Below, in pieces: positions 1-60,993 of a stretch of 60,993 nucleotides of DNA (its first letter is position 1; the number at the start of each line of letters is the position of its first letter). The translations under genes were made by a program, and so were the position numbers. The notes under the pieces were generated by a model. It did not search any database, was not told the DNA's origin, and saw only the letters and a program-made list of their open reading frames with translations. This DNA is from Candidatus Omnitrophota bacterium. GTDB lineage: Bacteria > Omnitrophota > Gorgyraeia > B26-G9. Where the stretch lies: the NCBI GenBank assembly GCA_016213925.1, contig JACQZH010000012.1, positions 1 to 60,993 of the forward strand, written 5' to 3'.

Positions 1-1
1 T

Positions 2-643
2 GCCGCGCCTCCGGAAGCGGAGTTTTATTGGAACGAGCGGGGGATGGAAGGTTCGTGGAGATTTTTAAACAGGGTTTGGAATATGGTGGATGCTTTAAAA
101 CAGCTTAAAAATTATTCGGATGTAAAACGGGAAAATTCTTTAAATAGTGAAGAATTGGAGTTTAAACTTCATCTGACGATTAAGAAAGTCACAGAGGAGA
201 TGCAGGGCGGTTTTAAGTTTAATACCGCTATAAGCGCGATGATGGAATTAACTAATGAAATAGCAACTGCCTTCCGGGCTGCCGAAGAAAATAAAACAAT
301 CACAAGAACTTTAGAAGAGGCAATTGAAACCCTGGTTGTGCTGCTTGCTCCTATAGCCCCTCATTTTTGTGAAGAATTATGGCAGATGTCTGGCAAAAAT
401 AGCAGTATTATTAACGCAACTTGGCCTGCTTGCAAGGTGGAAAAACTCCAGAAAGAAAATATTGAAATAGTAATACAAATAAATAGCAAAGTACGTTCTA
501 AAATTACCGTTCCATCTTCAATCAGCGATGAAGATATTAAAAAAGCAGCATTTGAAGACGTAAAAATTAAAGAATGGCTTAAAGATAAAAGCGTAAAGAA
601 GTTTTTTATTATACCTAAAAAAATGGTTAATATTATCGTTTAA
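2..643 (+). CDS. leuS: Leucine--tRNA ligase, C-terminal part (5' end lies upstream of the window)
   Basis: The frame is open from base 2. GSWRFLNRVW and the following anticodon-binding/C-terminal region resemble bacterial LeuRS C-termini. Confidence 0.8.
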   Translation, partial: AAPPEAEFYWNERGMEGSWRFLNRVWNMVDALKQLKNYSDVKRENSLNSEELEFKLHLTIKKVTEEMQGGFKFNTAISAMMELTNEIATAFRAAEENKTITRTLEEAIETLVVLLAPIAPHFCEELWQMSGKNSSIINATWPACKVEKLQKENIEIVIQINSKVRSKITVPSSISDEDIKKAAFEDVKIKEWLKDKSVKKFFIIPKKMVNIIV

Positions 644-658
644 CTTTAGGATTTTGCT

Positions 659-1042
659 ATGGAAGATTCCTCTTCGGAAGAGAGAAAGGTTATAGTTTTT
701 GTCTTTGCTCTTTTTATCTTTGGGGTGGGGATTTCTTTGTTTAATAAAAATAAAGTTATTGACGGTGCGCAAGCTCTTTTAATTGCTCCACAAGCGAATA
801 TTGGAGTTAGAAATTATATCCCAGAGAATAATTCCAACCTCAAAAAAGAACTTGTTCCTATCAACAGTGCCGGCTTAGATTCTCTTTGTACGCTTACCGG
901 AATCGGACCGATTATCGCCCGGCGTATAATCGATTACCGCAAAAACAATGGACCTTTTAAGACTAAAGAAGAAATCCTTTGCATCAAAGGTATTGGACCT
1001 AAAAAATTTGAAAAAATAAAAGATTTGATTTTGCTGGAATGA
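659..1042 (+). CDS. comEA: ComEA-family helix-hairpin-helix DNA-binding competence protein
   Basis: N-terminal TM segment followed by tandem HhH motifs (LCTLTGIGPIIARRIIDYR ... IKGIGPKKFEKI). Confidence 0.85.
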   Translation: MEDSSSEERKVIVFVFALFIFGVGISLFNKNKVIDGAQALLIAPQANIGVRNYIPENNSNLKKELVPINSAGLDSLCTLTGIGPIIARRIIDYRKNNGPFKTKEEILCIKGIGPKKFEKIKDLILLE

Positions 1043-2463
1043 AGATGAAATATCCAATAGTGGTTTTATGCGTTGCATTCTGTATGGGGATATTAACAGC
1101 AGTGTTTTTAGAGTTCCCGTTTGCGATTCTTTGTTTTCTTTCTGTTTTGGCCATTGTGTTAAGCGCTGTTTTTGTAAAACAAAATATAAAATTCAATTTT
1201 TTGATATCTATCTGCGCTTTTTTGCTTGGAGCAGTGGTATTAAAAAATTCCCTAATCCTGCCTAATTGCCATATAGCTAAGTTAATCCCGTATAAAAGCG
1301 AATGCTCAAGAGTTATCGGTAGTATTGATAACGACCCTGTTTATTTAGAAAAAAACGTTACTTTTACTTTGAAAGTTGAAAAAATTAAATTAGGCAGCGA
1401 GTGGATTAAAACCTGCGGAAAAGTTTTGTTGAAGGTTTATAAAAAAGAGAAATTTGCAAGCTCTGAGAAATTATTGGTGGAAGGCAAGTTGTATCAGCCG
1501 TTTTCTTTCTCCCGGGAATTTAATTATAGAAGATATTTAAGAAATCAGGGAATATATCTAATCTTAAGTGCGAAGAAAAATGGGGTTATTGAGCGGTTGG
1601 GAATAAATAAAACAAACTGGATAAATTCGCTTATCTTTAAGGCAAAACGCAAAATAAGGGATGTTTTTAATAAAAATTTATCTTCTTTTTCAGCGGGGAT
1701 TTTAAATGCTTTTATCCTTGGGGATAGGCAAGACTTACCTAAAGTCCTTATGGATATGATGGTTAATTTAGGTATTGTCCATATTGTCGCTATATCCGGC
1801 TTTAATATCGGAATAATTGCTTTTATCACTTTAGTAATTCTGAAAATAATGAGGATTCCAAGAAGGCCGCGGTATTTTATTGCGATGTTTCTTTTGATTA
1901 TTTACTGTGCTTTGACTGGTTCTAATATTCCTGTTGTGCGCGCGACAGTAATGGCGATTATCCTTCTTTGGGGGTATTTTTTGAATAGGGATGTAAATAT
2001 CTATAATTCTTTGGCTCTAGCCGCTTTAATAATGCTGACAATCAACCCCAGTCAGATACTTGAAGTGAGTTTTCAGCTTTCTTTTTTAAGTGTAATTTTT
2101 ATTGTTTGGCTTGCTCCGAAAATTAAAAAAATGTTTCCTGAAAGGTTAAATGATGTGCCCTGGGCGCGTTTCTTGATTGTAACTTTTTCTGTATCTATAG
2201 CTGCTTGGATTGGGCTGCTTCCTTTGCTTGCGTACTATTTTAAGATAATTTCTCCGATTACGGTATTGGCAAATATGATTATTGTCCCTTATGCAACATT
2301 AATTATAATCTCCGGGTTTAGCCTTGCTTTTATGGGCCTGATAATTCCATTTTCAGCTCAAGCAATAGGCGCAAGTAATGACTTGCTGATAATAATTATG
2401 TTTAAAATAATTTCTCTTTTAGCATTAATCCCCGGGGCGTATTTTAAATTACCGAATCCGTGA
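1039..2463 (+). CDS. comEC: ComEC/Rec2-family DNA internalisation channel (competence domain; no C-terminal metallo-beta-lactamase domain)
   Basis: 474-aa polytopic membrane protein with a ComEC-like N-terminal OB region and competence domain. ATGA overlap with the comEA stop codon. Confidence 0.75.
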   Translation: MKMKYPIVVLCVAFCMGILTAVFLEFPFAILCFLSVLAIVLSAVFVKQNIKFNFLISICAFLLGAVVLKNSLILPNCHIAKLIPYKSECSRVIGSIDNDPVYLEKNVTFTLKVEKIKLGSEWIKTCGKVLLKVYKKEKFASSEKLLVEGKLYQPFSFSREFNYRRYLRNQGIYLILSAKKNGVIERLGINKTNWINSLIFKAKRKIRDVFNKNLSSFSAGILNAFILGDRQDLPKVLMDMMVNLGIVHIVAISGFNIGIIAFITLVILKIMRIPRRPRYFIAMFLLIIYCALTGSNIPVVRATVMAIILLWGYFLNRDVNIYNSLALAALIMLTINPSQILEVSFQLSFLSVIFIVWLAPKIKKMFPERLNDVPWARFLIVTFSVSIAAWIGLLPLLAYYFKIISPITVLANMIIVPYATLIIISGFSLAFMGLIIPFSAQAIGASNDLLIIIMFKIISLLALIPGAYFKLPNP

Positions 2464-2478
2464 CTCTGATAAAGAGGG

Positions 2479-3123
2479 ATGGACAGTTTCAGTTGTTTCA
2501 TGTTCTGGGGGACAATCGCCTGGGCCGGTTCAATAGACCAGTTCACCACTGCCTGTGCGCCTGCATTTTTGATTTTAACCAACTGGGCTGTCATTTTGGA
2601 CAGGGACGGGGTAATTAACCGTAATATAGACGGCGGATATGTGAGTGCTTGGGATGAATTTGAGTTTTTACCGGATTCTCTTGATGCTATCGCCGAGCTT
2701 ACTCGTGCCGGATTTAAAATTATTATTACTTCTAATCAAGCCGGAGTTAGTAAAGGCATATATACAGAAAAACGTTTATCCAAGATTACGGCGAATATGC
2801 TTGACCGGATAGAGCAAACCGGTGGTAAGATTTATTCAGTGCGCTATTGTCTTCACAAGGATGAGGATAATTGCATCTGCCGTAAGCCTAAAACAGGTCT
2901 TTTTATGCAGGCAATTCATAATATTGCGGCTGATTTGAAAAATACTTTTGTAGTCGGTGACAGTGAAAGGGATATTGAGGCTGGAAAAAAAATAGGATGC
3001 AAAACGATTCTTGTGTTGAGCGGAAAAATAAAAAATAAAAAAGAAGCGGATAATTTAAAAAGTAAGCCTGATTTTATAGCCAAAGATTTATTTAAGGCTG
3101 TCAAATCGATAGTAATTAATTAG
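2479..3123 (+). CDS. gmhB: D-glycero-D-manno-heptose 1,7-bisphosphate phosphatase-like HAD hydrolase
   Basis: Motifs DRDGVIN (DxD), TSNQAG, Zn-loop DEDNCICRKPKTG and VGDSERD. The first ~30 codons of the ATG-2479 ORF are antisense to a binding-protein relic. A TTG at 2569 would give a family-typical N-terminus. Confidence 0.75.
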   Translation: MDSFSCFMFWGTIAWAGSIDQFTTACAPAFLILTNWAVILDRDGVINRNIDGGYVSAWDEFEFLPDSLDAIAELTRAGFKIIITSNQAGVSKGIYTEKRLSKITANMLDRIEQTGGKIYSVRYCLHKDEDNCICRKPKTGLFMQAIHNIAADLKNTFVVGDSERDIEAGKKIGCKTILVLSGKIKNKKEADNLKSKPDFIAKDLFKAVKSIVIN

Positions 3124-3136
3124 GAGAGAAAACGTT

Positions 3137-3730
3137 ATGAAATTGATTAGTGCGCTTTTTGTAAGTTTTTTTGCGCTGTTTATTGTTATAGACGCAGTGG
3201 GACTTGTGCCGGTATTTTTATCTATTACTAAAGGGATGCAGCCTAAGCGGCGTAAAGATCTTTTACGGCGCTCTGTTATCAGCGCGGCGTTGATTTGTAT
3301 AGTTTTTATGATTCTTGGCGGATTGATTTTTTGGATTCTTGGTGTTACTATCGCTGATTTTCAGGTTGCAGGAGGGATTTTACTTTTAGTGTTTTCTATA
3401 CGTTTTTTAATCCAAAAAAATGAGCCGAAACGTATTGCCGGCGATGATATGGCAATAGTGCCGTTAGCGACACCGTTAATCGCAGGGCCTGCGGTTTTAA
3501 CAATACTTTTGGCTTTAAAGACATCTTATGGTTTTATTGTTACTTTAATTGCGCTTTTGTTAAATATGCCGATGGTTTTTTTTATTTTTTATCATTCTGA
3601 ACTGATCGCTAAAGCTCTGGGTGATTCGGGAATGAAGGCAATTTCTAAAGTGGTTGAGATTATTTTGAGCGCTTTTGCGGTTATGCTGATTAGAAAAGGC
3701 CTTATGGAATTTTTGCAGAATATGTCTTAA
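3137..3730 (+). CDS. MarC-family (UPF0056) integral membrane protein
   Basis: 197 aa with about 6 TM segments. The N-terminal FALFIVIDAVGLVPVFLSIT resembles the MarC family signature. Confidence 0.7.
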   Translation: MKLISALFVSFFALFIVIDAVGLVPVFLSITKGMQPKRRKDLLRRSVISAALICIVFMILGGLIFWILGVTIADFQVAGGILLLVFSIRFLIQKNEPKRIAGDDMAIVPLATPLIAGPAVLTILLALKTSYGFIVTLIALLLNMPMVFFIFYHSELIAKALGDSGMKAISKVVEIILSAFAVMLIRKGLMEFLQNMS

Positions 3731-3758
3731 TTTAAAAAAAGGCAGAGAGTAGAGAGTT

Positions 3759-4211
3759 ATGATTAGGAAAGCAACAGTCGCAGACGTTAAAAAGATTCAG
3801 GAACTTATTAATTCTTTTGCTAAAACCAATGCGGTTTTACCAAGATCATTAAATAGTGTTTACGAAAACTTAAGGGATTTTTTTATTTTTGAATCCGATG
3901 AAAATATATTTGGATGCGGGGCGCTGCATATTACCTGGGATAATCTGGCTGAACTGCGTTCATTGGTTGTGCACAAGGAATATCAGGGCAAAGGTATTGG
4001 GAAAGCGCTGGTAAATGAATGTATAAAGGAAGCCAGGCAATTACAGGTGAAAAAAGTTTTTTTATTGACAGAGAATTCCGGATTTTTTAAAAAACTCGGA
4101 TTTGCGCAGGTGGATAAAGCGGCTTTACCGCATAAAATCTGGAGTGACTGTGTGGAATGTATTCAGTTTCCTAATTGCAACGAAGTGGCAATGGTGAAGG
4201 ATATTGAATAG
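3759..4211 (+). CDS. GNAT N-acetyltransferase, short ArgA-like (amino-acid N-acetyltransferase type)
   Basis: 150 aa. Acetyl-CoA binding motif [14 protein letters not shown] and overall similarity to short N-acetylglutamate synthase-like GNATs. Confidence 0.65.
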
Positions 4212-4288
4212 CGGTTAGCGGGCAGCGTTTAGCGGATAGTAAAAACTCTAGCTGGTGTAAAGATGGGAAAATAATATATGGAGAATTT

Positions 4289-5575
4289 ATGGGATATACG
4301 ATAACGGAAAAAATATTCAGCGTGCATGTCAACGGCAAAAAAGTTAAGGCCGGAGACTTTGTTTACGCTAAGGTTGACCTTGGATTAGGCAATGATGTTA
4401 CTGCGCCGATTGCGATTGACCAGTTTTACAAACTTGGGGCAAAAAAAGTTTATGATAATAAAAAGGTTGTTTTGGTGCCTGACCATTTTACTCCGGCAAA
4501 AGATATCAAGAGCGCTACCCAGGCCAAGATCCTTCGTGATTTTGCGAAAAAGCAAAAGATTAAACATTACTATGAAATCGGCCGCATGGGGATAGAACAT
4601 GCTTTACTGCCTGAGCTTGGGTTGGTTGAACCGGGAAAACTTATTATCGGAGCTGATTCGCATACCTGTACATACGGAGCTTTAGGAGCTTTTGCGACCG
4701 GTGTAGGGTCTACTGATTTGGCAGCGTGCTGGGCCACCGGATCTTGCTGGTTTAAAGTTCCTCAAACAATGAAATTCGTGTATAAAGGAAAATTTAAAAA
4801 GTGGGTTTGCGGTAAAGATTTGATTCTTTTTACTATCGGAAAAATTGGAGTTGACGGTGCATTGTATAAAGCTATGGAATTCAGCGGCCCGGTAATTGAG
4901 CAATTACCTGTGGATGATCGTTTTACAATGGCAAACATGGCGATTGAAGCCGGAGGAAAATCGGGGATAATTGCTCCGGACAAAATCACATATAATTATG
5001 TTAAGGCGCAAACTGCTGACAGGAAAATTATCGATAAAAAAATTAAAAAATGGGAACAGTTTTTAAGTGATAATGACGCGCAATATGAGCAGGTCTTTGA
5101 TATTGATGTTTCACAGATAGAACCTCAAGTTGCTCTGCCTCATTTGCCGAGCAATAGTGTCAGTGTTAACCGGGTTAAAAATATAACTATAGATCAGGTA
5201 GTTATCGGTTCATGCACAAATGGACGGATTTCTGATTTACGTATTGCGGCAAAAATTCTCAAAGGCAAAAAAGTGCATCCTAGCGTGCGTTGTATTATAT
5301 TCCCTGCGACGCAGGCGATTTATTTACAGGCGATGAAAGAAGGCCTTCTTGAGATTTTTGTTAATGCTAATGCTGTGGTCTCTACGCCTACTTGCGGGCC
5401 TTGTTTGGGAGGGCATATGGGTATTTTGGCAAAAGGGGAAAGAGCGATTGCTACGACTAATAGAAATTTTATAGGACGCATGGGGCATCCGGAAAGCGAA
5501 GTTTATTTAAGCAGTCCGGCTGTTGCTGCGGCAAGCTCTGTTACCGGAAAAATCATTCATCCGGACAATGTTTAA
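4289..5575 (+). CDS. leuC: 3-isopropylmalate (aconitase-family) dehydratase large subunit
   Basis: Aconitase-family Fe-S ligand regions [23 protein letters not shown] and CGPCLG. Followed by the small subunit and leuB. Confidence 0.85.
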
Positions 5576-5603
5576 ATCCAAGGTGCGGGGGAAGGGATAG
5601 CTT

Positions 5604-5694
5604 AAAACCAAAAGTTAAAAACCAAAAGCTAAAAGTTAAAAACCAAAAACCAAAAACCAAAAACCAAAAGCTAAAAACTAAGAGCTAAAAAACG
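5604..5694. repeat. Heptanucleotide tandem array, 13 units in perfect 7-nt register (AAAACCA x6, AAAGTTA x2, AAAGCTA x2, AAAACTA, AGAGCTA, AAAAACG)
   Basis: Read directly from the 188-nt leuC-leuD spacer. Units stay in register from 5604 to 5694. Confidence 0.9.
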
Positions 5695-5763
5695 TAGAAA
5701 CGTACGTCTGCTCTGTTCGTATGGCGTAAAAATAAAAGGCAGAAAAAACAAGGGGTTTTATAG

Positions 5764-6264
5764 ATGAAGATTAAGGGAAAAATTTGGAAATTTAATGACA
5801 ATATAAATACTGATGAAATTATAGCGGCGAGGTATCTAAATACTTTTGATGAAAAAGAATTGGGCAGTTATTGCATGGAGGACATTGATAAGGAGTTTGC
5901 GCAAAAAATTTCAAAAGGAGATATCATTGTTGCCGGTAAAAATTTCGGCTGTGGTTCTTCCCGTGAACATGCGCCGATAGCTATAAAAGGTTGCGGCATA
6001 TCCTGTGTTATAGCGGAAAGTTTTGCCAGGATTTTTTATCGCAACGCGATTAATATCGGGCTTCCTATATTTGTAAGTGAACAGGCTAGCCGCTTGCTTA
6101 AACAAGGCGAACAGATAGAAGTTGACGCTGAAAATGGTAAAATTATGAATTTAACAAATCAAGAAGTTTATGCTAGTGATAAATTTGCCGATTTTATGCA
6201 GGATATTGTAAATAGCGGAGGGTTGTTGGATTGGGTTAAAAAGAAAGGGTTTATAAAAAAATGA
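5764..6264 (+). CDS. leuD: 3-isopropylmalate dehydratase small subunit
   Basis: 166 aa, [10 protein letters not shown] swivel-domain motif, adjacent to leuC. Confidence 0.85.
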
Positions 6265-6503
6265 AAGTAGAACAGACAGAAATCGAAGTTGTTATTTTTG
6301 TTCAAAATAGCAGAGTGGAAGGGAAAGTGCATTTGCCTTCAGGAGGCAGATTGACTGATTACTTGGCATTGGCAGAAAGAAAATTTATTCCGATTACCGA
6401 CGCGAAAGTATATCTGGTGCCGGGTAATGAATTAATTTATTCTATAAGCTTTTTGAGTTTAAATAAAGATTTTATTTTGTATATTTTCCCTAAAACAAAC
6501 TAA
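6261..6503 (+). CDS. Small hypothetical protein, translationally coupled to leuD
   Basis: 80-aa ORF whose ATG overlaps the leuD stop (ATGA). No family recognised. Confidence 0.45.
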   Translation: MKVEQTEIEVVIFVQNSRVEGKVHLPSGGRLTDYLALAERKFIPITDAKVYLVPGNELIYSISFLSLNKDFILYIFPKTN

Positions 6504-6533
6504 ATCAACAAAAAAAGGAAGAGGTGAAATAAA

Positions 6534-7589
6534 ATGTATAATATAGCGGTTATCCCTGGAGACGGCACGGGCCCGGAAGTGGTGGACGAGGGGTTAAAAG
6601 TTCTTAAAAAAGTAAGTAAACTGTATGGCTTAGAATATAAAACCAAGGTTTTTAATTATGGCGGAGAGCGTTATTTAAAAACCAGCAAAACGATTACGGA
6701 TGAAGAGCTTGAGGAATTGAAATCATTTGATGCAATCTATTTGGGCGCAATCGGGCATCCGGATGTAAAACCAGGTATTCTTGAACAGGGGATTTTACTA
6801 AAAACCCGTTTTAGTTTAGACCAGTATATAAATTTAAGGCCTGTGAAGCTGTATAATAAGGATTTCTGTCCTTTAAAAGATAAAAAAGAAGAGGATATCG
6901 ATTTTGTAGTTGTGAGAGAAAATTCCGAAGGTTTATATAAAGGAATGGGAGAATTTCGTAATAAAGATACAAAGGATGAAGTTGCGATACAGATATCGCA
7001 TAATACGCGTAAAGGCGTAGAAAGATGTATACGATACGCGTTTGAATATACAAGAAAACGCAATAAGAAAAAAACTCTCACTCTTTGCGGAAAAACTAAT
7101 GTTTTAACCTATGCCTGGGACCTTTGGCAGAGGACTTTTAATGAAGTTGCAAAAGAATACCCGGACATAAAAACCGATTATGCGCATGTTGATGCTACGA
7201 CAATGTGGTTTGTGAAAAACCCTGAATGGTTTGATGTTATTGTTACTGATAATATGTTTGGCGATATTATTACGGATTTGGGCGCAATGATCCAGGGCGG
7301 TATGGGCATAGCAGCAGGCGGAAATATTAACCCTGATGGTGTTTCCATGTTTGAGCCTATCGGCGGTTCTGCTCCGAAGTATACAGGAAAAAATGTTATT
7401 AATCCGCTGGCGGCTATCTGCGCGTTGGGCATGCTCCTGGAAGTCTTAGGGGAAAAACAGGCAGCAGTAAGCGTTGAAAAAGCTGTTATAAAAATCGTGA
7501 AAACAAAATTAAAAAGCCTGGGAGCGGGAAAAATGGGATATTCCACAACCGAGGTTGGAGATCTGGTAGTTGAGCAGTTGGCTAAATAG
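6534..7589 (+). CDS. leuB: 3-isopropylmalate dehydrogenase
   Basis: IAVIPGDGTGPEV N-terminus and NMFGDIITDLGA motif of the isocitrate/isopropylmalate dehydrogenase family. RBS GGAAGAGG upstream. Confidence 0.85.
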   Translation: MYNIAVIPGDGTGPEVVDEGLKVLKKVSKLYGLEYKTKVFNYGGERYLKTSKTITDEELEELKSFDAIYLGAIGHPDVKPGILEQGILLKTRFSLDQYINLRPVKLYNKDFCPLKDKKEEDIDFVVVRENSEGLYKGMGEFRNKDTKDEVAIQISHNTRKGVERCIRYAFEYTRKRNKKKTLTLCGKTNVLTYAWDLWQRTFNEVAKEYPDIKTDYAHVDATTMWFVKNPEWFDVIVTDNMFGDIITDLGAMIQGGMGIAAGGNINPDGVSMFEPIGGSAPKYTGKNVINPLAAICALGMLLEVLGEKQAAVSVEKAVIKIVKTKLKSLGAGKMGYSTTEVGDLVVEQLAK

Positions 7590-7752
7590 TGTTTTGTCCC
7601 GTAGAGGTGGCCGCTCCATGAGTGAGAAAAAGAAGGAGGCTGCAGTGATGGGTTTCACGGGAAGAAAAATAGTCAGATAAGAGGATGTTTAGTGAAAATA
7701 AATTATAAAAATTAGGAGCAGGAAGTAGAGGTGAAGAATAAAATTAAAAAAT

Positions 7753-8595
7753 ATGATCTTGGAAGGAGATAAAGGCGCCGCGGTTACTTTTGCAAAGGAC
7801 GCGGTAAAATGCGGCGCAGTTGTTATTGACAACGGTGCGGATTTTCGTATGTGCAAAGATGTCCCGCTTATTGTGCCTGAAGTTAACGCAGAGGCTGCAA
7901 AAAAGCACAAAGGAATTATAGCTAATCCGAATTGTTCCACTATTCAGATGGTTACGGCATTGGCACCTTTGCATCGGAAAGTTGGTATAAAAAGGATTAT
8001 TGCGTCTACTTATCAGGCAGTTTCAGGTGCAGGCAGATCAGCATTGAACCAATTATGGGAAGAAACTGGATATTTGCTTAAGCATAGCAATTTAGAAAAT
8101 GTTTTAGAAAATCCTATGCTTTGTAGAACTACGGAGCAATCTGCTTTTAATTATCAAATTGCTTTTAACGCTTTGGCTCAAATAGGTAGTTTTAAGGAGT
8201 TTGATTATACGACTGAAGAATGGAAAATGGTTCATGAAACGCATAAGATATTTAATACTAAAAAAATTAAAATATCAGCGACATGCATAAGAGTTCCGGT
8301 GCTTAATGCGCATTCTGAATCAATTTATCTTGAAACGTTGAAACCTATTTCACCTGCGGATGTGAAAAAGCTGCTAAGTAAAGCTAAAGGCGTTGTGGTT
8401 ATTGATGAGCCGAGTAAAGCCGAGTATCCTATGCCGGCCAAGGTTTCGGGAAATGATGATGTTTTTGTCGGAAGGATACGTAAGGACCCATTCGTTAAGA
8501 ATGGACTTTGGATGTGGGTTGTAAGTGATAACCTTCGAAAAGGTGCGGCTACCAATGCAGTGCAGATAGCCGAATATCTTATCGGAAAAAGATAA
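7753..8595 (+). pseudogene. asd: Aspartate-semialdehyde dehydrogenase lacking the N-terminal NADP-binding (GxxGxxG) segment; 5'-truncated gene or assembly artefact
   Basis: The ORF begins at the equivalent of about residue 55-60 of Asd (..GAVVIDN..VPEVN..NPNCSTIQMV..SGAG). The frame is closed upstream by TGA at 7732 and TAG at 7690. No Rossmann loop in any frame of 7590-7752. Confidence 0.6.
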
Positions 8596-8597
8596 TA

Positions 8598-9383
8598 GTG
8601 CGAAAAATTAAAAATATTCTTCTTAAAATAGAATATGATGGGACTAATTACCGGGGATGGCAGCGCCAGGCTTCCCGGGAACTAAAAGGCGAGAATGATT
8701 CGCTTACTGTTCAGGAAGTCATTGAAACAGCCCTGAAGGATATTTTAAAAGAAAAGGTATCGCTTATTAGCTCCGGAAGAACAGATGCTGGTGTGCATGC
8801 GAAAAGCCAGTATGCAAATTTTAGGGCAGCTACGTCGATTCCGCTTAATAAAATGGGGATGGCGATTAATGCTTTATTGCCGTCTGATATTCGCGTTTTG
8901 AGTGTCCGTAGGGTTCCAGACAGCTTTCATAGCCGTTATGACGTTAAAACTAAAGTTTATCGTTATGTTATTTTAAACCGCAAATACTGTTCTGTTTTTC
9001 TTAGGCAGTATGTTTTGCATATCCCAAAGCCGCAGTTAGATGTTAGCGTGATGCAAAAAGAATCAAAAGTTCTTATTGGCAGGCATGATTTTAAATCTTT
9101 TCAGGCCAGCGATAAAAAAGTGCGCGGTTCAATCCGTACAATAAAGGATATTAGCGTAAAAAAGAGCCGTGGCCTGATATTAATTGATGTGGAAGCAGAT
9201 GGTTTCCTTTATAACATGGTTAGGAATATTGTTGGCACGCTTATCGAGGTCGGCCGCGGGAAACGGCCTAAAAATAGTTTGAAAAATATATTACTTGTCA
9301 GGGACCGCAGATGTGCGGGGCCGACAGTCCCGGCAAAAGGATTAACCCTTTTGAAAGTAAGATATAAAAATGATAAAACTTAG
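8598..9383 (+). CDS. truA: tRNA pseudouridine(38-40) synthase
   Basis: GTG start. EYDGTNYRGWQRQ and catalytic GRTDAGVHA motifs. Confidence 0.9.
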   Translation: MRKIKNILLKIEYDGTNYRGWQRQASRELKGENDSLTVQEVIETALKDILKEKVSLISSGRTDAGVHAKSQYANFRAATSIPLNKMGMAINALLPSDIRVLSVRRVPDSFHSRYDVKTKVYRYVILNRKYCSVFLRQYVLHIPKPQLDVSVMQKESKVLIGRHDFKSFQASDKKVRGSIRTIKDISVKKSRGLILIDVEADGFLYNMVRNIVGTLIEVGRGKRPKNSLKNILLVRDRRCAGPTVPAKGLTLLKVRYKNDKT

Positions 9384-11223
9384 CGGGAAGCTTGCTTCAT
9401 CTATTTTTCTGGCTTTGCTGGCATTGTCAGCTAATTGCCTGGCTAATGTTTCCGATCAGAATCCCCCTATAGAAATGCCATTGCCGGAAGATGAGCTGGC
9501 TAAAGCGGCTGCTGCATATGAGAAAGTTCTTTCTGTTGCTCCGGATAATTTAAATACACGCTTAAAGTATGCCAGATTTCTCCGTGATAATAAATTTTTC
9601 GAAAAAGCAGCATTAGAGTTTAGGAAAACCATAAATCAGGATCCGGAAAACTTATCTCTTATTAAAGAATATGGTAAATTACTTGCGGATTTGAAAGAGT
9701 ACAAAGAAGCGATAATATTATATGAAAAAAGCAAAGAGGTTTTTCCTGACGATGTTGAGGTGGATTTGTTGCTGGCTGATTCTCTTTTGAAATCAAAACA
9801 ATCCGATAAGGCAATTAAAGTATATGCGGCAGTTTTCGAAAAAAATCCAGAAAACAAAGAAAGCCTGATTGGTGCAGGGAAAATATATCTGGAAAAAAAT
9901 AACTATAAGGAAGCGCGGGAGTATTTTTTGAAAGCGCTTAAATTAGACGATAAGGATGGGCGGGTATTTGCGGGGCTTGGACGGGTAGAGTTGATAAGGG
10001 GCAAGTATGCAAATGCTATAGAAATATTACAGAAAGCAAAAGAATTTTCAGGGATCGATAATGATTACGGATATTTTCTGGCGCAGGCTTATTTAGGAAA
10101 TGAAGAGGAAGAAAAAGCAGCGCAAGAATTAGAAAAATTACTAAAAATCGCAGTAGATCATAATGAGGCACGGCTGTTGCTTGCCCGAATATATCTTGAC
10201 TATGGCCGTTATGAAGAGGCGCTGAAAATTTTAGAGAAAATACAGGGAGAAAATATTTTCTCAAAAAACTTGATGTTGGTTTTTATCTATGGGGCAACTG
10301 GTGATTTTGAAAATTTCTGGAAGAAACTGAAGGAAAAGCCTCTTTTTGCGGTTTTTTTTCTGCTGATTATTTCTGCGGTGAGTATAGGTTCTGTTTTAGT
10401 AATAGGGCTTTTATTGGCAAGCGCGTATTGGGCTGGGAGATTAACAAAAGGCAGGGCAAGCTTATTTGACTATAAAAGAGGGGCTTTGCTTCAATCTTTT
10501 TTTGTCTGCCTGATACTATTTTTCCTCCCTGGATTTTTAGGAATTATATTAGGATCGTTAATTTATAATAATTGGTTTTTAGTATTTACTTGCTCTTATT
10601 ATATCACAAGTAAGGCTGTGCAGCTTGCGCTTATTTCGCAGGTTGCGGCGCTTTTAATGTGCAGTAGTTTTATTTTTTGGCTTACCTTGAAAAAAAACAG
10701 CCAGACGATGCCTGAATTCGGTTTTAAAAAGATAAGAATCGGACGTTTTATCCGAGTATCTTTAGCGGCAACTATTTTAATTTTTCTTTGTAATTTATCC
10801 TATTTGTATTTTTATCTAAGGGTAAACGGGCATGGCCCGCAAGTGCAGTTTATCAGCAGGGTGATAGCAGCTTCTGGAGAAATGAAAGAAACTATGTGGC
10901 TTTTTATTTTTGTAGTTGTTGCAGGGCCTATTGCCGAGGAAGTAATTTTCCGAGCGTTTATTTTTTCGTATTTGCGCAGGTATTGTAATTTTTTTACCGC
11001 CGCGTTTATAAGCTGTATTCTTTTTGGTTTTTTTCATTTTCAGGGCAGTTTATTTGTGCCGATAGCAGTTATGGGGTTTGTTTTTGCCTGGCTTTTCGAG
11101 CGGACAAGAAGTATTTTACCTCCAATTGCGGTTCATTTAACATGGAATTGTTTCTCTTTTGCGGCAACTTTTTTTTTAGTTGAATATTCTGAAAAAGTAA
11201 ACATAAATTTATTGACATCATAG
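9370..11223 (+). CDS. TPR-repeat protein fused to a CPBP (CAAX/Abi-type) intramembrane glutamic protease domain
   Basis: Signal/TM segment plus about 300 aa of TPR-like repeats, then a polytopic C-terminus with CPBP motifs EEVIFR, FGFFH and HLTWN. Confidence 0.7.
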   Translation: MIKLSGKLASSIFLALLALSANCLANVSDQNPPIEMPLPEDELAKAAAAYEKVLSVAPDNLNTRLKYARFLRDNKFFEKAALEFRKTINQDPENLSLIKEYGKLLADLKEYKEAIILYEKSKEVFPDDVEVDLLLADSLLKSKQSDKAIKVYAAVFEKNPENKESLIGAGKIYLEKNNYKEAREYFLKALKLDDKDGRVFAGLGRVELIRGKYANAIEILQKAKEFSGIDNDYGYFLAQAYLGNEEEEKAAQELEKLLKIAVDHNEARLLLARIYLDYGRYEEALKILEKIQGENIFSKNLMLVFIYGATGDFENFWKKLKEKPLFAVFFLLIISAVSIGSVLVIGLLLASAYWAGRLTKGRASLFDYKRGALLQSFFVCLILFFLPGFLGIILGSLIYNNWFLVFTCSYYITSKAVQLALISQVAALLMCSSFIFWLTLKKNSQTMPEFGFKKIRIGRFIRVSLAATILIFLCNLSYLYFYLRVNGHGPQVQFISRVIAASGEMKETMWLFIFVVVAGPIAEEVIFRAFIFSYLRRYCNFFTAAFISCILFGFFHFQGSLFVPIAVMGFVFAWLFERTRSILPPIAVHLTWNCFSFAATFFLVEYSEKVNINLLTS

Positions 11224-11303
11224 GGAAATTTTGATAATCTATTCTTGCTTAAGATAAAGGGGAAAATTAACTTAAGTTTGCATAAAATAACGAAGGGGGA
11301 ACA

Positions 11304-12275
11304 ATGACTGTAGAACTAGAAGGCCATGGGATTCCGTTTGATCCGATTTTGCCGGAAGAGAATCCTCCGGTTGATGAAAGTAAGCCTGCCAAAAAAGAAC
11401 ATTCAAAAGATGATCGAAAAAAGTTAAAAGAAAAAAAGACTGGCTCAAATTTTATGCTGATTATCCTTGTCTTTGTTGCTATTCTTTCTTTGGCAACGGC
11501 AGGTGCCTTGTATATCGGCAAAGAGTCGGAGACAACTAAGCGCTTGGAGGCTGAAGAAAATCTTAATCAAATGCGTATTGCTAAGCAAGAACTTCAGCAG
11601 GAACTTAAAGATACTCAAAATGTAAAGCGTCAGCTTGAAATTGATATTGAGCAGAGAAAGGAAAGCTATTTGCAGCTTTCAGAGCAGTTTAATAAGGAGC
11701 AGGCGGAAAAGGAAAATCTTCTTTTAAAATTTAATCAAAAAGTGGAAATGCTTGCTTCAATGAAAAAAAGGTTAGATGACGAGAAGAGTCAGACGGAGAT
11801 ATTGGGCAGAAAACTGGAAACTGTTACTTATGAAAATGAGGACATAAAAAAACAATTAAGTCAAATACGCACGGCTAAGGAAGCTTTGGAAAATAGAATC
11901 ATACAAATGAGCCGAAAAAAAAAATCTGATGGTGTTGAACTAGAAACAATTATTGTAGATGAAAATTCTGCCCCGGTTTCTGAAGAGCCTGCGTTTAATA
12001 GCGGGCTGGGCACGGAAACTCATTTTGTTCCTTTGGGACCGACAGCGCGTTTAGAAGGCCAAGTTTTGGTTGTGAATAAAGAATTTTCGTTTGTTGTGAT
12101 CAATATCGGGGAAAAAGACGGAATAAAATCCGAAGAAGTTTTGGATGTCTATCGCGGCAAGGAACTTCTAGGTAAAGTACAGGTTGAGCGTATTTATGAT
12201 ACTATGTCTTCGGCAGTAATTTTACCGTCTACCCAGGTAGAAATCAAAGAGGGGGATATTGTAAAATTAATATAG
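11304..12275 (+). CDS. Membrane-anchored coiled-coil protein with a small C-terminal beta-rich domain (function unknown)
   Basis: One TM (ILVFVAILSLATAGALYI) and about 150 aa of heptad-like E/K/Q-rich sequence. RBS GAAGGGGGA. Contains an A11 run at 11915-11925. Confidence 0.5.
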   Translation: MTVELEGHGIPFDPILPEENPPVDESKPAKKEHSKDDRKKLKEKKTGSNFMLIILVFVAILSLATAGALYIGKESETTKRLEAEENLNQMRIAKQELQQELKDTQNVKRQLEIDIEQRKESYLQLSEQFNKEQAEKENLLLKFNQKVEMLASMKKRLDDEKSQTEILGRKLETVTYENEDIKKQLSQIRTAKEALENRIIQMSRKKKSDGVELETIIVDENSAPVSEEPAFNSGLGTETHFVPLGPTARLEGQVLVVNKEFSFVVINIGEKDGIKSEEVLDVYRGKELLGKVQVERIYDTMSSAVILPSTQVEIKEGDIVKLI

Positions 12276-12300
12276 AATTTATTTAAAGTTAACAATTTTT

Positions 12301-12327
12301 GGGGGAGTTAGTATGCTCCCCCTTTTT
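12301..12327 (+). terminator. Rho-independent terminator
   Basis: GGGGGAG / CTCCCCC 7-bp stem with an 8-nt loop, followed by TTTTT. Lies 26 nt after the stop at 12275. Confidence 0.7.
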
Positions 12328-12346
12328 AATTGCAAGGCGTGGATTT

Positions 12347-13666
12347 ATGGCAGAAATTAAAGTAAGAAAAATAAAGGCAATCCGCGGAGAATTTATAGCT
12401 CCTGCGGATAAGTCTATTTCGCAGCGGGCAATTATGGTAAGTTCCTTGGCTAAAGGCAAAACGAGGATTGACAATTTTCTAAAATGTGACGACAGTTTAC
12501 GGGCAATAGATGCTTTTAGAAAGATGGGAGTAAAAATAAAACTTATTCAGCAAAAAGGGAAATCACTGATATTTACTGAGGGCAGGGGAGTAAACGGGTT
12601 GAGAAAGCCGTATTCTAATTTATACATCGGTAATTCAGGTACAACGATGAGGATAATTTGCGGAATCCTTGCCGGTCAGAAGTTTGATTCGGTTTTAACA
12701 GGAGATGCCTCTCTTTCCAGGAGGCCGATGAAAAGAATTTTTGATCCTTTACGCATGATGGGCGCGGATTTGCGGGGAAAAAAAATCAACCAACAGGAAT
12801 TCCCTCCGATCGTTATAAAGGGGCGTTCTTTACAGGCAATAAAATATCAGACGCCGGTGAATAGCGCGCAGGTAAAATCGAGTATCTTGTTTGCCGGTTT
12901 ATTCGCAAAAGGCAGAACATGTATTTTGGAAAAATTAAAAACTCGCGACCATACAGAACGTATGCTGCGTTTATTCGGCGCAGATATTTCAATAAAAAAG
13001 CTGGCTGTCGCTGTTTCTGCGGATAAAATACTTAAGTCGCCGGGCAGCTTGTATATCCCGGGAGATATTTCTTCATGCGCTTTTTTTATCATGGCAGCGC
13101 TGCTTCTTAAAGGTTCTCATTTATTAATTAAAAATGTCGGGATTAACCCAACGCGGACAGGTTTATTGAAAATATTAAAACGTATGGGAGCGGATATTGT
13201 CGTTAAAAGAAATAAGAGGGCATTAAATGCTTTTGAGCCTTATGCCGATATATTAGTGCGCTCAAGTGTGCTAAAAGCTACAGTACTTGATCCCGAGGAT
13301 GTAGCTTATTGCATAGATGAGTTGCCGATTATTTGTGTCGGAGCATGCTTTGCTAAAGGAACGACAAAGATTATCGGAGCTGCCGAATTAAGAGTTAAGG
13401 AGACAGACAGGATTTATTCGATGGTAACCAATCTTAAAAAAATGGGGGCAAAGATTAAAAGTGCCGGCAATGACCTTATAATCCAAGGGACTGGAAAACT
13501 AAAAGCAGCAAAGGTTAAAAGTTTCGGAGATCACCGTACTGCGATGTGTTTGGCTGTAGCCGGATTGCTTACCGAAGGACAGACGACAGTTGAGAATACT
13601 GATTGTGTAAACAAATCATTTCCTGATTTTGAGAGGATTTTAGAAAATATAACTCAATTGACATAA
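12347..13666 (+). CDS. aroA: 3-phosphoshikimate 1-carboxyvinyltransferase (EPSP synthase)
   Basis: Motifs KSISQRAIM and LYIGNSGTTMR, and family-typical length. The ATG at 12347 is preferred over the upstream alternative start, which lies inside the terminator. Confidence 0.9.
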   Translation: MAEIKVRKIKAIRGEFIAPADKSISQRAIMVSSLAKGKTRIDNFLKCDDSLRAIDAFRKMGVKIKLIQQKGKSLIFTEGRGVNGLRKPYSNLYIGNSGTTMRIICGILAGQKFDSVLTGDASLSRRPMKRIFDPLRMMGADLRGKKINQQEFPPIVIKGRSLQAIKYQTPVNSAQVKSSILFAGLFAKGRTCILEKLKTRDHTERMLRLFGADISIKKLAVAVSADKILKSPGSLYIPGDISSCAFFIMAALLLKGSHLLIKNVGINPTRTGLLKILKRMGADIVVKRNKRALNAFEPYADILVRSSVLKATVLDPEDVAYCIDELPIICVGACFAKGTTKIIGAAELRVKETDRIYSMVTNLKKMGAKIKSAGNDLIIQGTGKLKAAKVKSFGDHRTAMCLAVAGLLTEGQTTVENTDCVNKSFPDFERILENITQLT

Positions 13667-13739
13667 AACTGTGCTTGTGTTATAACTATAATATCTTGTA
13701 TAATAGACAAAAATTATGTAGTTATAAAAGGGGAGTCAA

Positions 13740-14807
13740 ATGAATAAAATACTTGATCGAATTGTGGCTTTTTTTGATAGAGTAAAGGCTTTTTTTTCTT
13801 TTGATATCGGGATTGACCTGGGCACAGCTAATACACTGGTCTATGTTAAAGGCGAGGGGATTGTGCTTTGCGAGCCTTCGGTTGTGGCAATTCAAAAAGG
13901 GACTTCACAGGTTCTTGCTGTTGGTGAAGAAGCAAAGCGTATGATCGGGAGAACCCCTGGGAACATAATCGCGATTCGTCCAATGAAAGATGGGGTTATT
14001 GCCGACTTTGAAATCAGCGAAAGAATGCTGCGCTATTTTATCAGCCGCGTGCATGATCGCAAACGTTTTATTAAACCGCTTATTGTTATAGCTGTTCCTT
14101 CCGGGATTACAGAAGTTGAGAAGCGCGCGGTTATTGATTCAGCTGAACGGGCCGGCGCTCGTGAAGTTTATCTTATAGAAGAACCTAAAGCAGCTGCTAT
14201 CGGAGTTGGTTTGCCGGTGCAGGATCCAATTGGTAATATGGTTGTTGATATTGGAGGAGGAACCACAGAGATTGCGATTATATCTTTGGGCGGAATTGTT
14301 TGTGCAAAGAGTTTAAGAATCGGCGGTGATGAAATGGATGATGCGATAATTCAGCATCTTAAACGTACATATAATCTTATGGTCGGAGAACGTACTGCTG
14401 AAGAAATAAAAATAAAAATCGGTTCCGCGTATCCTCTGGAAGAAGAGATCAGCTTGGAAATTAGGGGCCGCGATTTAATTGCAGGGCTGCCAAAAACAGT
14501 CAAGGTTTCTTCCCAGGAGATACGGGATGCGTTAGCAGAACCGATTACTTCAATAGTGGAGGCGGTTAGGGTTATTCTTGAAAAAGCACCTGCTGAGCTT
14601 TCAGCTGACTTAGTTGAACAGGGAATTGTCATGGTCGGAGGAGGAAGTTTATTACGCGGTATAGATAGATTGTTGCATGAGGAGACAGGTCTGCCTGTGA
14701 GAGTAGCTGAAGATGCTTTAACTGCAGTAGCGCTAGGCACAGGAAAGTTTTTAAATGAAATTCATAATTACCGGCGGCTTAATAATCCCCGAAAGAATAA
14801 TTATTGA
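13740..14807 (+). CDS. mreB: Rod shape-determining actin homologue MreB
   Basis: [21 protein letters not shown] and [10 protein letters not shown] actin-fold motifs. RBS AAGGGGAG. Confidence 0.95.
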
Positions 14808-14823
14808 GTGATAAATTTTAATT

Positions 14824-15615
14824 GTGTTTAAACAAAAAAAAATATTTTTACTTATCCCATTATTTATCCTGCTAGTAGTCATATTAGTATTTCCCCCCAA
14901 TAGATTAGTGTGTTTAAAAAACAATTGGATGGTTTTTTTTAAAAGTCCAATGTCGTTGAGCTACCGTTTGTATTATTTCATCGGTCAAGCTAAAGAAATT
15001 TTTACATTTTACGCTGATTATCAGGTTGTTAAACTAGAGTTGGAAAAACTGCGTTTTCAGGCAAATGAATTTGAAGAGGCAAGATTGGAAAATAATCGTC
15101 TGCATGAAATCTTAGAATTTCAGCAACAGGCTGATTATGAGTTTGTTGTCGCGCAGGTTATAGGTAAAGAGCCGACAAATTGGTTAAGTAGCTTGATTAT
15201 TAATAAAGGCAGCAACCATGGAATTGAAATAAACCAGACAGTAATGCATTTTTCTGGAGTAATTGGTAAAATTATAGAAGTTAGCCCAATAACGTCTAAA
15301 GTGCTTCTAATCAGTGATGTTAACAGCCGCGTGGTTGCTTTGGTTCAGAGGACAAGGATGGAGGGTATTCTTGAAGGCATAGGGAATGGTTTATGCCGGC
15401 TTAAATATCTGCCGCCAGACGCAGATTTAAATTTAAACGATGTTGTAATTACTTCCGGATTAGGAGGCGTTTATCCGAAGGGTTTAATAATCGGCTGCAT
15501 TGAAAGCATACGTATGGAAAGAGGCGGGATATATAAAAGCTGTATAGTGAAACCATTTGTTGTGTTGTCAGCTTTGGAAGAGGTTTTATGTTTAAAATTA
15601 GATTTAAGACTTTAA
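14824..15615 (+). CDS. mreC: Rod shape-determining protein MreC
   Basis: N-terminal TM, coiled coil (LELEKLRFQANEFEEARLENNRL), then a beta-domain (GVIGKIIEVSP..SKVLLISD; TSGLGGVYPKGL). Confidence 0.8.
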   Translation: MFKQKKIFLLIPLFILLVVILVFPPNRLVCLKNNWMVFFKSPMSLSYRLYYFIGQAKEIFTFYADYQVVKLELEKLRFQANEFEEARLENNRLHEILEFQQQADYEFVVAQVIGKEPTNWLSSLIINKGSNHGIEINQTVMHFSGVIGKIIEVSPITSKVLLISDVNSRVVALVQRTRMEGILEGIGNGLCRLKYLPPDADLNLNDVVITSGLGGVYPKGLIIGCIESIRMERGGIYKSCIVKPFVVLSALEEVLCLKLDLRL

Positions 15616-16091
15616 CCTTTGCTATTGTAGCCTATCTAACGGTTATTGTCCAAGTTACGTTGCTAAATGTCTTTTTTTTATCAATGATTAAACCAGATTT
15701 GATTTTACTGCTTGTGCTTTTTTTTGGCTTATATAACGGTGAAAAGAGCGGGTTGCTCTGCGGTATGATTCTGGGTGTAGTTGTGGATATATTAAGCACG
15801 GGTATATTCGGGATTAATAGTTTTCTATTAGGCTTTGTTGGGTTCGTTTCCGGGGCGTTAAAAGAGCGGGTTTATACGAATCATATATTAACGAGTATTA
15901 TTGTCGGGTTTTCCGCCAGCTTGATTTCGGTGTCGAGTTATTATTTACTTGCTAATAATTTTTACCGGCTGCCTTCCTTTCCGCAGAATGCAGTGATAAT
16001 TTCCGGCACTGTTTTTTGCACAACTTTATGTAATATCTTTTTTGTCAGAATGCTGGAAAAGGTTATTATCTTTAAACAAATGACTCTTTAA
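15588..16091 (+). CDS. mreD: Rod shape-determining protein MreD
   Basis: 167-aa polytopic membrane protein directly following and overlapping mreC. Confidence 0.7.
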   Translation: MFKIRFKTLTFAIVAYLTVIVQVTLLNVFFLSMIKPDLILLLVLFFGLYNGEKSGLLCGMILGVVVDILSTGIFGINSFLLGFVGFVSGALKERVYTNHILTSIIVGFSASLISVSSYYLLANNFYRLPSFPQNAVIISGTVFCTTLCNIFFVRMLEKVIIFKQMTL

Positions 16092-17721
16092 ATGAGATTA
16101 TCTATATTAAGAAATATATTATTTAGCTTGTTTTTAGTGCTGTTGCTGGACATCTTCTGGATGCAGATAGTAAAAGGCCCGGAATATTTGCGGCAGAGCG
16201 AGAATAACAGGATCCGCTTGGTGGCTGAAGAAGCCTCAAGAGGAATAATATATGATTGCAACAATATCCCGTTGGTAGAAAATAAGCTGGCATTTGATAT
16301 CGTAGTTGTCCCTAATGAATTCAAGGAAGATACCCGCGAGGCCATATTTTTAAAGTTAAGCAGGTTGCTCAATATAGAAAAAAAAATCCTTTTGGAAATT
16401 GTTTTGAATAATTCAAACACAGGTTTTTCTCCGCTTTTGATTGCCAGTGATGTTTCTGGGGAAACGGCATTTTTAATAGAACAGGAAATCACTAATCTTC
16501 CCGGAGTTTTTGTCCAGACGAGGGCACGCAGGCAATATATTTACAAAGAAGTGCTGGCGCATGTCATCGGTTATGTCGGGAAAATGAGAGAAGACGAGTA
16601 TCAGCAATTAAAAAAATACGGGTATCAAATTCGCGATGTTATCGGCCGCAGCGGGTTAGAGAAAACATTTGATGAGGTTTTGAGAGGTAATTCTGGCGGG
16701 ATGCAGCTTGAAGTTAATAGCGCGGGAAAAGCTACAGCAGCTTGTGTATGAACTTATTGGCGGTTTAAAAGGCGGAATTGCGGTCATGGATGCGCGGACC
16801 GGAGAAATTCTTTCTTTATGCAGCAGTCCTTCTTTTGATCCGAATATATTTATTGATAAGAATATGAATGGCGCAGTAAAAAAAGTTATGCAGGATATTG
16901 ATTCACCGCTTTTAAACCGGGTCGTCAATGCTTATCCTCCTGGTTCAATTTTTAAAGTTGTTACAGCTTATGCCGGCCTTGCAGAAAAAAATATAAATCC
17001 GGAAAGTGCTATTTTTTGCCCGGGAAAATTCAAGATTGGTGATTCCGTGCGGTTTTGCTGGCTGAAACGCGGACATAAAGAGGTGTTTTTAAAAACAGCC
17101 CTGGCGGGTTCCTGTAATGTGTATTTTTGGGAAATAGGGCTGAAAATTGGAGAAAAAATCCTTTCAAAATACGCAAAGGAATTTAGCTTGGGTAAATTAA
17201 CAGGGATAGAGCTGCCCGGAGAAAGTGCCGGAGTTGTCCCGGATTCTAAATGGAAAAGCCTGCAATTACATCAGCGCTGGTATGGAGGTGATACCATAAA
17301 TTTTTCAATAGGCCAAGGGTACTTGCTGGTAAGCCCGATTCAAGCTTTAAGGATGATTGCTTTTGTTGCTAACGAAGGATATGAGGTTTCTCCGCATATT
17401 CTAAAAAAACAAGCCGCAATTAAAAATAAAAAGGTTTTAAATCCGGATTTTTTTGATATTATAAAGCAGGGAATGTATGAAGTTGTAAACAGTCCCTTTG
17501 GAACCGGTTATAATGCGTTTATTGAAAATGCTAGAATCTTTGCCAAAACCGGCACAGCTCAGGTTTTCGGTCAGATCCCGCATGCCTGGTTTGCCGGATT
17601 TGTTGAGATTAAGGATCGGAAAATTTGCTTTATAGTATTTTTGGAAAATGGCGGCCATGGAGGAGAAAGCGCGGCTTTAATTGCTAAACAGATAGTAGCG
17701 TATTTCAACAACAATAATTAA
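16092..17721 (+). pseudogene. mrdA: Penicillin-binding protein 2 (elongasome transpeptidase), split into two overlapping ORFs by a +1 frame change with an apparent ~20-aa internal deletion
   Basis: ORF 16092-16751 carries the TM and pedestal region and ends ..QLEVNSAGKATAACV*. ORF 16708-17721 (+1 frame) carries ..LQQLVYELIGG..IAVMDARTGEILS.. and the SxxK motif (GSIFK). The segment between EVN..G and LQ that is present in E. coli PBP2 is missing. Confidence 0.7.
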
Positions 17722-17731
17722 CTTTATAAAT

Positions 17732-18823
17732 ATGGTGTCGTTTATTAAGAATTCTGATCACATTTTTTTAGTTATATTGGTGGTATTAATATTATTAGGT
17801 TTGTTGATCTTATATAGTGCTTCATATCAAAAGCAGATAAATACCGGTAAAAATTTTGTTTTAAATCAAATAGTCTGGATAATTTCAGGGGCATCATTAG
17901 TGTTTCTGATCGCTAGTACCAGTTACCGGTATTTCTTAAGTGTTGCCTATATAATTTATGGGATTCATATTTTTTTCTTACTACTTGTTCTTATTATAGG
18001 TAAAACCGCATTGGGAGCTCAACGCTGGATTAGTTTTGGGGGCATAGGGTTCCAGCCTTCTGAATTTTCTAAAGTGTTTACGATTCTGGTATTGGCAAGA
18101 ATGATCGGCGATTACCCTCAACGTTTGACCTATATTAAAGGATTGGTTGCACCTTTTTGTATTGTTATGCTGCCGATGATTCTGATATTTAAACAACCGG
18201 ATCTTGGTACGGCTTTAGTTTTTTTTCCGATTTTTCTGGCAATAATCTGGGTCGGAGGGATTAGGTTAAAATATTTAATGGCGATGTTTGCTTCGGTTAT
18301 TATTACAATGCCCCTGTTCTGGGGTTTGTTAAAAGAATATCAAAAAGACCGCTTACTGGTATTTATGAACCCTAATCTTGATCCTCTGGGTGCAGGATAT
18401 ACCATAAATCAGTCAAGGATTGCTATAGGTTCGGGAATGTTTTTCGGTAAAGGATGGTTAACAGGCACGCAGAACCGGCTGAATTTTCTTCCGGAAAGGC
18501 ATACGGATTTTATTTTTTCGGTAATTGGAGAGGAATGGGGGTTTGTCGGCACAGCGACAATCCTGTTTTTGTTTATCTTTTTTATGTTCCGCTCTATCAG
18601 GATAGCTGAAAGTTGCGGTGATGTGTCCGGGCGTTTAATTTGTGTCGGAATAACGACAATGCTTTCGTTGCATGTTATAATAAATATCGGCATGACATTA
18701 GGGGTTATGCCTGTTGTCGGGATGCCGTTGCCTTTTATTAGTTACGGAGGCTCTGCTTTTATAGTTAATCTTATTGCGGTAGGTTTTTTATTAAATGTGC
18801 AAAACCACAAGAGCTGTTTTTGA
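17732..18823 (+). CDS. rodA: SEDS-family peptidoglycan polymerase RodA
   Basis: 363 aa with about 10 TM segments. QPSEFSK and PFISYGGS motifs. Follows mrdA. Confidence 0.9.
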   Translation: MVSFIKNSDHIFLVILVVLILLGLLILYSASYQKQINTGKNFVLNQIVWIISGASLVFLIASTSYRYFLSVAYIIYGIHIFFLLLVLIIGKTALGAQRWISFGGIGFQPSEFSKVFTILVLARMIGDYPQRLTYIKGLVAPFCIVMLPMILIFKQPDLGTALVFFPIFLAIIWVGGIRLKYLMAMFASVIITMPLFWGLLKEYQKDRLLVFMNPNLDPLGAGYTINQSRIAIGSGMFFGKGWLTGTQNRLNFLPERHTDFIFSVIGEEWGFVGTATILFLFIFFMFRSIRIAESCGDVSGRLICVGITTMLSLHVIINIGMTLGVMPVVGMPLPFISYGGSAFIVNLIAVGFLLNVQNHKSCF

Positions 18824-18868
18824 ACAGGAATAGTTAAAAAATTTTTTATAGTATAAGGAGGAGTAAAA

Positions 18869-20896
18869 ATGAGTGCTGAATTTAAAAAATGGGAAAAACC
18901 GGTGAAAGGTTCATCGGATGAAAAAGAAATAGTTGATTTGCTTAAAACATTTTCTTCGACCTTGCGCAAGATACCTTTATATCCGCAGAGCCATCCGATG
19001 GTTAAGGAGTCTATTTTAAAACTTTTTCTAGCGTTGGATAAATATACGAAACTATTTGGCAGGATAAGTTTGGATATTTTTGAGAATAATATTATATTTT
19101 GCGAGGAGCAACTTGATGAATTGCAGGCGCAGCTTAAGGATTTAATTGCTGATTTTAATAAAATGTCTCTTGGCGGAATCTCTTTTTCCCCGGGGATTAA
19201 AGAGTCGGAAATAGAGAATTTTTTAAAAATACTTACAAGAAAGCAGGAAGTTATTGCTGAACAGGGCGGGTTAAAGAATATTTTGGAAAAAGAAAATATT
19301 TTGAATATATCATTGAATGAAATACGTTATGCCCGGGTTAAAGACGGAGAGGAAATAACAAAAAAAGAAAATGTCGGTAGCGGAGGCTTTGCAGAAGGCG
19401 GTTTCGAAGCCGGTAAGAAAAGTGACGATGACATAGTTGCCAGAGTAAGTGAATTTTTCAGCGGGAAAAACGAGGATATCCCGGATAAGGAAGTTATTTC
19501 CTATGAATTAAAGAAAAATTCAAGGCGTTTAGTAAAACAATTACTTGAACTTATCGGTCCGGAAAAAGCCGTAGATGAGATATTGCGGATTATAGAGGAA
19601 CGGTTTGATAAGGCAGGTTTTTCAAAAGAAGAGAAAGATATTTATGTGGAGAAATTAAAAACCCAAGTGATTAAGCTCAAAGGGCCGAAAGTTACAAAAC
19701 AGCAGTTGCAAAAAGAACTTAAGATGTTACGTGATGAAAATGAAAGATTGAAGAAGAGAATGCATGGAGTGGACAGCGCGGTTAAACAGGCAGTTAATCA
19801 GGCGACTAAAGAGCTGGCTGAGGATAATTTCAAGATTAAACGGGAAAAACAGAAAATAAATTCGGTATTGCGCCATGTAGCCGAGGGGCTGGTTATTGTT
19901 GATAATGAGGGTAAAGTCCTTTTGCTTAATCCCGCGGCTGAGGAACTTTTCGGAGAGTCCAAAGAGAAAAAAATCGGTAAACACATTCTTGAAGGGCTCA
20001 AAGAGGAGCAGATGGTAAGTTTATCAAAAGATTATCATTCAGAAAAGGAGTTTGAGATAGAAGTAGCAGGAAGCGACCATGCAAAAAAAACGCTTCGGGC
20101 AAGTACGGCTGTTATTGAGAGCCCGGACGGAGAGACAATCGGCATGGTTTCTGTTTTAAGCGATATTACCAAACAAAAGGAACTTGAGCGGATGAAAGAT
20201 GCTTTTGTTTCAAATGTTACACATGATCTTAGGGCTCCATTGATTTCAATACAAAAAAGCCTTTCTCTAATATTGGAAGCGGCGCAAGATAAAATGCCTG
20301 ATGAACAAAAACAATTTCTTCAGATTGCTAACAACAATGCTACCAGGCTGATGAATCTGGTTAATGATTTACTTGATATATCGAAATTGGAGTCAGGAAA
20401 GAAGCGTTTGGAATATCAGCATGTCCCGTTGGTTTCAGTGGTTGATGGCGTATTTGATCTCTTAGGGGCTTGGGCTCAAAGCCGTAAGATTGAATTAAAA
20501 AAAACAGGTCTTGAGAATATTGAGGCTGATGTTGATGCTAAGCTGTTGACTCAGGCGTTATCGAACCTTATAGGTAACGCAGTAAAGTTTACTCCGGAAA
20601 ACGGCACGGTAACCGTTTCCGCAGAGGTAGTGGATCATAAGCTGCGGCTTGCAGTTAGCGATACCGGATGCGGGATCCCTAAAGATAGTTTTGAGAGAAT
20701 TTTTGAAAAATTTGAGCAGGCTAAAAATATTCCTTCAGGGAAAGTGCCAAAAGGTACAGGGCTTGGGCTTTCAATCGTAAAAGAGATAGTCAAACTGCAT
20801 GGAGGTGAGATTTTAGTTGAAAGTGAAATAGGCAAAGGAAGTAAATTCACAATGGTTTTACCTAAAGAAAAAGAGGTTCTTGATATTCGTGACTAA
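18869..20896 (+). CDS. Cytoplasmic PAS-domain sensor histidine kinase
   Basis: No TM segment. Unassigned N-terminal domain, coiled coil, PAS (VAEGLVIVDNEGKVLLLNPAAEELFG), H-box FVSNVTHDLRAPL and an HATPase domain (GTGLGLSIVKEIV). Confidence 0.8.
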   Translation: MSAEFKKWEKPVKGSSDEKEIVDLLKTFSSTLRKIPLYPQSHPMVKESILKLFLALDKYTKLFGRISLDIFENNIIFCEEQLDELQAQLKDLIADFNKMSLGGISFSPGIKESEIENFLKILTRKQEVIAEQGGLKNILEKENILNISLNEIRYARVKDGEEITKKENVGSGGFAEGGFEAGKKSDDDIVARVSEFFSGKNEDIPDKEVISYELKKNSRRLVKQLLELIGPEKAVDEILRIIEERFDKAGFSKEEKDIYVEKLKTQVIKLKGPKVTKQQLQKELKMLRDENERLKKRMHGVDSAVKQAVNQATKELAEDNFKIKREKQKINSVLRHVAEGLVIVDNEGKVLLLNPAAEELFGESKEKKIGKHILEGLKEEQMVSLSKDYHSEKEFEIEVAGSDHAKKTLRASTAVIESPDGETIGMVSVLSDITKQKELERMKDAFVSNVTHDLRAPLISIQKSLSLILEAAQDKMPDEQKQFLQIANNNATRLMNLVNDLLDISKLESGKKRLEYQHVPLVSVVDGVFDLLGAWAQSRKIELKKTGLENIEADVDAKLLTQALSNLIGNAVKFTPENGTVTVSAEVVDHKLRLAVSDTGCGIPKDSFERIFEKFEQAKNIPSGKVPKGTGLGLSIVKEIVKLHGGEILVESEIGKGSKFTMVLPKEKEVLDIRD

Positions 20897-22679
20897 TTCG
20901 TCGGGCGGTTTTTTTTCTATAAAGGATTTTTTGCTTAATGTACGCAAGCCGGCTAGGTATATTGGTTCAGAATTTAATGTTGTTATTAAACCCCTAAGCA
21001 GTTCATCCATAAATTTTGTTTTGTGTTTTCCTGATGTTTACGAAATAGGGATGAGCCATTTGGGGATAAAGATTCTTTATCATATTCTCAATAAGCAGGA
21101 TGATGTTTATTGCGAACGCTGTTTTGCTCCCTGGACGGATATGGAAGAGCAAATGCGCGAGCATAAAGTGCCGCTTTTCAGCCTAGAAACTCAGCGTCCA
21201 TTGAACGAGTTTGATATTATTGGATTTTCCCTTCAGTATGAACTAAGTTATACTAATGTGCTGAACATGCTTGAATTATCAGGCTTGCCGCTTTATTCCA
21301 GAGAGAGAACCTATCATCCAATAATTATTGCCGGCGGGCCTGGCTCTTACAATCCTGAGCCGATGGCTCCTTTCATCGATGCTTTTTTTATCGGAGAGGC
21401 AGAAGAATCGCTGCTTGAGTTGACACAGGTATACCGAAGTTTTAAAAAAAACTGTATCTTGTCTGAGAATGTCGACGGGGATTTTTTGAAAAAGGCTAGA
21501 ATAGATCTTTTAACCAGTATTTCCAGAATAGATGGGGTATATGTGCCAAGATTTTATGAGCAGTCTTATGATGAAGAAGGCAATAGTCATGTGGTTGCTC
21601 TTTCAAGCGGTTTTCCGAAAAAGATTAACCGCCGTTTTATTCCTGATCTTGATAAGGCTGATTTCTTTACTGCTCCGTTGGTCCCAAATGTGGAAATTGT
21701 TCACGACCGTGTAAGTATAGAGATTATGAGAGGTTGCCCCAACCGTTGTTTTTTTTGTCAAGCGGCATTTGCAATTAATCCAGTGCGCGTACGCAGTGTT
21801 GAAAATTTGATTAAGATTGTAAAAGATACATATAAGAACACTGGATATGATGAGCTGTCGCTGTGTGCGCTTTCAAGTGCGGATTATCCTTATCTAAAAA
21901 ATTTGATATCCAGGTTATATCCATTTTGTGCCCAAAAGGGTATTGGGATTTCCTTGCCTTCTTTGCGTGTCGATAAGGAATTTTTGGAGATAATCCCTTT
22001 GCTTTCGGGATTAAAAAAAAGCGGGCTTACCTTTGCTCCTGAAGCAGGGAGTTTGCGTTTGCGTTGTTTGATAAATAAAAGTATTGATATTGAGCAGCTT
22101 AAAAATGCCGCGTTAACAGCTTATCGAAATGGATGGAAAAGAATAAAATTGTATTTTATGATTGGATTACCTACAGAGCAAACAGAAGATTTATTAAGTA
22201 TAATTGAAATGATAGAGGAGTTTTCTTTAATGAGAAAGCAGGTTGACGGACGCAGAGGGCAGATCAGCGTGGGGATTTCTAATTTTATACCTAAGCCTCA
22301 TACACCGTTGCAATGGTTGGGGATGCAGACGATGGAACAGTTTCAGCAAAAACAGGCTTTTTTACGCAGCCGGATTAATACGAAAAATATTGAGGTTGAT
22401 TTTCATAATGCTGAGATGAGTTTTCTTGAAGCGTATTTCTGCCGTTCTGACCGCAGGGCGGCAGCCCTTATAAAGAGAGCTTTTGAATTAGGAGCTCGTT
22501 TTGATGCTTGGCAGAGCGAGTTTAACTTTTCTATTTGGCAGCAGGCTGCTGATAAAGAGAATATAAATATGGAAACTTTCGTATATAAAAGGATAGAAAA
22601 AAAAGCGCCTTTAGTGTGGGAACATATTTACTGCGGTGTAGAAAAAGAACTTTTGTCACAAAAACTTCCGCTGATTTAG
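20880..22679 (+). CDS. B12-binding-domain radical SAM protein (TIGR03960-like family)
   Basis: CxxxCxxC cluster MRGCPNRCFFCQA and N-terminal VRKPARYIGSEFN typical of this family. The exact start is uncertain (TTG 20880 or GTG 20889, overlapping the kinase stop). Confidence 0.75.
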   Translation: MIFVTNSSGGFFSIKDFLLNVRKPARYIGSEFNVVIKPLSSSSINFVLCFPDVYEIGMSHLGIKILYHILNKQDDVYCERCFAPWTDMEEQMREHKVPLFSLETQRPLNEFDIIGFSLQYELSYTNVLNMLELSGLPLYSRERTYHPIIIAGGPGSYNPEPMAPFIDAFFIGEAEESLLELTQVYRSFKKNCILSENVDGDFLKKARIDLLTSISRIDGVYVPRFYEQSYDEEGNSHVVALSSGFPKKINRRFIPDLDKADFFTAPLVPNVEIVHDRVSIEIMRGCPNRCFFCQAAFAINPVRVRSVENLIKIVKDTYKNTGYDELSLCALSSADYPYLKNLISRLYPFCAQKGIGISLPSLRVDKEFLEIIPLLSGLKKSGLTFAPEAGSLRLRCLINKSIDIEQLKNAALTAYRNGWKRIKLYFMIGLPTEQTEDLLSIIEMIEEFSLMRKQVDGRRGQISVGISNFIPKPHTPLQWLGMQTMEQFQQKQAFLRSRINTKNIEVDFHNAEMSFLEAYFCRSDRRAAALIKRAFELGARFDAWQSEFNFSIWQQAADKENINMETFVYKRIEKKAPLVWEHIYCGVEKELLSQKLPLI

Positions 22680-22701
22680 CCTGAACCAGCAGGTTTTTCT
22701 A

Positions 22702-22730
22702 TCATTTTCCTGTCATTTCCTATCATTTGA
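22702..22730 (+). promoter_or_regulatory. Three helically phased direct repeats (TCATTTTCC / TCATTTCC / TCATTTGA; spacing 11 and 10 nt) abutting a -35 hexamer
   Basis: Read directly. The repeats start at 22702, 22713 and 22723, and TTGACT follows at 22731. Confidence 0.5.
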
Positions 22731-22759
22731 TTGACTTTAGAGAGTGGGTGTGTTATATT
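22731..22759 (+). promoter_or_regulatory. Sigma-70-type promoter candidate for the pilT block
   Basis: TTGACT, 17-nt spacer, TATATT, about 118 nt upstream of the pilT ATG. Confidence 0.55.
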
Positions 22760-22876
22760 CTTTTTAAATTCATCTATGGTAATCTGGAGATGAAGTGGGA
22801 TTTATTAGGAAAGGAATGTAGTTGCGGATATTAGTCCAAAGGTCTTTACATATTACTATTTTCAGGAGAACAAAAG

Positions 22877-23953
22877 ATGTCTTTGACGCTGATTGAATTG
22901 CTTAAAGAAATGACGGAACGCAATGCTTCGGACTTGCACATTCATACAGATTCGCCTCCACAACTAAGAATTAATTCCAGGCTTGTATCTATTGATGGCG
23001 CGGAAGTACTTTTCGCAGGGCAAACTAAAGAGCTGGTTTACTCTAACTTGACAGAGGGAGAAAAAAATAAATTTGAAGAAAAGAAGGAATTGGATAAGGC
23101 TTTTAGCATTGGAGGAGTAGCCCGGTTTCGCATGAATGTGTTTTATCATCGTAACGCAGTTTGCGCGGCGATACGGGCGCTTCCGATAACTATCCCTGAT
23201 TTTAAGTCTCTTGGACTGCCGGAGGAACAATTAAATTCAATCTGCCGTATGAAGAGGGGATTAGTTTTGGTTACCGGAGCAACGGGAGTAGGAAAAACAA
23301 CTACATTGGCTTCAATAATTGACAGGATTAATATAGAACGCAGTTGCCATATAGTTACTATTGAAGATCCTGTGGAAATAGTGCATAAGAACAAGAAAAG
23401 TATTGTCACTCAAAGAGAAGTTGGTATAGATACCTGCTCTTTTGGAGATGCCTTGAAATTTGTTTTGAGGCAGGATCCTGATGTAATTCTTATCGGAGAG
23501 ATGCGTGACTTAGAAACAATCAGCGCGGCTTTGAATATCGCGGAAACAGGGCATTTAGTATTTGCTACTTTGCATACTACAGATTGCGTGCAGACAATTA
23601 ATCGGATTATTGATGTTTTCCCTGCGTCCGCGCAATCTCAAGTGCGTACGCAGCTTTCATATGTTTTGGTTGCTACTATTTCCCAGAATTTGATTCCCCG
23701 CGCGGATAATACAGGGAGATGTTTAGCTGTGGAAACTATGGTAACTAATTTGGCAATTAGAGCAATGATGAGAGAAGAAAAGATCCATCAGATTTTTTCT
23801 TTGATCCAAACAGGGCAAAAAGACGGCATGAAAACGATGAATCATGCGCTTTATGAATTATATAAGCAGGGAGCGATTTCTTATCAAGAAGCAGCAGCGC
23901 ATGTTACGGACCATGAAGATTTTATGCGCTGCTTTAAAGGTACACAAAAATAA
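22877..23953 (+). CDS. pilT: Type IV pilus retraction ATPase PilT (paralogue 1)
   Basis: 358 aa. ASDLHI.., Walker A GATGVGKTT, Asp box/Walker B LRQDPDVILIGEMRD, His box GHLVFATLHT, and a C-terminal AIRAMMRE PilT-type motif. Confidence 0.85.
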   Translation: MSLTLIELLKEMTERNASDLHIHTDSPPQLRINSRLVSIDGAEVLFAGQTKELVYSNLTEGEKNKFEEKKELDKAFSIGGVARFRMNVFYHRNAVCAAIRALPITIPDFKSLGLPEEQLNSICRMKRGLVLVTGATGVGKTTTLASIIDRINIERSCHIVTIEDPVEIVHKNKKSIVTQREVGIDTCSFGDALKFVLRQDPDVILIGEMRDLETISAALNIAETGHLVFATLHTTDCVQTINRIIDVFPASAQSQVRTQLSYVLVATISQNLIPRADNTGRCLAVETMVTNLAIRAMMREEKIHQIFSLIQTGQKDGMKTMNHALYELYKQGAISYQEAAAHVTDHEDFMRCFKGTQK

Positions 23954-23971
23954 TTTATTGCGGAGATAGTT

Positions 23972-24379
23972 ATGAGTGAAAAAATTAAAGTATTACTGAT
24001 TGATGATGATGCAGATTTTATCAATATGATGCAATTATGGCTTTCAGGCAAAGGGTTTAGCGTTGATGTGCTTTATAACGGGGAGGAAGTTGTTGATAAA
24101 GTAAAAAATAACGGTTATCAAATTATGTTTCTTGATCTGAATTTACCTGGCCAGAACGGCCTTGAGATTCTTAGTGAGATAAGAATATTCAGTAAAATTC
24201 CAGTGATTATTTTCAGCGCGTTTGGTACAAAAGACAGAATTAAACAGGCTACAGAATTAGGGATATCAGGTTTTTTTGCTAAAGAAAAAGGTTTTGATGA
24301 AGCAGCGCGGATGATTTATACGGCTTTGAGAATCCATAAGGGGTTGTCCAGGTTATCAGAAGAAGAAGGGAGATCTTAA
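23972..24379 (+). CDS. Single-domain CheY-like response regulator
   Basis: 135 aa. LLIDDD acidic pocket, phospho-acceptor context MFLDLNLPG, no output domain. Sits between the two pilT genes. Confidence 0.8.
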   Translation: MSEKIKVLLIDDDADFINMMQLWLSGKGFSVDVLYNGEEVVDKVKNNGYQIMFLDLNLPGQNGLEILSEIRIFSKIPVIIFSAFGTKDRIKQATELGISGFFAKEKGFDEAARMIYTALRIHKGLSRLSEEEGRS

Positions 24380-24380
24380 T

Positions 24381-25445
24381 ATGACAGCGGAAATAGCAAA
24401 ATTATTACACATATTGATCGAGCGGAATGCTTCTGATCTGCATTTAGGAGCGGGGTCTCCTGCTTATCTGCGTATTGATGAGAAGATTATCCCTGTAAAT
24501 GATAAAATTTTATCTTCTGCTGACGTTCAGGAATTAATTTTTAGTATTTTATCTCCGGAAGACGTAAAACGTTTTAAGTCGGAAAAAGAACTTGACATGT
24601 CTTTTGAAATTGACGGGTTGAGCCGGTTTCGCGTTAATGTTTTTTTTCAAAGGGGGCATGTGGGGGCGGCTTTACGCGTGATACCTTTTAAAATTCTTTC
24701 TTTTGCTGAATGCGGCTTGCCGGTTAAAATCGTTACGGATCTTTCCACTAAACCTAAAGGGCTGGTACTGGTAACCGGAGCTACGGGGTCCGGCAAATCA
24801 ACAACGCTTGCTTCTATCATCGACCATATAAATGAGGAAAGGCCGTGCCATATTATTACCGTTGAGGATCCGATTGAATTTGTGCATAAAAATAAGCAGG
24901 CAGTTATTGACCAAAGAGAAGTTGGACAGGATACGAAAAGTTTTGCCGCGGCTTTAAAGCATGTTTTGCGTCAGGACCCGGATGTTATTCTAGTCGGAGA
25001 AATGCGGGATTTGGAAACTATCGAGGCGGCATTAACAATAGCGGAAACCGGCCATTTGGTTTTCGCGACACTGCATACTTCTGATGCTGTGCAGACTATA
25101 AACAGAATCATAGATGTTTTTCCTTCTCATCAGCAGCAGCAAGTGCGTACGCAGTTATCATTTGTATTGCAGGGGATACTTTCTCAGCAATTGATACCAA
25201 AAGTTGGCGGCACAGGACGTGTATTAGCGTGTGAAGTTATGCTGGGAACTCCTGCGGTTAAGAGTATGGTAAGAGAGCAAAAAGTTCATCAGATCTATTC
25301 TATAATTCAAACCTCTCAAAAAGAGGGGATGCGGACGATGAATCAATCTATCTATAACTTATATTCGGAAAAAATAGTCAGTTACGAAAGTGCTATTGCC
25401 CGCTCGACTGATCCGGAAGATTTGATAAGGTTGTTTAAGAGGTAA
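24381..25445 (+). CDS. pilT: Type IV pilus retraction ATPase PilT (paralogue 2)
   Basis: 354 aa. Walker A GATGSGKST, LRQDPDVILVGEMRD and GHLVFATLHT. Confidence 0.9.
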   Translation: MTAEIAKLLHILIERNASDLHLGAGSPAYLRIDEKIIPVNDKILSSADVQELIFSILSPEDVKRFKSEKELDMSFEIDGLSRFRVNVFFQRGHVGAALRVIPFKILSFAECGLPVKIVTDLSTKPKGLVLVTGATGSGKSTTLASIIDHINEERPCHIITVEDPIEFVHKNKQAVIDQREVGQDTKSFAAALKHVLRQDPDVILVGEMRDLETIEAALTIAETGHLVFATLHTSDAVQTINRIIDVFPSHQQQQVRTQLSFVLQGILSQQLIPKVGGTGRVLACEVMLGTPAVKSMVREQKVHQIYSIIQTSQKEGMRTMNQSIYNLYSEKIVSYESAIARSTDPEDLIRLFKR

Positions 25446-25450
25446 ATGAA

Positions 25451-26065
25451 ATGGCTTTAAAAAAAACAAAAACTAAGCAGTTAGGGCTTATTTTAGTCGA
25501 AAAAAAGTTATTAACCCAGGAACAGGTTGATAAAGCGCTGGAAATTCAGCTAAAGGAAGGCGGGTTGCTTGGGCAAATACTGGTTAAACTCGGATTTGTT
25601 ACTCAAGAGCAGATAGACAATTGTATAAATGAGCAAACGGTTGATACTCCGAAATTAGAAAACGTGCTTAGGGAAATGGGGATAATTTCCGAAGCTGATT
25701 TTGCTAAAATTATCGTAAAACAAAAAAACGAAGGCGGCTCTTTTGCGAAAGCAATTACAAGCATAGGAATACTCAGCGAAGAAGATTTGGTAAGCACCCT
25801 GGTGACGCAATTTGGGTTCCCATATCTGCCTTTGTCGAATTATGATATCGATGCGGAAATAGTTAAGTTTGTCCCTAAAAAAACCGCTCAGGAATTTTGC
25901 CTCATTCCAGTAGATAAAATAGGTAATATTCTTACCTTAGCTATGGTGGATCCGCTTAATGCCGAAGCAAAAGACGGCATTAGAAAAATCACCGGCTTGA
26001 ATGTGGAAGCTTTTATTTCTACTTTTTCCGATATAACTAATGCGATAAGTAAATATTACGTTTAA
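25451..26065 (+). CDS. Stand-alone MshEN x2 / T2SSE_N (GspE N-terminal) domain protein without an ATPase domain
   Basis: QLGLILVEKKLLTQEQVDKALEIQ-LKEGG-LLGQILVKLGFVTQEQIDNCINEQ, then a second module KLENVLREMGIISEADFAKIIVKQ-KNEGG-SFAKAITSIGILSEEDLVSTLVTQ. These merge into a T2SSE_N core (..PVDKIGNILTLAMVDPLN..). Confidence 0.7.
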   Translation: MALKKTKTKQLGLILVEKKLLTQEQVDKALEIQLKEGGLLGQILVKLGFVTQEQIDNCINEQTVDTPKLENVLREMGIISEADFAKIIVKQKNEGGSFAKAITSIGILSEEDLVSTLVTQFGFPYLPLSNYDIDAEIVKFVPKKTAQEFCLIPVDKIGNILTLAMVDPLNAEAKDGIRKITGLNVEAFISTFSDITNAISKYYV

Positions 26066-26087
26066 AGAATATTTTCTGGAGTTTTAA

Positions 26088-27803
26088 GTGATGGTTCAAA
26101 GTATAAAAGAAAAAATTCTTGAAGTTTTAACAAGGTCAAACTTTTTAACTAAAGAGCAGTTGGATGAAGCTGTCGCAGCGCAGAAAAAAACAGGCAGGCA
26201 ATTGAGTGAAGTGCTGACAACAATGGGCTATATGAGTCAAAAGGATCTTGTAATTGTTCTTAGTCAAAGCCTGAATATCCCTCCTATCAATCTTAAAAAA
26301 GTTAAAATTGATTCTAGTGTTATCGGAATTATTCCGCGGGAGATGGCGGAGAAGTATCAGGCTATAGCAGTTTCGAAAATAGGAAAAATTGTGACGGTTG
26401 CGATGGTGGATCCATTGAACGTGCTTGCGATTGATGAACTGAAAGTTTTGACTAATTATGAAATTAAAATTGTTATCGCAATGCCTGAAGAATTAAAAGC
26501 AGCAATAAATACCTTTTACAGCGAATCAGCTAATGAACAGATAAAAGGGTTTATAGACAATGTTAAAGAAATGGATTTGGAACTGATTGAGGAAAAAATA
26601 GATGCCGAAGTTACGGTTAACACGCAAAAGCTGCTTCGCGATATTGAGGATGCTCCTGTAGTTAAAGTTACGAATATGATATTGACTGAGGCAATAAAAC
26701 ATAAGGCAAGCGATGTGCTTATCGAACCTCAAGAGAAGGGATTGCGCTTGCGGTACCGTTTGGATGGAATTTTGCATGAATTTCCCGGGCCGCCAAAATC
26801 AATGCATGAGGCAATAGTTTCCCGAATTAAAGTTATGGCTGTATTGAATATTGCTGAACACCGTTTGCCTCAAGACGGACGTTTTAAGATAAAAGTTAAT
26901 GAACGCGAAGTTGATTTTCGTGTTTCAATAATGCCTTCAAGTCACGGGGAAAAAGTGGCGCTGCGGGTACTAGATAAGTCAGTAGTAGTTTTAGACATTG
27001 ACCGGATGGGGTTTGAAGCTGATCCGCTGAAAAAAATAAAAGAGTTGGCAATGGAGCCGCATGGGATGATGCTTATTTGCGGGCCTACCGGCAGCGGGAA
27101 GTCGACTACCTTGTATAGTATTTTGAAATATATTGACGATCCGGAGAAGAACCTATGTTCAGCAGAAGACCCTGTCGAATATCAGTTAGAAGGCATTAAT
27201 CAAGTGAACGTTAATCCTGATGTCGGGCTTACTTTTGCTGCTGCTTTGCGTTCTTTTTTACGGCAGGACCCTGATGTGATTATGGTCGGGGAAATTCGCG
27301 ATGTGGAAACTTTGGATATCGGAATAAAAGCTGCGCTTACCGGGCATTTGGTATTAAGTACGCTACATACAACCGAGGCAGCTGGAGCGATAACAAGAAT
27401 GGTTAATATGGGGATCGAACCTTTTTTGATAACCTCTTCGTGTATTTTAGTATGCGCGCAGCGGTTAATCCGCCGGATATGCGAAAAGTGTAAAATATCT
27501 TATCCGATCTCTGAACAAACTAGGGATAAATTTAAAATTCCGGATAAATTCACTGAATTATATAAAGGCAAAGGATGCGAAAAATGCGATAATACCGGAT
27601 ATGCTGGCAGGGTCGGCCTTTGCGAGGTTTTAGTTTTAACTCCGGATATCAGGGACTTGATTATGGCAAAAGCCCAAGAGAATGTTATTAAGGCTAAGGC
27701 TCGCGAGGAAGGTATGGCAACGTTACGGGAAAATGGAGTAACAAAAGCTTTAAAAGGTATTACAACTTTAGAAGAAGTTACCAGATTAACGATTTCTGAC
27801 TAA
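26088..27803 (+). CDS. pilB: Type IV pilus extension ATPase PilB/GspE family (paralogue 1)
   Basis: MshEN-like N-terminus, T2SSE_N, Walker A GPTGSGKST, LRQDPDVIMVGEIRD, GHLVLSTLHT, and a tetracysteine motif CEKC...CEKC. GTG 26088 or ATG 26091. Confidence 0.9.
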   Translation: MMVQSIKEKILEVLTRSNFLTKEQLDEAVAAQKKTGRQLSEVLTTMGYMSQKDLVIVLSQSLNIPPINLKKVKIDSSVIGIIPREMAEKYQAIAVSKIGKIVTVAMVDPLNVLAIDELKVLTNYEIKIVIAMPEELKAAINTFYSESANEQIKGFIDNVKEMDLELIEEKIDAEVTVNTQKLLRDIEDAPVVKVTNMILTEAIKHKASDVLIEPQEKGLRLRYRLDGILHEFPGPPKSMHEAIVSRIKVMAVLNIAEHRLPQDGRFKIKVNEREVDFRVSIMPSSHGEKVALRVLDKSVVVLDIDRMGFEADPLKKIKELAMEPHGMMLICGPTGSGKSTTLYSILKYIDDPEKNLCSAEDPVEYQLEGINQVNVNPDVGLTFAAALRSFLRQDPDVIMVGEIRDVETLDIGIKAALTGHLVLSTLHTTEAAGAITRMVNMGIEPFLITSSCILVCAQRLIRRICEKCKISYPISEQTRDKFKIPDKFTELYKGKGCEKCDNTGYAGRVGLCEVLVLTPDIRDLIMAKAQENVIKAKAREEGMATLRENGVTKALKGITTLEEVTRLTISD

Positions 27804-27948
27804 AAGAGGTTCAGCCAGTCCTGTAGAGTTCTGGGCGGGCATGATTGAGCCGTTTGGTCGGAAAAAGAGAAAGATGCTACGGTTTTATCATAAGAAATTC
27901 CTTTGAAATTTTCAGGGATAAGGTTTCGCAATCTGGTCAGTGGGGGCT

Positions 27949-29667
27949 ATGCGTACTACAAAAAAACGTTTAAACGAACTGTTACTTGATTATAATTTAC
28001 TAAGCGAAAAGGATGTTATCCGGGCTTTAGAAATACAGCGTAAGCGCGGCGGACAGCTTGCTAGTATTTTAGTTGAAGAAGGTTTTGTCAAGGAAGATGA
28101 TATTGTAAGCTGTTTTTGCCGTTTTTTGGAGATTCCTGCATTACGGCTTTCAAAATTTAAAGCGGCTGAGCAAATTATTAAAATAATTCCTGAACATGTA
28201 GCAAGGCATTACAGGTTAATTTGTATTTCTCAGATAGCGAACATGCTGACGGTGGCAATGAATGACCCGCTGAATGTATTGGCAATTGATGATATCAGGG
28301 CATTGACGGGATATGACGTTATCCCTGTGGTTTGTCCTTTAAGTGAGATTACTCTGGCCGTGGATAGGTTTTACCATCATAAAGAAGAGGTAAAGACGCA
28401 GGAATCTTTCGATGAATTGGTTAAGGAAATCAACGAAGAAGATGTTGAAGTTATCAAGACTCAGGAACAGATTGATATCGGTGATGTAATACGTTCCAGT
28501 TCTGAGGCTCCGATTGTGAAAATGATTGATGCATTGATTGCAGAGTCTTTGATTAAGCGCGCTTCTGATATTCACATTGAGCCTTATGAAAAAGATATCA
28601 GAGTGCGTTACCGCATTGACGGCGCTTTAACAGAAGCGGTTAGGTTGCCGAAAAGAGTTCAGAATGCCGTTGCCGCCCGCTTAAAGATTATGTCAAATAT
28701 GGATATTACTCAGCGGCTTATTCCGCAGGATGGAAGATTTAGAGTTAAGCTGCAGGAGAAAGAGGTTGATTTTCGTGTTTCCGTGTTACCGCTTATTTTC
28801 GGAGAAAAAGTTGTTATGAGAGCTTTGGATAAGGCTAATCTAAGCATCGGGCTTGAGGCATTAGGATTTCTGCCGCAGGCAATGGATGCATTCCAGCATG
28901 CGGTTACAAGGCCCTATGGGATGATCCTGGTTACCGGGCCTACGGGTAGCGGTAAATCCACTACATTATATTCTGTTTTAAATAAACTAAATGTTCCGGA
29001 AAAAAATATAATAACTATTGAAGACCCTGTCGAATATCAGGTAGAAGGAATTACCCAGGTGCAGGTAAAACCGGATATCGGGCTTACTTTTTCTCAAGGC
29101 CTAAGATCGGTTCTAAGGCAAAATCCCGATATCTTGATGGTTGGCGAAATTAGAGATTTTGAAACTGGCGATATTGCTATAAAAGCCGCTTTAACAGGAG
29201 CGCTATTGCTTAGTACTCTGCATACAAATGACGCGCCTGGGGCAGTGACCCGTCTGATGGATATGGGTGTTGAGCCGTTTTTGATAGCAAGCAGTGTTGT
29301 CGCGGTAGCTGCGCAGCGTTTAGCCAGAAAGATTTGCTCACATTGCAAGGAAGCTTATAAAATCCCACAGTCTGTTTTGGATAGGCTTGATTTAAATATT
29401 GAAGCGCAAAAAGTAACTGTTTATAAAGGTAAAGGGTGCGAGAAATGCGGGGGCAGCGGATACCGCGGCCGTTTCGCGATTCTAGAGATAATGCTTGTTA
29501 ATGATAATGTGCGGGAGATGATTATGAACCGCAGTTCCAGTGATGAAATAAAACGTTATGCCCGTAAAGAGATGAAGATGCTAACATTAAGAGATACAGG
29601 CGTGCTAAAGTTTCTCTCCGGAGATACTACGCTCGAAGAGGTTTTGCGTGTTACATCAAAAGAATAA
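27949..29667 (+). CDS. pilB: Type IV pilus extension ATPase PilB/GspE family (paralogue 2)
   Basis: N-terminal RLNELLLDYNLLSEKDVIRALEIQ-RKRGG-QLASILVEEGFV.. (MshEN motif with the Arg retained). Walker A GPTGSGKST and CSHC...CEKC. ATG 27949; an in-frame GTG lies at 27940. Confidence 0.9.
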   Translation: MRTTKKRLNELLLDYNLLSEKDVIRALEIQRKRGGQLASILVEEGFVKEDDIVSCFCRFLEIPALRLSKFKAAEQIIKIIPEHVARHYRLICISQIANMLTVAMNDPLNVLAIDDIRALTGYDVIPVVCPLSEITLAVDRFYHHKEEVKTQESFDELVKEINEEDVEVIKTQEQIDIGDVIRSSSEAPIVKMIDALIAESLIKRASDIHIEPYEKDIRVRYRIDGALTEAVRLPKRVQNAVAARLKIMSNMDITQRLIPQDGRFRVKLQEKEVDFRVSVLPLIFGEKVVMRALDKANLSIGLEALGFLPQAMDAFQHAVTRPYGMILVTGPTGSGKSTTLYSVLNKLNVPEKNIITIEDPVEYQVEGITQVQVKPDIGLTFSQGLRSVLRQNPDILMVGEIRDFETGDIAIKAALTGALLLSTLHTNDAPGAVTRLMDMGVEPFLIASSVVAVAAQRLARKICSHCKEAYKIPQSVLDRLDLNIEAQKVTVYKGKGCEKCGGSGYRGRFAILEIMLVNDNVREMIMNRSSSDEIKRYARKEMKMLTLRDTGVLKFLSGDTTLEEVLRVTSKE

Positions 29668-29786
29668 TGTTTTATGAAAAAATTGTTATTCTTTTTATAA
29701 AAAATTGTTGTATAATAAAGATTACTAGCTAGATTTACAACTCTCGAGTTTGCGGGAGAATAATGTTTTGCTAAGGAGGAAAAGTA

Positions 29787-30989
29787 ATGGCTTTATTTAA
29801 ATATGTTGCTAAGGATGAAGAAGGTAATGCGGTTAATGATGTCATTGAAGCTAAAGACGAAATAGTTGCTTTAGATATGCTTCGGGTAAAAAACCTGATT
29901 ATTATTTCTATCAATGAGGTAAAACAGCAAAAGGGTGCGGTGTCCTCTAGTAAAAAAATAAAATCGGACGAACTGGTAATTTTTTCCCGTCAGTTGGCGA
30001 CAATGGTTAATGCCGGTATACCGCTTGTTCAGAGCCTGGATATCTTGAGCGAGCAGATGGAAAGCATGGTCTTTCGCCAAATGATTACTGCTGTCAGGCA
30101 GGATGTTGAGGCCGGCGCCAGCTTATCAGCAGCCCTGGAGAAGCATCCAAAGGTTTTTGGAGTGCTTTATACAAATATGGTTAAAGCCGGAGAAACAAGC
30201 GGTATGCTTGATGATATTCTAGACCGTTTGGCCGGATATTTGGAAAAAAGCAATCAATTGCAGCGTAAGGTTAAGTCGGCAATGGTGTATCCTGCTGTTG
30301 TTACAGTTATGGCTTTTGGAATAACGCTTGTGCTTTTACTTAAAGTTATTCCTACCTTTAAAGAGATCTTTGCTACTTTGGGTGGAACTTTACCTATGCC
30401 TACACAAATATTGATTTCTATATCTGACGGATTACGCCACTATTTTATGTTTGCGGTTATTGTTGTTGGTATTTTTTGTTTTTTAATGATGAAATTAGTT
30501 CAGACTCCAAAGGGAAGGCAGCAATTTGACCAGCTAAAGCTAAATGTGCCGGTATTTGGGCCATTGATAAAAAAAGTTGCTGTGGCTAGGTTTTCAAGGA
30601 CACTGTCAACATTAATCCGCAGTGGAGTGCCAATACTTGGAGCTTTAGAAATTGTTGGTAAGACTTCCGGGAATGTAATTATTGAAATGGCAGTAGATAA
30701 GGCCAGAGTTGGAATACGCGAAGGTGAAAGCATTGCCCAGCCTTTATCAAAAAGCAATGCTTTCCCTCCGATGGTAACTAGAATGATATCTGTGGGTGAA
30801 GAATCAGGAGAGCTGGAGAAGATGCTTACAAAGATTGCTGATTTTTACGAAGATCAGGTTGATGCGGCAGTAAGCGGTTTAACTAGCTTGATAGAACCGC
30901 TTATTATTGCGTTTTTAGGTATTGTAGTAGGCTCTATAGTAATAGCTATGTTTCTGCCGATATTTAAGATAACTGAACTTATCGGTTAA
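29787..30989 (+). CDS. pilC: Type IV pilus platform protein PilC (GspF family)
   Basis: 400 aa with two GspF repeats and three TM regions. RBS AAGGAGG. Confidence 0.9.
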   Translation: MALFKYVAKDEEGNAVNDVIEAKDEIVALDMLRVKNLIIISINEVKQQKGAVSSSKKIKSDELVIFSRQLATMVNAGIPLVQSLDILSEQMESMVFRQMITAVRQDVEAGASLSAALEKHPKVFGVLYTNMVKAGETSGMLDDILDRLAGYLEKSNQLQRKVKSAMVYPAVVTVMAFGITLVLLLKVIPTFKEIFATLGGTLPMPTQILISISDGLRHYFMFAVIVVGIFCFLMMKLVQTPKGRQQFDQLKLNVPVFGPLIKKVAVARFSRTLSTLIRSGVPILGALEIVGKTSGNVIIEMAVDKARVGIREGESIAQPLSKSNAFPPMVTRMISVGEESGELEKMLTKIADFYEDQVDAAVSGLTSLIEPLIIAFLGIVVGSIVIAMFLPIFKITELIG

Positions 30990-31038
30990 TATAATCTAAT
31001 TGACTAGTATTATTAAAATTAAATAATTTTATAAAGTA

Positions 31039-31067
31039 TTGACAAAGCCAGTTCGGTAAGATATACT
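31039..31067 (+). promoter_or_regulatory. Sigma-70-type promoter candidate driving the riboswitch leader
   Basis: TTGACA, 17-nt spacer, TATACT, about 40 nt upstream of the aptamer. Confidence 0.55.
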
Positions 31068-31105
31068 TATATTAGAGCTAATAAGCTTGGAAAACAGAAA
31101 AAAAA

Positions 31106-31203
31106 CCTTTTAACGATAAAGGCAAACCAGCTGAAAAGCGGGGACGCAAAGCCACGGGTCTAAAAGAATTCCTTAAAAGACGGCCGGGTTACCGAATTAA
31201 AGG
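31106..31203 (+). promoter_or_regulatory. c-di-GMP-I (GEMM-I) riboswitch aptamer
   Basis: AAAGGCAAACC-AGCU GAAA AGCG-GGGACGCAAAGCCACGGG...GACGGCCGGGUUACCGAA matches the conserved GEMM-I core: GCAAACC, a GNRA tetraloop hairpin, GGACGCAAAGCC and GCCGGGUUACC. An outer CCUUU/AAAGG pairing closes it. Confidence 0.85.
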
Positions 31204-31215
31204 AAATCTTATGAT

Positions 31216-31258
31216 AGCCGAGTTACCGAATTAAAAAAGGTAATTCGGCTTATTTTTT
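31216..31258 (+). terminator. Riboswitch expression-platform terminator
   Basis: 12-bp stem AGCCGAGUUACC / GGUAAUUCGGCU (one G-U pair), 11-nt loop, then UAUUUUUU. The 5' arm nearly duplicates the aptamer 3' strand. Confidence 0.75.
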
Positions 31259-31283
31259 AGTTGAGAATGGAGAAAAGAAATTT

Positions 31284-31871
31284 ATGGAATTTTTAGAAAA
31301 AATTAGTTATATTTTCAGCAAAGCTAAAATTGTTTTTGCTATGTTTTTATTTCCTAAAACAATGTTTTTAAAAAAAGTGCATTGTCCTGTTTATTGCTAT
31401 AGAATCCATGCAGTAAAGGTGAAGTCAGAAAAAGGTTTTACTTTGGTGGAGATACTTGTTTCCACGTTAATAATGGCGTTAGCTGTGGGTGCGGTTATGC
31501 AGGTATTGCATTCTGTAATTCAGCTTAACGAAACAAATAATAACATGACCCAATGCGTAAACGTTGCCCAGGGCTTGATGGATGAAATCCGAGGGGTAAT
31601 TTATGAGGATATTATTTCAAATTATAATGGTTATACGTTTACATTAAATGATTTGGATAGCCAGTCAATTCCTAATCAGGGGCTTGTTATTGCTAGTGAA
31701 ATTGAGCCAGGGTATCTAATGCGCGTAAAGATTGTGATTTGCTGGAAGCAGAAAAACAGGATAATCGGAGAAGCTATTCCTTCAGGCAATAGTATTACGC
31801 TGCAAGATCTGGATGCAAGCGGAGAAATTGATTCTCCTTGCAGTGTTGAAGCGGCGATTATTTATAAATAA
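31284..31871 (+). CDS. Prepilin-type minor pilin (GspI/PilV-like)
   Basis: Prepilin cleavage/methylation site KSEKG|FTLVEILVSTLIMALAV. The ATG at 31284 has a good RBS (GGAG) but gives an unusually long 47-aa leader. An in-frame GTG at 31419 would give a 5-aa leader. Confidence 0.7.
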   Translation: MEFLEKISYIFSKAKIVFAMFLFPKTMFLKKVHCPVYCYRIHAVKVKSEKGFTLVEILVSTLIMALAVGAVMQVLHSVIQLNETNNNMTQCVNVAQGLMDEIRGVIYEDIISNYNGYTFTLNDLDSQSIPNQGLVIASEIEPGYLMRVKIVICWKQKNRIIGEAIPSGNSITLQDLDASGEIDSPCSVEAAIIYK

Positions 31872-31889
31872 TTTTTAAGGGAAAAGAAT

Positions 31890-32534
31890 ATGTTAAAAGG
31901 GAAAAAGGGATATACGATTGTGGAATCACTTATTGCTATGGCAATATTCACATTGATAATCGGCACATTATTCACAATGCTTATTTCCCAGAATAATTTT
32001 TTTAGCCAGTCAAGGGCAAAAATGGATGTGAGCAGCGCTGCGCGTAAAGCAATGACAGTAATAATTAAAGAAATGCGGCTTTGTAAAGTTGAGTATGTCG
32101 AAGTCTATAATCTGCCGATTGATCAAGGAGGTGTTATAGACCATACTGACGCAACAAGTATTAAGTTTCAGGTGCCTGTAGACTGGGATGGTGACGGTGA
32201 TTTTTTTAATGAATACGGGATCATAGAATGGGGAGCTGAAGGCCAGGAAGATTACGCGCTGCAATACTACTGGGATAGCGCTAATGAGCGGATCATCCGC
32301 AGGGTTTGGGATTCGTCAGCAAACGAAGATTCCTTTACGGTTATTGCCGAAGATATTTTTGATTTTAAAATAAACGGCTTCAAATATAATTCTGCCTCAC
32401 AAAATGTTGAGCCGGATTCTAGCTGTGAGATTGTGGAAATAGAAATTACAGCGCGCAGGTCTCAAATTAGCGGAAGGTCTTTGGCTAATCCGCTTACTTA
32501 TACTTTAAGTAACCGGGTTGCTTGGCGAAATTAA
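31890..32534 (+). CDS. Prepilin-type minor pilin (PilW/GspJ-like)
   Basis: MLKGKKG|YTIVESLIAMAIFTLIIG N-terminal cleavage/methylation motif with Glu at +5. Confidence 0.75.
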   Translation: MLKGKKGYTIVESLIAMAIFTLIIGTLFTMLISQNNFFSQSRAKMDVSSAARKAMTVIIKEMRLCKVEYVEVYNLPIDQGGVIDHTDATSIKFQVPVDWDGDGDFFNEYGIIEWGAEGQEDYALQYYWDSANERIIRRVWDSSANEDSFTVIAEDIFDFKINGFKYNSASQNVEPDSSCEIVEIEITARRSQISGRSLANPLTYTLSNRVAWRN

Positions 32535-32563
32535 AGTTTTTTAAATAATAAAGGAGGATGGCA

Positions 32564-34360
32564 ATGAAGATATTGAAAAACCGCAAAGGCGCGATTCTGG
32601 TTGCCACGTATATGGTTTTATTTGTAATCATTGTAGTTGCTGCTGGTTTTTTTGCTATGGTTGTAAGTAATAATAAAAATATTACCCGCGAAAATGAGGG
32701 GACTAAGGCGTTAAACTTCGCGGAGATGGGCATAGCTTACGCTTATAATGAAGCGTATAATAGCGGCTGGGACTGGAACACTCATGAGTGGAATCAGGAG
32801 AAAACTGCGCTTTCGATTGCTCCGATAGTTTTAAAAGTCCGCGATGATTGTTCTTTTGACGGAAATGGTTTTTATGTCCATGATGGAGGAGAATTTATGG
32901 TCAAGGCATATCCTGACCCTGACCGTGACGAGGCTACGATTGTTTTGGCTATGGGCATAAGCGGTAATGAGCGCAGGGTGCTTAAATACTATTTGTCAAG
33001 AAGAGGTATTTATGATTTTTATATTTATACCCCATATAATCTTGACTTAAACCGGATGGGAGGTTTTCAGGCGCTTAACGGCGGCGGGATTCATGCTAAC
33101 GGCAATATTTATATGGATGATTATGTGAGATTGGAAAATGTTTCCGAGATTAGCACCGGTAATGACGGTTCAATATATTATACCTGGTCGCAGTATATAT
33201 CACCGCGCAGGTATGATGACGGATTAGGAAAAACAGGAGAACGGGTTAGGGATAGCAGGGCTCCGATTACCCGGTTAGATAATCTGGAAAATCTTTTTAT
33301 TGATTATAGCACTCTTCAGCCAGGGCCGTTTGGGTATTATGGTACGAATAACATTTGGTATTGGCGCGACTATGCTACACGGATTGTTGGAGCCAGTAAG
33401 AATGATTATCCGCCAAGGGACTTTTTAAAATCAGAGTTTCATTTTAGCGGAGATAACCAGACAGGTAATAATATAGCTCCGGGATCAAGCAGCAATGGTG
33501 CCATAAATGACAGTACTGGTCCTTTAAACCGGTATAACGCCTGGATAAAGCCTTATAAACAAGACGCTGAAGGGGAGCAAATTGCGACTACCTGGACTCA
33601 AATTCCGGCAGAGTTGGATCAGCAATGGTCATGGGATAAGTATGAGAGTACGAAAGATACCACTGAACAGGCAGTTCAGTTTTATACATATGATAATAAC
33701 GGCAACCGAATCAATGTTGAGAACACCAGGTGGTATAAGAATGGTAATAATGTGGAACTGCTTGATGAAGCGGATTTTATCGCTAATCCGAATAAATATC
33801 AGAATAAAGACATCAAATCATATTGGCAAATGTATACTTCCTCTGAATTTTGGCAGGGAGTCAGGGGTGATTCGAATTTTGTCAATCAACTTGACCCTGA
33901 AATATTAGATGGAAGTTACGGCGATGAGCGCATTAACAATAGCGACATTATACAAGTTAATCATACAAATTCCAAGGAACAGCCTAATGCCTGGCAGCAA
34001 TTTTTAGAGGAATCTGGGCTTGAAGGGATAGTACGCGATGCAAATACAGGAGGAGAAAATCTAGACCCGCCTGATTTTGAAGTGACTTATGCAAGGTTAG
34101 CGGAGAAAGACGGTTTGTATTTAAACCTAGACGAAGACTTTGACGGCGAATTTGATAATACTACGGAGTGGAATAATGAGCTGGAGAAAGGCATAGATAA
34201 CTGGGCGGATAAGCTAAATGACGGTGATCCCGAGAATGGAGTAGCTAAAAAGGTTAAATTTATCGATACCTTTACCGGACAATGGAAGATTATGCTTGAG
34301 AAAAAAAAAAAAAAAATGCAGGAACGTAATAAGTATCCGGCGAATGGTCTTCCGCGATAA
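32564..34360 (+). CDS. Large PilX-N-terminus-type pilus-associated protein (putative tip or adhesin component), N-terminal portion
   Basis: N-terminal KNRKGAILVATYMVLFVIIVVAAGFFAMVV resembles the PilX N-terminal domain, followed by about 560 aa rich in N/Y/W/D/G. Ends 44 nt after an A16 run. ATG 32564 has better RBS spacing than ATG 32558. Confidence 0.6.
   Translation: MKILKNRKGAILVATYMVLFVIIVVAAGFFAMVVSNNKNITRENEGTKALNFAEMGIAYAYNEAYNSGWDWNTHEWNQEKTALSIAPIVLKVRDDCSFDGNGFYVHDGGEFMVKAYPDPDRDEATIVLAMGISGNERRVLKYYLSRRGIYDFYIYTPYNLDLNRMGGFQALNGGGIHANGNIYMDDYVRLENVSEISTGNDGSIYYTWSQYISPRRYDDGLGKTGERVRDSRAPITRLDNLENLFIDYSTLQPGPFGYYGTNNIWYWRDYATRIVGASKNDYPPRDFLKSEFHFSGDNQTGNNIAPGSSSNGAINDSTGPLNRYNAWIKPYKQDAEGEQIATTWTQIPAELDQQWSWDKYESTKDTTEQAVQFYTYDNNGNRINVENTRWYKNGNNVELLDEADFIANPNKYQNKDIKSYWQMYTSSEFWQGVRGDSNFVNQLDPEILDGSYGDERINNSDIIQVNHTNSKEQPNAWQQFLEESGLEGIVRDANTGGENLDPPDFEVTYARLAEKDGLYLNLDEDFDGEFDNTTEWNNELEKGIDNWADKLNDGDPENGVAKKVKFIDTFTGQWKIMLEKKKKKMQERNKYPANGLPR
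34301..34316. repeat. A16 homopolymer inside the 3' end of the large pilus-protein ORF
   Basis: Counted directly: 16 consecutive A (encoding KKKKK) at 34301-34316. Confidence 0.95.
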
Positions 34361-34410
34361 TTTCCAAAAAACGTATTTATACTCTTTCCGAAGACTTTAA
34401 TGACCCGCAG

Positions 34411-35211
34411 GTGGTACCGGCAACTGAAAATTATCCTGATTATCCTAATATGTATGTAAAGGGATCCGGTAATCAATGGGATGAAGTTCCGCCGGGTACT
34501 CAAGGAGGATTTTGGGTTGATCGGGGCTATCTGGGCAGGTTGGGCCAAAATGACAGGTATCCTGATATACCTAACGGACAGCAGAATGCGCTAATTGCTA
34601 GAATTGACGAAAAGAATAGCTCATACCGTTCTGTTTTCAATGTGGATGATTCCTCCTATCCGGCTTCTCAAACCTATTCCTGGAGCTGGCCGGCTACTAA
34701 TGAAACTGTAACCAGCGGAGCAATGGCCAATAAAGTAAGATTGTCTAGTAAATCAGCATTGCCCGCTGCAGAACAAGTCCAAAAGTACAATTGTTTAATG
34801 GCAAGCTCTCGCCTTTTGGACGGAGATCATATGAACAGCGGTAGCGTACTGGAAAATTGGCATTACCATGAGGGCAATAATAGTATTACTAAAAACAGGG
34901 TTATGAAAGGCTCATATTTTGTGCTGGATAACGCGACAGATGGAGGGTTTAGCGCAGCTAATAATGAGTTTGTTGATTATATAAATAATCCGGGATTTTA
35001 TTATAGTAACCGCTTTAGAACGGTTAGCGGTAATAACTATTACGGTTCGACGTTTTTACATACTTATAGTAATACTGCCTCGCTTAAGGTGTCTTATGAC
35101 GAGAATTTTAAAACCAGGACGCGCGCTCCTTCAGATGTGTTTTTCGGAGGAGCAGAAGCATTATGGTCTGAAGAATCAGTAGATTACTTTTATAAATTAA
35201 CGGGATTTTAA
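34411..35211 (+). CDS. ORF without leader, signal peptide or RBS; probably the displaced C-terminal part of the preceding large pilus protein
   Basis: The frame is open from 34333, overlapping the upstream ORF end. Only a GTG start is available and there is no Shine-Dalgarno. It has the same N/Y/W/G/D-rich composition as 32564-34360. Confidence 0.4.
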   Translation: MVPATENYPDYPNMYVKGSGNQWDEVPPGTQGGFWVDRGYLGRLGQNDRYPDIPNGQQNALIARIDEKNSSYRSVFNVDDSSYPASQTYSWSWPATNETVTSGAMANKVRLSSKSALPAAEQVQKYNCLMASSRLLDGDHMNSGSVLENWHYHEGNNSITKNRVMKGSYFVLDNATDGGFSAANNEFVDYINNPGFYYSNRFRTVSGNNYYGSTFLHTYSNTASLKVSYDENFKTRTRAPSDVFFGGAEALWSEESVDYFYKLTGF

Positions 35212-35224
35212 AAAAGGAAAGAAT

Positions 35225-35629
35225 ATGGATAAAAGAGTAAAGATAACATTGATTGTGAGTGCATTGTTATTTATCTTGATTGTGGTATTAGGGCTGATGA
35301 ATGCTTTTTCTCCCGAACCGGACGCAGTAAAAGTTAAGAATACTAGAATCACGCAGGATAATACAGAGCAAACAGCTGGCCCGAAAGTTAAAGCCAAAGT
35401 TGAGATGAGAAATAACAGTTATTACTTTCCTAAGGAAAGGAAAATAGAAACTGTGAAGAAAAAACAGGTTAAGCTTTTAGATCCAAACGATACGCAGGCG
35501 CGATATGGTATAGAAGATGATGAGACGCATAACGCTGATTCGCTTGGCGGTATGGCGCTGGATGAAAATGATTCAATCCTGCATCAGGATGAATATAGTT
35601 TACAAAAAGAAGATGATATCCCTGAATAG
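35225..35629 (+). CDS. Small membrane-anchored hypothetical protein
   Basis: 134 aa with one N-terminal TM (ITLIVSALLFILIVVLGL) and a charged tail. RBS AAAGGAAAG. Confidence 0.45.
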   Translation: MDKRVKITLIVSALLFILIVVLGLMNAFSPEPDAVKVKNTRITQDNTEQTAGPKVKAKVEMRNNSYYFPKERKIETVKKKQVKLLDPNDTQARYGIEDDETHNADSLGGMALDENDSILHQDEYSLQKEDDIPE

Positions 35630-35674
35630 CTGAAAGTTTATTTTTCGCAGACTTGGAAAATGGTTGCCTATTGT

Positions 35675-35712
35675 GAAAGCGGAAAAGTTTGACTTTTTCC
35701 GCTTTCTTTCTT
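35675..35712 (+). terminator. Rho-independent terminator (perfect 12-bp stem)
   Basis: GAAAGCGGAAAA / TTTTCCGCTTTC with an 8-nt loop, followed by TTTCTT. Lies 46 nt after the stop at 35629. Confidence 0.7.
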
Positions 35713-35717
35713 ATAAT
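35689..35717 (+). promoter_or_regulatory. Consensus-like sigma-70 promoter candidate embedded in the terminator, possibly giving a leaderless pilS mRNA
   Basis: TTGACT, 17-nt spacer, TATAAT. The -10 hexamer ends 7 nt before ATG 35725. Confidence 0.45.
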
Positions 35718-35724
35718 AGCCTCG

Positions 35725-36984
35725 ATGCTGACAAATAAAAAGCCATTATACGCTTTAATACTATTTCGTTTTGTTATTGCGACAGTTATGCTTATTGTTA
35801 ATACTGCTCTTTTTGGTTTAGCTAGGATGCCTGTATATTTTCTTATCGGCATAATTTATGTTTTGACAATAGTTTACTTATTGCTGATTTTAGCGAATGT
35901 CAGTAATAAAACTTTTTTATATATACAGATTATCCTGGATATTTTTATTGAAACATTACTGGTGATTTATACAGGAGGGATTGACTCTGTAGTAAGCTTG
36001 TTGTTTCCCTTATCAAGTATTGCCGCAAGTATTGTCATTTCGCCGGGCGCGGGAATAATCATGGCACTATTAGCGAGTATTTTTTATTCTGCGGTTGTTA
36101 GCCTTGATTTTTTCAACCTATTGTTTTTGCCAGGCCAAATAACTTCTGTTTTTGGTAAGCAGGGGGCGTATGTTTTTTCTTTGCTCTATTTTAAAGTAAC
36201 GGTTTTTTTTATTATCGGTTTTTTAAGCGCGTATATCGCGGATCAGCTGAAGAAAAAAGACAAAGCTGTAATTTTTCTTCAGGAACGCTTGCGCAGGGAA
36301 GATAGGCTTTCGGCAATCGGAAAATTAGCGGCAAGCGCGGCGCATGAAATAAGAAATCCGCTAGCTTCAATTTCCGGTTGCGTGGAATCATTAAAAAACA
36401 GCCTTAAGCTTGAGGAGAAGAATGAGAAATTATTTAACCTTGTAATTAAAGAAACCGGCAGGCTGAATAATATAATTAACGGCTTGCTTGAGTATGTCAA
36501 GCCGCGAAGGCTGCAGCTTGAAACAACAGATATTTCCGGGCTTTTGGACGAGGTTATTCTTCTGGTCAAAAACAGCCGAGATTTTAAAACAGAGGTAATC
36601 TTAAATAAAGATGAATCTTTTCCCTCGGCGAATATTAAATGCGATCCGCAGCAAATAAAACAGGTATTTTTTAATTTGCTCATAAATGCGGTTGAGGCTG
36701 TGAAAAAAAATGGTAAAATTCTGATTAAGGGCAGGCCGGTAAATCAGAATAGGGATTTTGAAATCGTGATTATTGATAACGGTATCGGTATAAGTGAGGA
36801 ATTGCTTGAATCTATCTTTGAGCCTTTTTCAAGCGGAAAAGAGAACGGCGTGGGATTGGGATTATCGATTGCTTCTGCTATAATTAATGAACATAGTGGA
36901 AAAATTACGGTAAAAAGTACGCAGGGTAAAGGCACTTCCTTTTATGTTTGCTTACCTTTTGAGTCGGAAGAAAGACGGAGATAA
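35725..36984 (+). CDS. pilS: Polytopic sensor histidine kinase, PilS-like by architecture and context
   Basis: About 6 TM segments, H-box AASAAHEIRNPLASISG, and an HATPase domain (GVGLGLSIASAII). Immediately upstream of a sigma-54 activator and the pilin genes. Confidence 0.75.
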   Translation: MLTNKKPLYALILFRFVIATVMLIVNTALFGLARMPVYFLIGIIYVLTIVYLLLILANVSNKTFLYIQIILDIFIETLLVIYTGGIDSVVSLLFPLSSIAASIVISPGAGIIMALLASIFYSAVVSLDFFNLLFLPGQITSVFGKQGAYVFSLLYFKVTVFFIIGFLSAYIADQLKKKDKAVIFLQERLRREDRLSAIGKLAASAAHEIRNPLASISGCVESLKNSLKLEEKNEKLFNLVIKETGRLNNIINGLLEYVKPRRLQLETTDISGLLDEVILLVKNSRDFKTEVILNKDESFPSANIKCDPQQIKQVFFNLLINAVEAVKKNGKILIKGRPVNQNRDFEIVIIDNGIGISEELLESIFEPFSSGKENGVGLGLSIASAIINEHSGKITVKSTQGKGTSFYVCLPFESEERRR

Positions 36985-36989
36985 TTTTT

Positions 36990-38342
36990 ATGCAAGGAAG
37001 AATACTTTTGGTTGATGATGAGCAGGATTTACTGGAATGGCTAAGCGTGGTTCTTGAGAATGAAGGTTATGCTGTGCGAGTTACTACTTCGGCGCAGGAT
37101 GCTTTGAAATTTTTTAAGCAAGAACAATTTGATATGGTAATTTCCGATATACGCATGCCTGATGTCAGCGGTATTGAGCTTTTAAAACTGCTTAAAAAAC
37201 ATGATCCGGAAGTGATAGTTTTAATGATTACCGCCTATGCTTCAGTTGAGACAGCGGTGAATGCTTTGCGTTTTGGCGCGTATGATTATTTATTCAAACC
37301 TTTTAAGCTCGATGAAATTAAACTGATAATTAAAAAAGCTTTCAGCCAGAAAAGGATTTTTGCTGATGACAAAGAGCTTGAGAAAAAATTAAAGGAGCGT
37401 TACCGCTTCGCGAATATAATCGGAAAAAGCAAGTCAATGCAGAAAATATTCGATCTGGTGGATAAAGTGGCAAAGACAAATACTACGGTATTGATACACG
37501 GGGAAAGCGGAACAGGAAAAGAGCTTATCGCCAAAGCCATCCATTATAACAGCCTTAGGGCGAGTAAACCGTTTGTTTCTATTGACTGCGGGGCTTTGCC
37601 GGATGAGCTTTTGGAAAGTGAATTGTTCGGGCATGTAAAGGGTTCTTTTACCGGAGCAATCTCCACAAAACAGGGCCTTTTTGAAGTCGCTGACGGCGGA
37701 ACTTTATTTCTTGATGAAATAGGAGAAACATCACAGGCTATGCAGGCAAAACTTTTGCGAACGCTTCAAGAGCGGGAAGTGCGCTCAGTAGGCGCAACTA
37801 AAACAGTCAAAGTTGATGTACGTGTTGTTGCCGCCACTAACCGGAATTTAGACGAAGAAGTAAGACATGAAAATTTTCGCAAGGATCTTTTCTACAGGAT
37901 AAGCGTAATTACCTTAAACCTGCCGAAGCTTTCTGCGCGCAAAGAAGATATTCCGCTGCTGGTAAATCATTTTCTTAAAAAATACCAGCATACTGCCAAA
38001 CAGTCAAAAAAGATATCGAATGAATGCCTTGACTTATTTCTTGAATATCCCTGGCCTGGAAATGTGCGTGAACTTGAAAATGCTATTGAAAGCGCGGTTG
38101 CTTTGGCTGAACAGGAAATTATTCTCCCAAAGGATTTGCCTTTGCGCATAACAAACGAGGATGCGGCTGAAGAAAAAAACCATGATGCAGAGGATTCCTT
38201 GAAAGGTAAGGTTGAAATGTTTGAAAAGGAGTTAATTGCAAAAACTATGACTGAAGTTGGCGGAAATAAAAATCTGGTCGCTAAAATATTAAAAATGACC
38301 AGAAGGAATCTTGATTATAAGATAAAACGTTATGAGCTCTAA
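36990..38342 (+). CDS. pilR: Sigma-54-dependent response regulator (NtrC family), PilR-like by context
   Basis: Receiver (VISDIRMPDVSG), AAA+ domain (GESGTGKE, GSFTGA loop, ELENAIE) and a C-terminal Fis-type HTH. Confidence 0.9.
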   Translation: MQGRILLVDDEQDLLEWLSVVLENEGYAVRVTTSAQDALKFFKQEQFDMVISDIRMPDVSGIELLKLLKKHDPEVIVLMITAYASVETAVNALRFGAYDYLFKPFKLDEIKLIIKKAFSQKRIFADDKELEKKLKERYRFANIIGKSKSMQKIFDLVDKVAKTNTTVLIHGESGTGKELIAKAIHYNSLRASKPFVSIDCGALPDELLESELFGHVKGSFTGAISTKQGLFEVADGGTLFLDEIGETSQAMQAKLLRTLQEREVRSVGATKTVKVDVRVVAATNRNLDEEVRHENFRKDLFYRISVITLNLPKLSARKEDIPLLVNHFLKKYQHTAKQSKKISNECLDLFLEYPWPGNVRELENAIESAVALAEQEIILPKDLPLRITNEDAAEEKNHDAEDSLKGKVEMFEKELIAKTMTEVGGNKNLVAKILKMTRRNLDYKIKRYEL

Positions 38343-38422
38343 CCAGTAACCAGTCCCCTCGAAAAATTACCTTTGGGTAAATTTTCGAGTTGGAGTCCCC
38401 GTAGGGGAAACCAGTAACCATG
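38341..38422. repeat. Segment bracketed by the direct repeat AACCAGTAACCA (38341-38352 and 38409-38420) and containing two hairpins
   Basis: Each bracket is two heptamers (AACCAGT AACCAGT / AACCAGT AACCATG). Hairpin 1 is 38358-38389 (13 of 14 bp paired, loop TTTG). Hairpin 2 is 38396-38408 (TCCCC gta GGGGA). Confidence 0.7.
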
Positions 38423-38423
38423 G

Positions 38424-38503
38424 CCTAAACCCTAAACCCTAAACCCTAAACCCTAAACCCTAAACCCTAAACCCTAAACCCTAAACCCTAAACCCTAAAC
38501 CCT
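38424..38503. repeat. Perfect heptanucleotide tandem array (CCTAAAC = CCCTAAA register), about 11.4 units; the complement is TTTAGGG
   Basis: 80 nt counted directly with no interruptions. Lies between the pilR stop and the pilA sigma-54 promoter. Confidence 0.95.
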
Positions 38504-38527
38504 GGCTTTCAGCTATAAGCTTATTTT

Positions 38528-38588
38528 GGAAAAATATTTCCCTTTTAGAAAATTTTTTCTAAGATTTTTTTTCTTGGAAATATTATCC
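38528..38588. promoter_or_regulatory. Candidate enhancer (UAS) dyads for the sigma-54 activator
   Basis: Near-palindromes GGAAAAATATTTCC (38528-38541) and TAGAAAATTTTTTCTA (38546-38561), and the related GGAAATATTATCC (38576-38588). They lie 80-140 nt upstream of the -24 element. Confidence 0.4.
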
Positions 38589-38665
38589 CCAAAAAGTTTA
38601 TTTTAATAATTCTATAACCTTTTTATTTCTAATATGTTGCAAATTGACGTGAAAAGCATGAGAGT

Positions 38666-38681
38666 TGGCATGCGGTTTGCT
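38666..38681 (+). promoter_or_regulatory. Sigma-54 (-24/-12) promoter of the pilin genes
   Basis: TGGCATGCGGTTTGCT fits the TGGCAC-N5-TTGCW consensus with one mismatch. Lies 60 nt upstream of the pilA ATG and downstream of a sigma-54 activator gene. Confidence 0.75.
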
Positions 38682-38740
38682 ATATTTGTTAGTGGACGAA
38701 ATTATTTTTAACTGTAACATTGTGGAAAGGGAGGTGTTTT

Positions 38741-39220
38741 ATGGGGCGTAAGGGGTTTACGTTGGTTGAAATTATGATCGTTGTCGCTATTATTGCTCTT
38801 TTGGCTGCGATAGCGATTCCTAACTTGCTTAGAGCAAGGTTGGGAGCTAATGAAACAGCGTCAATAGGCGCGTTGAAGACAATTTCTACGGCAATGGAAA
38901 ACTGGAGATCAAGACATAATTCTGATTATGCGGGTGCTACATTGGCAACTTTAGGTTCAGCGACTCCGCCGTATATTGATCAAGTATTAGGTTCTGCGGC
39001 CACTTCAACGAAAAACGGTTATCAGTTTACGATTACGCTTGATGGTGCTGTTGGCGGCAGGGTTATCGGGTATAACTGTACTGGCTCGCCTGTAGCATAT
39101 CAGCAGACGGGTGAACGTTGTTTTATTGTTGATGAGACCGGAGTTATTTGGGGTGTTGATCTTGGCGGCGTAGGGCCTGCAACTGATGCTAATAAAATTG
39201 CGGCTAACGTGCTTGAATAA
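38741..39220 (+). CDS. pilA: Type IV major pilin (paralogue 1)
   Basis: MGRKG|FTLVEIMIVVAIIALLAAIAIPNLLRARL class III signal peptide. RBS GGGAGG. C-terminal TGERCFIVDETG motif shared with paralogues 2 and 3. Confidence 0.9.
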   Translation: MGRKGFTLVEIMIVVAIIALLAAIAIPNLLRARLGANETASIGALKTISTAMENWRSRHNSDYAGATLATLGSATPPYIDQVLGSAATSTKNGYQFTITLDGAVGGRVIGYNCTGSPVAYQQTGERCFIVDETGVIWGVDLGGVGPATDANKIAANVLE

Positions 39221-39236
39221 TCAATTGGTATACGCA

Positions 39237-39275
39237 AAAGTGGCGAAACAGTTATATGTTTCGCCACTTTTATGT
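39237..39275 (+). terminator. Rho-independent terminator after pilA-1
   Basis: 13-bp stem AAAGTGGCGAAAC / GTTTCGCCACTTT with an 8-nt loop and a T-rich tail. Confidence 0.8.
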
Positions 39276-39305
39276 TTATAAATCTAAAATCAGGAAAGGC
39301 ATGTT

Positions 39306-39773
39306 ATGGATAGAAATGGGTTTTCCATGATTGAGGTTCTTGTTGCGATAGCGATTATGGGAGTACTTTTTGCAATAGCTATTCCTAATCTGGTGTGTGC
39401 CAGGATAAGCGCCTATGAGACAGTTGCCTTGACATCAATGAAAACAATCTCAAAGGCAGTGCAAAGTTGGTCTGTGCAAAAGGGAAGTTTTAAAGGAGTT
39501 AGTTTAGACAGCTTGGCGAATTCTAATCCGCCGTTTATTGATAGTTCATTAAAAACCGGGTATAAGTCCGGATATAATTTTGAGATTACGCTTGGAGTCC
39601 CGATTGCCAACGGCAGGATTTACAAGTATAATATTAATGCTTTTCCGAATAGGTACCGAAGCTCAGGAGAAAGGTCATGCCTTATTGATGAAAACGGAAA
39701 TGTTTACGCGAAGGATAATGACGGAATAAAGCTGGCAGAAGCGGATAAAATTCCGCAAAATATTTTAAACTGA
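39306..39773 (+). CDS. Type IV pilin (paralogue 2, more divergent)
   Basis: MDRNG|FSMIEVLVAIAIMGVLFAIAIPNL and C-terminal SGERSCLIDENG. Confidence 0.85.
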   Translation: MDRNGFSMIEVLVAIAIMGVLFAIAIPNLVCARISAYETVALTSMKTISKAVQSWSVQKGSFKGVSLDSLANSNPPFIDSSLKTGYKSGYNFEITLGVPIANGRIYKYNINAFPNRYRSSGERSCLIDENGNVYAKDNDGIKLAEADKIPQNILN

Positions 39774-39837
39774 TATTATCCCGGACAGGCAATCATAAAA
39801 ATCTTATTCAATTAGGAAATTTAAGAGAGGAGCGGTT

Positions 39838-40299
39838 ATGAAGAAAGGCGGATTTACTCTTGTTGAGATAATGGTTGTTGTAGCGATTATTGCGATTCTG
39901 TCAGTGATATCAATCCCTAATTTATTGCGTTCAAGGCTTACGGCAAATGAATCTGCCGCAGAATCAAATCTTAAGACAATTGCTTTAGCCTGTGAAAGTT
40001 TCCGCTCGGTTCAGCCTACACCTGCTTACCCTGCGGTTGCCGGGGATTTGACTGGCGCTACACCGGCATATGTAAACGCGGTGATTTTTGATGCAGCAGG
40101 CAGGCAGGGATATGTTTTTACTTATACTCAGATTTCAAATAGCGAATTTGTGGCTTGCGGGACGCCTGTTTCTTATCAGGCAACAGGAGAAAGGACGTTT
40201 GCTGTTGATGAATCAGGAGTGTTAAGGTTTCAGGATTTTGGAGCAAGTCAGAATGTTACGACAAAAATTGTTTACAACGCAATGACTGTTGTAGATTGA
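39838..40299 (+). CDS. Type IV pilin (paralogue 3)
   Basis: MKKGG|FTLVEIMVVVAIIAILSVISIPNLLRSRL, C-terminal TGERTFAVDESG, RBS GAGAGGAG. Confidence 0.9.
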   Translation: MKKGGFTLVEIMVVVAIIAILSVISIPNLLRSRLTANESAAESNLKTIALACESFRSVQPTPAYPAVAGDLTGATPAYVNAVIFDAAGRQGYVFTYTQISNSEFVACGTPVSYQATGERTFAVDESGVLRFQDFGASQNVTTKIVYNAMTVVD

Positions 40300-40335
40300 A
40301 CAAGGCATCAGGATATTTTTTTAAAAGGATGGGCT

Positions 40336-40434
40336 GTGAGAAAAGTAAAAGGCATAAATTTTATAGAACTAATGATTTGTATAGGAATGATTGCTTTCCT
40401 TGGTTCAATTTTTAAAATGGAAAACTTGATTTAA
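40336..40434 (+). pseudogene. Pilin N-terminal stub (32 codons: leader plus hydrophobic helix only)
   Basis: The GTG-initiated ORF encodes VRKVKG|INFIELMICIGMIAFLGSIFKMENLI*, with Gly at -1 and Glu at +5 as in prepilins but no globular domain. Confidence 0.5.
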
Positions 40435-40484
40435 ATGATGTTCAGTGCTAATTATAAGCTGTAGTTGATGTTAAAATATTTTTA

Positions 40485-40514
40485 TTGACAAATAACAGCA
40501 GTAAGTGTTATTAT
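40485..40514 (+). promoter_or_regulatory. Strong sigma-70-type promoter candidate with an extended -10
   Basis: TTGACA, 18-nt spacer, TGtTATTAT. It coincides with the alternative start of the 131-aa ORF in the supplied track. Confidence 0.55.
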
Positions 40515-40574
40515 TTATTTAATAAAATACATCTGTTTAAAAGGATAGTAAGTTTTGAAAAAGGAATTTCAAAA

Positions 40575-40880
40575 ATGACAAGGAAGTATATATTTGCCGA
40601 AGCAGGAGATTTTATTAATTTTCATACCATTCACAGAGCTAACCTGTATAATCAAAATTCTGAAAAATTCACTGTTTGCCGAAGTAAAATATGCTATATT
40701 GAAAAACGACTGGGTAAATCCATGAGTATGCTAGTCTCCTGGGAAGGGACTGCGCATTTTAGAAAAGGTTTACATTCGCGGCTGCAAAACTATAGCCTGA
40801 AAACTGTTGACAGAGTGTTGCCGCTTGAGTTTTTGCTGCCTGTACAGCAGCCAGGCGATTTAAGAAACCGCGGGCTTTAA
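40575..40880 (+). CDS. Orphan 101-aa ORF of unknown function (may instead be part of a long structured leader of the GGDEF gene)
   Basis: ATG with a weak RBS (AAAGGA). No recognisable family. The 3' half is relatively GC-rich and contains several hairpins. Confidence 0.3.
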   Translation: MTRKYIFAEAGDFINFHTIHRANLYNQNSEKFTVCRSKICYIEKRLGKSMSMLVSWEGTAHFRKGLHSRLQNYSLKTVDRVLPLEFLLPVQQPGDLRNRGL

Positions 40881-40903
40881 CCCGCAGAGTTCCATGTGAA
40901 ATT

Positions 40904-42187
40904 ATGACTAAGTTGGCGTTTTTTTTAACCATAATCGGTGTTTTGTTCCTAATTCTTTATTGGATAGTAACGCCTGTTATGGGTGCGGCTTTAACAGTGG
41001 TTTCTCTTCCGTTTAGTTTAGTCAGCGGAATTTTGATTTATCAAAAACATAAGCTAAAGAAAGAGTATGATGATATGGTGACGGCTTTTCAGATTGAGAA
41101 AGAGGATATCATAAAAGAGATACAAAAAAAAGAAAAACGGCGACAGGAGCAGTCAGATATAATTCGGGGATTTAGTAAAGAGCTTTCTGTGGTTTTTAAT
41201 AAAGAGCAGCTTTTAAGGATTATTGTGCAGCAGTTTTCTCAAATTACGCAGTCTTCTTCGGGAGAAAGTCAATGTTTTCTTTTGGTAAATGATCCGGGAA
41301 CTGAAGAATTTACTTACGAGATTGGTTATAACTTGGATAGGAATAGTTTGCGTGCAATGAATTTTTCCGCAAAAGATGATGTTATCCAAACAGTGGTAAA
41401 ATCAAAAAAAATATCAACTTATGTTAGTGATATTTTCGGCGGAGATTCAAATATACGTTATTTCTGGAAAGAAGACAGGCTGACGTATCTTTCTCAATTG
41501 GGTTCCTTGGCTTTGATTCCGCTTGTTCTTGAGGATAATGTTTGGGGAATTATAGTTATATTTTGCGGCGAGGATGCTGCGGCGCGGATAAAAAATGAAG
41601 AAGGATTCATTCTTTTGCTTGTGGCTCAGGCGGCAATTGCTTTGGGCAGTGCTATTCATCGCGGTTTGGCTTCAGTTGACCGTCTTACTCAATTATATAA
41701 TAGGACGTTTTTACAAAAAAGAATGCTTGAAGAGATAGAATTTTGCAACCGCCAGTTATTGCCGTTAAGCTTGATGATGATTGATATAGATTTTTTTAAA
41801 GAAGTAAATGATACTTACGGCCATCAAGAAGGGGATATGGTTCTCAAAAAGATAAGCCAGATTATTACTAATAATGTGCGGCTAACAGATATTTGCGCTC
41901 GTTATGGCGGAGAAGAGTTTGTCGTAGTTTTACCCGGTATCGCTGAGATCGCCGGTGATAAATTCTCTATTGCGGAAAGGCTGCGTAAATCTGTTGAAAG
42001 CGCTGATTTTTTCGTTGGAGTAAATAAACGCATAAGAGTTACGGTAAGCGTTGGAGTTTCAGTACGGCGGGCTCCAGATGATCAGGATTTAAATATGGAG
42101 AATTTGATCAAAAAAGCGGATGAACTGCTCTATAAAGCGAAAAAAGAGGGCAGAAACAGAGTTTGTTATTCGCCGGCAGAGGCTTAA
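40904..42187 (+). CDS. Membrane-anchored GAF-like/GGDEF diguanylate cyclase
   Basis: Two N-terminal TM segments, a central sensory (GAF-like) region, active-site GGEEF, and an RxxD I-site (RLTD) five residues upstream. Confidence 0.85.
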   Translation: MTKLAFFLTIIGVLFLILYWIVTPVMGAALTVVSLPFSLVSGILIYQKHKLKKEYDDMVTAFQIEKEDIIKEIQKKEKRRQEQSDIIRGFSKELSVVFNKEQLLRIIVQQFSQITQSSSGESQCFLLVNDPGTEEFTYEIGYNLDRNSLRAMNFSAKDDVIQTVVKSKKISTYVSDIFGGDSNIRYFWKEDRLTYLSQLGSLALIPLVLEDNVWGIIVIFCGEDAAARIKNEEGFILLLVAQAAIALGSAIHRGLASVDRLTQLYNRTFLQKRMLEEIEFCNRQLLPLSLMMIDIDFFKEVNDTYGHQEGDMVLKKISQIITNNVRLTDICARYGGEEFVVVLPGIAEIAGDKFSIAERLRKSVESADFFVGVNKRIRVTVSVGVSVRRAPDDQDLNMENLIKKADELLYKAKKEGRNRVCYSPAEA

Positions 42188-42219
42188 GAAAGTCAATCGG
42201 GCAAAAAAGAAGGTATCTA

Positions 42220-43914
42220 ATGTTTAAAAACTATAGGGAATCTATAGGCTTGGAAATAGGCGACGGATTAGTAAAAGCAATGCAGATCCGTTCTACAGAC
42301 AAGGAAAACAAACTTCTTGGATTCGAAATAGTAGAAGTTAATTTTCGTGATGGCCGTCAGGGTATTGTCAATGCGATAAAAGCTGTTCTGGAAAAACTTG
42401 GCGTTAATAGGAAAAAGCAGGAGATTAATATTTCAGTTTCCGGCGAATCTGTTATGGTCAGGGATATTCATTGGCCGCAAATGAGCGATGACGAAATCAG
42501 GAAAGCGCTTAAGTTTGAGGTTGAGCGCCAAGTGCATTATAAGATTGATGAGATTGTTTTTGATTATTATTCTGTGTTGGATAAAACTATAGCAGAAACA
42601 AAAACCCGGGTGATATTAGTTGCCGCTAAAAAGGATTTGATAGAAAATTATGCCGGCCTGATTGAAGCCGCAGGTTATCAATGCGGTTTTGTTGAAGTAG
42701 ATACTTTCAGCCTTTTGAATTGTTTTTATGTTAATGGGCCGCAGGTTTCTCCAGGAAAGGCGGTTGCGATTATAAATGTCGGGATGGAAGTGACGAATAT
42801 CGATATCATAAAAGGCAGAATTGTCGGATTAACAAAGGATGCTTTTGTTGCTTGGAGTAACTTGATTGACGCTTTGCCTGAAAATTTCGAGCTTGATTTT
42901 ACAAATATTAATGCGCTTAAAGGAATCATGGGCTCGGATGATATTTATGAATTGAGTCTATTTATTATCAACGCACTTTCTAATCAAATTCGAAGGACTA
43001 TCGAATTTTATGAAAGCCAGGGCAGAGATACCGTTGATGAGATTTTTTTGAGCGGCAAAGTAGTAATGTATAAAAATCTTGATAAGCACTTGCAGAACAT
43101 TCTTGGGTTGAAGGTGACGCGTTGGAATCCTATAAACAGCATCGACTGTAGCGCGCATAATTTAGATAAAGAGAAAATCCAAAAAAATTCGGAAATGATG
43201 GCGTTATGCGCAGGCCTGGCTTGCCACCGATCGTTCGAGATTAATCTTTTGGCTGCGAAAAAAGAAAAAAAACAAAACAAGCTTGTTGCTTTTTTGATCG
43301 AATATAAAGGCTTGTTATTAACGTTTCTGATATGTTTGAGTGTTTTTATCAGCTTATGGATAGTGCTTATTACACAGGTAAAAACAAAGGAAAAAAATAT
43401 TAAAATTCTTTTGAGGGAAAATGAAAAGCTCGCGTCTGTTATTGCTGAAATAGAAGAGATGAAAATGGGAAAGATGAAACTTAAAGAGCAAGAGCAAATT
43501 GCCCGTATTTTGCTTTCGCGGCGGATATATTGGAGCCGCAAATTTTACGATTTAAGTAAATGCCTTCCTGAAAAGATTTGGCTGACGGAGGTATATATTA
43601 AAGGAGCGGAACGTGTTTCCCATAAAGATCTTTTTGATTTCGAGATAAATCGGGGGTTGGGGAAAATAGCTGATTTGTCGAGTCCCACTATCAGTCAGGA
43701 AAAAATTCCGGAAATAAGTTTCGTGATTAAAGGAATCGCTTATTCCGCGCAGGAGGAAACAATGCTTTCGGACATAAATTCTTTCATATATGCTTTAAAA
43801 GAAAATAAAAATTTTATACAGGACTTTAAAAGAATCGAATTGAAAAGGTCGTTTCGCCAGCTTATTAAAGATACTGCGACGATGAGGTTTGAGATTGAGT
43901 GTTTTATAAAATAA
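42220..43914 (+). CDS. pilM: PilM-PilN fusion protein (actin-like ATPase fold, TM segment, PilN-like coiled coil)
   Basis: N-terminal IGLEIGDGLVKAMQI PilM-type start and actin-fold region of about 350 aa, then TM LLTFLICLSVFISLWIVLI and a coiled-coil/periplasmic part. ATG 42220 with RBS AAGAAGG. Confidence 0.8.
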   Translation: MFKNYRESIGLEIGDGLVKAMQIRSTDKENKLLGFEIVEVNFRDGRQGIVNAIKAVLEKLGVNRKKQEINISVSGESVMVRDIHWPQMSDDEIRKALKFEVERQVHYKIDEIVFDYYSVLDKTIAETKTRVILVAAKKDLIENYAGLIEAAGYQCGFVEVDTFSLLNCFYVNGPQVSPGKAVAIINVGMEVTNIDIIKGRIVGLTKDAFVAWSNLIDALPENFELDFTNINALKGIMGSDDIYELSLFIINALSNQIRRTIEFYESQGRDTVDEIFLSGKVVMYKNLDKHLQNILGLKVTRWNPINSIDCSAHNLDKEKIQKNSEMMALCAGLACHRSFEINLLAAKKEKKQNKLVAFLIEYKGLLLTFLICLSVFISLWIVLITQVKTKEKNIKILLRENEKLASVIAEIEEMKMGKMKLKEQEQIARILLSRRIYWSRKFYDLSKCLPEKIWLTEVYIKGAERVSHKDLFDFEINRGLGKIADLSSPTISQEKIPEISFVIKGIAYSAQEETMLSDINSFIYALKENKNFIQDFKRIELKRSFRQLIKDTATMRFEIECFIK

Positions 43915-43924
43915 AGGCTTTTTT

Positions 43925-44518
43925 ATGAAAAGGAATTTAAGCAAAAAAGAACAGGTTATGATTTCTGGTATAATATTGATTTTTTTGCTAATGGTTATGG
44001 CTTATAGTTTTATTTTTCAGCCTTTGATTAAAACGCTTATTGAGGATTCAAAAAAAGAAAATATTATGATAGAGCAAATGAAAAATGCCGAGAATATGGT
44101 TGCTGATAAAGAACGTTTGACAAAAGAAGTGGAAGAGGTCAAAAATAAAATCAAGTTTTATGAGCAGCGCCTGCCGTCAAAAGTCGATATTCCCCAGGTT
44201 TTAAGCGAATTGATAGATATAGGCAAGAAAACCAATGTAATATTTGATTCAATAGAACCATTGAATCCGGAAAAAATAACGATTAGTGAAATTGAGGGAA
44301 AGAATTATTTGGAAATACCTATTGAAATAAGGCTAAAAGGCGGATATCATGAGTTCGCTAAATTTGTTAATGAAATTGAAAATTTCAGACGATTCATGAA
44401 GGTTGATCAAATTAAGATCAGTTTAAATCAGGCTTCCAAAACAAAGCATGATATTAGTCTGGTAGTTAGCGCTTTTGGAGTTGAAGAAATTTCAAAAAAA
44501 GGTAAAGGGGCAAACTAA
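43925..44518 (+). CDS. pilO: Type IV pilus alignment protein PilO
   Basis: 197 aa with an N-terminal TM, coiled coil and PilO-like C-terminal domain (LPSKVDIPQVLSELIDIG ... GGYHEFAKFVNEIENF). Confidence 0.75.
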   Translation: MKRNLSKKEQVMISGIILIFLLMVMAYSFIFQPLIKTLIEDSKKENIMIEQMKNAENMVADKERLTKEVEEVKNKIKFYEQRLPSKVDIPQVLSELIDIGKKTNVIFDSIEPLNPEKITISEIEGKNYLEIPIEIRLKGGYHEFAKFVNEIENFRRFMKVDQIKISLNQASKTKHDISLVVSAFGVEEISKKGKGAN

Positions 44519-44519
44519 A

Positions 44520-44939
44520 ATGAAGTTCAGGCGCGGAATTTTGATTGCAGTTTTAATCGTATTAATACAGATTTGCTCAGTTTTAGCGCAAAATAGTTTA
44601 GATGAGGAAGAATCAATCAGTTTTGAAGGGTTTGTTTATGAATCAGAAGCGAACCGGGATCCTTTCTTTTCTCTGCTTGATAATTCTGGAGTGTTTATGG
44701 ATGAACAAGGACCGAAAAAAGAAGAAATATTGATGGAGCGTGTGCAAAAAGTGAGTGTAAATGGCGTTATCTGGGACCAGGATATGCCGTTAGTTATGAT
44801 CAATAAAAAGATTTACAAAAAAGGGGATATGATTCAGGAAGGGTTGCTGGTAAAGGAGATTAGAGCGGAAAGCGTAACGCTAGGTTATGAAGATCTTACG
44901 CATGTAATTTCCCTTGTAAAAAGGAAAAATCTAGATTAG
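44520..44939 (+). CDS. pilP: PilP-like periplasmic pilus assembly protein
   Basis: Signal peptide MKFRRGILIAVLIVLIQICSVLA, a C-terminal beta-domain (VNGVIWDQDMPLVMINKKIYKKGDMI..LVKEIRAESVTL), and position between pilO and pilQ. Confidence 0.55.
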   Translation: MKFRRGILIAVLIVLIQICSVLAQNSLDEEESISFEGFVYESEANRDPFFSLLDNSGVFMDEQGPKKEEILMERVQKVSVNGVIWDQDMPLVMINKKIYKKGDMIQEGLLVKEIRAESVTLGYEDLTHVISLVKRKNLD

Positions 44940-44952
44940 CAAGGAGGAATAG

Positions 44953-46701
44953 ATGAAAAAAATCGAAAGGTTCTCAAGGAAGAGGGTAATATTAGTGTTG
45001 CTCTTGCCCGTTTTAATAATTAACTTTTGCATTAGCGGATATGTCGGTTTTGCTTTTGCTGAGGATGATTCTCAAACGGAGTTAAATGCTTGCGGTTTAG
45101 AAAAAAATATTGAAAGTGGCGGAGATGAAAAGCTAGTAACGATAAATTTTACTGAAACTGATATGCGGGAAGTGCTCAACATATTGGCATACAAAGGAGG
45201 AGTAAATATCGTTGCCGGGGATGATGTTATTACTATGGTATCTGTCCAGTTGAAAGATGTCCCTTGGGAACAGGCATTAGACGTAATTTTAAAGACTTAT
45301 AATTATACCTATAAAAAAGACGGGAATTTGATTCGGGTTATGAGCCTGGCGAGGGCGCTCGAAGAGGAAGGAAAGATTCCTTTAGTAACGAAAATTGTTC
45401 CGCTTAATTTTGCTAATGTAAAAGAGCTTAAGTCGTCTTTAGAAAAAGTATTGAGTAAGCGCGGGACCTTAGAAATTGATGAACGCACTAATTCGTTAGT
45501 TATTACGGATATCCCGGAAACAGTTAATGACATTGAGAGGGCAGCGCTGGAACTTGATAGCAGGACGCCGCAAGTACTTATTGAAGCAATGATGGTAGAT
45601 GTTAAAATTACCGATAAGGATCAATGGGGTACAATGCTAACAGTTTTAGATCTTAAGTCAAATAACAATGCAAGTAATCTCGTAACAAACATGCCAGGAG
45701 ATCAAACGAATACATTTTCTTTTGGGGCAGTTACAGATGCCCTTGATATTACATCGGTGCTTGACGTATGGATAGCACAGCAGAAAGCAACTATTTTAGC
45801 GAATCCTAAGGTTTTGACTCTTGATAATGAAGCGGCTAAAATCGCTATTACCGAAGAGATTCCCTATCTTGAAACAGTTGATTCGGGCTCAGGCACTACG
45901 ACAAATGTAAAATTTAAAGAAGCAGGGATTAAGCTTTCTGTTACGCCGCATATAACAAGCGGCCAGTTTATTTCAATGAATGTTAAGCCGGAACAAAGTT
46001 TTAAATCAGGGGAATTGCTTGGCCAGCCATTAATTGATAAACGCGAGGCTGAAACAAACCTATTAGTCAAAGACGGGCAAACAATTGTAATAGGCGGGCT
46101 GCGCCAGTTTAAGGATAACGCTACATACGAGAAGGTTCCTATTTTAGGAGATGTCCCGTTTTTTGGATTATTTTTCAGAAAAAGAGTAATTGAACAAATA
46201 GAAACTGAATTAATATTGTTTGTTACGCCCCATATTATTAGAGAGTCATTGTTAAGCGATAGAGAATTGGAATTTCTTGAGATGCTTGATAATACTGAAA
46301 AAGTTGAGATTGATGAGCGCACAGAAATGCAGCGTTTAAAAGATGGCACGGATATGCTGGTTGAAAAATTAAAAGCTTTAAAAATAGAAAAAAGAGAAGT
46401 CGATAAACGAAGGAAAAATAGTGAGCAAACTTCAGGGAGAGCAGAAAGGCAGTCTTTAAAGCGGAAACGCATAGAAGAAGATGTAAAACCTGTTAAGAAG
46501 GTGCAAGCTGAGAAAAAAAGAGAGAGGAGGGGGCAGAGGCAGATAACAGAAAAGCCAGTTGACCCTGCGGTTATTGAAGAAAAAAAAGTTGTTGCTGAGG
46601 AAAAGGCAGAAGATGAGTTTTATTTTGAAGGAACAGCATTAGATTATGAAGCTGCGCAACTTAAAGCTTCTTTGGAAAAGCTGAAACAATTGGAAAATTA
46701 A
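44953..46701 (+). CDS. pilQ: Type IV pilus secretin PilQ with a highly charged C-terminal extension
   Basis: Signal peptide, N0/N1 domains (INFTETDMREVLNILAY..), and secretin core (LANPKVLTLDNEAAKI.., VPILGDVPFFGLFFR, LILFVTPHII). Followed by about 135 aa of K/R/E-rich tail. Confidence 0.9.
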   Translation: MKKIERFSRKRVILVLLLPVLIINFCISGYVGFAFAEDDSQTELNACGLEKNIESGGDEKLVTINFTETDMREVLNILAYKGGVNIVAGDDVITMVSVQLKDVPWEQALDVILKTYNYTYKKDGNLIRVMSLARALEEEGKIPLVTKIVPLNFANVKELKSSLEKVLSKRGTLEIDERTNSLVITDIPETVNDIERAALELDSRTPQVLIEAMMVDVKITDKDQWGTMLTVLDLKSNNNASNLVTNMPGDQTNTFSFGAVTDALDITSVLDVWIAQQKATILANPKVLTLDNEAAKIAITEEIPYLETVDSGSGTTTNVKFKEAGIKLSVTPHITSGQFISMNVKPEQSFKSGELLGQPLIDKREAETNLLVKDGQTIVIGGLRQFKDNATYEKVPILGDVPFFGLFFRKRVIEQIETELILFVTPHIIRESLLSDRELEFLEMLDNTEKVEIDERTEMQRLKDGTDMLVEKLKALKIEKREVDKRRKNSEQTSGRAERQSLKRKRIEEDVKPVKKVQAEKKRERRGQRQITEKPVDPAVIEEKKVVAEEKAEDEFYFEGTALDYEAAQLKASLEKLKQLEN

Positions 46702-46774
46702 GTTTTACTTGAATGGCTATGATGCATTTCTTGAATTTTGAAAATATGCAAAAACTCAACCAAATCTACAGGGC

Positions 46775-46802
46775 TTGACAATCCGTTATTTATCCGTATA
46801 AT
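46775..46802 (+). promoter_or_regulatory. Sigma-70-type promoter candidate of the rimP-nusA-infB operon
   Basis: TTGACA, 16-nt spacer, TATAAT. Confidence 0.55.
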
Positions 46803-46835
46803 AATATATTGCTTCATCTGAGCGTAAATTTTATG

Positions 46836-46862
46836 AAGTGGGAAGATATTCCCACTTTTTTT
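46836..46862 (+). terminator. Leader terminator/attenuator between the promoter and rimP
   Basis: 9-bp stem AAGTGGGAA / TTCCCACTT with a GATA loop, followed by TTTTT. Located 14 nt before the rimP ATG. Confidence 0.65.
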
Positions 46863-46875
46863 GTGGAAAAATTTT

Positions 46876-47331
46876 ATGGATAATTCGTATGAATGCATAA
46901 AAAAAATTACGGAAACTGTTATAAAAGCTGAAAATGCCGAAATAATAGATGTTAAAATTTCAGAACAAGGGAACAGTTGCGTATTAAAAGTGATTGCTGA
47001 TAAAAATGGCGGTATTTTGCTAGATGAGTGTGTCCGGATTAATCGGCTGATTCGGTTAGAAATAGAGGAAACATTTAAGTCATTAAATATTGCTGTGGAG
47101 GTTTCTTCTCCCGGATTAGATAGAGTTTTAAAATCTGAAGATGATTTTAAAAAGGTTTTAGGTAAGATAGTAAGAATAATTACACGTATACCTGTAAATA
47201 ATAAGGTTGAATACGGCGGAAAGATTCTGGCTGCGGATGATGGTATCATAATATTGGAAATGGGAAATGGACAAAATATGAAAATACCAATTACTGAAAT
47301 CAAAAGAGCTAAATTGGAGATTAGGTGGTAA
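46876..47331 (+). CDS. rimP: Ribosome maturation factor RimP
   Basis: LEVSSPGLDRVLK motif and position upstream of nusA. Confidence 0.85.
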   Translation: MDNSYECIKKITETVIKAENAEIIDVKISEQGNSCVLKVIADKNGGILLDECVRINRLIRLEIEETFKSLNIAVEVSSPGLDRVLKSEDDFKKVLGKIVRIITRIPVNNKVEYGGKILAADDGIIILEMGNGQNMKIPITEIKRAKLEIRW

Positions 47332-47333
47332 TT

Positions 47334-48494
47334 ATGAGAAATGAATTATTACTTGTTTTGGATTATATTCAAAGAGAAAAGGGTATTGATAAAAGTGTCG
47401 TAGTTTCTGCGGTAGAGGCAGCTTTATTATCGGCTGCACGCAAGCGTTACGGAGAGGATGCGCAAATAGAAGTAAGCATTGATAGAGCTACGGGGGAAAT
47501 AATAGTTTTACGTGAAGGCAAAAAAGTTGATTCTGGAAATTTTGGCCGAATTGCCGCCCAGACAGCTAAGCAAATAATCACCCAAAAGATACGTGAAGCG
47601 GAAAGAGAAGTAGTATTTAGCGATTATCAGGCTAAGGTAGGAGATATAACAAATGGTATAGTGCATCGTTTTGAGCGCGGGAACATAATTGTTGACCTGG
47701 GAAAAACCGAGGGTGTATTATCATTTAAAGAGATTCTTCCTAAAGAGGAATTTAACCAAGGCAGCCGTGTTCGTGCGCTGATTCTGGATGTGAAAAAAAC
47801 CAGTAAGGGGCCGCAAATTATTCTTTCCCGTACTAATGCAGGGTTTGTTAAACGTCTTTTTGAATTGGAGGTTCCGGAAATTTACGAAGGGATAGTTGAA
47901 ATTAAGTCGATTTCACGTATCGCGGGAGAGAGGACAAAAGTAGCTGTTAATTCAAAGGATGATAAGATTGATAGTGTTGGCGCTTGTGTCGGTGTGCGCG
48001 GGTCTCGCATAAAAAATATTGTCCGTGAACTGCATGGAGAAAGGGTTGATATTGTGCGCTGGAGTGAAGATATTAAGGAATATGCCAGGGCGGCTTTAAA
48101 CCCTGCGAAAATAGATAAGATTGATTTATATTTAGAAGATAAAAAGATGGATATAGATGTTGCAGATGACCAGTTGTCACTGGCAATCGGGAAAAAGGGG
48201 CAAAATGTCCGCCTGGCTTCAAAGCTGATAGGATGGTCAATAAATATCAGAGGCCAGGTGGTTGCTAAGGAAGAAGAAAAGGATCTTATTATTCAGGAAG
48301 AAACTCAGCCAAGCAGCAATAAACTTGCGAAACTTGAAGGGATTGGCAAAAAAACTTGTGATGCTTTAATTGAAGCTGGATATAATAATCTGGAATTATT
48401 GGCAAATGCCCAAGTAAGTGAGTTGGTTGAAATTAAAGGTGTTGGCAAAAAGCGTGCCGAACAGATAATAGAACAAGCAAAAAAATTAATTTGA
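47334..48494 (+). CDS. nusA: Transcription termination/antitermination factor NusA
   Basis: N-terminal domain, S1 (GDITNGIVHRFERGNIIVDLG), two KH domains and a C-terminal HhH. Confidence 0.95.
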   Translation: MRNELLLVLDYIQREKGIDKSVVVSAVEAALLSAARKRYGEDAQIEVSIDRATGEIIVLREGKKVDSGNFGRIAAQTAKQIITQKIREAEREVVFSDYQAKVGDITNGIVHRFERGNIIVDLGKTEGVLSFKEILPKEEFNQGSRVRALILDVKKTSKGPQIILSRTNAGFVKRLFELEVPEIYEGIVEIKSISRIAGERTKVAVNSKDDKIDSVGACVGVRGSRIKNIVRELHGERVDIVRWSEDIKEYARAALNPAKIDKIDLYLEDKKMDIDVADDQLSLAIGKKGQNVRLASKLIGWSINIRGQVVAKEEEKDLIIQEETQPSSNKLAKLEGIGKKTCDALIEAGYNNLELLANAQVSELVEIKGVGKKRAEQIIEQAKKLI

Positions 48495-48507
48495 GAACGG
48501 AGTTTTT

Positions 48508-50460
48508 ATGGGAGTTCGAGTCTATCAGCTGGCGAAAGAGTTAGGGTTTTCGAGTAAAGAACTTATCGAAAAGCTTCAAGGTTTGCATGTTGATGTTAAA
48601 GGGCATATGAGTGTTCTTGATGAAGAAACTACAGAGTTGATCAGGCATGAGATTGAAAGCACGAAGACGGCTACGCCAAAAATAAAATCTGAAAAGGCTG
48701 CTCCGGATAAAATAATCAAAATAAAATTTCCTATCTCGGTAAAAGATTTGGCGGTTAAATTACAGGTAAGCGTTAATGACTTGATTAAAAAATTGATGTC
48801 ATTTAAGATTTTGGCAAATATTAATCAGGTTTTGGATGAGGATACGCTTAACTCTATAGCTGCTAAACTTGGTGTTTCTTTTGAAAGGGAGCTTACGGAA
48901 GAAGAAGCTTTGATTTCAAGCCATTTAAAAGGCGAAGAAAAAAATTTGGTTTTACGTTCTCCTGTAGTAACCCTTATGGGGCATGTTGACCATGGTAAAA
49001 CGTCGTTATTAGATGTTATCCGAAAGTCAAAGGTTGCGGATAAAGAATCAGGAGGGATTACTCAGCATATCGGCGCGTATAAAGTCGGTGTTTTAGGCAA
49101 AACAATAACTTTTCTAGATACTCCGGGGCACGAGGCTTTTACCGCGATGAGGGTGCGCGGCGCTAATATAACGGATATAGTTATAATTGTTGTTGCTGCC
49201 GACGACGGAATTATGCCTCAGACGATTGAAGCAATAAATCATGCGAAAGCAGCCAATGTGTCAATGGTTATAGCAGTGAATAAGATGGATGCTCCGGGAG
49301 CGGATATTGATAATGTCAGAAGGCAGCTAGCGGAAATGGATTTAACCTGCGAGGAATGGGGGGGTAAAACAATTGTCGTCGGGGTGTCTGCCAAAAAGGG
49401 AACGGGGATTGAGCATTTACTTGAAATGATTCTGCTTGAATCGGAAATGCTTGAGCTGCGGGCTGATCCTAACCGGCCGGCAAAGGGGATTATTATCGAG
49501 AGTAAACTATTAAAGGAAAGCGGGCCTGCTGCCACGGTTCTGGTACAAAATGGAACACTTAGGTTGGGAGATGTTTTTGTTTGCGGTTTAACCTGCGGTA
49601 AAATAAAGGCGATGATTAATGACCGGGGAGAACGAGTTCAAGATGCTGGCCCGGCTACTCCGGTTGAGATTTTAGGTTTGTCGGGAGTCCCACAGGTTGG
49701 CGATACTTTTTATGTTGTCGAAGATGAGAAGAAAGCAAAAGAAATTTCTCAGAAAAAAACAGAAACTGAACGAGAACAGAAATTGATACCGACTCAAAGA
49801 GTTAGCCTCGATCAGCTTTTTCAAAGCGCTCAAGAAGGACAGTGTAAGGAGCTGAAAATAATTCTTAAGGCGGATGTGCAAGGGTCTTTAGAGGCTTTGT
49901 GTAATTCTTTAAAGGAGTTGGCAACGAAGGACATCACGGTAAAAATAATCCATGCGCAGGTAGGAAACATAAATGATTCAGATATAATGCTTGCGGTGGC
50001 GAGTAATGCGGTTGTGATTGGTTTCCATGTGGCGATTGATAATAAAGCGAAGGACGAGGCGGAAAAAAAGAATATTGATGTGCGCTTATATAGAATTATT
50101 TATGAGGTGATAAATGATGTGCGTTTGAGTATGGAAGGGTTGCTGGAGCCAACCATAAAAGAAACTTTCCTCGGCAGGGCGAAAGTATTAGAGGTTTTTA
50201 AGATTTCGAATTATGGAACGATTGCCGGTTGTATGATTGTTAAAGGTAAGTTTATTAGGACTGCGGAATTGATCAGGTTGTTTCGTGCGGAGCAGTGCAT
50301 GTACGAAGGCAAGCTTTCTTCCTTAAAAAGATATAAAGATGATGTAAAAGAAGTCGGAGAAGGGCTGGAATGCGGAATTGGGCTGGATAAGTTTATGGCA
50401 ATACAACAGGATGATATTATTGAATGTTATCAAATTGAAAAGATAGCAGGAAGATTGTAA
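48508..50460 (+). CDS. infB: Translation initiation factor IF-2
   Basis: G-domain motifs [20 protein letters not shown] and NKMD. 650 aa. Confidence 0.95.
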
Positions 50461-50461
50461 T

Positions 50462-51454
50462 GTGAAAAAAGAAAAAAAAATAATTTTAAGCGGAATGCGC
50501 CCAACGGGAAAACTCCATTTAGGGCATTTAGTTGGTGCGCTTAATAACTGGTCAAAGCTGCAAAATGAATATAATTGTTTTTTTATGGTAGCTGATTGGC
50601 ATGCTTTGATGAGTGAGTATGAAAACCCTGCCAGTTTGCGGGAATATTCAATTGATAATGTTATTGACTGGATTAGTTGTGGAATTGACCCGCAAAAAGC
50701 AACATTGTTCATTCAGTCGCAGGTCCCGGAGCATCTTGAGCTTTTCATGATTTTTTCCTGTATTAGCCCGTTAGGCTGGCTGGAACGTTGCCCTACATAT
50801 AAAGAACAATTGCGCGAATTGACAACTAGGCATATTAATACGTATGCTTTTTTAGGTTATCCGGTTTTACAGGCTGCAGATATTCTTTTATATAAAGCGG
50901 AAGTTGTTCCTGTTGGTGAAGATCAACTTCCCCATCTTGAACTTACAAGAGAAATTTCATCAAGGTTTAATTATCTTATGAAAGAAGACGTTTTTCCTCA
51001 ACCGCAAGCGCAATTGACTGAATTCCCCAGGCTTCTAGGGCTTGACGCTAGAAAAATGTCTAAAAGCTACGATAATTATATCAGCCTTTCGGATGTTCCA
51101 GAGTTAGTAAATAAAAAAGTCATGGGAATGTTTACTGATCCTCAAAGAATAAAAAAGACCGATCCGGGACATCCGGAAGTATGTAATTTATATAACTACT
51201 ATAAGATTTTTTCATCGGAAGAGTTTTGCCTTACTATTGAAACTGATTGCCGCAAAGCAGTTATCGGGTGTACAGATTGCAAGAAAAAGTTAGCAGGTAT
51301 TTTAAATAAATGCCTTGCCCCGATACAGGAAAAAAGAGCCCAATTAATTGCGGATAAACAAAAAATAATGGATATTTTAGAAACAGGCAGTAAAAAAGCC
51401 CGCAGTGCGGCAATGGCAACTATGCAAAGGGTAAGAAAAACTATCGGCATATGA
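50462..51454 (+). CDS. trpS: Tryptophan--tRNA ligase
   Basis: GTG start. HIGH-type motif KLHLGHLVG and a KMSKS motif. 330 aa. Confidence 0.9.
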   Translation: MKKEKKIILSGMRPTGKLHLGHLVGALNNWSKLQNEYNCFFMVADWHALMSEYENPASLREYSIDNVIDWISCGIDPQKATLFIQSQVPEHLELFMIFSCISPLGWLERCPTYKEQLRELTTRHINTYAFLGYPVLQAADILLYKAEVVPVGEDQLPHLELTREISSRFNYLMKEDVFPQPQAQLTEFPRLLGLDARKMSKSYDNYISLSDVPELVNKKVMGMFTDPQRIKKTDPGHPEVCNLYNYYKIFSSEEFCLTIETDCRKAVIGCTDCKKKLAGILNKCLAPIQEKRAQLIADKQKIMDILETGSKKARSAAMATMQRVRKTIGI

Positions 51455-52197
51455 GTTATAAAATTAAGTTGGAAATTTTTGAAGGGCCGTTGGATTTATT
51501 ATTATATTTGATAAAAAAAGATCATCTTAATATCCATAATATTCCGATAGCGCAGATTACTGAACAATATTTACAATACCTGGAGTTGATGCAGCTCTTG
51601 GATTTAAATATTGCCGGTGAATTTATTGTGATGGCGGCAACATTAATGCATATTAAATCAAAGATGCTGCTTCCTCCGGATGAAACTGAACAGGAGGCGA
51701 TTGAAGATGATGATCCTCGTGAGGAATTAGTTAGGAAACTTCTCGAGTATAAGAAATTCAAGGAAGCGGCGGGATTCCTTGAAAATTGTGAATCAATCCA
51801 AAGAAAGGTTTTTAAACGGGTAAACCCTGGAGCAAATATTGAAGCAGAAGAAGAGGTGTTTTTCGAAACCAGCCTTTTTGATTTGATCAGTGCTTTTTCT
51901 AAAGCGCTCAAAGAAATTCCGCGTGATATATTTCGTGAGATTATTAATGATGAATTTACGGTTTCAGGCAAGATCCATGATTTGCTGCATATACTGGTTA
52001 AAAAGAAAAAGATATTATTGACTGATTTATTCATTCAATCTAAGAATAAGAATGAAATCATCGCAACTTTTTTAGCGGTTTTAGAACTTATTCGGCAGAA
52101 AGAAATTGTTGCTGCGCAAAAAGATCTTTTTGGTGGGATTTTTATTTTTCTTAATGAGGAGCGTATTGTGCCTGCTATGCATGTGAGTACAATTTAG
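51451..52197 (+). CDS. scpA: Segregation and condensation protein A
   Basis: FEGPLDLLLYLIKK N-terminal kleisin motif. ATGA overlap with trpS. Confidence 0.85.
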   Translation: MSYKIKLEIFEGPLDLLLYLIKKDHLNIHNIPIAQITEQYLQYLELMQLLDLNIAGEFIVMAATLMHIKSKMLLPPDETEQEAIEDDDPREELVRKLLEYKKFKEAAGFLENCESIQRKVFKRVNPGANIEAEEEVFFETSLFDLISAFSKALKEIPRDIFREIINDEFTVSGKIHDLLHILVKKKKILLTDLFIQSKNKNEIIATFLAVLELIRQKEIVAAQKDLFGGIFIFLNEERIVPAMHVSTI

Positions 52198-52199
52198 AG

Positions 52200-52931
52200 G
52201 TGATGGATATGAATGAAATGCAAGTTAAGCAGATTATTGAAGCATTATTATTTGTTTGCGAAAAACCGCTAACCTTAAAACAAATCCAGGAAGTTTGTTC
52301 GGATTTTGAACTTACGCAGGTTAGATTAGCCATAAAATCTTTGCAGGAAGATTATAATAATTCTGAACGCGGGATTCAGGTAACTGAAGTTGCCGGAGGA
52401 TACCAGTTTGCAACACATCCGGATTGCGCAGAACATATTAAAAAGCTTTATAAGACACGCAGGATTTTTAGGCTTTCTGCGCCTGCTCTTGAAACTGTGG
52501 CAATTATAGCATATAAACAGCCGATAACTAGGGCTGAAATAGAATTTATCCGGGGTGTTAATGTAGATGGTGTGGTTAAAACACTTGAGGAAAGAGGATT
52601 AATAAAGGAAAAAGGAAGAAAAGAAGTCCCTGGTAAACCGATTCTTTACGGAACAACAGAAGAGTTTTTGCATTATTTCGGCTTAAAATCAGTGGATGAA
52701 TTACCAAGCCTTGAAAGTTATATCGATACTTTGTCTAAGCACGAAGAAAATATGGCTAAATCTGAAGAAGAGATAAAAGTTCAGGATCAAAGTCCTGAAA
52801 ATACGCCTGCTCAGGAAGAACCGGATTTACCGCAAGACCTGACAAAGGCGGAACAATATGAAGCAACAACAGAAGAGGGAGAGGTTAAAAATGAGCAAAG
52901 TGAGCATTCAGAATCTGCGAAAAGCAATTGA
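52200..52931 (+). CDS. scpB: Segregation and condensation protein B (with an acidic C-terminal extension)
   Basis: IIEALLFVCEKPLTLKQI, GYQFATHPD and tandem winged-helix architecture. Confidence 0.85.
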   Translation: MMDMNEMQVKQIIEALLFVCEKPLTLKQIQEVCSDFELTQVRLAIKSLQEDYNNSERGIQVTEVAGGYQFATHPDCAEHIKKLYKTRRIFRLSAPALETVAIIAYKQPITRAEIEFIRGVNVDGVVKTLEERGLIKEKGRKEVPGKPILYGTTEEFLHYFGLKSVDELPSLESYIDTLSKHEENMAKSEEEIKVQDQSPENTPAQEEPDLPQDLTKAEQYEATTEEGEVKNEQSEHSESAKSN

Positions 52932-53892
52932 TGCTTTAGATGAAAAGCTGATTGCCATTTTGAATGAACGCACAAAACTGGCAATTGATATCGGCAAATT
53001 AAAATCGCGGTTAAAAAAACCAGTATATACACCGGCACGAGAACAACAGATTTATGCACATATTAAAAAATTCAACAAAGGCCCTTTAAAACCCGAAATG
53101 CTTATGGCAGTTTATCGGGAAGTAATGTCTTCAACGATTATGCTGCAAAAACCAATGAAAGTTGCTTATTTGGGTCCGCAGGCGACTTTTACTCATCTGG
53201 CAAGCATGAAAAGGTTCGGCTCTGCTGTAGATTATAAGGGAATGCAAACGATAACCGATGTTTTTAACGAAGTAGAACGCGGGAATTGTGATTTCGGAGT
53301 TGTCCCGGTGGAAAATTCAATAGAAGGTGCGGTGAATCATACCTTGGATATGCTGGTTGATACTGATTTGAAAATTTGTTCGGAAATCCTGCTGGATATT
53401 TCGCATAATTTACTAGCCAATTGTTCAATTAATGAAATAAAAAGGATTTACTCTAATCCGCAGGTTTTTGGACAATGCCGTCTTTGGCTGGAAAGCAATT
53501 TACCGAACCGTGAACTTATTGAAGTTAGCAGTACGACAAAAGCTGCAGAAATTGCAAAGCTGGAAAAGGGATCAGCTGCTCTTGCCAGCAGCTTGGCGGC
53601 GCAGATATATAAGCTAAAACTTATTGTGGAATCCATAGAGGATAGCCCGCATAATGTTACGCGTTTTCTAGTGATCGGAAAAAAAGAAGCAAGCCGGACC
53701 GGGCATGACAGGACTTCCATTGTTTTTTCGGTTAAGGATAAGGTCGGTGCATTGCATGATATGCTGGTGCCTTTTAAAATCATGAAGATAAATTTAACGA
53801 AAATAGAATCAAGGCCTTCAAAGAAGAAAGCCTGGGATTATTATTTCTTTGTTGATATGCAGGGGCATATAAGTGGTAAAAATTGTATATGA
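52891..53892 (+). CDS. pheA: Bifunctional chorismate mutase / prephenate dehydratase (P-protein) with a shortened ACT domain
   Basis: Chorismate mutase helix (LRKAIDALDEKLIAILNERTKLA), prephenate dehydratase domain (VAYLGPQATFTH.., VPVENSIEGAV), and ACT region ending right after FFVDMQGH. ATG 52891 with RBS GGGAGAGG. Confidence 0.85.
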   Translation: MSKVSIQNLRKAIDALDEKLIAILNERTKLAIDIGKLKSRLKKPVYTPAREQQIYAHIKKFNKGPLKPEMLMAVYREVMSSTIMLQKPMKVAYLGPQATFTHLASMKRFGSAVDYKGMQTITDVFNEVERGNCDFGVVPVENSIEGAVNHTLDMLVDTDLKICSEILLDISHNLLANCSINEIKRIYSNPQVFGQCRLWLESNLPNRELIEVSSTTKAAEIAKLEKGSAALASSLAAQIYKLKLIVESIEDSPHNVTRFLVIGKKEASRTGHDRTSIVFSVKDKVGALHDMLVPFKIMKINLTKIESRPSKKKAWDYYFFVDMQGHISGKNCI

Positions 53893-54989
53893 ATTTAAAA
53901 CACCTTGTCAGGCCTTGTGTTTGCTCGATAAAGCCATATGTGCCGGGTAAGCCGATTGAAGAGTTGAAAAGAGAATTAAAGCTAAAAAATGTTTATAAGA
54001 TGGCTTCTAATGAAAATGCGCTCGGCCCTTCGCTGAAAGCTGTTTCTGCGCTTAAAAAATCTTTGCGTGATATCCATTTTTATCCTGATGGAAACTGCTT
54101 TTATCTAAAAAAAGCGTTGGCGAAAAAATATAATCTGAATAATGATAATATTATCGTTGGAAACGGCTCCGATGAACTTATTGTATTAAGTTTGCGGGCT
54201 TTTATCAATAAAGGCGATGAAGTGATTATCGCTGATCCGACATTTCTTGTATATAAATTGGCGGCAACAATTGAGGAGGCTAAGATAATAACCGTGCCTT
54301 TAAAAGCGTTTAGATATGATTTGCCGGCTATGAAGGCTAAGATAAATTCACGCACTAAAATGATTTTTATCGCAAATCCGGATAATCCTACCGGCAGCTA
54401 CGTTACACAGAGCGAAGTGGAAAGTTTTTTTAAAGGATTGCCAGAGCATGTTATAGTATTTTTTGATGAGGCTTATTATGAATATCAGGAAACTAAGGAT
54501 TATCCTGATACTATGAAATATATAGGACATAAAAATATAATCATTAGCCGGAGTTTTTCAAAAGCTTATGGGCTTGGAGGAATGCGTGTCGGATGGGCGG
54601 CGGCGAATAAGGAAATGATTAGCTATCTTAATCAGGTGCGGGAGCCCTTTAATGTTAATCGGCTGGCGCAGGCAGCAGCTGTGGCTGCATTAGAAGATAA
54701 GAAGCATATCTTGAAATCACGCCAGATGGTACGTTGCGGTAAACGTTATTTCTATAATGAATTTAAAAAAATAAGATTATTCTTTGTCCCGAGTGCTGCG
54801 AATTTTGTTTTGGTAAATGTTGGCATGAATAGTACAGTGGTTTATCAAAAATTACTTCAACAAGGTATAATTGTAAGAGATATGACTGATTGGGGGCTTA
54901 AAAACTTTATCCGGGTGACTATAGGAAAACCTAAGGAAAATAAGCTTTTTATTTCGCATTTAAAAAAAATAATTGGAAAACATAAATGA
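53889..54989 (+). CDS. hisC: Histidinol-phosphate/aromatic aminotransferase (class II)
   Basis: IKPYVPGKP, MASNENALGPS and the PLP-lysine context SRSFSKAYGLGGMRVG. ATGA overlap with the pheA stop. Confidence 0.85.
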   Translation: MNLKHLVRPCVCSIKPYVPGKPIEELKRELKLKNVYKMASNENALGPSLKAVSALKKSLRDIHFYPDGNCFYLKKALAKKYNLNNDNIIVGNGSDELIVLSLRAFINKGDEVIIADPTFLVYKLAATIEEAKIITVPLKAFRYDLPAMKAKINSRTKMIFIANPDNPTGSYVTQSEVESFFKGLPEHVIVFFDEAYYEYQETKDYPDTMKYIGHKNIIISRSFSKAYGLGGMRVGWAAANKEMISYLNQVREPFNVNRLAQAAAVAALEDKKHILKSRQMVRCGKRYFYNEFKKIRLFFVPSAANFVLVNVGMNSTVVYQKLLQQGIIVRDMTDWGLKNFIRVTIGKPKENKLFISHLKKIIGKHK

Positions 54990-55061
54990 AGCTAACCCGG
55001 GATAAAGACATGGGTTTTCAGAGCGTTTGGGATAAAATCGTCAAGTAAAGGAGATCTTAAC

Positions 55062-56075
55062 GTGATTATCGTTTTAAAGCCAAAAACAAGTAAAAAAGAA
55101 AAGGAAAAAGTTATAAAAAAAATCCATTCTCTTGGACTTAAAACTATGGTTTCCCAGGGAGTGGAACGTACGATTATCGGTGTGATCGGGGAAGAGGATG
55201 CTTTGCGTGTTCAGCCGCTGGAGGCTTTCCCCGGCGTAGAAAAAGTTATCCCTGTGCTAGCGCCGTATAAACTTGTTTCTCGTGAGTTTAAACCGCAGAA
55301 CAGTGTTGTTAAAGTCAAGAATGTTTCAATCGGCGCCAAACAGATAGTGATTATGGCAGGGCCCTGCGCGATCGAAAATCTGAAAACATTGCGTGCTATA
55401 GCTAAATCCGTTAAAGAAAGCGGGGCAACGGTTTTACGCGGCGGCGCTTTTAAACCAAGAACTTCTCCTTACTCCTTTCAAGGGCTGGGAAAAGAAGGCT
55501 TGAAGATGATGAGGGATGTAGCCGAAGAATATGGGTTGGTAAGTATTACGGAGGTTATAGACCCAAGGGATGTCGATCTTTTGGCCAAGTACGTGGATAT
55601 TTTGCAGGTTGGCGCCCGCAATATGCAAAACTTTAATTTATTAAAAGAATTAGGTAAGATTAAAAAGCCTATTTTACTAAAACGAGGAATGATGTCAACG
55701 ATTAAGGAATTTCTTATGAGTGCGGAGTATATATTAAGCGAAGGAAATTTTAATGTCATTCTTTGTGAACGCGGTATCCGTACTTTTGAAAATTTTACCC
55801 GTAATACATTGGATATAAATGCTGTTCCGGCAATTAAAATGCTTAGCCATTTACCGGTTATCGTAGATCCAAGCCATGCGACAGGCAAATGGGAACTGGT
55901 AACTGCTGTTAGCAAAGCAGCAATTGCTGCCGGAGCCGACGGGCTTATTGTGGAGGTCCATACTCATCCTGAGCAGGCAGCATCTGACGGTGAACAATCA
56001 TTGAAACCGTTGAATTTCAGGAATATGGTAAAAGAAGTTGCCGCAATAGCTAAAGCGTTAAAAAGGAAGGTATAA
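55062..56075 (+). CDS. aroF: 3-deoxy-7-phosphoheptulonate (DAHP) synthase, type I-beta with an N-terminal ferredoxin-like regulatory domain
   Basis: GTG start. About 65-aa N-terminal FL domain, then MAGPCAIEN, KPRTSPYSFQG and VDPSH motifs. Confidence 0.85.
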   Translation: MIIVLKPKTSKKEKEKVIKKIHSLGLKTMVSQGVERTIIGVIGEEDALRVQPLEAFPGVEKVIPVLAPYKLVSREFKPQNSVVKVKNVSIGAKQIVIMAGPCAIENLKTLRAIAKSVKESGATVLRGGAFKPRTSPYSFQGLGKEGLKMMRDVAEEYGLVSITEVIDPRDVDLLAKYVDILQVGARNMQNFNLLKELGKIKKPILLKRGMMSTIKEFLMSAEYILSEGNFNVILCERGIRTFENFTRNTLDINAVPAIKMLSHLPVIVDPSHATGKWELVTAVSKAAIAAGADGLIVEVHTHPEQAASDGEQSLKPLNFRNMVKEVAAIAKALKRKV

Positions 56076-56920
56076 TGAAAAAACATTTTAAAAAAGCAGT
56101 AATTTTCGGTCCCGGATTGATTGGAGGTTCAATAGGCATAAATTTACGGAAAAAAGCTATTGCCGATATAGTAATCGGCGTAGCCAGGCATAAATCAACT
56201 TTGCAAAAAGCAAAAAGTAAAGGTGCGATTGATCAATGGCAGTTTGATGGCGATATGGCGGTTCTTGATGCCGACCTAATAATTCTCGCTACCCCAGTTG
56301 AGACTATAAAGAAATTAATTGTTTCTTTAAGTTCTTTGCTTCAAAATGGCTGTATAATTATTGATGTGGGCTCGACTAAAGCGGAAATAGTACAGTTTGC
56401 AGAAAGAATTTTACCAAAAAGCGTATATTTTGTAGGCACTCATCCTATGGCTGGTTCAGAAAAAGCAGGGGCTGAATTTGCTAATGAAAATTTATTCCTC
56501 AATTCGTTTTGCTTTATAGCAAAGACTAAAAGTACTAATTCCCAGGCTGCCGCCACAGTAAATTATATTTGGAAAATGCTAGGGGCTAAAACGATTGTTA
56601 TCTCTCCTGAACTTCATGATATGATTGCCGCGCAAATAAGCCATCTTCCGCATATGATCAGCGCTCTTCTGGTTGAAAGTATTGAAGAAAAATTCTTACG
56701 ATATGTTTCTACGGGATTCAAAGATACTACCCGCATTGCTTCAGGAGCGCCGGAAATCTGGTCTGATATAGCTTTAAGCAACCGAAAAGCTATACTGCAT
56801 GCGATTGGTATTTTTGAGAAAAAATTAATAAAATTTAAAAGTTATTTAAAAAAGGAAGAGCAGGAATCTTTAGCGCACTGTCTAATGCGAGCTAAAAATA
56901 AGAGGGATAGAATCGGATAA
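56075..56920 (+). CDS. tyrA: Prephenate dehydrogenase
   Basis: Rossmann fold VIFGPGLIGGSIG and GTHPMAGSE motif. 1-nt overlap with the preceding stop. Confidence 0.85.
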   Translation: MKKHFKKAVIFGPGLIGGSIGINLRKKAIADIVIGVARHKSTLQKAKSKGAIDQWQFDGDMAVLDADLIILATPVETIKKLIVSLSSLLQNGCIIIDVGSTKAEIVQFAERILPKSVYFVGTHPMAGSEKAGAEFANENLFLNSFCFIAKTKSTNSQAAATVNYIWKMLGAKTIVISPELHDMIAAQISHLPHMISALLVESIEEKFLRYVSTGFKDTTRIASGAPEIWSDIALSNRKAILHAIGIFEKKLIKFKSYLKKEEQESLAHCLMRAKNKRDRIG

Positions 56921-56921
56921 A

Positions 56922-56955
56922 CCCAAAATTTGCCGCCAGGCAGGCAATTTTTGGG
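56922..56955 (+). terminator. Hairpin after tyrA (weak terminator candidate; no separate U-tract)
   Basis: CCCAAAATTTGCC / GGCAATTTTTGGG, 12 of 13 bp paired, 8-nt loop. Confidence 0.35.
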
Positions 56956-56970
56956 ATAAAAAGGTTAAAT

Positions 56971-57630
56971 ATGATTGTTGCTATTGATGGGCCAGCAGGC
57001 GCGGGAAAAAGTACGGTAGCTAAGTTGCTTGCAGAAAAATTAAGATTTTTGTATATTGATACCGGGGCAATGTATCGAGCGCTGACGTTGAAAGCTATAG
57101 AAACTGGGGTGAGTTTTTCGGATATTAATGGCTTAATTTTACTTGCGCAAAGTACGCAATTAAGACTTGAAAAGGCTAATATAAATTCAGAGACAATTAT
57201 TTTGCTGGATGGCCGTAATGTTTCAGAGGAAATTCGTCTTCCGGAAGTTACGAATTCTGTGTTTCATCTTGCCGGGATTTCCCAGGTAAGAAAGCTTATG
57301 GTTCACTGGCAAAGGGAGTATGGGGTTGGGAACGACATTGTTATGGAAGGTAGGGATATCGGAACCGTTGTTTTCCCCGAAGCGGAAAAAAAGGTTTATT
57401 TAGACGCCTCGGTTAATATTAGGGCTAAGCGGCGTTATGAGGAATTAAAAGTAAAAAATATGGATATCAATATGGATGATCTTATAGTACAGATCAAGGA
57501 TCGTGATTATAAGGATAAATCACGCTTTTGCGGGCCGTTAAAAATGGCCCAGGACGCTTTTTATCTGGATAGTTCCGTATTGTGCATAGAAGAGGTAGTA
57601 AATAGAATTTTCGCATATGTCAAATCGTAA
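56971..57630 (+). CDS. cmk: Cytidylate kinase
   Basis: IAIDGPAGAGKST P-loop and YIDTGAMYR motif. Confidence 0.9.
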   Translation: MIVAIDGPAGAGKSTVAKLLAEKLRFLYIDTGAMYRALTLKAIETGVSFSDINGLILLAQSTQLRLEKANINSETIILLDGRNVSEEIRLPEVTNSVFHLAGISQVRKLMVHWQREYGVGNDIVMEGRDIGTVVFPEAEKKVYLDASVNIRAKRRYEELKVKNMDINMDDLIVQIKDRDYKDKSRFCGPLKMAQDAFYLDSSVLCIEEVVNRIFAYVKS

Positions 57631-58270
57631 AAGAAAAAAGTATTTATTTTACAGGTTGTGCCGGTTTGTTTTATTTTTGCTGCTTAAGGCCTTTTTTTTC
57701 TTCAAGTCTAGCGGAAGGCAGTATTTGCCTAAAAATGGCGGGTGCATTATCGCGTCAAACCATTTAAGCTTTTTGGATCCGATTGTTTTGAGTGTTGCCA
57801 GTACTCGTATTTTAAGCTTTATGTCCAAAGAGGAGTTGTTTAGAAATAAGTTATTTGCCAAGCTGATTACCGCTTTGAATGCGTTTCCTTTGCATAGGGA
57901 GGGAACGGATATAAAAGCTATGCGTAGTGCTATAGATAAGTTAAAAAACGGAGACACGTTGATTATATTCCCGGAAGGGACACGAAGTACCAGCGGGGAG
58001 GTTCAGCAGGGTAAAATCGGGATAAGTATGCTTGCGGCCTGGGCCAATGTCCCTGTAGTGCCTGCTTTTATCGAGGGCACAGATATGGCATTGCCTGCCA
58101 AATCAAAGAAAATAAACTTTTTCTGCAGTATAAAGGTTAGTTTTGGAGAGCCGCTTTTGTTTATGAAAAGCGGGAGTGCGCTATCCTCTAAGGAGCAATA
58201 CCAGATTTTTTCTGACAAAGTGATTTTGGCAATAAAGGAATTGAAAAATAAAAAAGCTTGTAAAGGCTAG
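57617..58270 (+). CDS. plsC: 1-acyl-sn-glycerol-3-phosphate acyltransferase
   Basis: NHLSFLDP (HxxxxD) and FPEGTRS motifs. Confidence 0.85.
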   Translation: MSNRKRKKYLFYRLCRFVLFLLLKAFFFFKSSGRQYLPKNGGCIIASNHLSFLDPIVLSVASTRILSFMSKEELFRNKLFAKLITALNAFPLHREGTDIKAMRSAIDKLKNGDTLIIFPEGTRSTSGEVQQGKIGISMLAAWANVPVVPAFIEGTDMALPAKSKKINFFCSIKVSFGEPLLFMKSGSALSSKEQYQIFSDKVILAIKELKNKKACKG

Positions 58271-58327
58271 TCTTATTTGTTATACTTTTACATCAAAATA
58301 AAAAAGAAAAAGGAGGTTGATTATGTT

Positions 58328-59950
58328 ATGTCACGCAAGAAAAAGAAATTTGCAGTTCTTGATGAGGTAGATCAGCAGCAAGAGGGGGTGTTTGCTCAGG
58401 AGTTAGAAAAGTATTATCGGGAAAATACTACTACTACTACTATTTTAAGCGAAGGTGAAATCATCGAAGGGAAGATAGTAGGTGTTAGCGAAAAAGAGGT
58501 GATGGTAGATATTGGCTACAAGTCCGAAGGTATCCTGGCGATTGATGAATTTGATGACCCTGCCGATATAAAAATCAATGAAAAAATCAATGTTTTCCTT
58601 GAAACCAAAGAAGATGAAAACGGCATGGTGATTGTTTCCAAACGTAAGGCTGATCGTACTCTTGGTTGGGAAAGGATAGTGAACAACTATAAAGAAGGGG
58701 ATACTATTGAAGGTAGAATTTCGCGGAAAGTAAAAGGCGGGTTAATGGTAGACATAGGACTTGATGCTTTTCTCCCTGCTTCTCAAGTATCTCTGCGAGG
58801 GGCGCAGAATATAGACCAGTATGTTGGCAATACGTATAAGTTTATGATTGTAAAGGTGAATAAGCCGAGAAAAAATATTGTATTGTCAAGACGGGAACTT
58901 TTATTTAAAGAAAGAGAAGAAAATAAGGAAAGACTGTTAAAGGAAATCGCTGTCGGCCAGATTCGCAGCGGAATAGTAAAGAACATTGCTGATTTCGGTG
59001 TTTTTATTGATCTTGGCGGAGTTGACGGGCTTTTACATATTACAGATATGAGCTGGGGCAGAATCAGTCATCCTTCCGAGATGGTTGCTATCGGTGATAC
59101 TATAGAAGTAAAGATTCTTGATATTGAAAAAGAAACCATGAAAATATCACTTGGGTTAAAACAGAAGACTGCAAGCCCTTGGTCCGGTATTCAGGCAAAA
59201 TATCCGATAGGAACGAAGTTAAAGGGTAAAGTAGTTAACCTGGTTCCTTATGGCGCTTTTATTGAACTTGAAAAGGGTGTTGAAGGATTGATTCATATAT
59301 CGGAATTTTCATGGACAAGACGCATAAGCCACCCATCAGAAATGCTTGCTATCGGGGATATCGTTGAAGCGGTGGTTTTAAATCTTGATGTTGATAACCA
59401 GAAGATAGCTTTAGGAATAAAACAGACAGAAAATGATCCCTGGCAGGGTATCAGCGCGAAATACCCGGGAGGGACAAAAGTTAAAGGCCGGGTGCGTAAT
59501 TTAACTGATTACGGCGCGTTTGTTGAGCTTGAAGAAGGTATTGACGGGTTAATTCATGTTTCTGATATGTCTTGGACTAAGAAAATAAACAATCCGTCTG
59601 AATTTCTCAAAAAAGGCCAAAAGGTTGAAGTGGTAGTGCTAAGCATAGACGAGGTCAATCATAAGATATCTTTAGGCATAAAACAGCTTATTGATGATCC
59701 ATGGAAAGAAATTGAGCAGCGTTATAGTGTAAATACGGTAATAGAGGGGCCGGTTACAAAAATAACTACTTTTGGAATTTTTGTAGAAATTGAAAAAGAG
59801 CTTGAAGGCCTTATTCATATTACTGAAGTTGAGATTGAGCCGACGCTTAAACTTGAAGAATCGTTTAAGGTAGGAGATAAGGTCAAAGCTAAAGTAATAA
59901 AGATTGACGGTGAACAAAGAAAAATCGGCTTAAGCATGAAGCAAGCATGA
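58328..59950 (+). CDS. rpsA: 30S ribosomal protein S1
   Basis: Six S1 (OB) repeats (e.g. GxV..I..FGAFVEL..G..GLIHIS). ATG 58328 lies downstream of RBS GGAGG. The stop lies inside an 11-nt tandem repeat. Confidence 0.95.
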   Translation: MSRKKKKFAVLDEVDQQQEGVFAQELEKYYRENTTTTTILSEGEIIEGKIVGVSEKEVMVDIGYKSEGILAIDEFDDPADIKINEKINVFLETKEDENGMVIVSKRKADRTLGWERIVNNYKEGDTIEGRISRKVKGGLMVDIGLDAFLPASQVSLRGAQNIDQYVGNTYKFMIVKVNKPRKNIVLSRRELLFKEREENKERLLKEIAVGQIRSGIVKNIADFGVFIDLGGVDGLLHITDMSWGRISHPSEMVAIGDTIEVKILDIEKETMKISLGLKQKTASPWSGIQAKYPIGTKLKGKVVNLVPYGAFIELEKGVEGLIHISEFSWTRRISHPSEMLAIGDIVEAVVLNLDVDNQKIALGIKQTENDPWQGISAKYPGGTKVKGRVRNLTDYGAFVELEEGIDGLIHVSDMSWTKKINNPSEFLKKGQKVEVVVLSIDEVNHKISLGIKQLIDDPWKEIEQRYSVNTVIEGPVTKITTFGIFVEIEKELEGLIHITEVEIEPTLKLEESFKVGDKVKAKVIKIDGEQRKIGLSMKQA

Positions 59951-59998
59951 AGCAAGCATGAAGCAAGCATGAAGCAAGCATGAAGCAAGCATGAAGCA
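59933..59998. repeat. Perfect tandem repeat (AGCATGAAGCA) x6 spanning the rpsA stop codon
   Basis: 66 nt counted directly. The first ~1.6 units encode the last residues SMKQA plus the TGA stop. Confidence 0.95.
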
Positions 59999-60022
59999 GG
60001 TTTAACTGATTTTGGATAATTG

Positions 60023-60054
60023 AAAAAACACAGGCAGTTTGCCTGTGTTTTTTT
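60023..60054. terminator. Bidirectional Rho-independent terminator between convergent genes
   Basis: AAAAAA, then ACACAGGCA gtt TGCCTGTGT, then TTTTTT. Perfect 9-bp stem. Confidence 0.85.
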
Positions 60055-60072
60055 ATTACTTAAAGGGCTTTA

Positions 60073-60606
60073 CTATTTCCGGTCAAAAAAGATATTTTTC
60101 CCGCTGGCTGAAAGTGGAATCGCTACAGCCACGTTTACTTGTTTATTTTTGAAGAGGTTGATATTTATTGCCGCTTTTCCCACGGAATACATGATCCGGT
60201 TGTCTACGTGAAAGTTAGAGGCAATATCAACTGCAGAGCCGACAGCAATGCCTAAATCCATGCAGTTGTAAGCGCATACCCCTTTTGCTTTGCTTAAAGC
60301 TTCACAATCAGCAAAACCGCAAAATCCGCAGTAGGTAAGCCCAATGGGTTCTGTCCTGGTTCCGATAATAACAACTACAGGCGAGTTTTTAATATTAGCC
60401 GCGTCACGCTCAAAATTTGGTTTGTTTTCACTTTTTGCGATGCGCAGCATTTCTTTAATAAGTAGATTTTTTTCTTTTCCTTTTTCTACGATTAACGTCA
60501 AAATATTATCAACGCCCTTTGCTTTTGGCGCAGTACGGGCTGCGGTGGCCATGAATCCGGAAATTTGTTTTAAAGAACTTTTTTCAACATCTTTTGATTT
60601 GCGCAT
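60073..60606 (-). CDS. DUF2148 (COG4739-like) ferredoxin-domain protein
   Basis: AARTAPKAKGVDN, Cys-rich YCGFCGFADC...CAYNC, VDNRIMYSVG and a C-terminal GKNIFFDR, as I recall for this family. The only minus-strand gene in the window. Confidence 0.7.
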   Translation of the reverse strand: MRKSKDVEKSSLKQISGFMATAARTAPKAKGVDNILTLIVEKGKEKNLLIKEMLRIAKSENKPNFERDAANIKNSPVVVIIGTRTEPIGLTYCGFCGFADCEALSKAKGVCAYNCMDLGIAVGSAVDIASNFHVDNRIMYSVGKAAININLFKNKQVNVAVAIPLSASGKNIFFDRK

Positions 60607-60671
60607 AATAGACTCCTTTACTGAATTTTATCATGAAACCGGCTTATGTCAAGCACAGGGAAAAAGGCGAA

Positions 60672-60745
60672 TTGACTCACATAAAATGTTACCGAAAGAA
60701 AATTTCAAAGTATTCGTTGACTCATAAATAATGTTACCCAAAGAA
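60672..60745. repeat. Two 29-nt direct repeats (25 of 29 identical) in the divergent intergenic region upstream of the transposase-like gene
   Basis: TTGACTCACATAAAATGTTACCGAAAGAA (60672-60700) and TTGACTCATAAATAATGTTACCCAAAGAA (60717-60745). Confidence 0.6.
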
Positions 60746-60770
60746 GAACCCCTGAAAGGGGGTTATTATC

Positions 60771-60993
60771 ATGACAATAGGAGCGAAAATGGAATATCTT
60801 AACATTATTTTCTTACGGTATAAAAAAGCGAATCGTAAACAAAAAAGCGTTATTCTTAATGAATTCTGCGAAAATTGCGGATATCATCGCAAACATGCTA
60901 TTCGCGTACTCATAACATTTAAGCGTTTTGCCAAGCCTAAGCTTAAAAAACGAGGCAAACCTTCAATGTATAACACCCCTGCGCTTATCCTGC
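60771..60993 (+). mobile_element. 5' part of a transposase/integrase-like gene (N-terminal HTH region); runs off the window
   Basis: Open frame MTIGAKMEYLNIIFLRYKKANRKQKSVILNEFCENCGYHRKHAIRVL...KKRGKP. This resembles the N-termini of DDE transposases of IS481/ISNCY-like elements as I recall them. No stop before the window end. Confidence 0.45.

Follow-up and report, generated by a model that had tools for sequence, protein, structure and literature searches.

Gene content of the type IV pilus block

Searches with Pfam and NCBIfam models disclosed that a block of about 24 kb (22877–46701) codes for nearly the whole type IV pilus machine. It is part of a 61-kb window (the whole stretch of DNA analysed, 60,993 nucleotides) and has housekeeping genes on both flanks. 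Every gene listed in an earlier sequence-only reading was recovered in its place by these HMM searches. The block is also co-directional, as that reading had described, but this is not distinctive, the co-directional run being the entire window. PilC shows 84% identity to Omnitrophota MAGs. No prepilin peptidase gene (pilD) was found among the window ORFs of at least 150 aa (translations read, Pfam on all flank membrane proteins), in agreement with the sequence-only reading. The first genes of the block and the platform gene are as follows.

22731–22759, + strand: promoter candidate upstream of pilT1, sigma-70-like, TTGACT-17-TATATT (consensus scan, a pattern match only)
22877–23953, + strand: pilT1, retraction ATPase paralogue of the PilT/PilU family (TIGR01420, 439 bits; Pfam T2SSE)
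23972–24379, + strand: single-domain receiver, CheY-like (PF00072, E = 5.8e-23; no other domain)
24381–25445, + strand: pilT2, conserved PilT paralogue of the PilT/PilU family (TIGR01420, 489 bits)
29787–30989, + strand: pilC, platform protein (two T2SSF domains, Pfam)

PilC reached about 435 bits with its NCBIfam models, below their 700-bit cut-offs. The receiver has its acidic pocket and phospho-acceptor Asp in place, and its homologue adjoins pilT in Omnitrophota and Elusimicrobia loci. While pilT2 is 76–81% identical among close relatives, pilT1 is variable and missing from three of them (L004, L007, L008), so that a receiver flanked by two pilT genes, as first described, is present in the window but in only some relatives. 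Speculatively, this orphan receiver could take its input from a conserved PAS kinase encoded two genes upstream of the block.

The pilin, regulatory and assembly genes occupy the second half of the block.

31284–31871 and 31890–32534, + strand: two minor pilin genes (N_methyl motif)
32558–35629, + strand: large minor-pilin-operon protein (no Pfam family), then a small 134-aa membrane protein
35689–36984, + strand: pilS-like histidine kinase (6TM_PilS, HisKA, HATPase)
36990–38342, + strand: pilR-like sigma-54 activator (Pfam)
38666–38681, + strand: sigma-54 -24/-12 element upstream of pilA1, TGGCAT-N5-TTGCT
38741–39220, + strand: pilA1 (N_methyl motif)
39236–39271, + strand: strong terminator after pilA1 (terminator scan)
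39306–39773, + strand: pilA2 (N_methyl motif)
39838–40299, + strand: pilA3 (N_methyl motif)
42163–43914, + strand: pilM-pilN fusion, PilM with PilN-like C-terminus (Pfam/NCBIfam)
43925–44518, + strand: pilO (Pfam/NCBIfam)
44475–44939, + strand: pilP-like gene (Pfam/NCBIfam)
44953–46701, + strand: pilQ secretin (Pfam/NCBIfam)

The true start of the first minor pilin ORF (31284–31871) is probably internal. The large protein of this operon has a PilX-like hydrophobic N-terminus and is split here into ORFs of 600 and 266 aa, corresponding to one gene of 912–965 aa in relatives. All three PilA leaders read G|F(T/S)xxE, and pilA copy number ranges from 1 to 3 across relatives. A sigma-54 element also precedes the first pilA in L004, L021, L161, L163, and L164; PilS/PilR would act on pilA1 through this promoter as an independent input.

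Conservation of the locus

Comparison with related genomes revealed that the order of the block is retained in at least 10 Omnitrophota contigs. The window and four relatives (L002, L006, L010, L011) share, as far as each locus extends, the order HK-rSAM-pilT1-REC-pilT2-mshEN-pilB1-pilB2-pilC-minor pilins-pilSR-pilA-GGDEF, and L004, L007, and L008 match it minus pilT1. A further four loci (L161–L164) retain pilC-...-pilA-GGDEF-pilMN-O-P-Q-nusA; the minor pilin genes downstream of the riboswitch and the order of pilMN-O-P-Q are likewise kept in relatives. Chance juxtaposition, which the sequence-only reading had raised against itself, is thus contradicted by the conserved gene order, and the link between c-di-GMP and the pilus looks real for the same reason.

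A predicted diguanylate cyclase between pilA and pilM

40904–42187, + strand: membrane-anchored GGDEF protein with a GAF-like region (GGDEF E = 3.3e-45; weak GAF match)

Alignment with PleD revealed that the metal-binding Asp, N335, D344, RxxD (RLTD), GGEEF, and KxxGRN are all there. These residues are invariant in 34 orthologue clusters (P0002–P0035), 33 of them full-length and one (P0026) truncated at the N-terminus with its motifs kept. The protein is therefore predicted to be a diguanylate cyclase with an RxxD I-site; it would make c-di-GMP and be feedback-limited through that site. An intact GGEEF and I-site between pilA and pilM had been proposed from the sequence alone, and the position was found in 4/4 orthologue contexts (L161–L164), down to 51% identity. 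The GGDEF ORF overlaps the pilMN ORF by 25 bases and, judging by this spacing, is probably co-transcribed with pilMN-O-P-Q.

Effectors of c-di-GMP in many bacteria read a global pool, and the enzyme here could feed such a cell-wide pool, which the riboswitch and the MshEN protein described below would read, with no dedicated circuit; we regard this as possible but doubtful. In its favor, Pfam and NCBIfam searches found no EAL or HD-GYP phosphodiesterase gene in the pilus block, so the cyclase may serve global signaling, and the block is not the self-contained circuit that the sequence-only reading had envisaged. Adjacency and shared orientation are also cheap where the whole window is one co-directional run. 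Among more distant Omnitrophota, moreover, the active site encoded by the clustered GGDEF-domain gene is degenerate, reading GRLGDDRF or similar, so that those cells must obtain c-di-GMP elsewhere and enzymatic synthesis within the cluster is a trait of the present clade only. Against a purely global role, the active gene holds the exact slot between pilA and pilM at the divergence given above, and the clade has kept three types of c-di-GMP element together in one locus. Genes for c-di-GMP degradation and prepilin processing would lie elsewhere in the genome.

A c-di-GMP-I riboswitch before the minor pilins

31039–31067, + strand: promoter of the riboswitch leader, sigma-70-like, TTGACA-17-TATACT (11/12 consensus positions)
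31112–31197, + strand: c-di-GMP-I riboswitch aptamer (RF03167, 71.8 bits, E = 4.7e-15)
31213–31258, + strand: expression platform, a repeat of the aptamer 3' half plus an intrinsic terminator

This aptamer is the only riboswitch in the window assigned by Rfam, and belongs to the c-di-GMP-I clan. The riboswitch already suspected from the sequence was located after pilC and before the minor-pilin operon in 13/13 close relatives, and Rfam matches occur at the equivalent position in 9 loci besides the window. The TTGACA...TATACT pair is common to all relatives whose leaders were compared. Positions 31213–31233 nearly repeat the 3' half of the aptamer (31179–31199) and supply the 5' arm of the terminator, in which 31217–31227 pairs with 31239–31249 ahead of a T run (31250–31258). 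This platform is kept in 13/13 close relatives; in L161, P2 and the terminator stem each carry compensatory changes, as read by eye.

The binding triad is canonical, with the equivalents of G20, A47, and C92 at 31121, 31148, and 31192; A47 is a base of the ligand-binding site. Ligand-binding roles of G20 and C92 have been described (PMC6140456). The top-scoring Rfam model, RF03167, describes the GGC variant, yet the variant-defining base in the window is the canonical A: the window has GCAAAG, compared with GCGAAg in the RF03167 consensus and GCAAAg in that of RF01051. From the binding-site bases, we infer that the ligand is c-di-GMP.

A use of 3',3'-cGAMP by riboswitch and cyclase, as in the Geobacter GEMM-Ib/Hypr GGDEF pathway, appears very improbable. 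GEMM-I relatives before Geobacter pilus assembly genes are indeed cGAMP switches (PMC6456294), and the best model here is the variant rather than RF01051. However, the window has G (31121) rather than A at the position-20 equivalent, and an A20G change turns cGAMP selectivity into c-di-GMP selectivity (PMC6456294; PMC6140456). The cyclase, for its part, has Asp where a Hypr enzyme has Ser, together with GGEEF, a combination that marks a diguanylate cyclase and not a Hypr enzyme (PMC6456294). The riboswitch, transcribed from its own sigma-70-type promoter, would then respond to c-di-GMP and control, through the intrinsic terminator, whether the minor-pilin (priming complex) operon is transcribed.

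A stand-alone MshEN protein and two PilB paralogues

25451–26065, + strand: stand-alone MshEN protein, 204 aa (NF053729 74.9 bits, cut-off 38; PF05157 at residues 121–203)
26088–27803, + strand: pilB1, extension-ATPase paralogue (T2SSE and PF05157; TIGR02538 632.9 bits, cut-off 675.65)
27940–29667, + strand: pilB2, second extension-ATPase paralogue (T2SSE and PF05157; TIGR02538 637.2 bits)

Control of a pilus ATPase by MshEN is already known (PMC5013675). The stand-alone protein, earlier described as a double MshEN, consists of two MshEN_N-like four-helix modules in tandem, plus a single MshEN_C (T2SSE_N) subdomain; motif scoring showed the first module (residues 10–62) to be near-canonical and the second (68–120) degenerate. 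Within its family (36 members), G12 and G41 are invariant and Q33 nearly so. Both good motifs begin with Q or L instead of R, and an invariant Lys stands one residue before that position. LLG opens the second motif, as in PilF GSPII-B, which binds c-di-GMP at 6 nM (PMC11731258). The NF053729 score is close to the roughly 69 bits reached by single PilBs from Elusimicrobia. An AF2 model (pLDDT 81.7) gave as its best Foldseek matches MshE with c-di-GMP (5HTL), PilF GSPII-A, and PilF GSPII-B; PilB N-terminus/PilZ structures were also among the fold matches.

The PilB N-termini, by contrast, pass NF053729 marginally (PilB1 42.7, PilB2 40.4 bits; cut-off 38). The MshEN-type pairs assigned to both from the sequence are recognizable to that extent, but degenerate: KILEVL.../QLSEVL... 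in PilB1, with mismatches to the relaxed motif at positions 3, 7, and 10 (motif 1) and 1, 3, and 7 (motif 2), and RLNELL.../QLASIL... in PilB2. Walker and tetracysteine motifs are intact in PilB1. Neither paralogue matches the published relaxed motif at its Gly position: each of the four motifs has another residue (L, S, N, A) in place of Gly3, whose backbone amide contacts guanine (PMC5013675; PMC11731258).

Across 63 surveyed loci, the stand-alone gene lies before pilB1-pilB2 in 32. The hG..Q..hG pair is kept by 31/32 stand-alone proteins versus 0/61 PilBs of the same loci, and by 21/31 single PilBs in loci without the stand-alone gene. By these motif counts, where PilB is duplicated the c-di-GMP binding signature resides on the stand-alone protein, which we regard as the most promising candidate for a protein receptor of c-di-GMP in the locus.

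The PilB paralogues could themselves be the receptors, with the stand-alone protein only an adaptor or decoy N-domain. Both N-termini preserve the 24+5+24 layout and the majority of hydrophobic positions, and may bind c-di-GMP weakly since both exceed the NCBIfam cut-off. We nevertheless consider this unlikely given the lost Gly3, the absence of the pair from all PilBs that accompany a stand-alone gene, and the lack of c-di-GMP binding by Thermus PilF GSPII-A, one of whose motifs is degenerate (PMC11731258). On motif grounds both N-termini appear poor sensor candidates. The stand-alone receptor would instead bind c-di-GMP through its first four-helix module and act in trans on one or both PilB paralogues, in which the N-terminal motifs are decayed.

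Interpretation and comparison with known systems

Taken as a single explanation, it is moderately probable that the block is a chromosomal type IVa pilus (T4aP) locus of a Candidatus Omnitrophota bacterium into which a clade of Omnitrophota gathered three c-di-GMP parts, namely the synthase, the riboswitch, and the stand-alone MshEN protein. The conserved combination is real, but none of its parts is new in kind. T4aP clusters at a single locus, pili under riboswitch control, and PilB regulated through MshEN have all been described.

In Myxococcus xanthus, one chromosomal locus holds nearly all T4aP genes, including pilSR, a sigma-54-dependent pilA, pilB/T/C, and pilMNOPQ, and the Omnitrophota block is alike in this respect. 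The sequence-only reading had contrasted the one-block set with genes scattered over several loci in well-studied bacteria, but "scattered genes" has been called an obsolete criterion for T4aP (PMC6916266). The MshEN-type N-terminus of M. xanthus PilB has been linked to c-di-GMP (PMC6957770; PMC5544727). That species has a single PilB, whose motif pair is canonical, compared with two decayed PilBs here; its locus includes pilD, which is not in our window, and is not known to contain a stand-alone MshEN gene, riboswitch, or cyclase, all three of which the Omnitrophota block has.

Vibrio cholerae MshE and Thermus thermophilus PilF share the 24+5+24-residue motif pair and four-helix bundle followed by T2SSE_N, and the stand-alone protein is predicted to fold like 5HTL (MshE) and 8PDK. 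PilF, too, has tandem modules that differ in quality. Both MshE and PilF carry the receptor domain on the ATPase polypeptide itself, whereas here it is a separate protein next to ATPases with decayed motifs. A route through separate proteins is known from Xanthomonas citri, where c-di-GMP reportedly reaches the extension ATPase in a PilB-PilZ-FimX complex, by way of proteins docked on the PilB N-terminal domain (PMC8389850). The proposed Omnitrophota route is similar in that separate proteins would carry the signal to PilB; the X. citri receptor chemistry differs (FimX EAL domain and PilZ adaptor, not an MshEN module), as does the gene arrangement.

A c-di-GMP-II riboswitch precedes pilA1 in Clostridioides difficile (PMC6366702; PMC6200980), and GEMM-Ib precedes pilus assembly genes in Geobacter (PMC6456294). 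A cyclic-dinucleotide riboswitch gating type IV pilus gene transcription would be common to all three. The Omnitrophota element differs in its c-di-GMP-I class with canonical c-di-GMP bases, in its target, the minor-pilin operon, and in a terminator 5' arm that nearly copies the aptamer 3' half.

Gene content and setting of the pilus block

Pfam and NCBIfam searches recovered every pilus gene that a sequence-only reading had named, each where that reading had placed it in the block (22877-46701). Two PilT/PilU-family ATPases flank a receiver-only protein; next come a PF05157-containing protein of 204 aa, the two PilB-like ATPases, both full-length, and PilC. The two minor pilins are followed by the PilS-like kinase with its sigma-54 activator, the three pilins, and the GGDEF protein; PilM with a fused PilN-like C-terminus, PilO, a PilP-like protein, and the PilQ secretin complete the block. 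The presence of PilB, PilT, PilC, PilM/N/O/P, a PilQ secretin, and class III short-leader pilins (G/F...E5, the slash ending the leader) identifies the system as type IVa, and the three pilin leaders read MGRKG/FTLVE, MDRNG/FSMIE, and MKKGG/FTLVE. Inspection of the ORFs in the 61-kb window disclosed no prepilin peptidase (PilD), in agreement with the same reading. PilM and PilN form one 583-aa protein in which the PilN 'EINLL' motif follows the PilM domain; the fusion recurs in the related contigs L161-L164 (559-561 aa), and distant Omnitrophota carry separate pilM and pilN genes.

Features of the block and its flanks (forward strand)
Upstream flank: mreB, mreC, mreD, PBP2 gene, rodA, then PAS histidine kinase, radical-SAM gene
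25451-26065: stand-alone MshEN protein (gene mshEN)
26088-27803: PilB1, extension ATPase
27940-29667: PilB2, extension ATPase
31284-32534: minor-pilin genes mp1 and mp2
32558-35211: large gene of the minor-pilin operon
40904-42187: GGDEF protein
42163-43914: fused PilM-PilN (pilMN)
Downstream flank: rimP, nusA, infB, trpS, scpAB

The housekeeping genes on both sides indicate a chromosomal locus. The window has about 39% G+C with a positive GC skew throughout its 61 kb, and its PilC shares 84% identity with Candidatus Omnitrophota MAG proteins; with PilC as a probe and one genome per species, almost all of the best 26 related loci are labelled Omnitrophota. Nearly every plausible gene of the window lies on the + strand, so 'co-directional' describes the whole window and not the pilus block specifically. 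Myxococcus provides an example of a single-locus T4aP cluster. PMC6916266 calls scattered genes an obsolete criterion for T4aP. Neither the clustering nor the shared direction is striking in its own right.

Several minor observations concern the gene list. A comEC gene (DNA-uptake channel) at 1039-2463, 20 kb 5' of the block, is compatible with a pilus role in natural transformation. The ORF at 40485-40880 was rejected as a gene, having no family match and lying in a spacer that is not conserved in relatives. A 33-codon ORF with a GTG start (40336-40437) encodes only a pilin-like leader and a hydrophobic helix (VRKVKG/INFIELMICIGMIAFLGSIF...); it represents a mini-pilin or what is left of a pilin, and the loci retrieved contained no homologue.

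MshEN motifs of the stand-alone protein and the PilB paralogues

MshEN domains carry two copies of the motif RLGxxhhxxGhhxxxxLxxxLxxQ separated by a 5-residue spacer; guanine is bound by the backbone amides of Gly3 and the following residue, and the relaxed search motif of the MshEN authors still requires Gly3 (PMC5013675, PMC11731258). In the stand-alone protein the motifs occupy residues 10-33 (QLGLILVEKKLLTQEQVDKALEIQ) and 39-62 (LLGQILVKLGFVTQEQIDNCINEQ), again with a spacer of 5 residues, and match 9/11 and 10/11 of the relaxed key positions, respectively, failing at position 1 (Q, L) and position 10 (K). A second motif pair (68-91, 97-120) is degenerate at Gly3 and is followed by a T2SSE_N subdomain. 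The double-MshEN protein proposed from sequence is thus confirmed, with a near-canonical first pair and a degenerate second one. Both PilB N-termini had been credited with MshEN-type motifs as well. They do pass the NCBIfam c-di-GMP motif model NF053729 (53 positions), though narrowly; however, Gly3 is replaced in all four of their motifs (L, S, N, A), each of which has 2-3 relaxed-motif failures.

Scores against NF053729 (cut-off 38 bits)
Window stand-alone protein: 74.9 bits
Stand-alone homologue of the related locus L015: 70.9 bits
Single PilB of Elusimicrobia loci L046 and L073: 68.9 and 68.6 bits
Window PilB1: 42.7 bits, just above the cut-off
Window PilB2: 40.4 bits, just above the cut-off

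Of the Thermus PilF domains, GSPII-A, which pairs a good motif with a degenerate one, shows no c-di-GMP binding, and GSPII-B binds it at 6 nM (PMC11731258); the second motif of GSPII-B begins LLG, as it does in the window stand-alone protein. The stand-alone family comprises about 42 clusters of ~204 aa and about 70 of ~150 aa, nearly all named 'hypothetical protein'. Across a 36-member alignment, both Gly3 positions (G12, G41) are invariant and Q33 nearly so. An AlphaFold (AF2) model of the protein (pLDDT 81.7) displays two four-helix modules and an alpha/beta subdomain, a predicted arrangement that reproduces the four-helix-bundle N subdomain and alpha/beta C subdomain of MshEN. Its top Foldseek matches were 5HTL (MshE with c-di-GMP; E = 7e-9, TM to target 0.68), PilF GSPII-A, and GSPII-B.

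Occurrence of the hG..Q..hG pair
32 loci with a stand-alone MshEN gene (30 with two full PilB genes): PilBs 0/61, stand-alone proteins 31/32
31 loci without the stand-alone gene (none with two PilB genes): PilBs 21/31

The simplest reading of these motif patterns is that c-di-GMP receptor function would sit on the stand-alone protein wherever PilB is duplicated. The protein sensor of the block is likely the stand-alone MshEN protein, not the PilBs.

The GGDEF protein

In the GGDEF protein (427 aa), a pair of hydrophobic helices at the N-terminus precedes a weak GAF match and the GGDEF domain. Alignment with PleD revealed the metal-binding Asp (DID), the guanine-reading Asn and Asp (VND...EGD), and KxxGRN, along with an I-site RLTD located five residues ahead of the signature motif (RLTD-ICARY-GGEEF). 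Catalytic and I-site residues are retained in the orthologue clusters P0002-P0035, in line with the GGEEF motif and RxxD I-site read from the sequence originally. We considered whether the enzyme could make cGAMP instead. In the Hypr GGDEF enzymes, which synthesize cGAMP, Ser replaces the Asp that faces the Watson-Crick edge (Ser348 of GacA) in combination with GGDEF, and Ser combined with GGEEF is inactive (PMC6456294). The PleD alignment showed no Hypr signature in the window protein; its Asp (EGD) and GGEEF point to a diguanylate cyclase, as which we predict it. Its ORF and the start of pilMN share 25 bases, an overlap suggestive of co-transcription.

The riboswitch and its expression platform

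The only RNA family that Rfam detected in the window is an aptamer of the c-di-GMP-I clan, which scores 71.8 bits, above the gathering threshold. This bears out the GEMM-I riboswitch that had been placed before the minor pilins.

Elements of the minor-pilin leader
31039-31067: near-consensus promoter TTGACA-17-TATACT, preceding the aptamer
31112-31197: c-di-GMP-I clan aptamer
31217-31227 paired with 31239-31249, then T run 31250-31258: intrinsic terminator, 3' of the aptamer

The best-scoring model is the GGC variant, RF03167. Its defining base, read from the Rfam consensus lines, is a G in place of A following the GC of GACGC (GCGAAg); the window has GCAAAG, the consensus of RF01051, and so lacks the variant base. 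We take the name 'GGC' to refer to positions 20, 47, and 92, and our mapping of the A47-equivalent base in the window aptamer is likewise an assumption. The position-20 equivalent is G (31121) and the C92 equivalent is C (31192). In known aptamers G20 recognizes one guanine and the second pairs with C92 (PMC6140456), and A at position 20 shifts selectivity to cGAMP (PMC6140456, PMC6456294); the G at 31121 departs from this GEMM-Ib type. The G20 and C92 equivalents together with GCAAAG argue for a binding site of canonical c-di-GMP type, and cGAMP signalling was rejected on the basis of G at 31121 and of Asp with GGEEF in the cyclase.

Rfam, run on seven close relatives, placed a c-di-GMP-I clan match after pilC in every one, and relatives match RF01051 directly. 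Most close relatives (L002, L004, L005, L006, L008, L010) carry an extra 42-81 bases, forming one or two hairpins, between the first hairpin and GCAAAG, which lowers their RF01051 scores to 38-50 bits. In the distant loci L017 and L019, clan matches lie before pilA.

The 3' half of the aptamer (31179-31199) recurs as a 21-nt near-copy at 31213-31233 that forms the 5' arm of the terminator. This duplicated-arm platform is found in 13/13 close relatives (listed L001-L008, L010, L011, L161, L163), and we know of no platform elsewhere in which a near-copy of the aptamer 3' half serves as a terminator arm. CCGGG in copy 1 fits the P2 5' strand and CCGAG in copy 2 fits the terminator 3' arm; judged by eye, L161 exchanges the bases at these sites jointly with their pairing partners, which supports both helices. 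Copy 2 alone keeps the consensus AU of 'AuGac', and in this copy AU always precedes GA(U/C). The sole mutually exclusive pairing apparent to us would engage copy 2 either with the aptamer 5' strands or with the terminator 3' arm. Ligand could lock the 5' strands onto copy 1, in which case the terminator would form (OFF); alternatively, the ligand-competent fold could use copy 2 (ON). The base sequence appears to favour neither. Minimum-free-energy folds of the leader always gave the terminator and never the aptamer, and are thus uninformative on this choice.

A classical antiterminator, in which the aptamer 3' strand would pair with the terminator 5' arm, was rejected for the window's clade because these segments are direct repeats, not complements; by eye, this design seems to apply to the L017 and L019 switches. 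We also rejected a leader peptide, MIAELPN, beginning at a conserved AUG (31211), since its stop codon is not kept in L002 and L010; its apparent Shine-Dalgarno sequence is the P1 3' strand, covarying in L163, which counts further against it.

Conservation across relatives

All window proteins were mapped onto the loci retrieved with the PilC probe. Within the limits of each locus, the order HK-rSAM-pilT1-REC-pilT2-mshEN-pilB1-pilB2-pilC-mp1-mp2-big-x-pilS-pilR-pilA(n)-GGDEF (HK, PAS histidine kinase; rSAM, radical-SAM gene; REC, receiver gene; big, large minor-pilin-operon gene; x, small 134-aa membrane protein) occurs in five loci, namely the window, L002, L006, L010, and L011, and three others (L004, L007, L008) differ only in missing pilT1. 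For the second half of the block, we followed GGDEF-protein orthologues to the contigs that encode them. The orthologues fall into 34 clusters (51-69% identity), almost all of full length and Omnitrophota wherever labelled; a metagenome scan with the same protein yielded nothing beyond generic GGDEF domains at ~40% identity, none of them in an orthologous locus. In four contexts (L161-L164) the order is pilC-mp1-mp2-big-x-pilS-pilR-pilA-GGDEF-pilMN-pilO-pilP-pilQ-(rimP)-nusA-infB. The gene order kept across these loci thus indicates that the cluster is inherited as a unit in the window's clade, the outcome that the synteny comparison proposed earlier had asked about, and the c-di-GMP link of the pilus cluster is supported by conservation.

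Distant Omnitrophota have a shorter version, rSAM-GGDEF-(pilT)-mshEN-pilB1-pilB2-pilC-pilA-pilM-N-O-P-Q. Loci of Elusimicrobia and Sumerlaeota have a single pilB together with pilT, pilC, and pilMNOQ; a receiver gene is present in some, and the stand-alone MshEN gene in none. In the distant clade, a TM-HAMP-GAF-GGDEF gene lies upstream of mshEN (L013, L015-L019, L023-L026, L041, L053). We rejected these genes as conserved cyclases, as their active sites are degenerate (GRLGDDRF, ARLGEREF, GRIGPKIL) and the Asn/Asp pair is missing; the domain is probably non-catalytic and perhaps of receptor type. In two such loci, pilB2 and pilC are separated by a receiver-HD_5 (HD-GYP-like) gene (L023 8800-9858; L025 8884-9939), a candidate c-di-GMP phosphodiesterase within the pilus cluster of another Omnitrophota lineage. 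L045 (contig JAIWAR010000006.1), from a bin named 'Methanosarcinales archaeon', holds a bacterial mshEN-pilB1-pilB2-pilC-pilA-pilQ cluster at ~51% identity, and its archaeal label is most likely a binning error; several Omnitrophota-like loci labelled 'Planctomycetia' look like a similar problem.

A possible local c-di-GMP module

Tentatively, and with appreciable doubt, we propose that in Omnitrophota the c-di-GMP receptor module of PilB may have split off as a small MshEN subunit, internally duplicated in the window's clade, that would act in trans on two signature-less PilBs. Together with a cyclase in the pilMNOPQ operon and a minor-pilin riboswitch whose unusual platform uses a copy of the aptamer 3' half as terminator arm, it would constitute a locally wired module for one appendage. 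Contrary to what had been suggested, the block is not self-contained, because it holds neither a phosphodiesterase nor pilD.

Individual parts have precedents. The MshEN domains of pilus ATPases are established c-di-GMP binders (PMC5013675, PMC11731258), and in Xanthomonas c-di-GMP is known to reach PilB in trans through FimX and PilZ (PMC8389850). Riboswitch control of pilus genes is known in Geobacter (PMC6456294) and in C. difficile (PMC6366702, PMC6200980). We found no published description of a stand-alone MshEN family adjoining two motif-decayed PilBs, of a conserved cyclase slot before pilMNOPQ, or of the duplicated-arm platform; searches on Omnitrophota type IV pili and on stand-alone MshEN returned nothing relevant, which is weak evidence given incomplete coverage.

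Pili probably serve attachment, motility, or DNA uptake in Omnitrophota, which are uncultivated and for the most part very small. With a cyclase, an RNA sensor, and a detached protein sensor all tied to pilus genes, a conserved locus of this kind would be a compact natural case of local c-di-GMP signalling and a testable one of a receptor domain moved from cis (PilB-fused) to trans, and a family of about 110 sequence clusters, nearly all 'hypothetical protein', would gain a function. The current understanding of pilus regulation is not overturned by these findings.

Other regulatory elements and split genes

A sigma-54 -24/-12 element (TGGCAT-N5-TTGCT, 38666-38681) lies 5' of pilA1, and a strong terminator lies 3' of this gene. 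The element is kept before the first pilA in five relatives with pilSR and is absent there in L011 and in the distant pilSR-less L015, L017, and L019, the latter three using a sigma-70-type promoter. In the receiver protein, the acidic pocket and Asp typical of such domains are present. Just upstream of the block, a PAS histidine kinase that lacks a partner response regulator (18869-20896) is kept in close relatives; it is the receiver's only nearby kinase candidate, and their pairing is speculation. The upstream B12-type radical-SAM gene (region 18869-22679) is kept in close and distant relatives.

The large minor-pilin-operon gene is split into 600-aa and 266-aa ORFs in the window and is unsplit in L161, L163, and L164 (912-965 aa). 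The relatives' protein matches one frame up to 34351 and another from 34342, just 3' of an A16 run (34301-34316); candidate causes of the split are a frameshift, phase variation, and misassembly. The PBP2 (mrdA) gene (16092-17721) likewise consists of two overlapping ORFs (16092-16751, 16708-17721), and with two apparent frameshifts in one window, sequencing error has to be reckoned with as the cause of either split.

Follow-up and report, generated by a model that had tools for sequence, protein, structure and literature searches.

A c-di-GMP-I riboswitch with a duplicated aptamer 3′ half precedes a minor-pilin operon in Omnitrophota and may act as an OFF switch

Whether and how a second messenger sets the transcription of a minor-pilin operon is the question raised by the 294-nt gap between the pilC stop codon (30989) and the next ATG (31284) in a 60,993-nt stretch of Omnitrophota DNA (the window; all element coordinates are window positions on the + strand). 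The original prediction had put a promoter, a GEMM-I core, a terminator and a ribosome-binding site with start codon into this gap, and all four were found where it had placed them. The sigma-70-type promoter (TTGACA 31039-44, 17-nt spacer, TATACT 31062-67; 11/12 matches) is the best site of the region. The same TTGACA...TATACT pair lies upstream of orthologous elements, and transcription is expected to start near 31074-31076. Downstream of the terminator, GGAG (31268-71) precedes the ATG of the first pilin-like gene (31268-31286 in all), in a start context (AAUUUAUG) that recurs at loci L004 and L007. The controlled operon (31284-35629, + strand) comprises two prepilin-type genes (31284-31871 and 31890-32534) and three genes without a family match (32558-34360, 34411-35211 and 35225-35629, + strand). 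PilV/ComGE/GspJ-type matches, weak and below threshold, agree with the minor-pilin-like character proposed for the downstream genes. In the first ORF (31284-31871) the prepilin cleavage motif KG/FTLVE falls at residues 51/52, so its leader is unusually long. Also as proposed, PilS/PilR and a sigma-54-like site (TGGCATGCGGTTTGCT, 38666-38681) lie ahead of three major-type pilins. The same cluster contains a GGDEF cyclase gene and encodes PilB proteins with MshEN domains.

The sole Rfam match in the window lies at 31112-31197 (+) and is to RF03167 (c-di-GMP-I-GGC; 71.8 bits against a cut-off of 59, full model 1-80, E 4.7e-15 with the whole 61-kb window as search space). A second family of clan CL00126 also exceeds its own cut-off; the Rfam search lists the best family per clan, and the window's RF01051 score is masked by clan competition. 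The predicted GEMM-I identity thus stands, with a member of the clan above cut-off, but RF01051 is not the best model, since RF03167 scores highest. The c-di-GMP-I assignment is strengthened by 13 orthologous elements at the same place that score as RF01051 (35.5-50.3 bits, cut-off 35; three score as RF03167) and by canonical G/A/C at the contact positions. We take the GGC in the name of RF03167, with the model consensus as a further guide, to denote positions 20/47/92. In that consensus both the A47 position and 91 are G, whereas the window has A at both, with AC at 91/92; where the model reads GACGCGAAgCc, the window reads GACGCAAAGCC, without a G for A47. By this binding-site criterion, the A at the A47 position puts the window in the parent c-di-GMP-I class and not in the GGC variant, and the RF03167 cut-off was passed (71.8 against 59) because of the scaffold, which is similar in both, down to a P3 that lacks the AuG receptor half. 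The 3′,3′-cGAMP class (GEMM-Ib) reportedly carries A at position 20, where the window has G31121; an A is found there in the orthologues L008 (first copy), L201/L202 and L208/L209.

Within this aptamer, here called fold A, the ligand-contact residues G20, A47 and C92 (Vc2 numbering; PMC4744006 and PMC5888326) correspond to 31121, 31148 and 31192 in the RF03167 alignment. G31121 precedes the GC of P2, A31148 follows the P2-closing GC, and C31192 lies within UUACCG. P2 spans 31122-31147 with a GAAA tetraloop at 31133-36, and P3 pairs 31150-31160 with 31179-31190. Candidates for the tertiary contacts of the class (GNRA tetraloop on P2, receptor in P3, inter-helical C44-G83 pair) are GAAA 31133-36, UCUAA 31159-63, C31145 and G31182/83; the 3′ half of the P3 receptor is AAAAGAC in fold A, at a place where the RF01051 consensus is 'AuGac'. 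The 5′ strand of P1 with its extension (CCUUUUAACGA, 31106-31116) takes its core pairs from the Rfam alignment (31112-31197, 31114-31194 and 31115-31193) and its extension, CCUUU:AAAGG, from the sequence. The window shares with Vc2 of V. cholerae (RF01051) the three-helix aptamer, the GAAA tetraloop on P2, UCUAA in P3 and the contact equivalents; it differs in its short distal P3, its best clan model (RF03167) and its host phylum, Omnitrophota. A plain minimum-energy fold of 31075-31262 gave the terminator and local hairpins and did not recover the aptamer, as expected for a tertiary-structured aptamer, and was not counted against the Rfam match. A leader segment, AGCUUGG (31084-90), pairs with copy 2 (see below) in minimum-energy folds of the window; this pairing was set aside as chance because orthologue leaders have no counterpart. 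A second GGCAAACC, at 60954, was likewise rejected as a chance match, being inside a coding region with no other motif there. At the level of sequence, a genuine c-di-GMP-I riboswitch in the pilC/minor-pilin gap is confirmed, and ligand binding is predicted.

Its output appears to be an intrinsic terminator (31216-31258), with a 12-bp stem (31216-31227/31239-31250), an 11-nt loop and the U tract UAUUUUUU (31251-31258). Stem and tract are as originally described, and the terminator is in the minimum-free-energy fold; it has the form of a Rho-independent terminator, a G+C-containing hairpin directly before a U tract on the coding strand, upstream of a gene. A simple terminator scan gives the inner alternative 8-bp hairpin only (31226-31248). 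The terminator is kept in 16/16 orthologues, with 90.9% of cells paired and two pairs changed on both sides. Its 3′ arm co-varies with copy 2, as the window and L011 show by U-A in place of C-G, and at L213, a locus that has lost the aptamer, a G-C pair has become A-U, a compensatory change that preserves the stem.

The terminator 5′ arm is indeed a copy of the aptamer 3′ strand, and the copy is longer than first noted. A direct repeat of 19 nt with one mismatch joins 31183-31201 and 31217-31235; a gapped local alignment extends it to ~31167-31201 and 31205-31235 (score 36; best of 1000 shuffles, 28). Copy 1 (GACGGCCGGGUUACCGAAUUAAAGG, 31179-31203) comprises the P3 3′ strand, A91 and C92, and the P1 3′ strand. 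Copy 2, the mimic (GAUAGCCGAGUUACCGAAUUAAAAAAGG, 31213-31240), repeats this P3-3′/P1-3′ half, is kept in 16/16 orthologues and doubles as the terminator 5′ arm at 31216-31227. Segment c, the P3 5′ strand (AGCCACGGGUC, 31150-31160), is the common partner of both copies. Copy 2 also keeps, 5′ of the terminator stem, a GAY that pairs with the GUC of P3; as the terminator has no use for it, its conservation was counted for copy 2:P3 pairing. The linker d′ (AAGGAAAUCUU, 31200-31210), which shares bases with the P1 extension and contains an AAGGA resembling a Shine-Dalgarno sequence, is complementary to segment d, the P3 apical region (AAGAAUUCCUU, 31164-31174); the window d:d′ duplex has an energy of -10.0 kcal/mol, and 0/300 shuffles were as good. 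Copy 2 is overlain by a mini-ORF of seven codons from AUG to UAA (MIAELPN, stop; 31211-31234, +), of which M-x-AELP-x is found in 16/16 orthologues and the stop at the same codon in 14/16. It may be a by-product of the mimicry only.

This layout with a duplicated 3′ half is present in 16/16 complete Omnitrophota orthologues, against 3 of ~120 other GEMM-I loci. The background sample came from a metagenome pattern, GCAAAGCNNCGGGTCTAA, which is general to GEMM-I and was for that reason rejected as a clade-specific marker. In 12/16 orthologues the GAC bulge of P2 carries a 60-80-nt insertion.

Do the two copies compete for the same partners, as had been suggested? The mimic is kept throughout the orthologues and extends 5′ of the terminator stem, and in most of them the segment is predicted to have its lowest energy as a hairpin of linker and copy 2, all in support of strand competition. 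Among the sequences tested, the minimum-energy structure of the segment contained P3 5′ strand:copy 2 pairing in 13/13 and the full long hairpin, fold B, in 11/13. Before the terminator 3′ arm is made, the energy difference between folds A and B ranges from -6.1 to +5.3 kcal/mol in the 16 orthologues (0.2 in the window); once it is present, fold A with the terminator is always lower, by 0.9-15.6 kcal/mol. The d:d′ duplex amounts to -6.4 to -12.5 kcal/mol in 15/16 orthologues (z -1.9 to -4.9). In an alignment-free duplex test the cognate linker was the best of 16 for the four most diverged sequences, while cognate and non-cognate linkers differed weakly overall (-9.4 against -7.9 kcal/mol). This test took the place of column-based d:d′ pair counts (68% of cells paired), which were unreliable because in the MAFFT alignment the window is shifted by one base relative to the majority. 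Computationally, the element thus has the features of strand exchange: two exclusive structures with a common switching sequence, one of them with the aptamer. By these predictions the RNA can adopt two exclusive folds, which most likely stop or permit transcription of the pilin operon.

The original prediction named no ON or OFF sign from the sequence, in our judgement rightly. Our best explanation, to which we give slightly better than even chances, is an OFF switch: c-di-GMP would hold the RNA in fold A and so end transcription. The element would be a c-di-GMP-I riboswitch that acts on transcription from a promoter of its own, and the choice between two alternatives built on one common 5′ half would set read-through into the minor-pilin operon. 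In fold A, the canonical aptamer, 31106-31116 and 31150-31160 would pair with copy 1 (31179-31203), leaving copy 2 free to pair with 31239-50; the resulting 12-bp terminator would stop polymerase at 31251-31258. In fold B, one long hairpin, d′ (31200-10) would pair with d (31164-74) and copy 2 (31213-24) would replace copy 1 on the P3 5′ strand; copy 1 would be looped out and the terminator 5′ arm sequestered, giving read-through. The analysis shows the aptamer match, the repeat, the terminator, the conservation and the predicted energies; fold B in the cell, the order of events and the sign of regulation are what we infer. Fold A, which is complete 34 nt earlier than fold B, would form first during transcription. 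Bound c-di-GMP (at G31121, A31148 and C31192) would lock it and lead to the terminator; with no ligand, d′ would gain a toehold on the P3 loop, which is exposed, and copy 2 would displace copy 1, after which fold B would hold off the terminator long enough for polymerase to pass. Direct-path barriers from fold B to fold A plus terminator are 8-14 kcal/mol (upper bounds), so fold B may block the terminator without ligand, and the ligand would then act mainly by trapping fold A. Also counted for the OFF reading is L002, in which the copy 1 tail follows a changed P1 5′ strand and the copy 2 tail does not. Counted against it is a barrier of 14 kcal/mol (upper bound) that the window RNA meets on the direct path out of fold A into fold B; by these estimates the conversion would be slow unless a pseudoknot toehold helps. 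Pseudoknotted branch migration cannot be represented in such paths, and the barriers, as upper bounds, do not settle the kinetics. The terminator 3′ arm also pairs with the looped-out copy 1 (91.8% of cells), a pairing that might cause termination even in fold B.

Further findings counted against the OFF reading concern fold B itself, which retains every ligand-contact nucleotide and whose AUGAY is closer than copy 1 to the RF01051 consensus 'AuGac'; the Rfam alignment runs through copy 2 in L081 (69.2 bits) and through copy 1 in the window and 14 orthologues. Fold B may therefore itself bind the ligand, which would give the opposite sign. Such an ON switch, less likely in our view but a serious rival, would have an aptamer of the 5′ half and copy 2, its P3 much lengthened by d:d′ and copy 1 held in the loop of this extension. 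The layout would be the classical ON arrangement, with the aptamer 3′ strand as terminator 5′ arm: c-di-GMP would lock copy 2 in the aptamer and prevent termination, and without ligand the terminator 3′ arm would invade while copy 1 re-captured the freed 5′ half as fold A, making termination strongly downhill. Beyond the kept G20, A47 and C92 equivalents, the 3′ strand of fold B (AUGAUAGCCGAGUUACCGAA) agrees with the RF01051 consensus 'AuGacAGCcggGcUgCCgaa', some other GEMM-I aptamers (L156, L189 and L194) have GCCGAGCU.CCGA as their sole 3′ strand, and the AUG before copy 2 is invariant whereas the equivalent bases before copy 1 vary. The energies also have a place in this scheme: fold B is the minimum-energy fold in 5/16 orthologues before the terminator 3′ arm, lies ~6 kcal/mol below fold A where the P3 strand is AGCU, and is in turn undercut by fold A plus terminator by 8-15 kcal/mol in most orthologues. 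The binding energy of c-di-GMP is of the order of 8-15 kcal/mol. Physiology points the same way, since c-di-GMP activates C. difficile pili, and together with the GGDEF cyclase and MshEN PilB encoded here this would make activation a better fit than repression. Yet fold A is by sequence at least as good an aptamer, with a perfect P3 (99.4% of cells paired) and the Rfam alignment to copy 1, whereas 12/16 conserve a C·A mismatch in fold B; being made first, fold A should be trapped by the ligand and lead to termination. An ON switch needs a ligand-blind fold A, of which the sequence gives no hint. By the barrier estimates, moreover, unliganded fold B already resists the terminator, and almost no time passes between the copy-2 P1 strand (31227-31240) and the terminator 3′ arm (31239-50). 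Both folds might instead be ligand-binding aptamers on one 5′ half with opposite outputs, a reading that we hold to be unlikely; the outcome would then depend on when the ligand arrives during transcription, in a time-gated or band-pass response, and the origin would be a tandem duplication of the aptamer 3′ half kept in the Omnitrophota clade and a few other lineages.

The duplication may also be no more than history, having supplied the terminator arm, with fold B lacking useful occupancy and the element acting as a simple attenuator or through another competition, such as P1 against local hairpins. The P3 5′ strand is almost invariant, and its pairing with copy 2 shows no true, double-sided covariation (counted against fold B), so that this pairing could be a mere consequence of copy 2 being a duplicate. 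Either tail, that of copy 1 (31193-31203) or that of copy 2, is a possible partner of the P1 5′ strand, and by duplex energies neither pairing is clearly above composition-matched shuffles, the copy-2 tail barely so, owing to the A/U-rich, low-complexity sequence. The terminator, moreover, is always in the full-length minimum-energy fold and persists without an aptamer in L213. We nevertheless regard this history as improbable: a terminator alone leaves unexplained the GAY, the terminator loop that matches the P1 3′ strand and the linker complementary to the P3 loop (15/16 orthologues), and an aptamer beside a constitutive terminator would have no output. The mini-ORF (31211-31234) suggests ribosome-dependent attenuation, with the linker as its Shine-Dalgarno, hidden or exposed by the riboswitch through the P1 extension or d:d′ pairing, and a loaded ribosome covering copy 2 so that no terminator forms. 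The invariant AUG, the M-x-AELP-x with stop found in 16/16 orthologues, AAGGA-like purines 6-8 nt upstream in ~14/16 and synonymous variation of Leu and Ile codons would all suit it. Since the codons are the mimic sequence itself, however, constraints on the RNA account for them; L084 and L161 share the architecture but lack the AUG; and the terminator 3′ arm lies only ~30 nt past the AUG, too soon for ribosome loading unless polymerase pauses. This mechanism is very improbable.

The OFF switch that we favour can be set beside known systems. In C. difficile, where c-di-GMP control of type IV pili is positive, the c-di-GMP-II riboswitch Cdi-2-4 lies upstream of pilA1 and acts through an intrinsic terminator, experimentally as an ON switch (PMC6366702). 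Both are c-di-GMP riboswitches on type IV pilus genes with an intrinsic terminator, but Cdi-2-4 is class II, serves the major pilin and is ON, whereas the element here is class I, precedes a minor-pilin operon and is predicted to be OFF. The 3′,3′-cGAMP riboswitch (GEMM-Ib) of Geobacter metallireducens pilM, cited in PMC10907184, has been studied as a cotranscriptional switch and likewise has a GEMM-I fold before a type IV pilus assembly gene. Strand-exchange platforms such as pbuE, ZTP and xpt use exclusive helices, an invader identical to the displaced strand, a toehold and branch migration blocked by the ligand (PMC10907184), and all four features are predicted here. In those platforms, one switching strand, normally P1 3′, moves between two partners in local hairpins; here, by contrast, the aptamer 3′ half exists in two whole copies, between which the 5′ half would choose. 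The invader would take the 5′ strands over a long range and loop out the incumbent, and copy 2 is also shared with the terminator 3′ arm, for a predicted two-step relay.

As the aptamer class is known and c-di-GMP or cGAMP riboswitches precede pilus genes in Clostridioides and Geobacter, the bare identification is ordinary; the expression platform is an unusual variant on a known aptamer class and pilus target. Among riboswitches, those that work by strand exchange are understood least, as the review PMC10907184 stresses, and the element offers a compact natural case, with an aptamer 3′ half wholly duplicated, two folds about equal in predicted energy and an identifiable toehold. At 190 nt and with 16 natural variants, some with A at position 20, some with large P2 insertions and one without the aptamer, it would be a convenient model of strand exchange. 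It would also place a minor-pilin (priming) operon for type IV pili under c-di-GMP in Omnitrophota, uncultured nanobacteria whose pili have reportedly been linked to host contact.

On the forward strand, 294 nt separate the pilC stop (30989) from the ATG that follows it (31284), and they read as the original prediction had them: promoter, aptamer, terminator, and ribosome-binding site with start codon. The promoter TTGACA-17-TATACT (31039–31067, +) was the top site in our promoter scan, with 11/12 matches, and is followed by the c-di-GMP-I aptamer (31112–31197, +) and a 12-bp terminator stem (31216–31227 with 31239–31250, +), which is contained in the minimum-energy fold and has UAUUUUUU directly 3′. 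The proposed near-copying of the aptamer 3′ strand by the terminator arm was recovered by a repeat finder as a 19-nt direct repeat with one mismatch (31183–31201 vs 31217–31235). Gapped local alignment extended the similarity to approximately 31167–31201 vs 31205–31235, with a score never equalled in 1000 shuffles. We refer to the aptamer 3′ half (31179–31203) as copy 1 and to its repeat (31213–31240) as copy 2.

The sole Rfam match in the whole 61-kb window is RF03167 (c-di-GMP-I-GGC; 31112–31197, +; 71.8 bits vs a gathering score of 59, E 4.7e-15, model positions 1–80 of 80), in a scan that shows just the top family per clan; one more CL00126 family passed its own cut-off, and two were at E ≤ 10. 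In the Vibrio cholerae riboswitch Vc2, c-di-GMP contacts G20 (Hoogsteen), A47, and C92 (Watson-Crick pair) (PMC4744006, PMC5888326). According to the Rfam alignment, G31121 precedes the GC of P2 in the window, A31148 lies immediately 3′ of the GC closing P2, and A31191-C31192 precede the P1 3′ strand. At the contact places the window shows exactly two differences from the RF03167 consensus (GCAAAGCC vs GCGAAgCc and UACCG vs UGCcg), and because of these departures we assign the RNA, by its binding-site sequence, to the parent c-di-GMP-I class, with the variant model winning on scaffold. A comparison of the models suggests a reason: the P3 expected by RF01051 reads 'CUAAgg…ccuAuGac', of which the AuG half is missing from the window's fold A (the aptamer closed by copy 1). 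Thirteen syntenic elements in related genomes score as RF01051 (35.5–50.3 bits, cut-off 35). Three others (L011, L214, L215) score as RF03167, as the window does. The class is a known one, to which the aptamer adds a new member from Omnitrophota, a phylum for which our riboswitch literature search brought up just one paper (in two versions), on the ComFB receptor.

Genome contigs and contigs encoding close PilC relatives yielded 16 complete orthologous elements (window, L001, L002, L004–L008, L010, L011, L201, L203, L204, L208, L214, and L215), all of which keep the promoter, the aptamer, the second copy of its 3′ half, the complementary 3′ arm, and the U tract. The copy 2 consensus, (A/G)UG-GAY-NG-CCGAG-YU-AC-CGA…AAAAGG, exceeds the terminator stem: it includes GAY, matching the GAC/GAU that pairs with GUC atop P3, and within the terminator loop its tail corresponds to the P1 3′ strand. 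The purine-rich linker between the copies (31200–31210) is complementary to the P3 apical region (31164–31174). In 15/16 elements this duplex is at -6.4 to -12.5 kcal/mol (z -1.9 to -4.9), and each of the four sequences that diverge most (window, L214, L010, L006) pairs more strongly with its own linker than with any of the 15 others. Among ~120 other GEMM-I loci, retrieved with a P3 5′ strand pattern, the same layout occurs in just three (L081, L084, L161).

Several variations accompany this conserved core. A structured insertion of ~60–80 nt occupies the three-base GAC bulge of P2, between GGGGC/GGGAC and GCAAAGCC, in 12/16 orthologues (L001, L002, L004–L008, L010, L201, L203, L204, L208); it is absent from the window, L011, L214, and L215, and brings the RF01051 scores down to 35–50 bits. 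An A replaces the G20 equivalent in L008 (5340–5356), L201 (~2850), and L208/L209 (~2850; …AAUAGCAAACC, …CAAAAGCAAACC); A at this position is a signature of 3′,3′-cGAMP-selective GEMM-Ib RNAs. L008 has a second, G20-type copy of the riboswitch 3.7 kb downstream (9032–9196). Downstream of pilC, the L213 locus (2770–2840) has a deletion of the promoter and aptamer and retains the linker, copy 2, 3′ arm, and U tract, with the terminator stem preserved by compensation (CCGAG to CCAAG with GGTCGG to GGTTGG). Synteny also varies: L005 and L212 are without a riboswitch directly after pilC, that of L005 lying ~3.7 kb downstream, ahead of another pilin gene, and the L212 locus stopping short of that point. 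In L009, L012, L210, and L211, pilS directly follows pilC, the riboswitch and the minor-pilin operon both being absent.

Two competing folds are predicted. In fold A, copy 1 would close the Rfam aptamer, leaving copy 2 available for the terminator; fold B would be a long hairpin, with the helix of the P3 5′ strand (31150–31160) and copy 2 stacked on the linker/P3-loop helix and copy 1 in the apical loop. Minimum-energy folding of the stretch running from the P3 5′ strand through copy 2 returned fold B in 11/13 sequences and the P3 5′ strand:copy 2 pairing in 13/13. In constrained folding before the terminator 3′ arm, the two folds are 0.2 kcal/mol apart in the window (-6.1 to +5.3 across orthologues); with that arm present, fold A plus terminator has the lower energy, by 0.9–15.6 kcal/mol. 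Pair counts in the alignment gave 99.4% paired cells for P3 with copy 1, 91.9% for the P3 5′ strand with copy 2 (a C·A mismatch in 12/16, U-A in the other 4), 90.9% for the terminator (two pairs changed on both sides), and 91.8% for copy 1 with the terminator 3′ arm, which uses more wobble pairs than the terminator. Since the P3 5′ strand is almost invariant, fold B is supported by conservation and complementarity rather than covariation.

Which fold the ligand stabilizes would set the sign of regulation, and we lean slightly towards an OFF switch, in which c-di-GMP would trap fold A and the terminator would then form. Fold A is finished 34 nt ahead of fold B and is, by sequence, a fully canonical aptamer, so the ligand should capture it; fold B carries a conserved mismatch. 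Direct-path barriers of 8–14 kcal/mol (upper bounds), alongside nearest-neighbour energies, further suggest that an already formed fold B may withstand the terminator in the absence of ligand, and ligand would then gain little by binding it. The L002 orthologue also argues for OFF, since its copy 1 tail, unlike its copy 2 tail, follows a changed P1 5′ strand. We consider an ON switch acting through fold B less likely, but a serious rival. Several points count against OFF: every contact nucleotide is present in fold B, its AUGAY is nearer to the RF01051 receptor consensus than copy 1, its AUG is invariant, c-di-GMP is known to act positively on pili in C. difficile, and a cyclase is encoded in the cluster. 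Also against OFF, in the unrelated metagenome locus L081 (1631–1750) RF01051 (69.2 bits) places the aptamer 3′ strand on copy 2, with copy 1 becoming a 36-nt P3 insertion, which indicates that copy 2 can serve as the canonical aptamer strand.

Copy 2 and the terminator 5′ arm also overlap a seven-codon mini-ORF (31211–31234; AUG AUA GCC GAG UUA CCG AAU UAA, MIAELPN), preceded at a distance of 6 nt by a Shine-Dalgarno-like AAGGA. All 16 orthologues retain M-x-AELP-x, and 14/16 share the stop codon position; L084 and L161 have no AUG. The mini-ORF could be a leader peptide or a mere by-product of RNA mimicry.

The platform falls in the strand-exchange group as defined in PMC10907184, with an unusual topology: the 3′ half is present twice in its entirety, the invading strand captures the 5′ strands at long range, and the second copy is in turn common to the terminator. 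A narrow literature search found no description of this duplicated-3′-half layout. Riboswitches controlling pilus genes are already known: one of class II ahead of pilA1 in C. difficile and, as cited in PMC10907184, a cGAMP GEMM-I riboswitch that precedes pilM in Geobacter.

The window PilC is 75–84% identical to PilC from Candidatus Omnitrophota metagenome-assembled genomes. Its cluster comprises PilT (24381–25445), two PilB proteins with MshEN N-terminal domains (26088–29667), PilC (29787–30989), the riboswitch, two prepilin-type genes (31284–32534; weak, sub-threshold PilV/ComGE/GspJ-type matches), three genes without a family match (32558–35629), PilS and PilR (35689–38342), three major-type pilins (38720–40299), a GGDEF diguanylate cyclase inside the cluster (40904–42187), and PilM, PilO, and secretin (42163–46701). 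In the first pilin-like ORF (31284–31871) the cleavage motif KG/FTLVE falls at residues 51/52, ~45 residues later than in orthologues (leaders of 5–9 aa), and the start context (AAUUUAUG) is nonetheless orthologous; the gene has either an exceptionally long leader or an unrecognised true start further downstream. A sigma-54-like site (TGGCATGCGGTTTGCT, 38666–38681), ~60 nt upstream of the first major pilin, supports the side remark that pilA is sigma-54/PilR driven. Between this site and the pilR stop (38342) lies a perfect CCTAAAC heptamer array (11.4 copies, 38424–38503), a plant-telomere-like TTTAGGG unit on the opposite strand. Given the GGDEF cyclase and the MshEN domains of both PilB paralogues, a domain type that binds c-di-GMP in MshE, the pilus cluster may have several c-di-GMP inputs.
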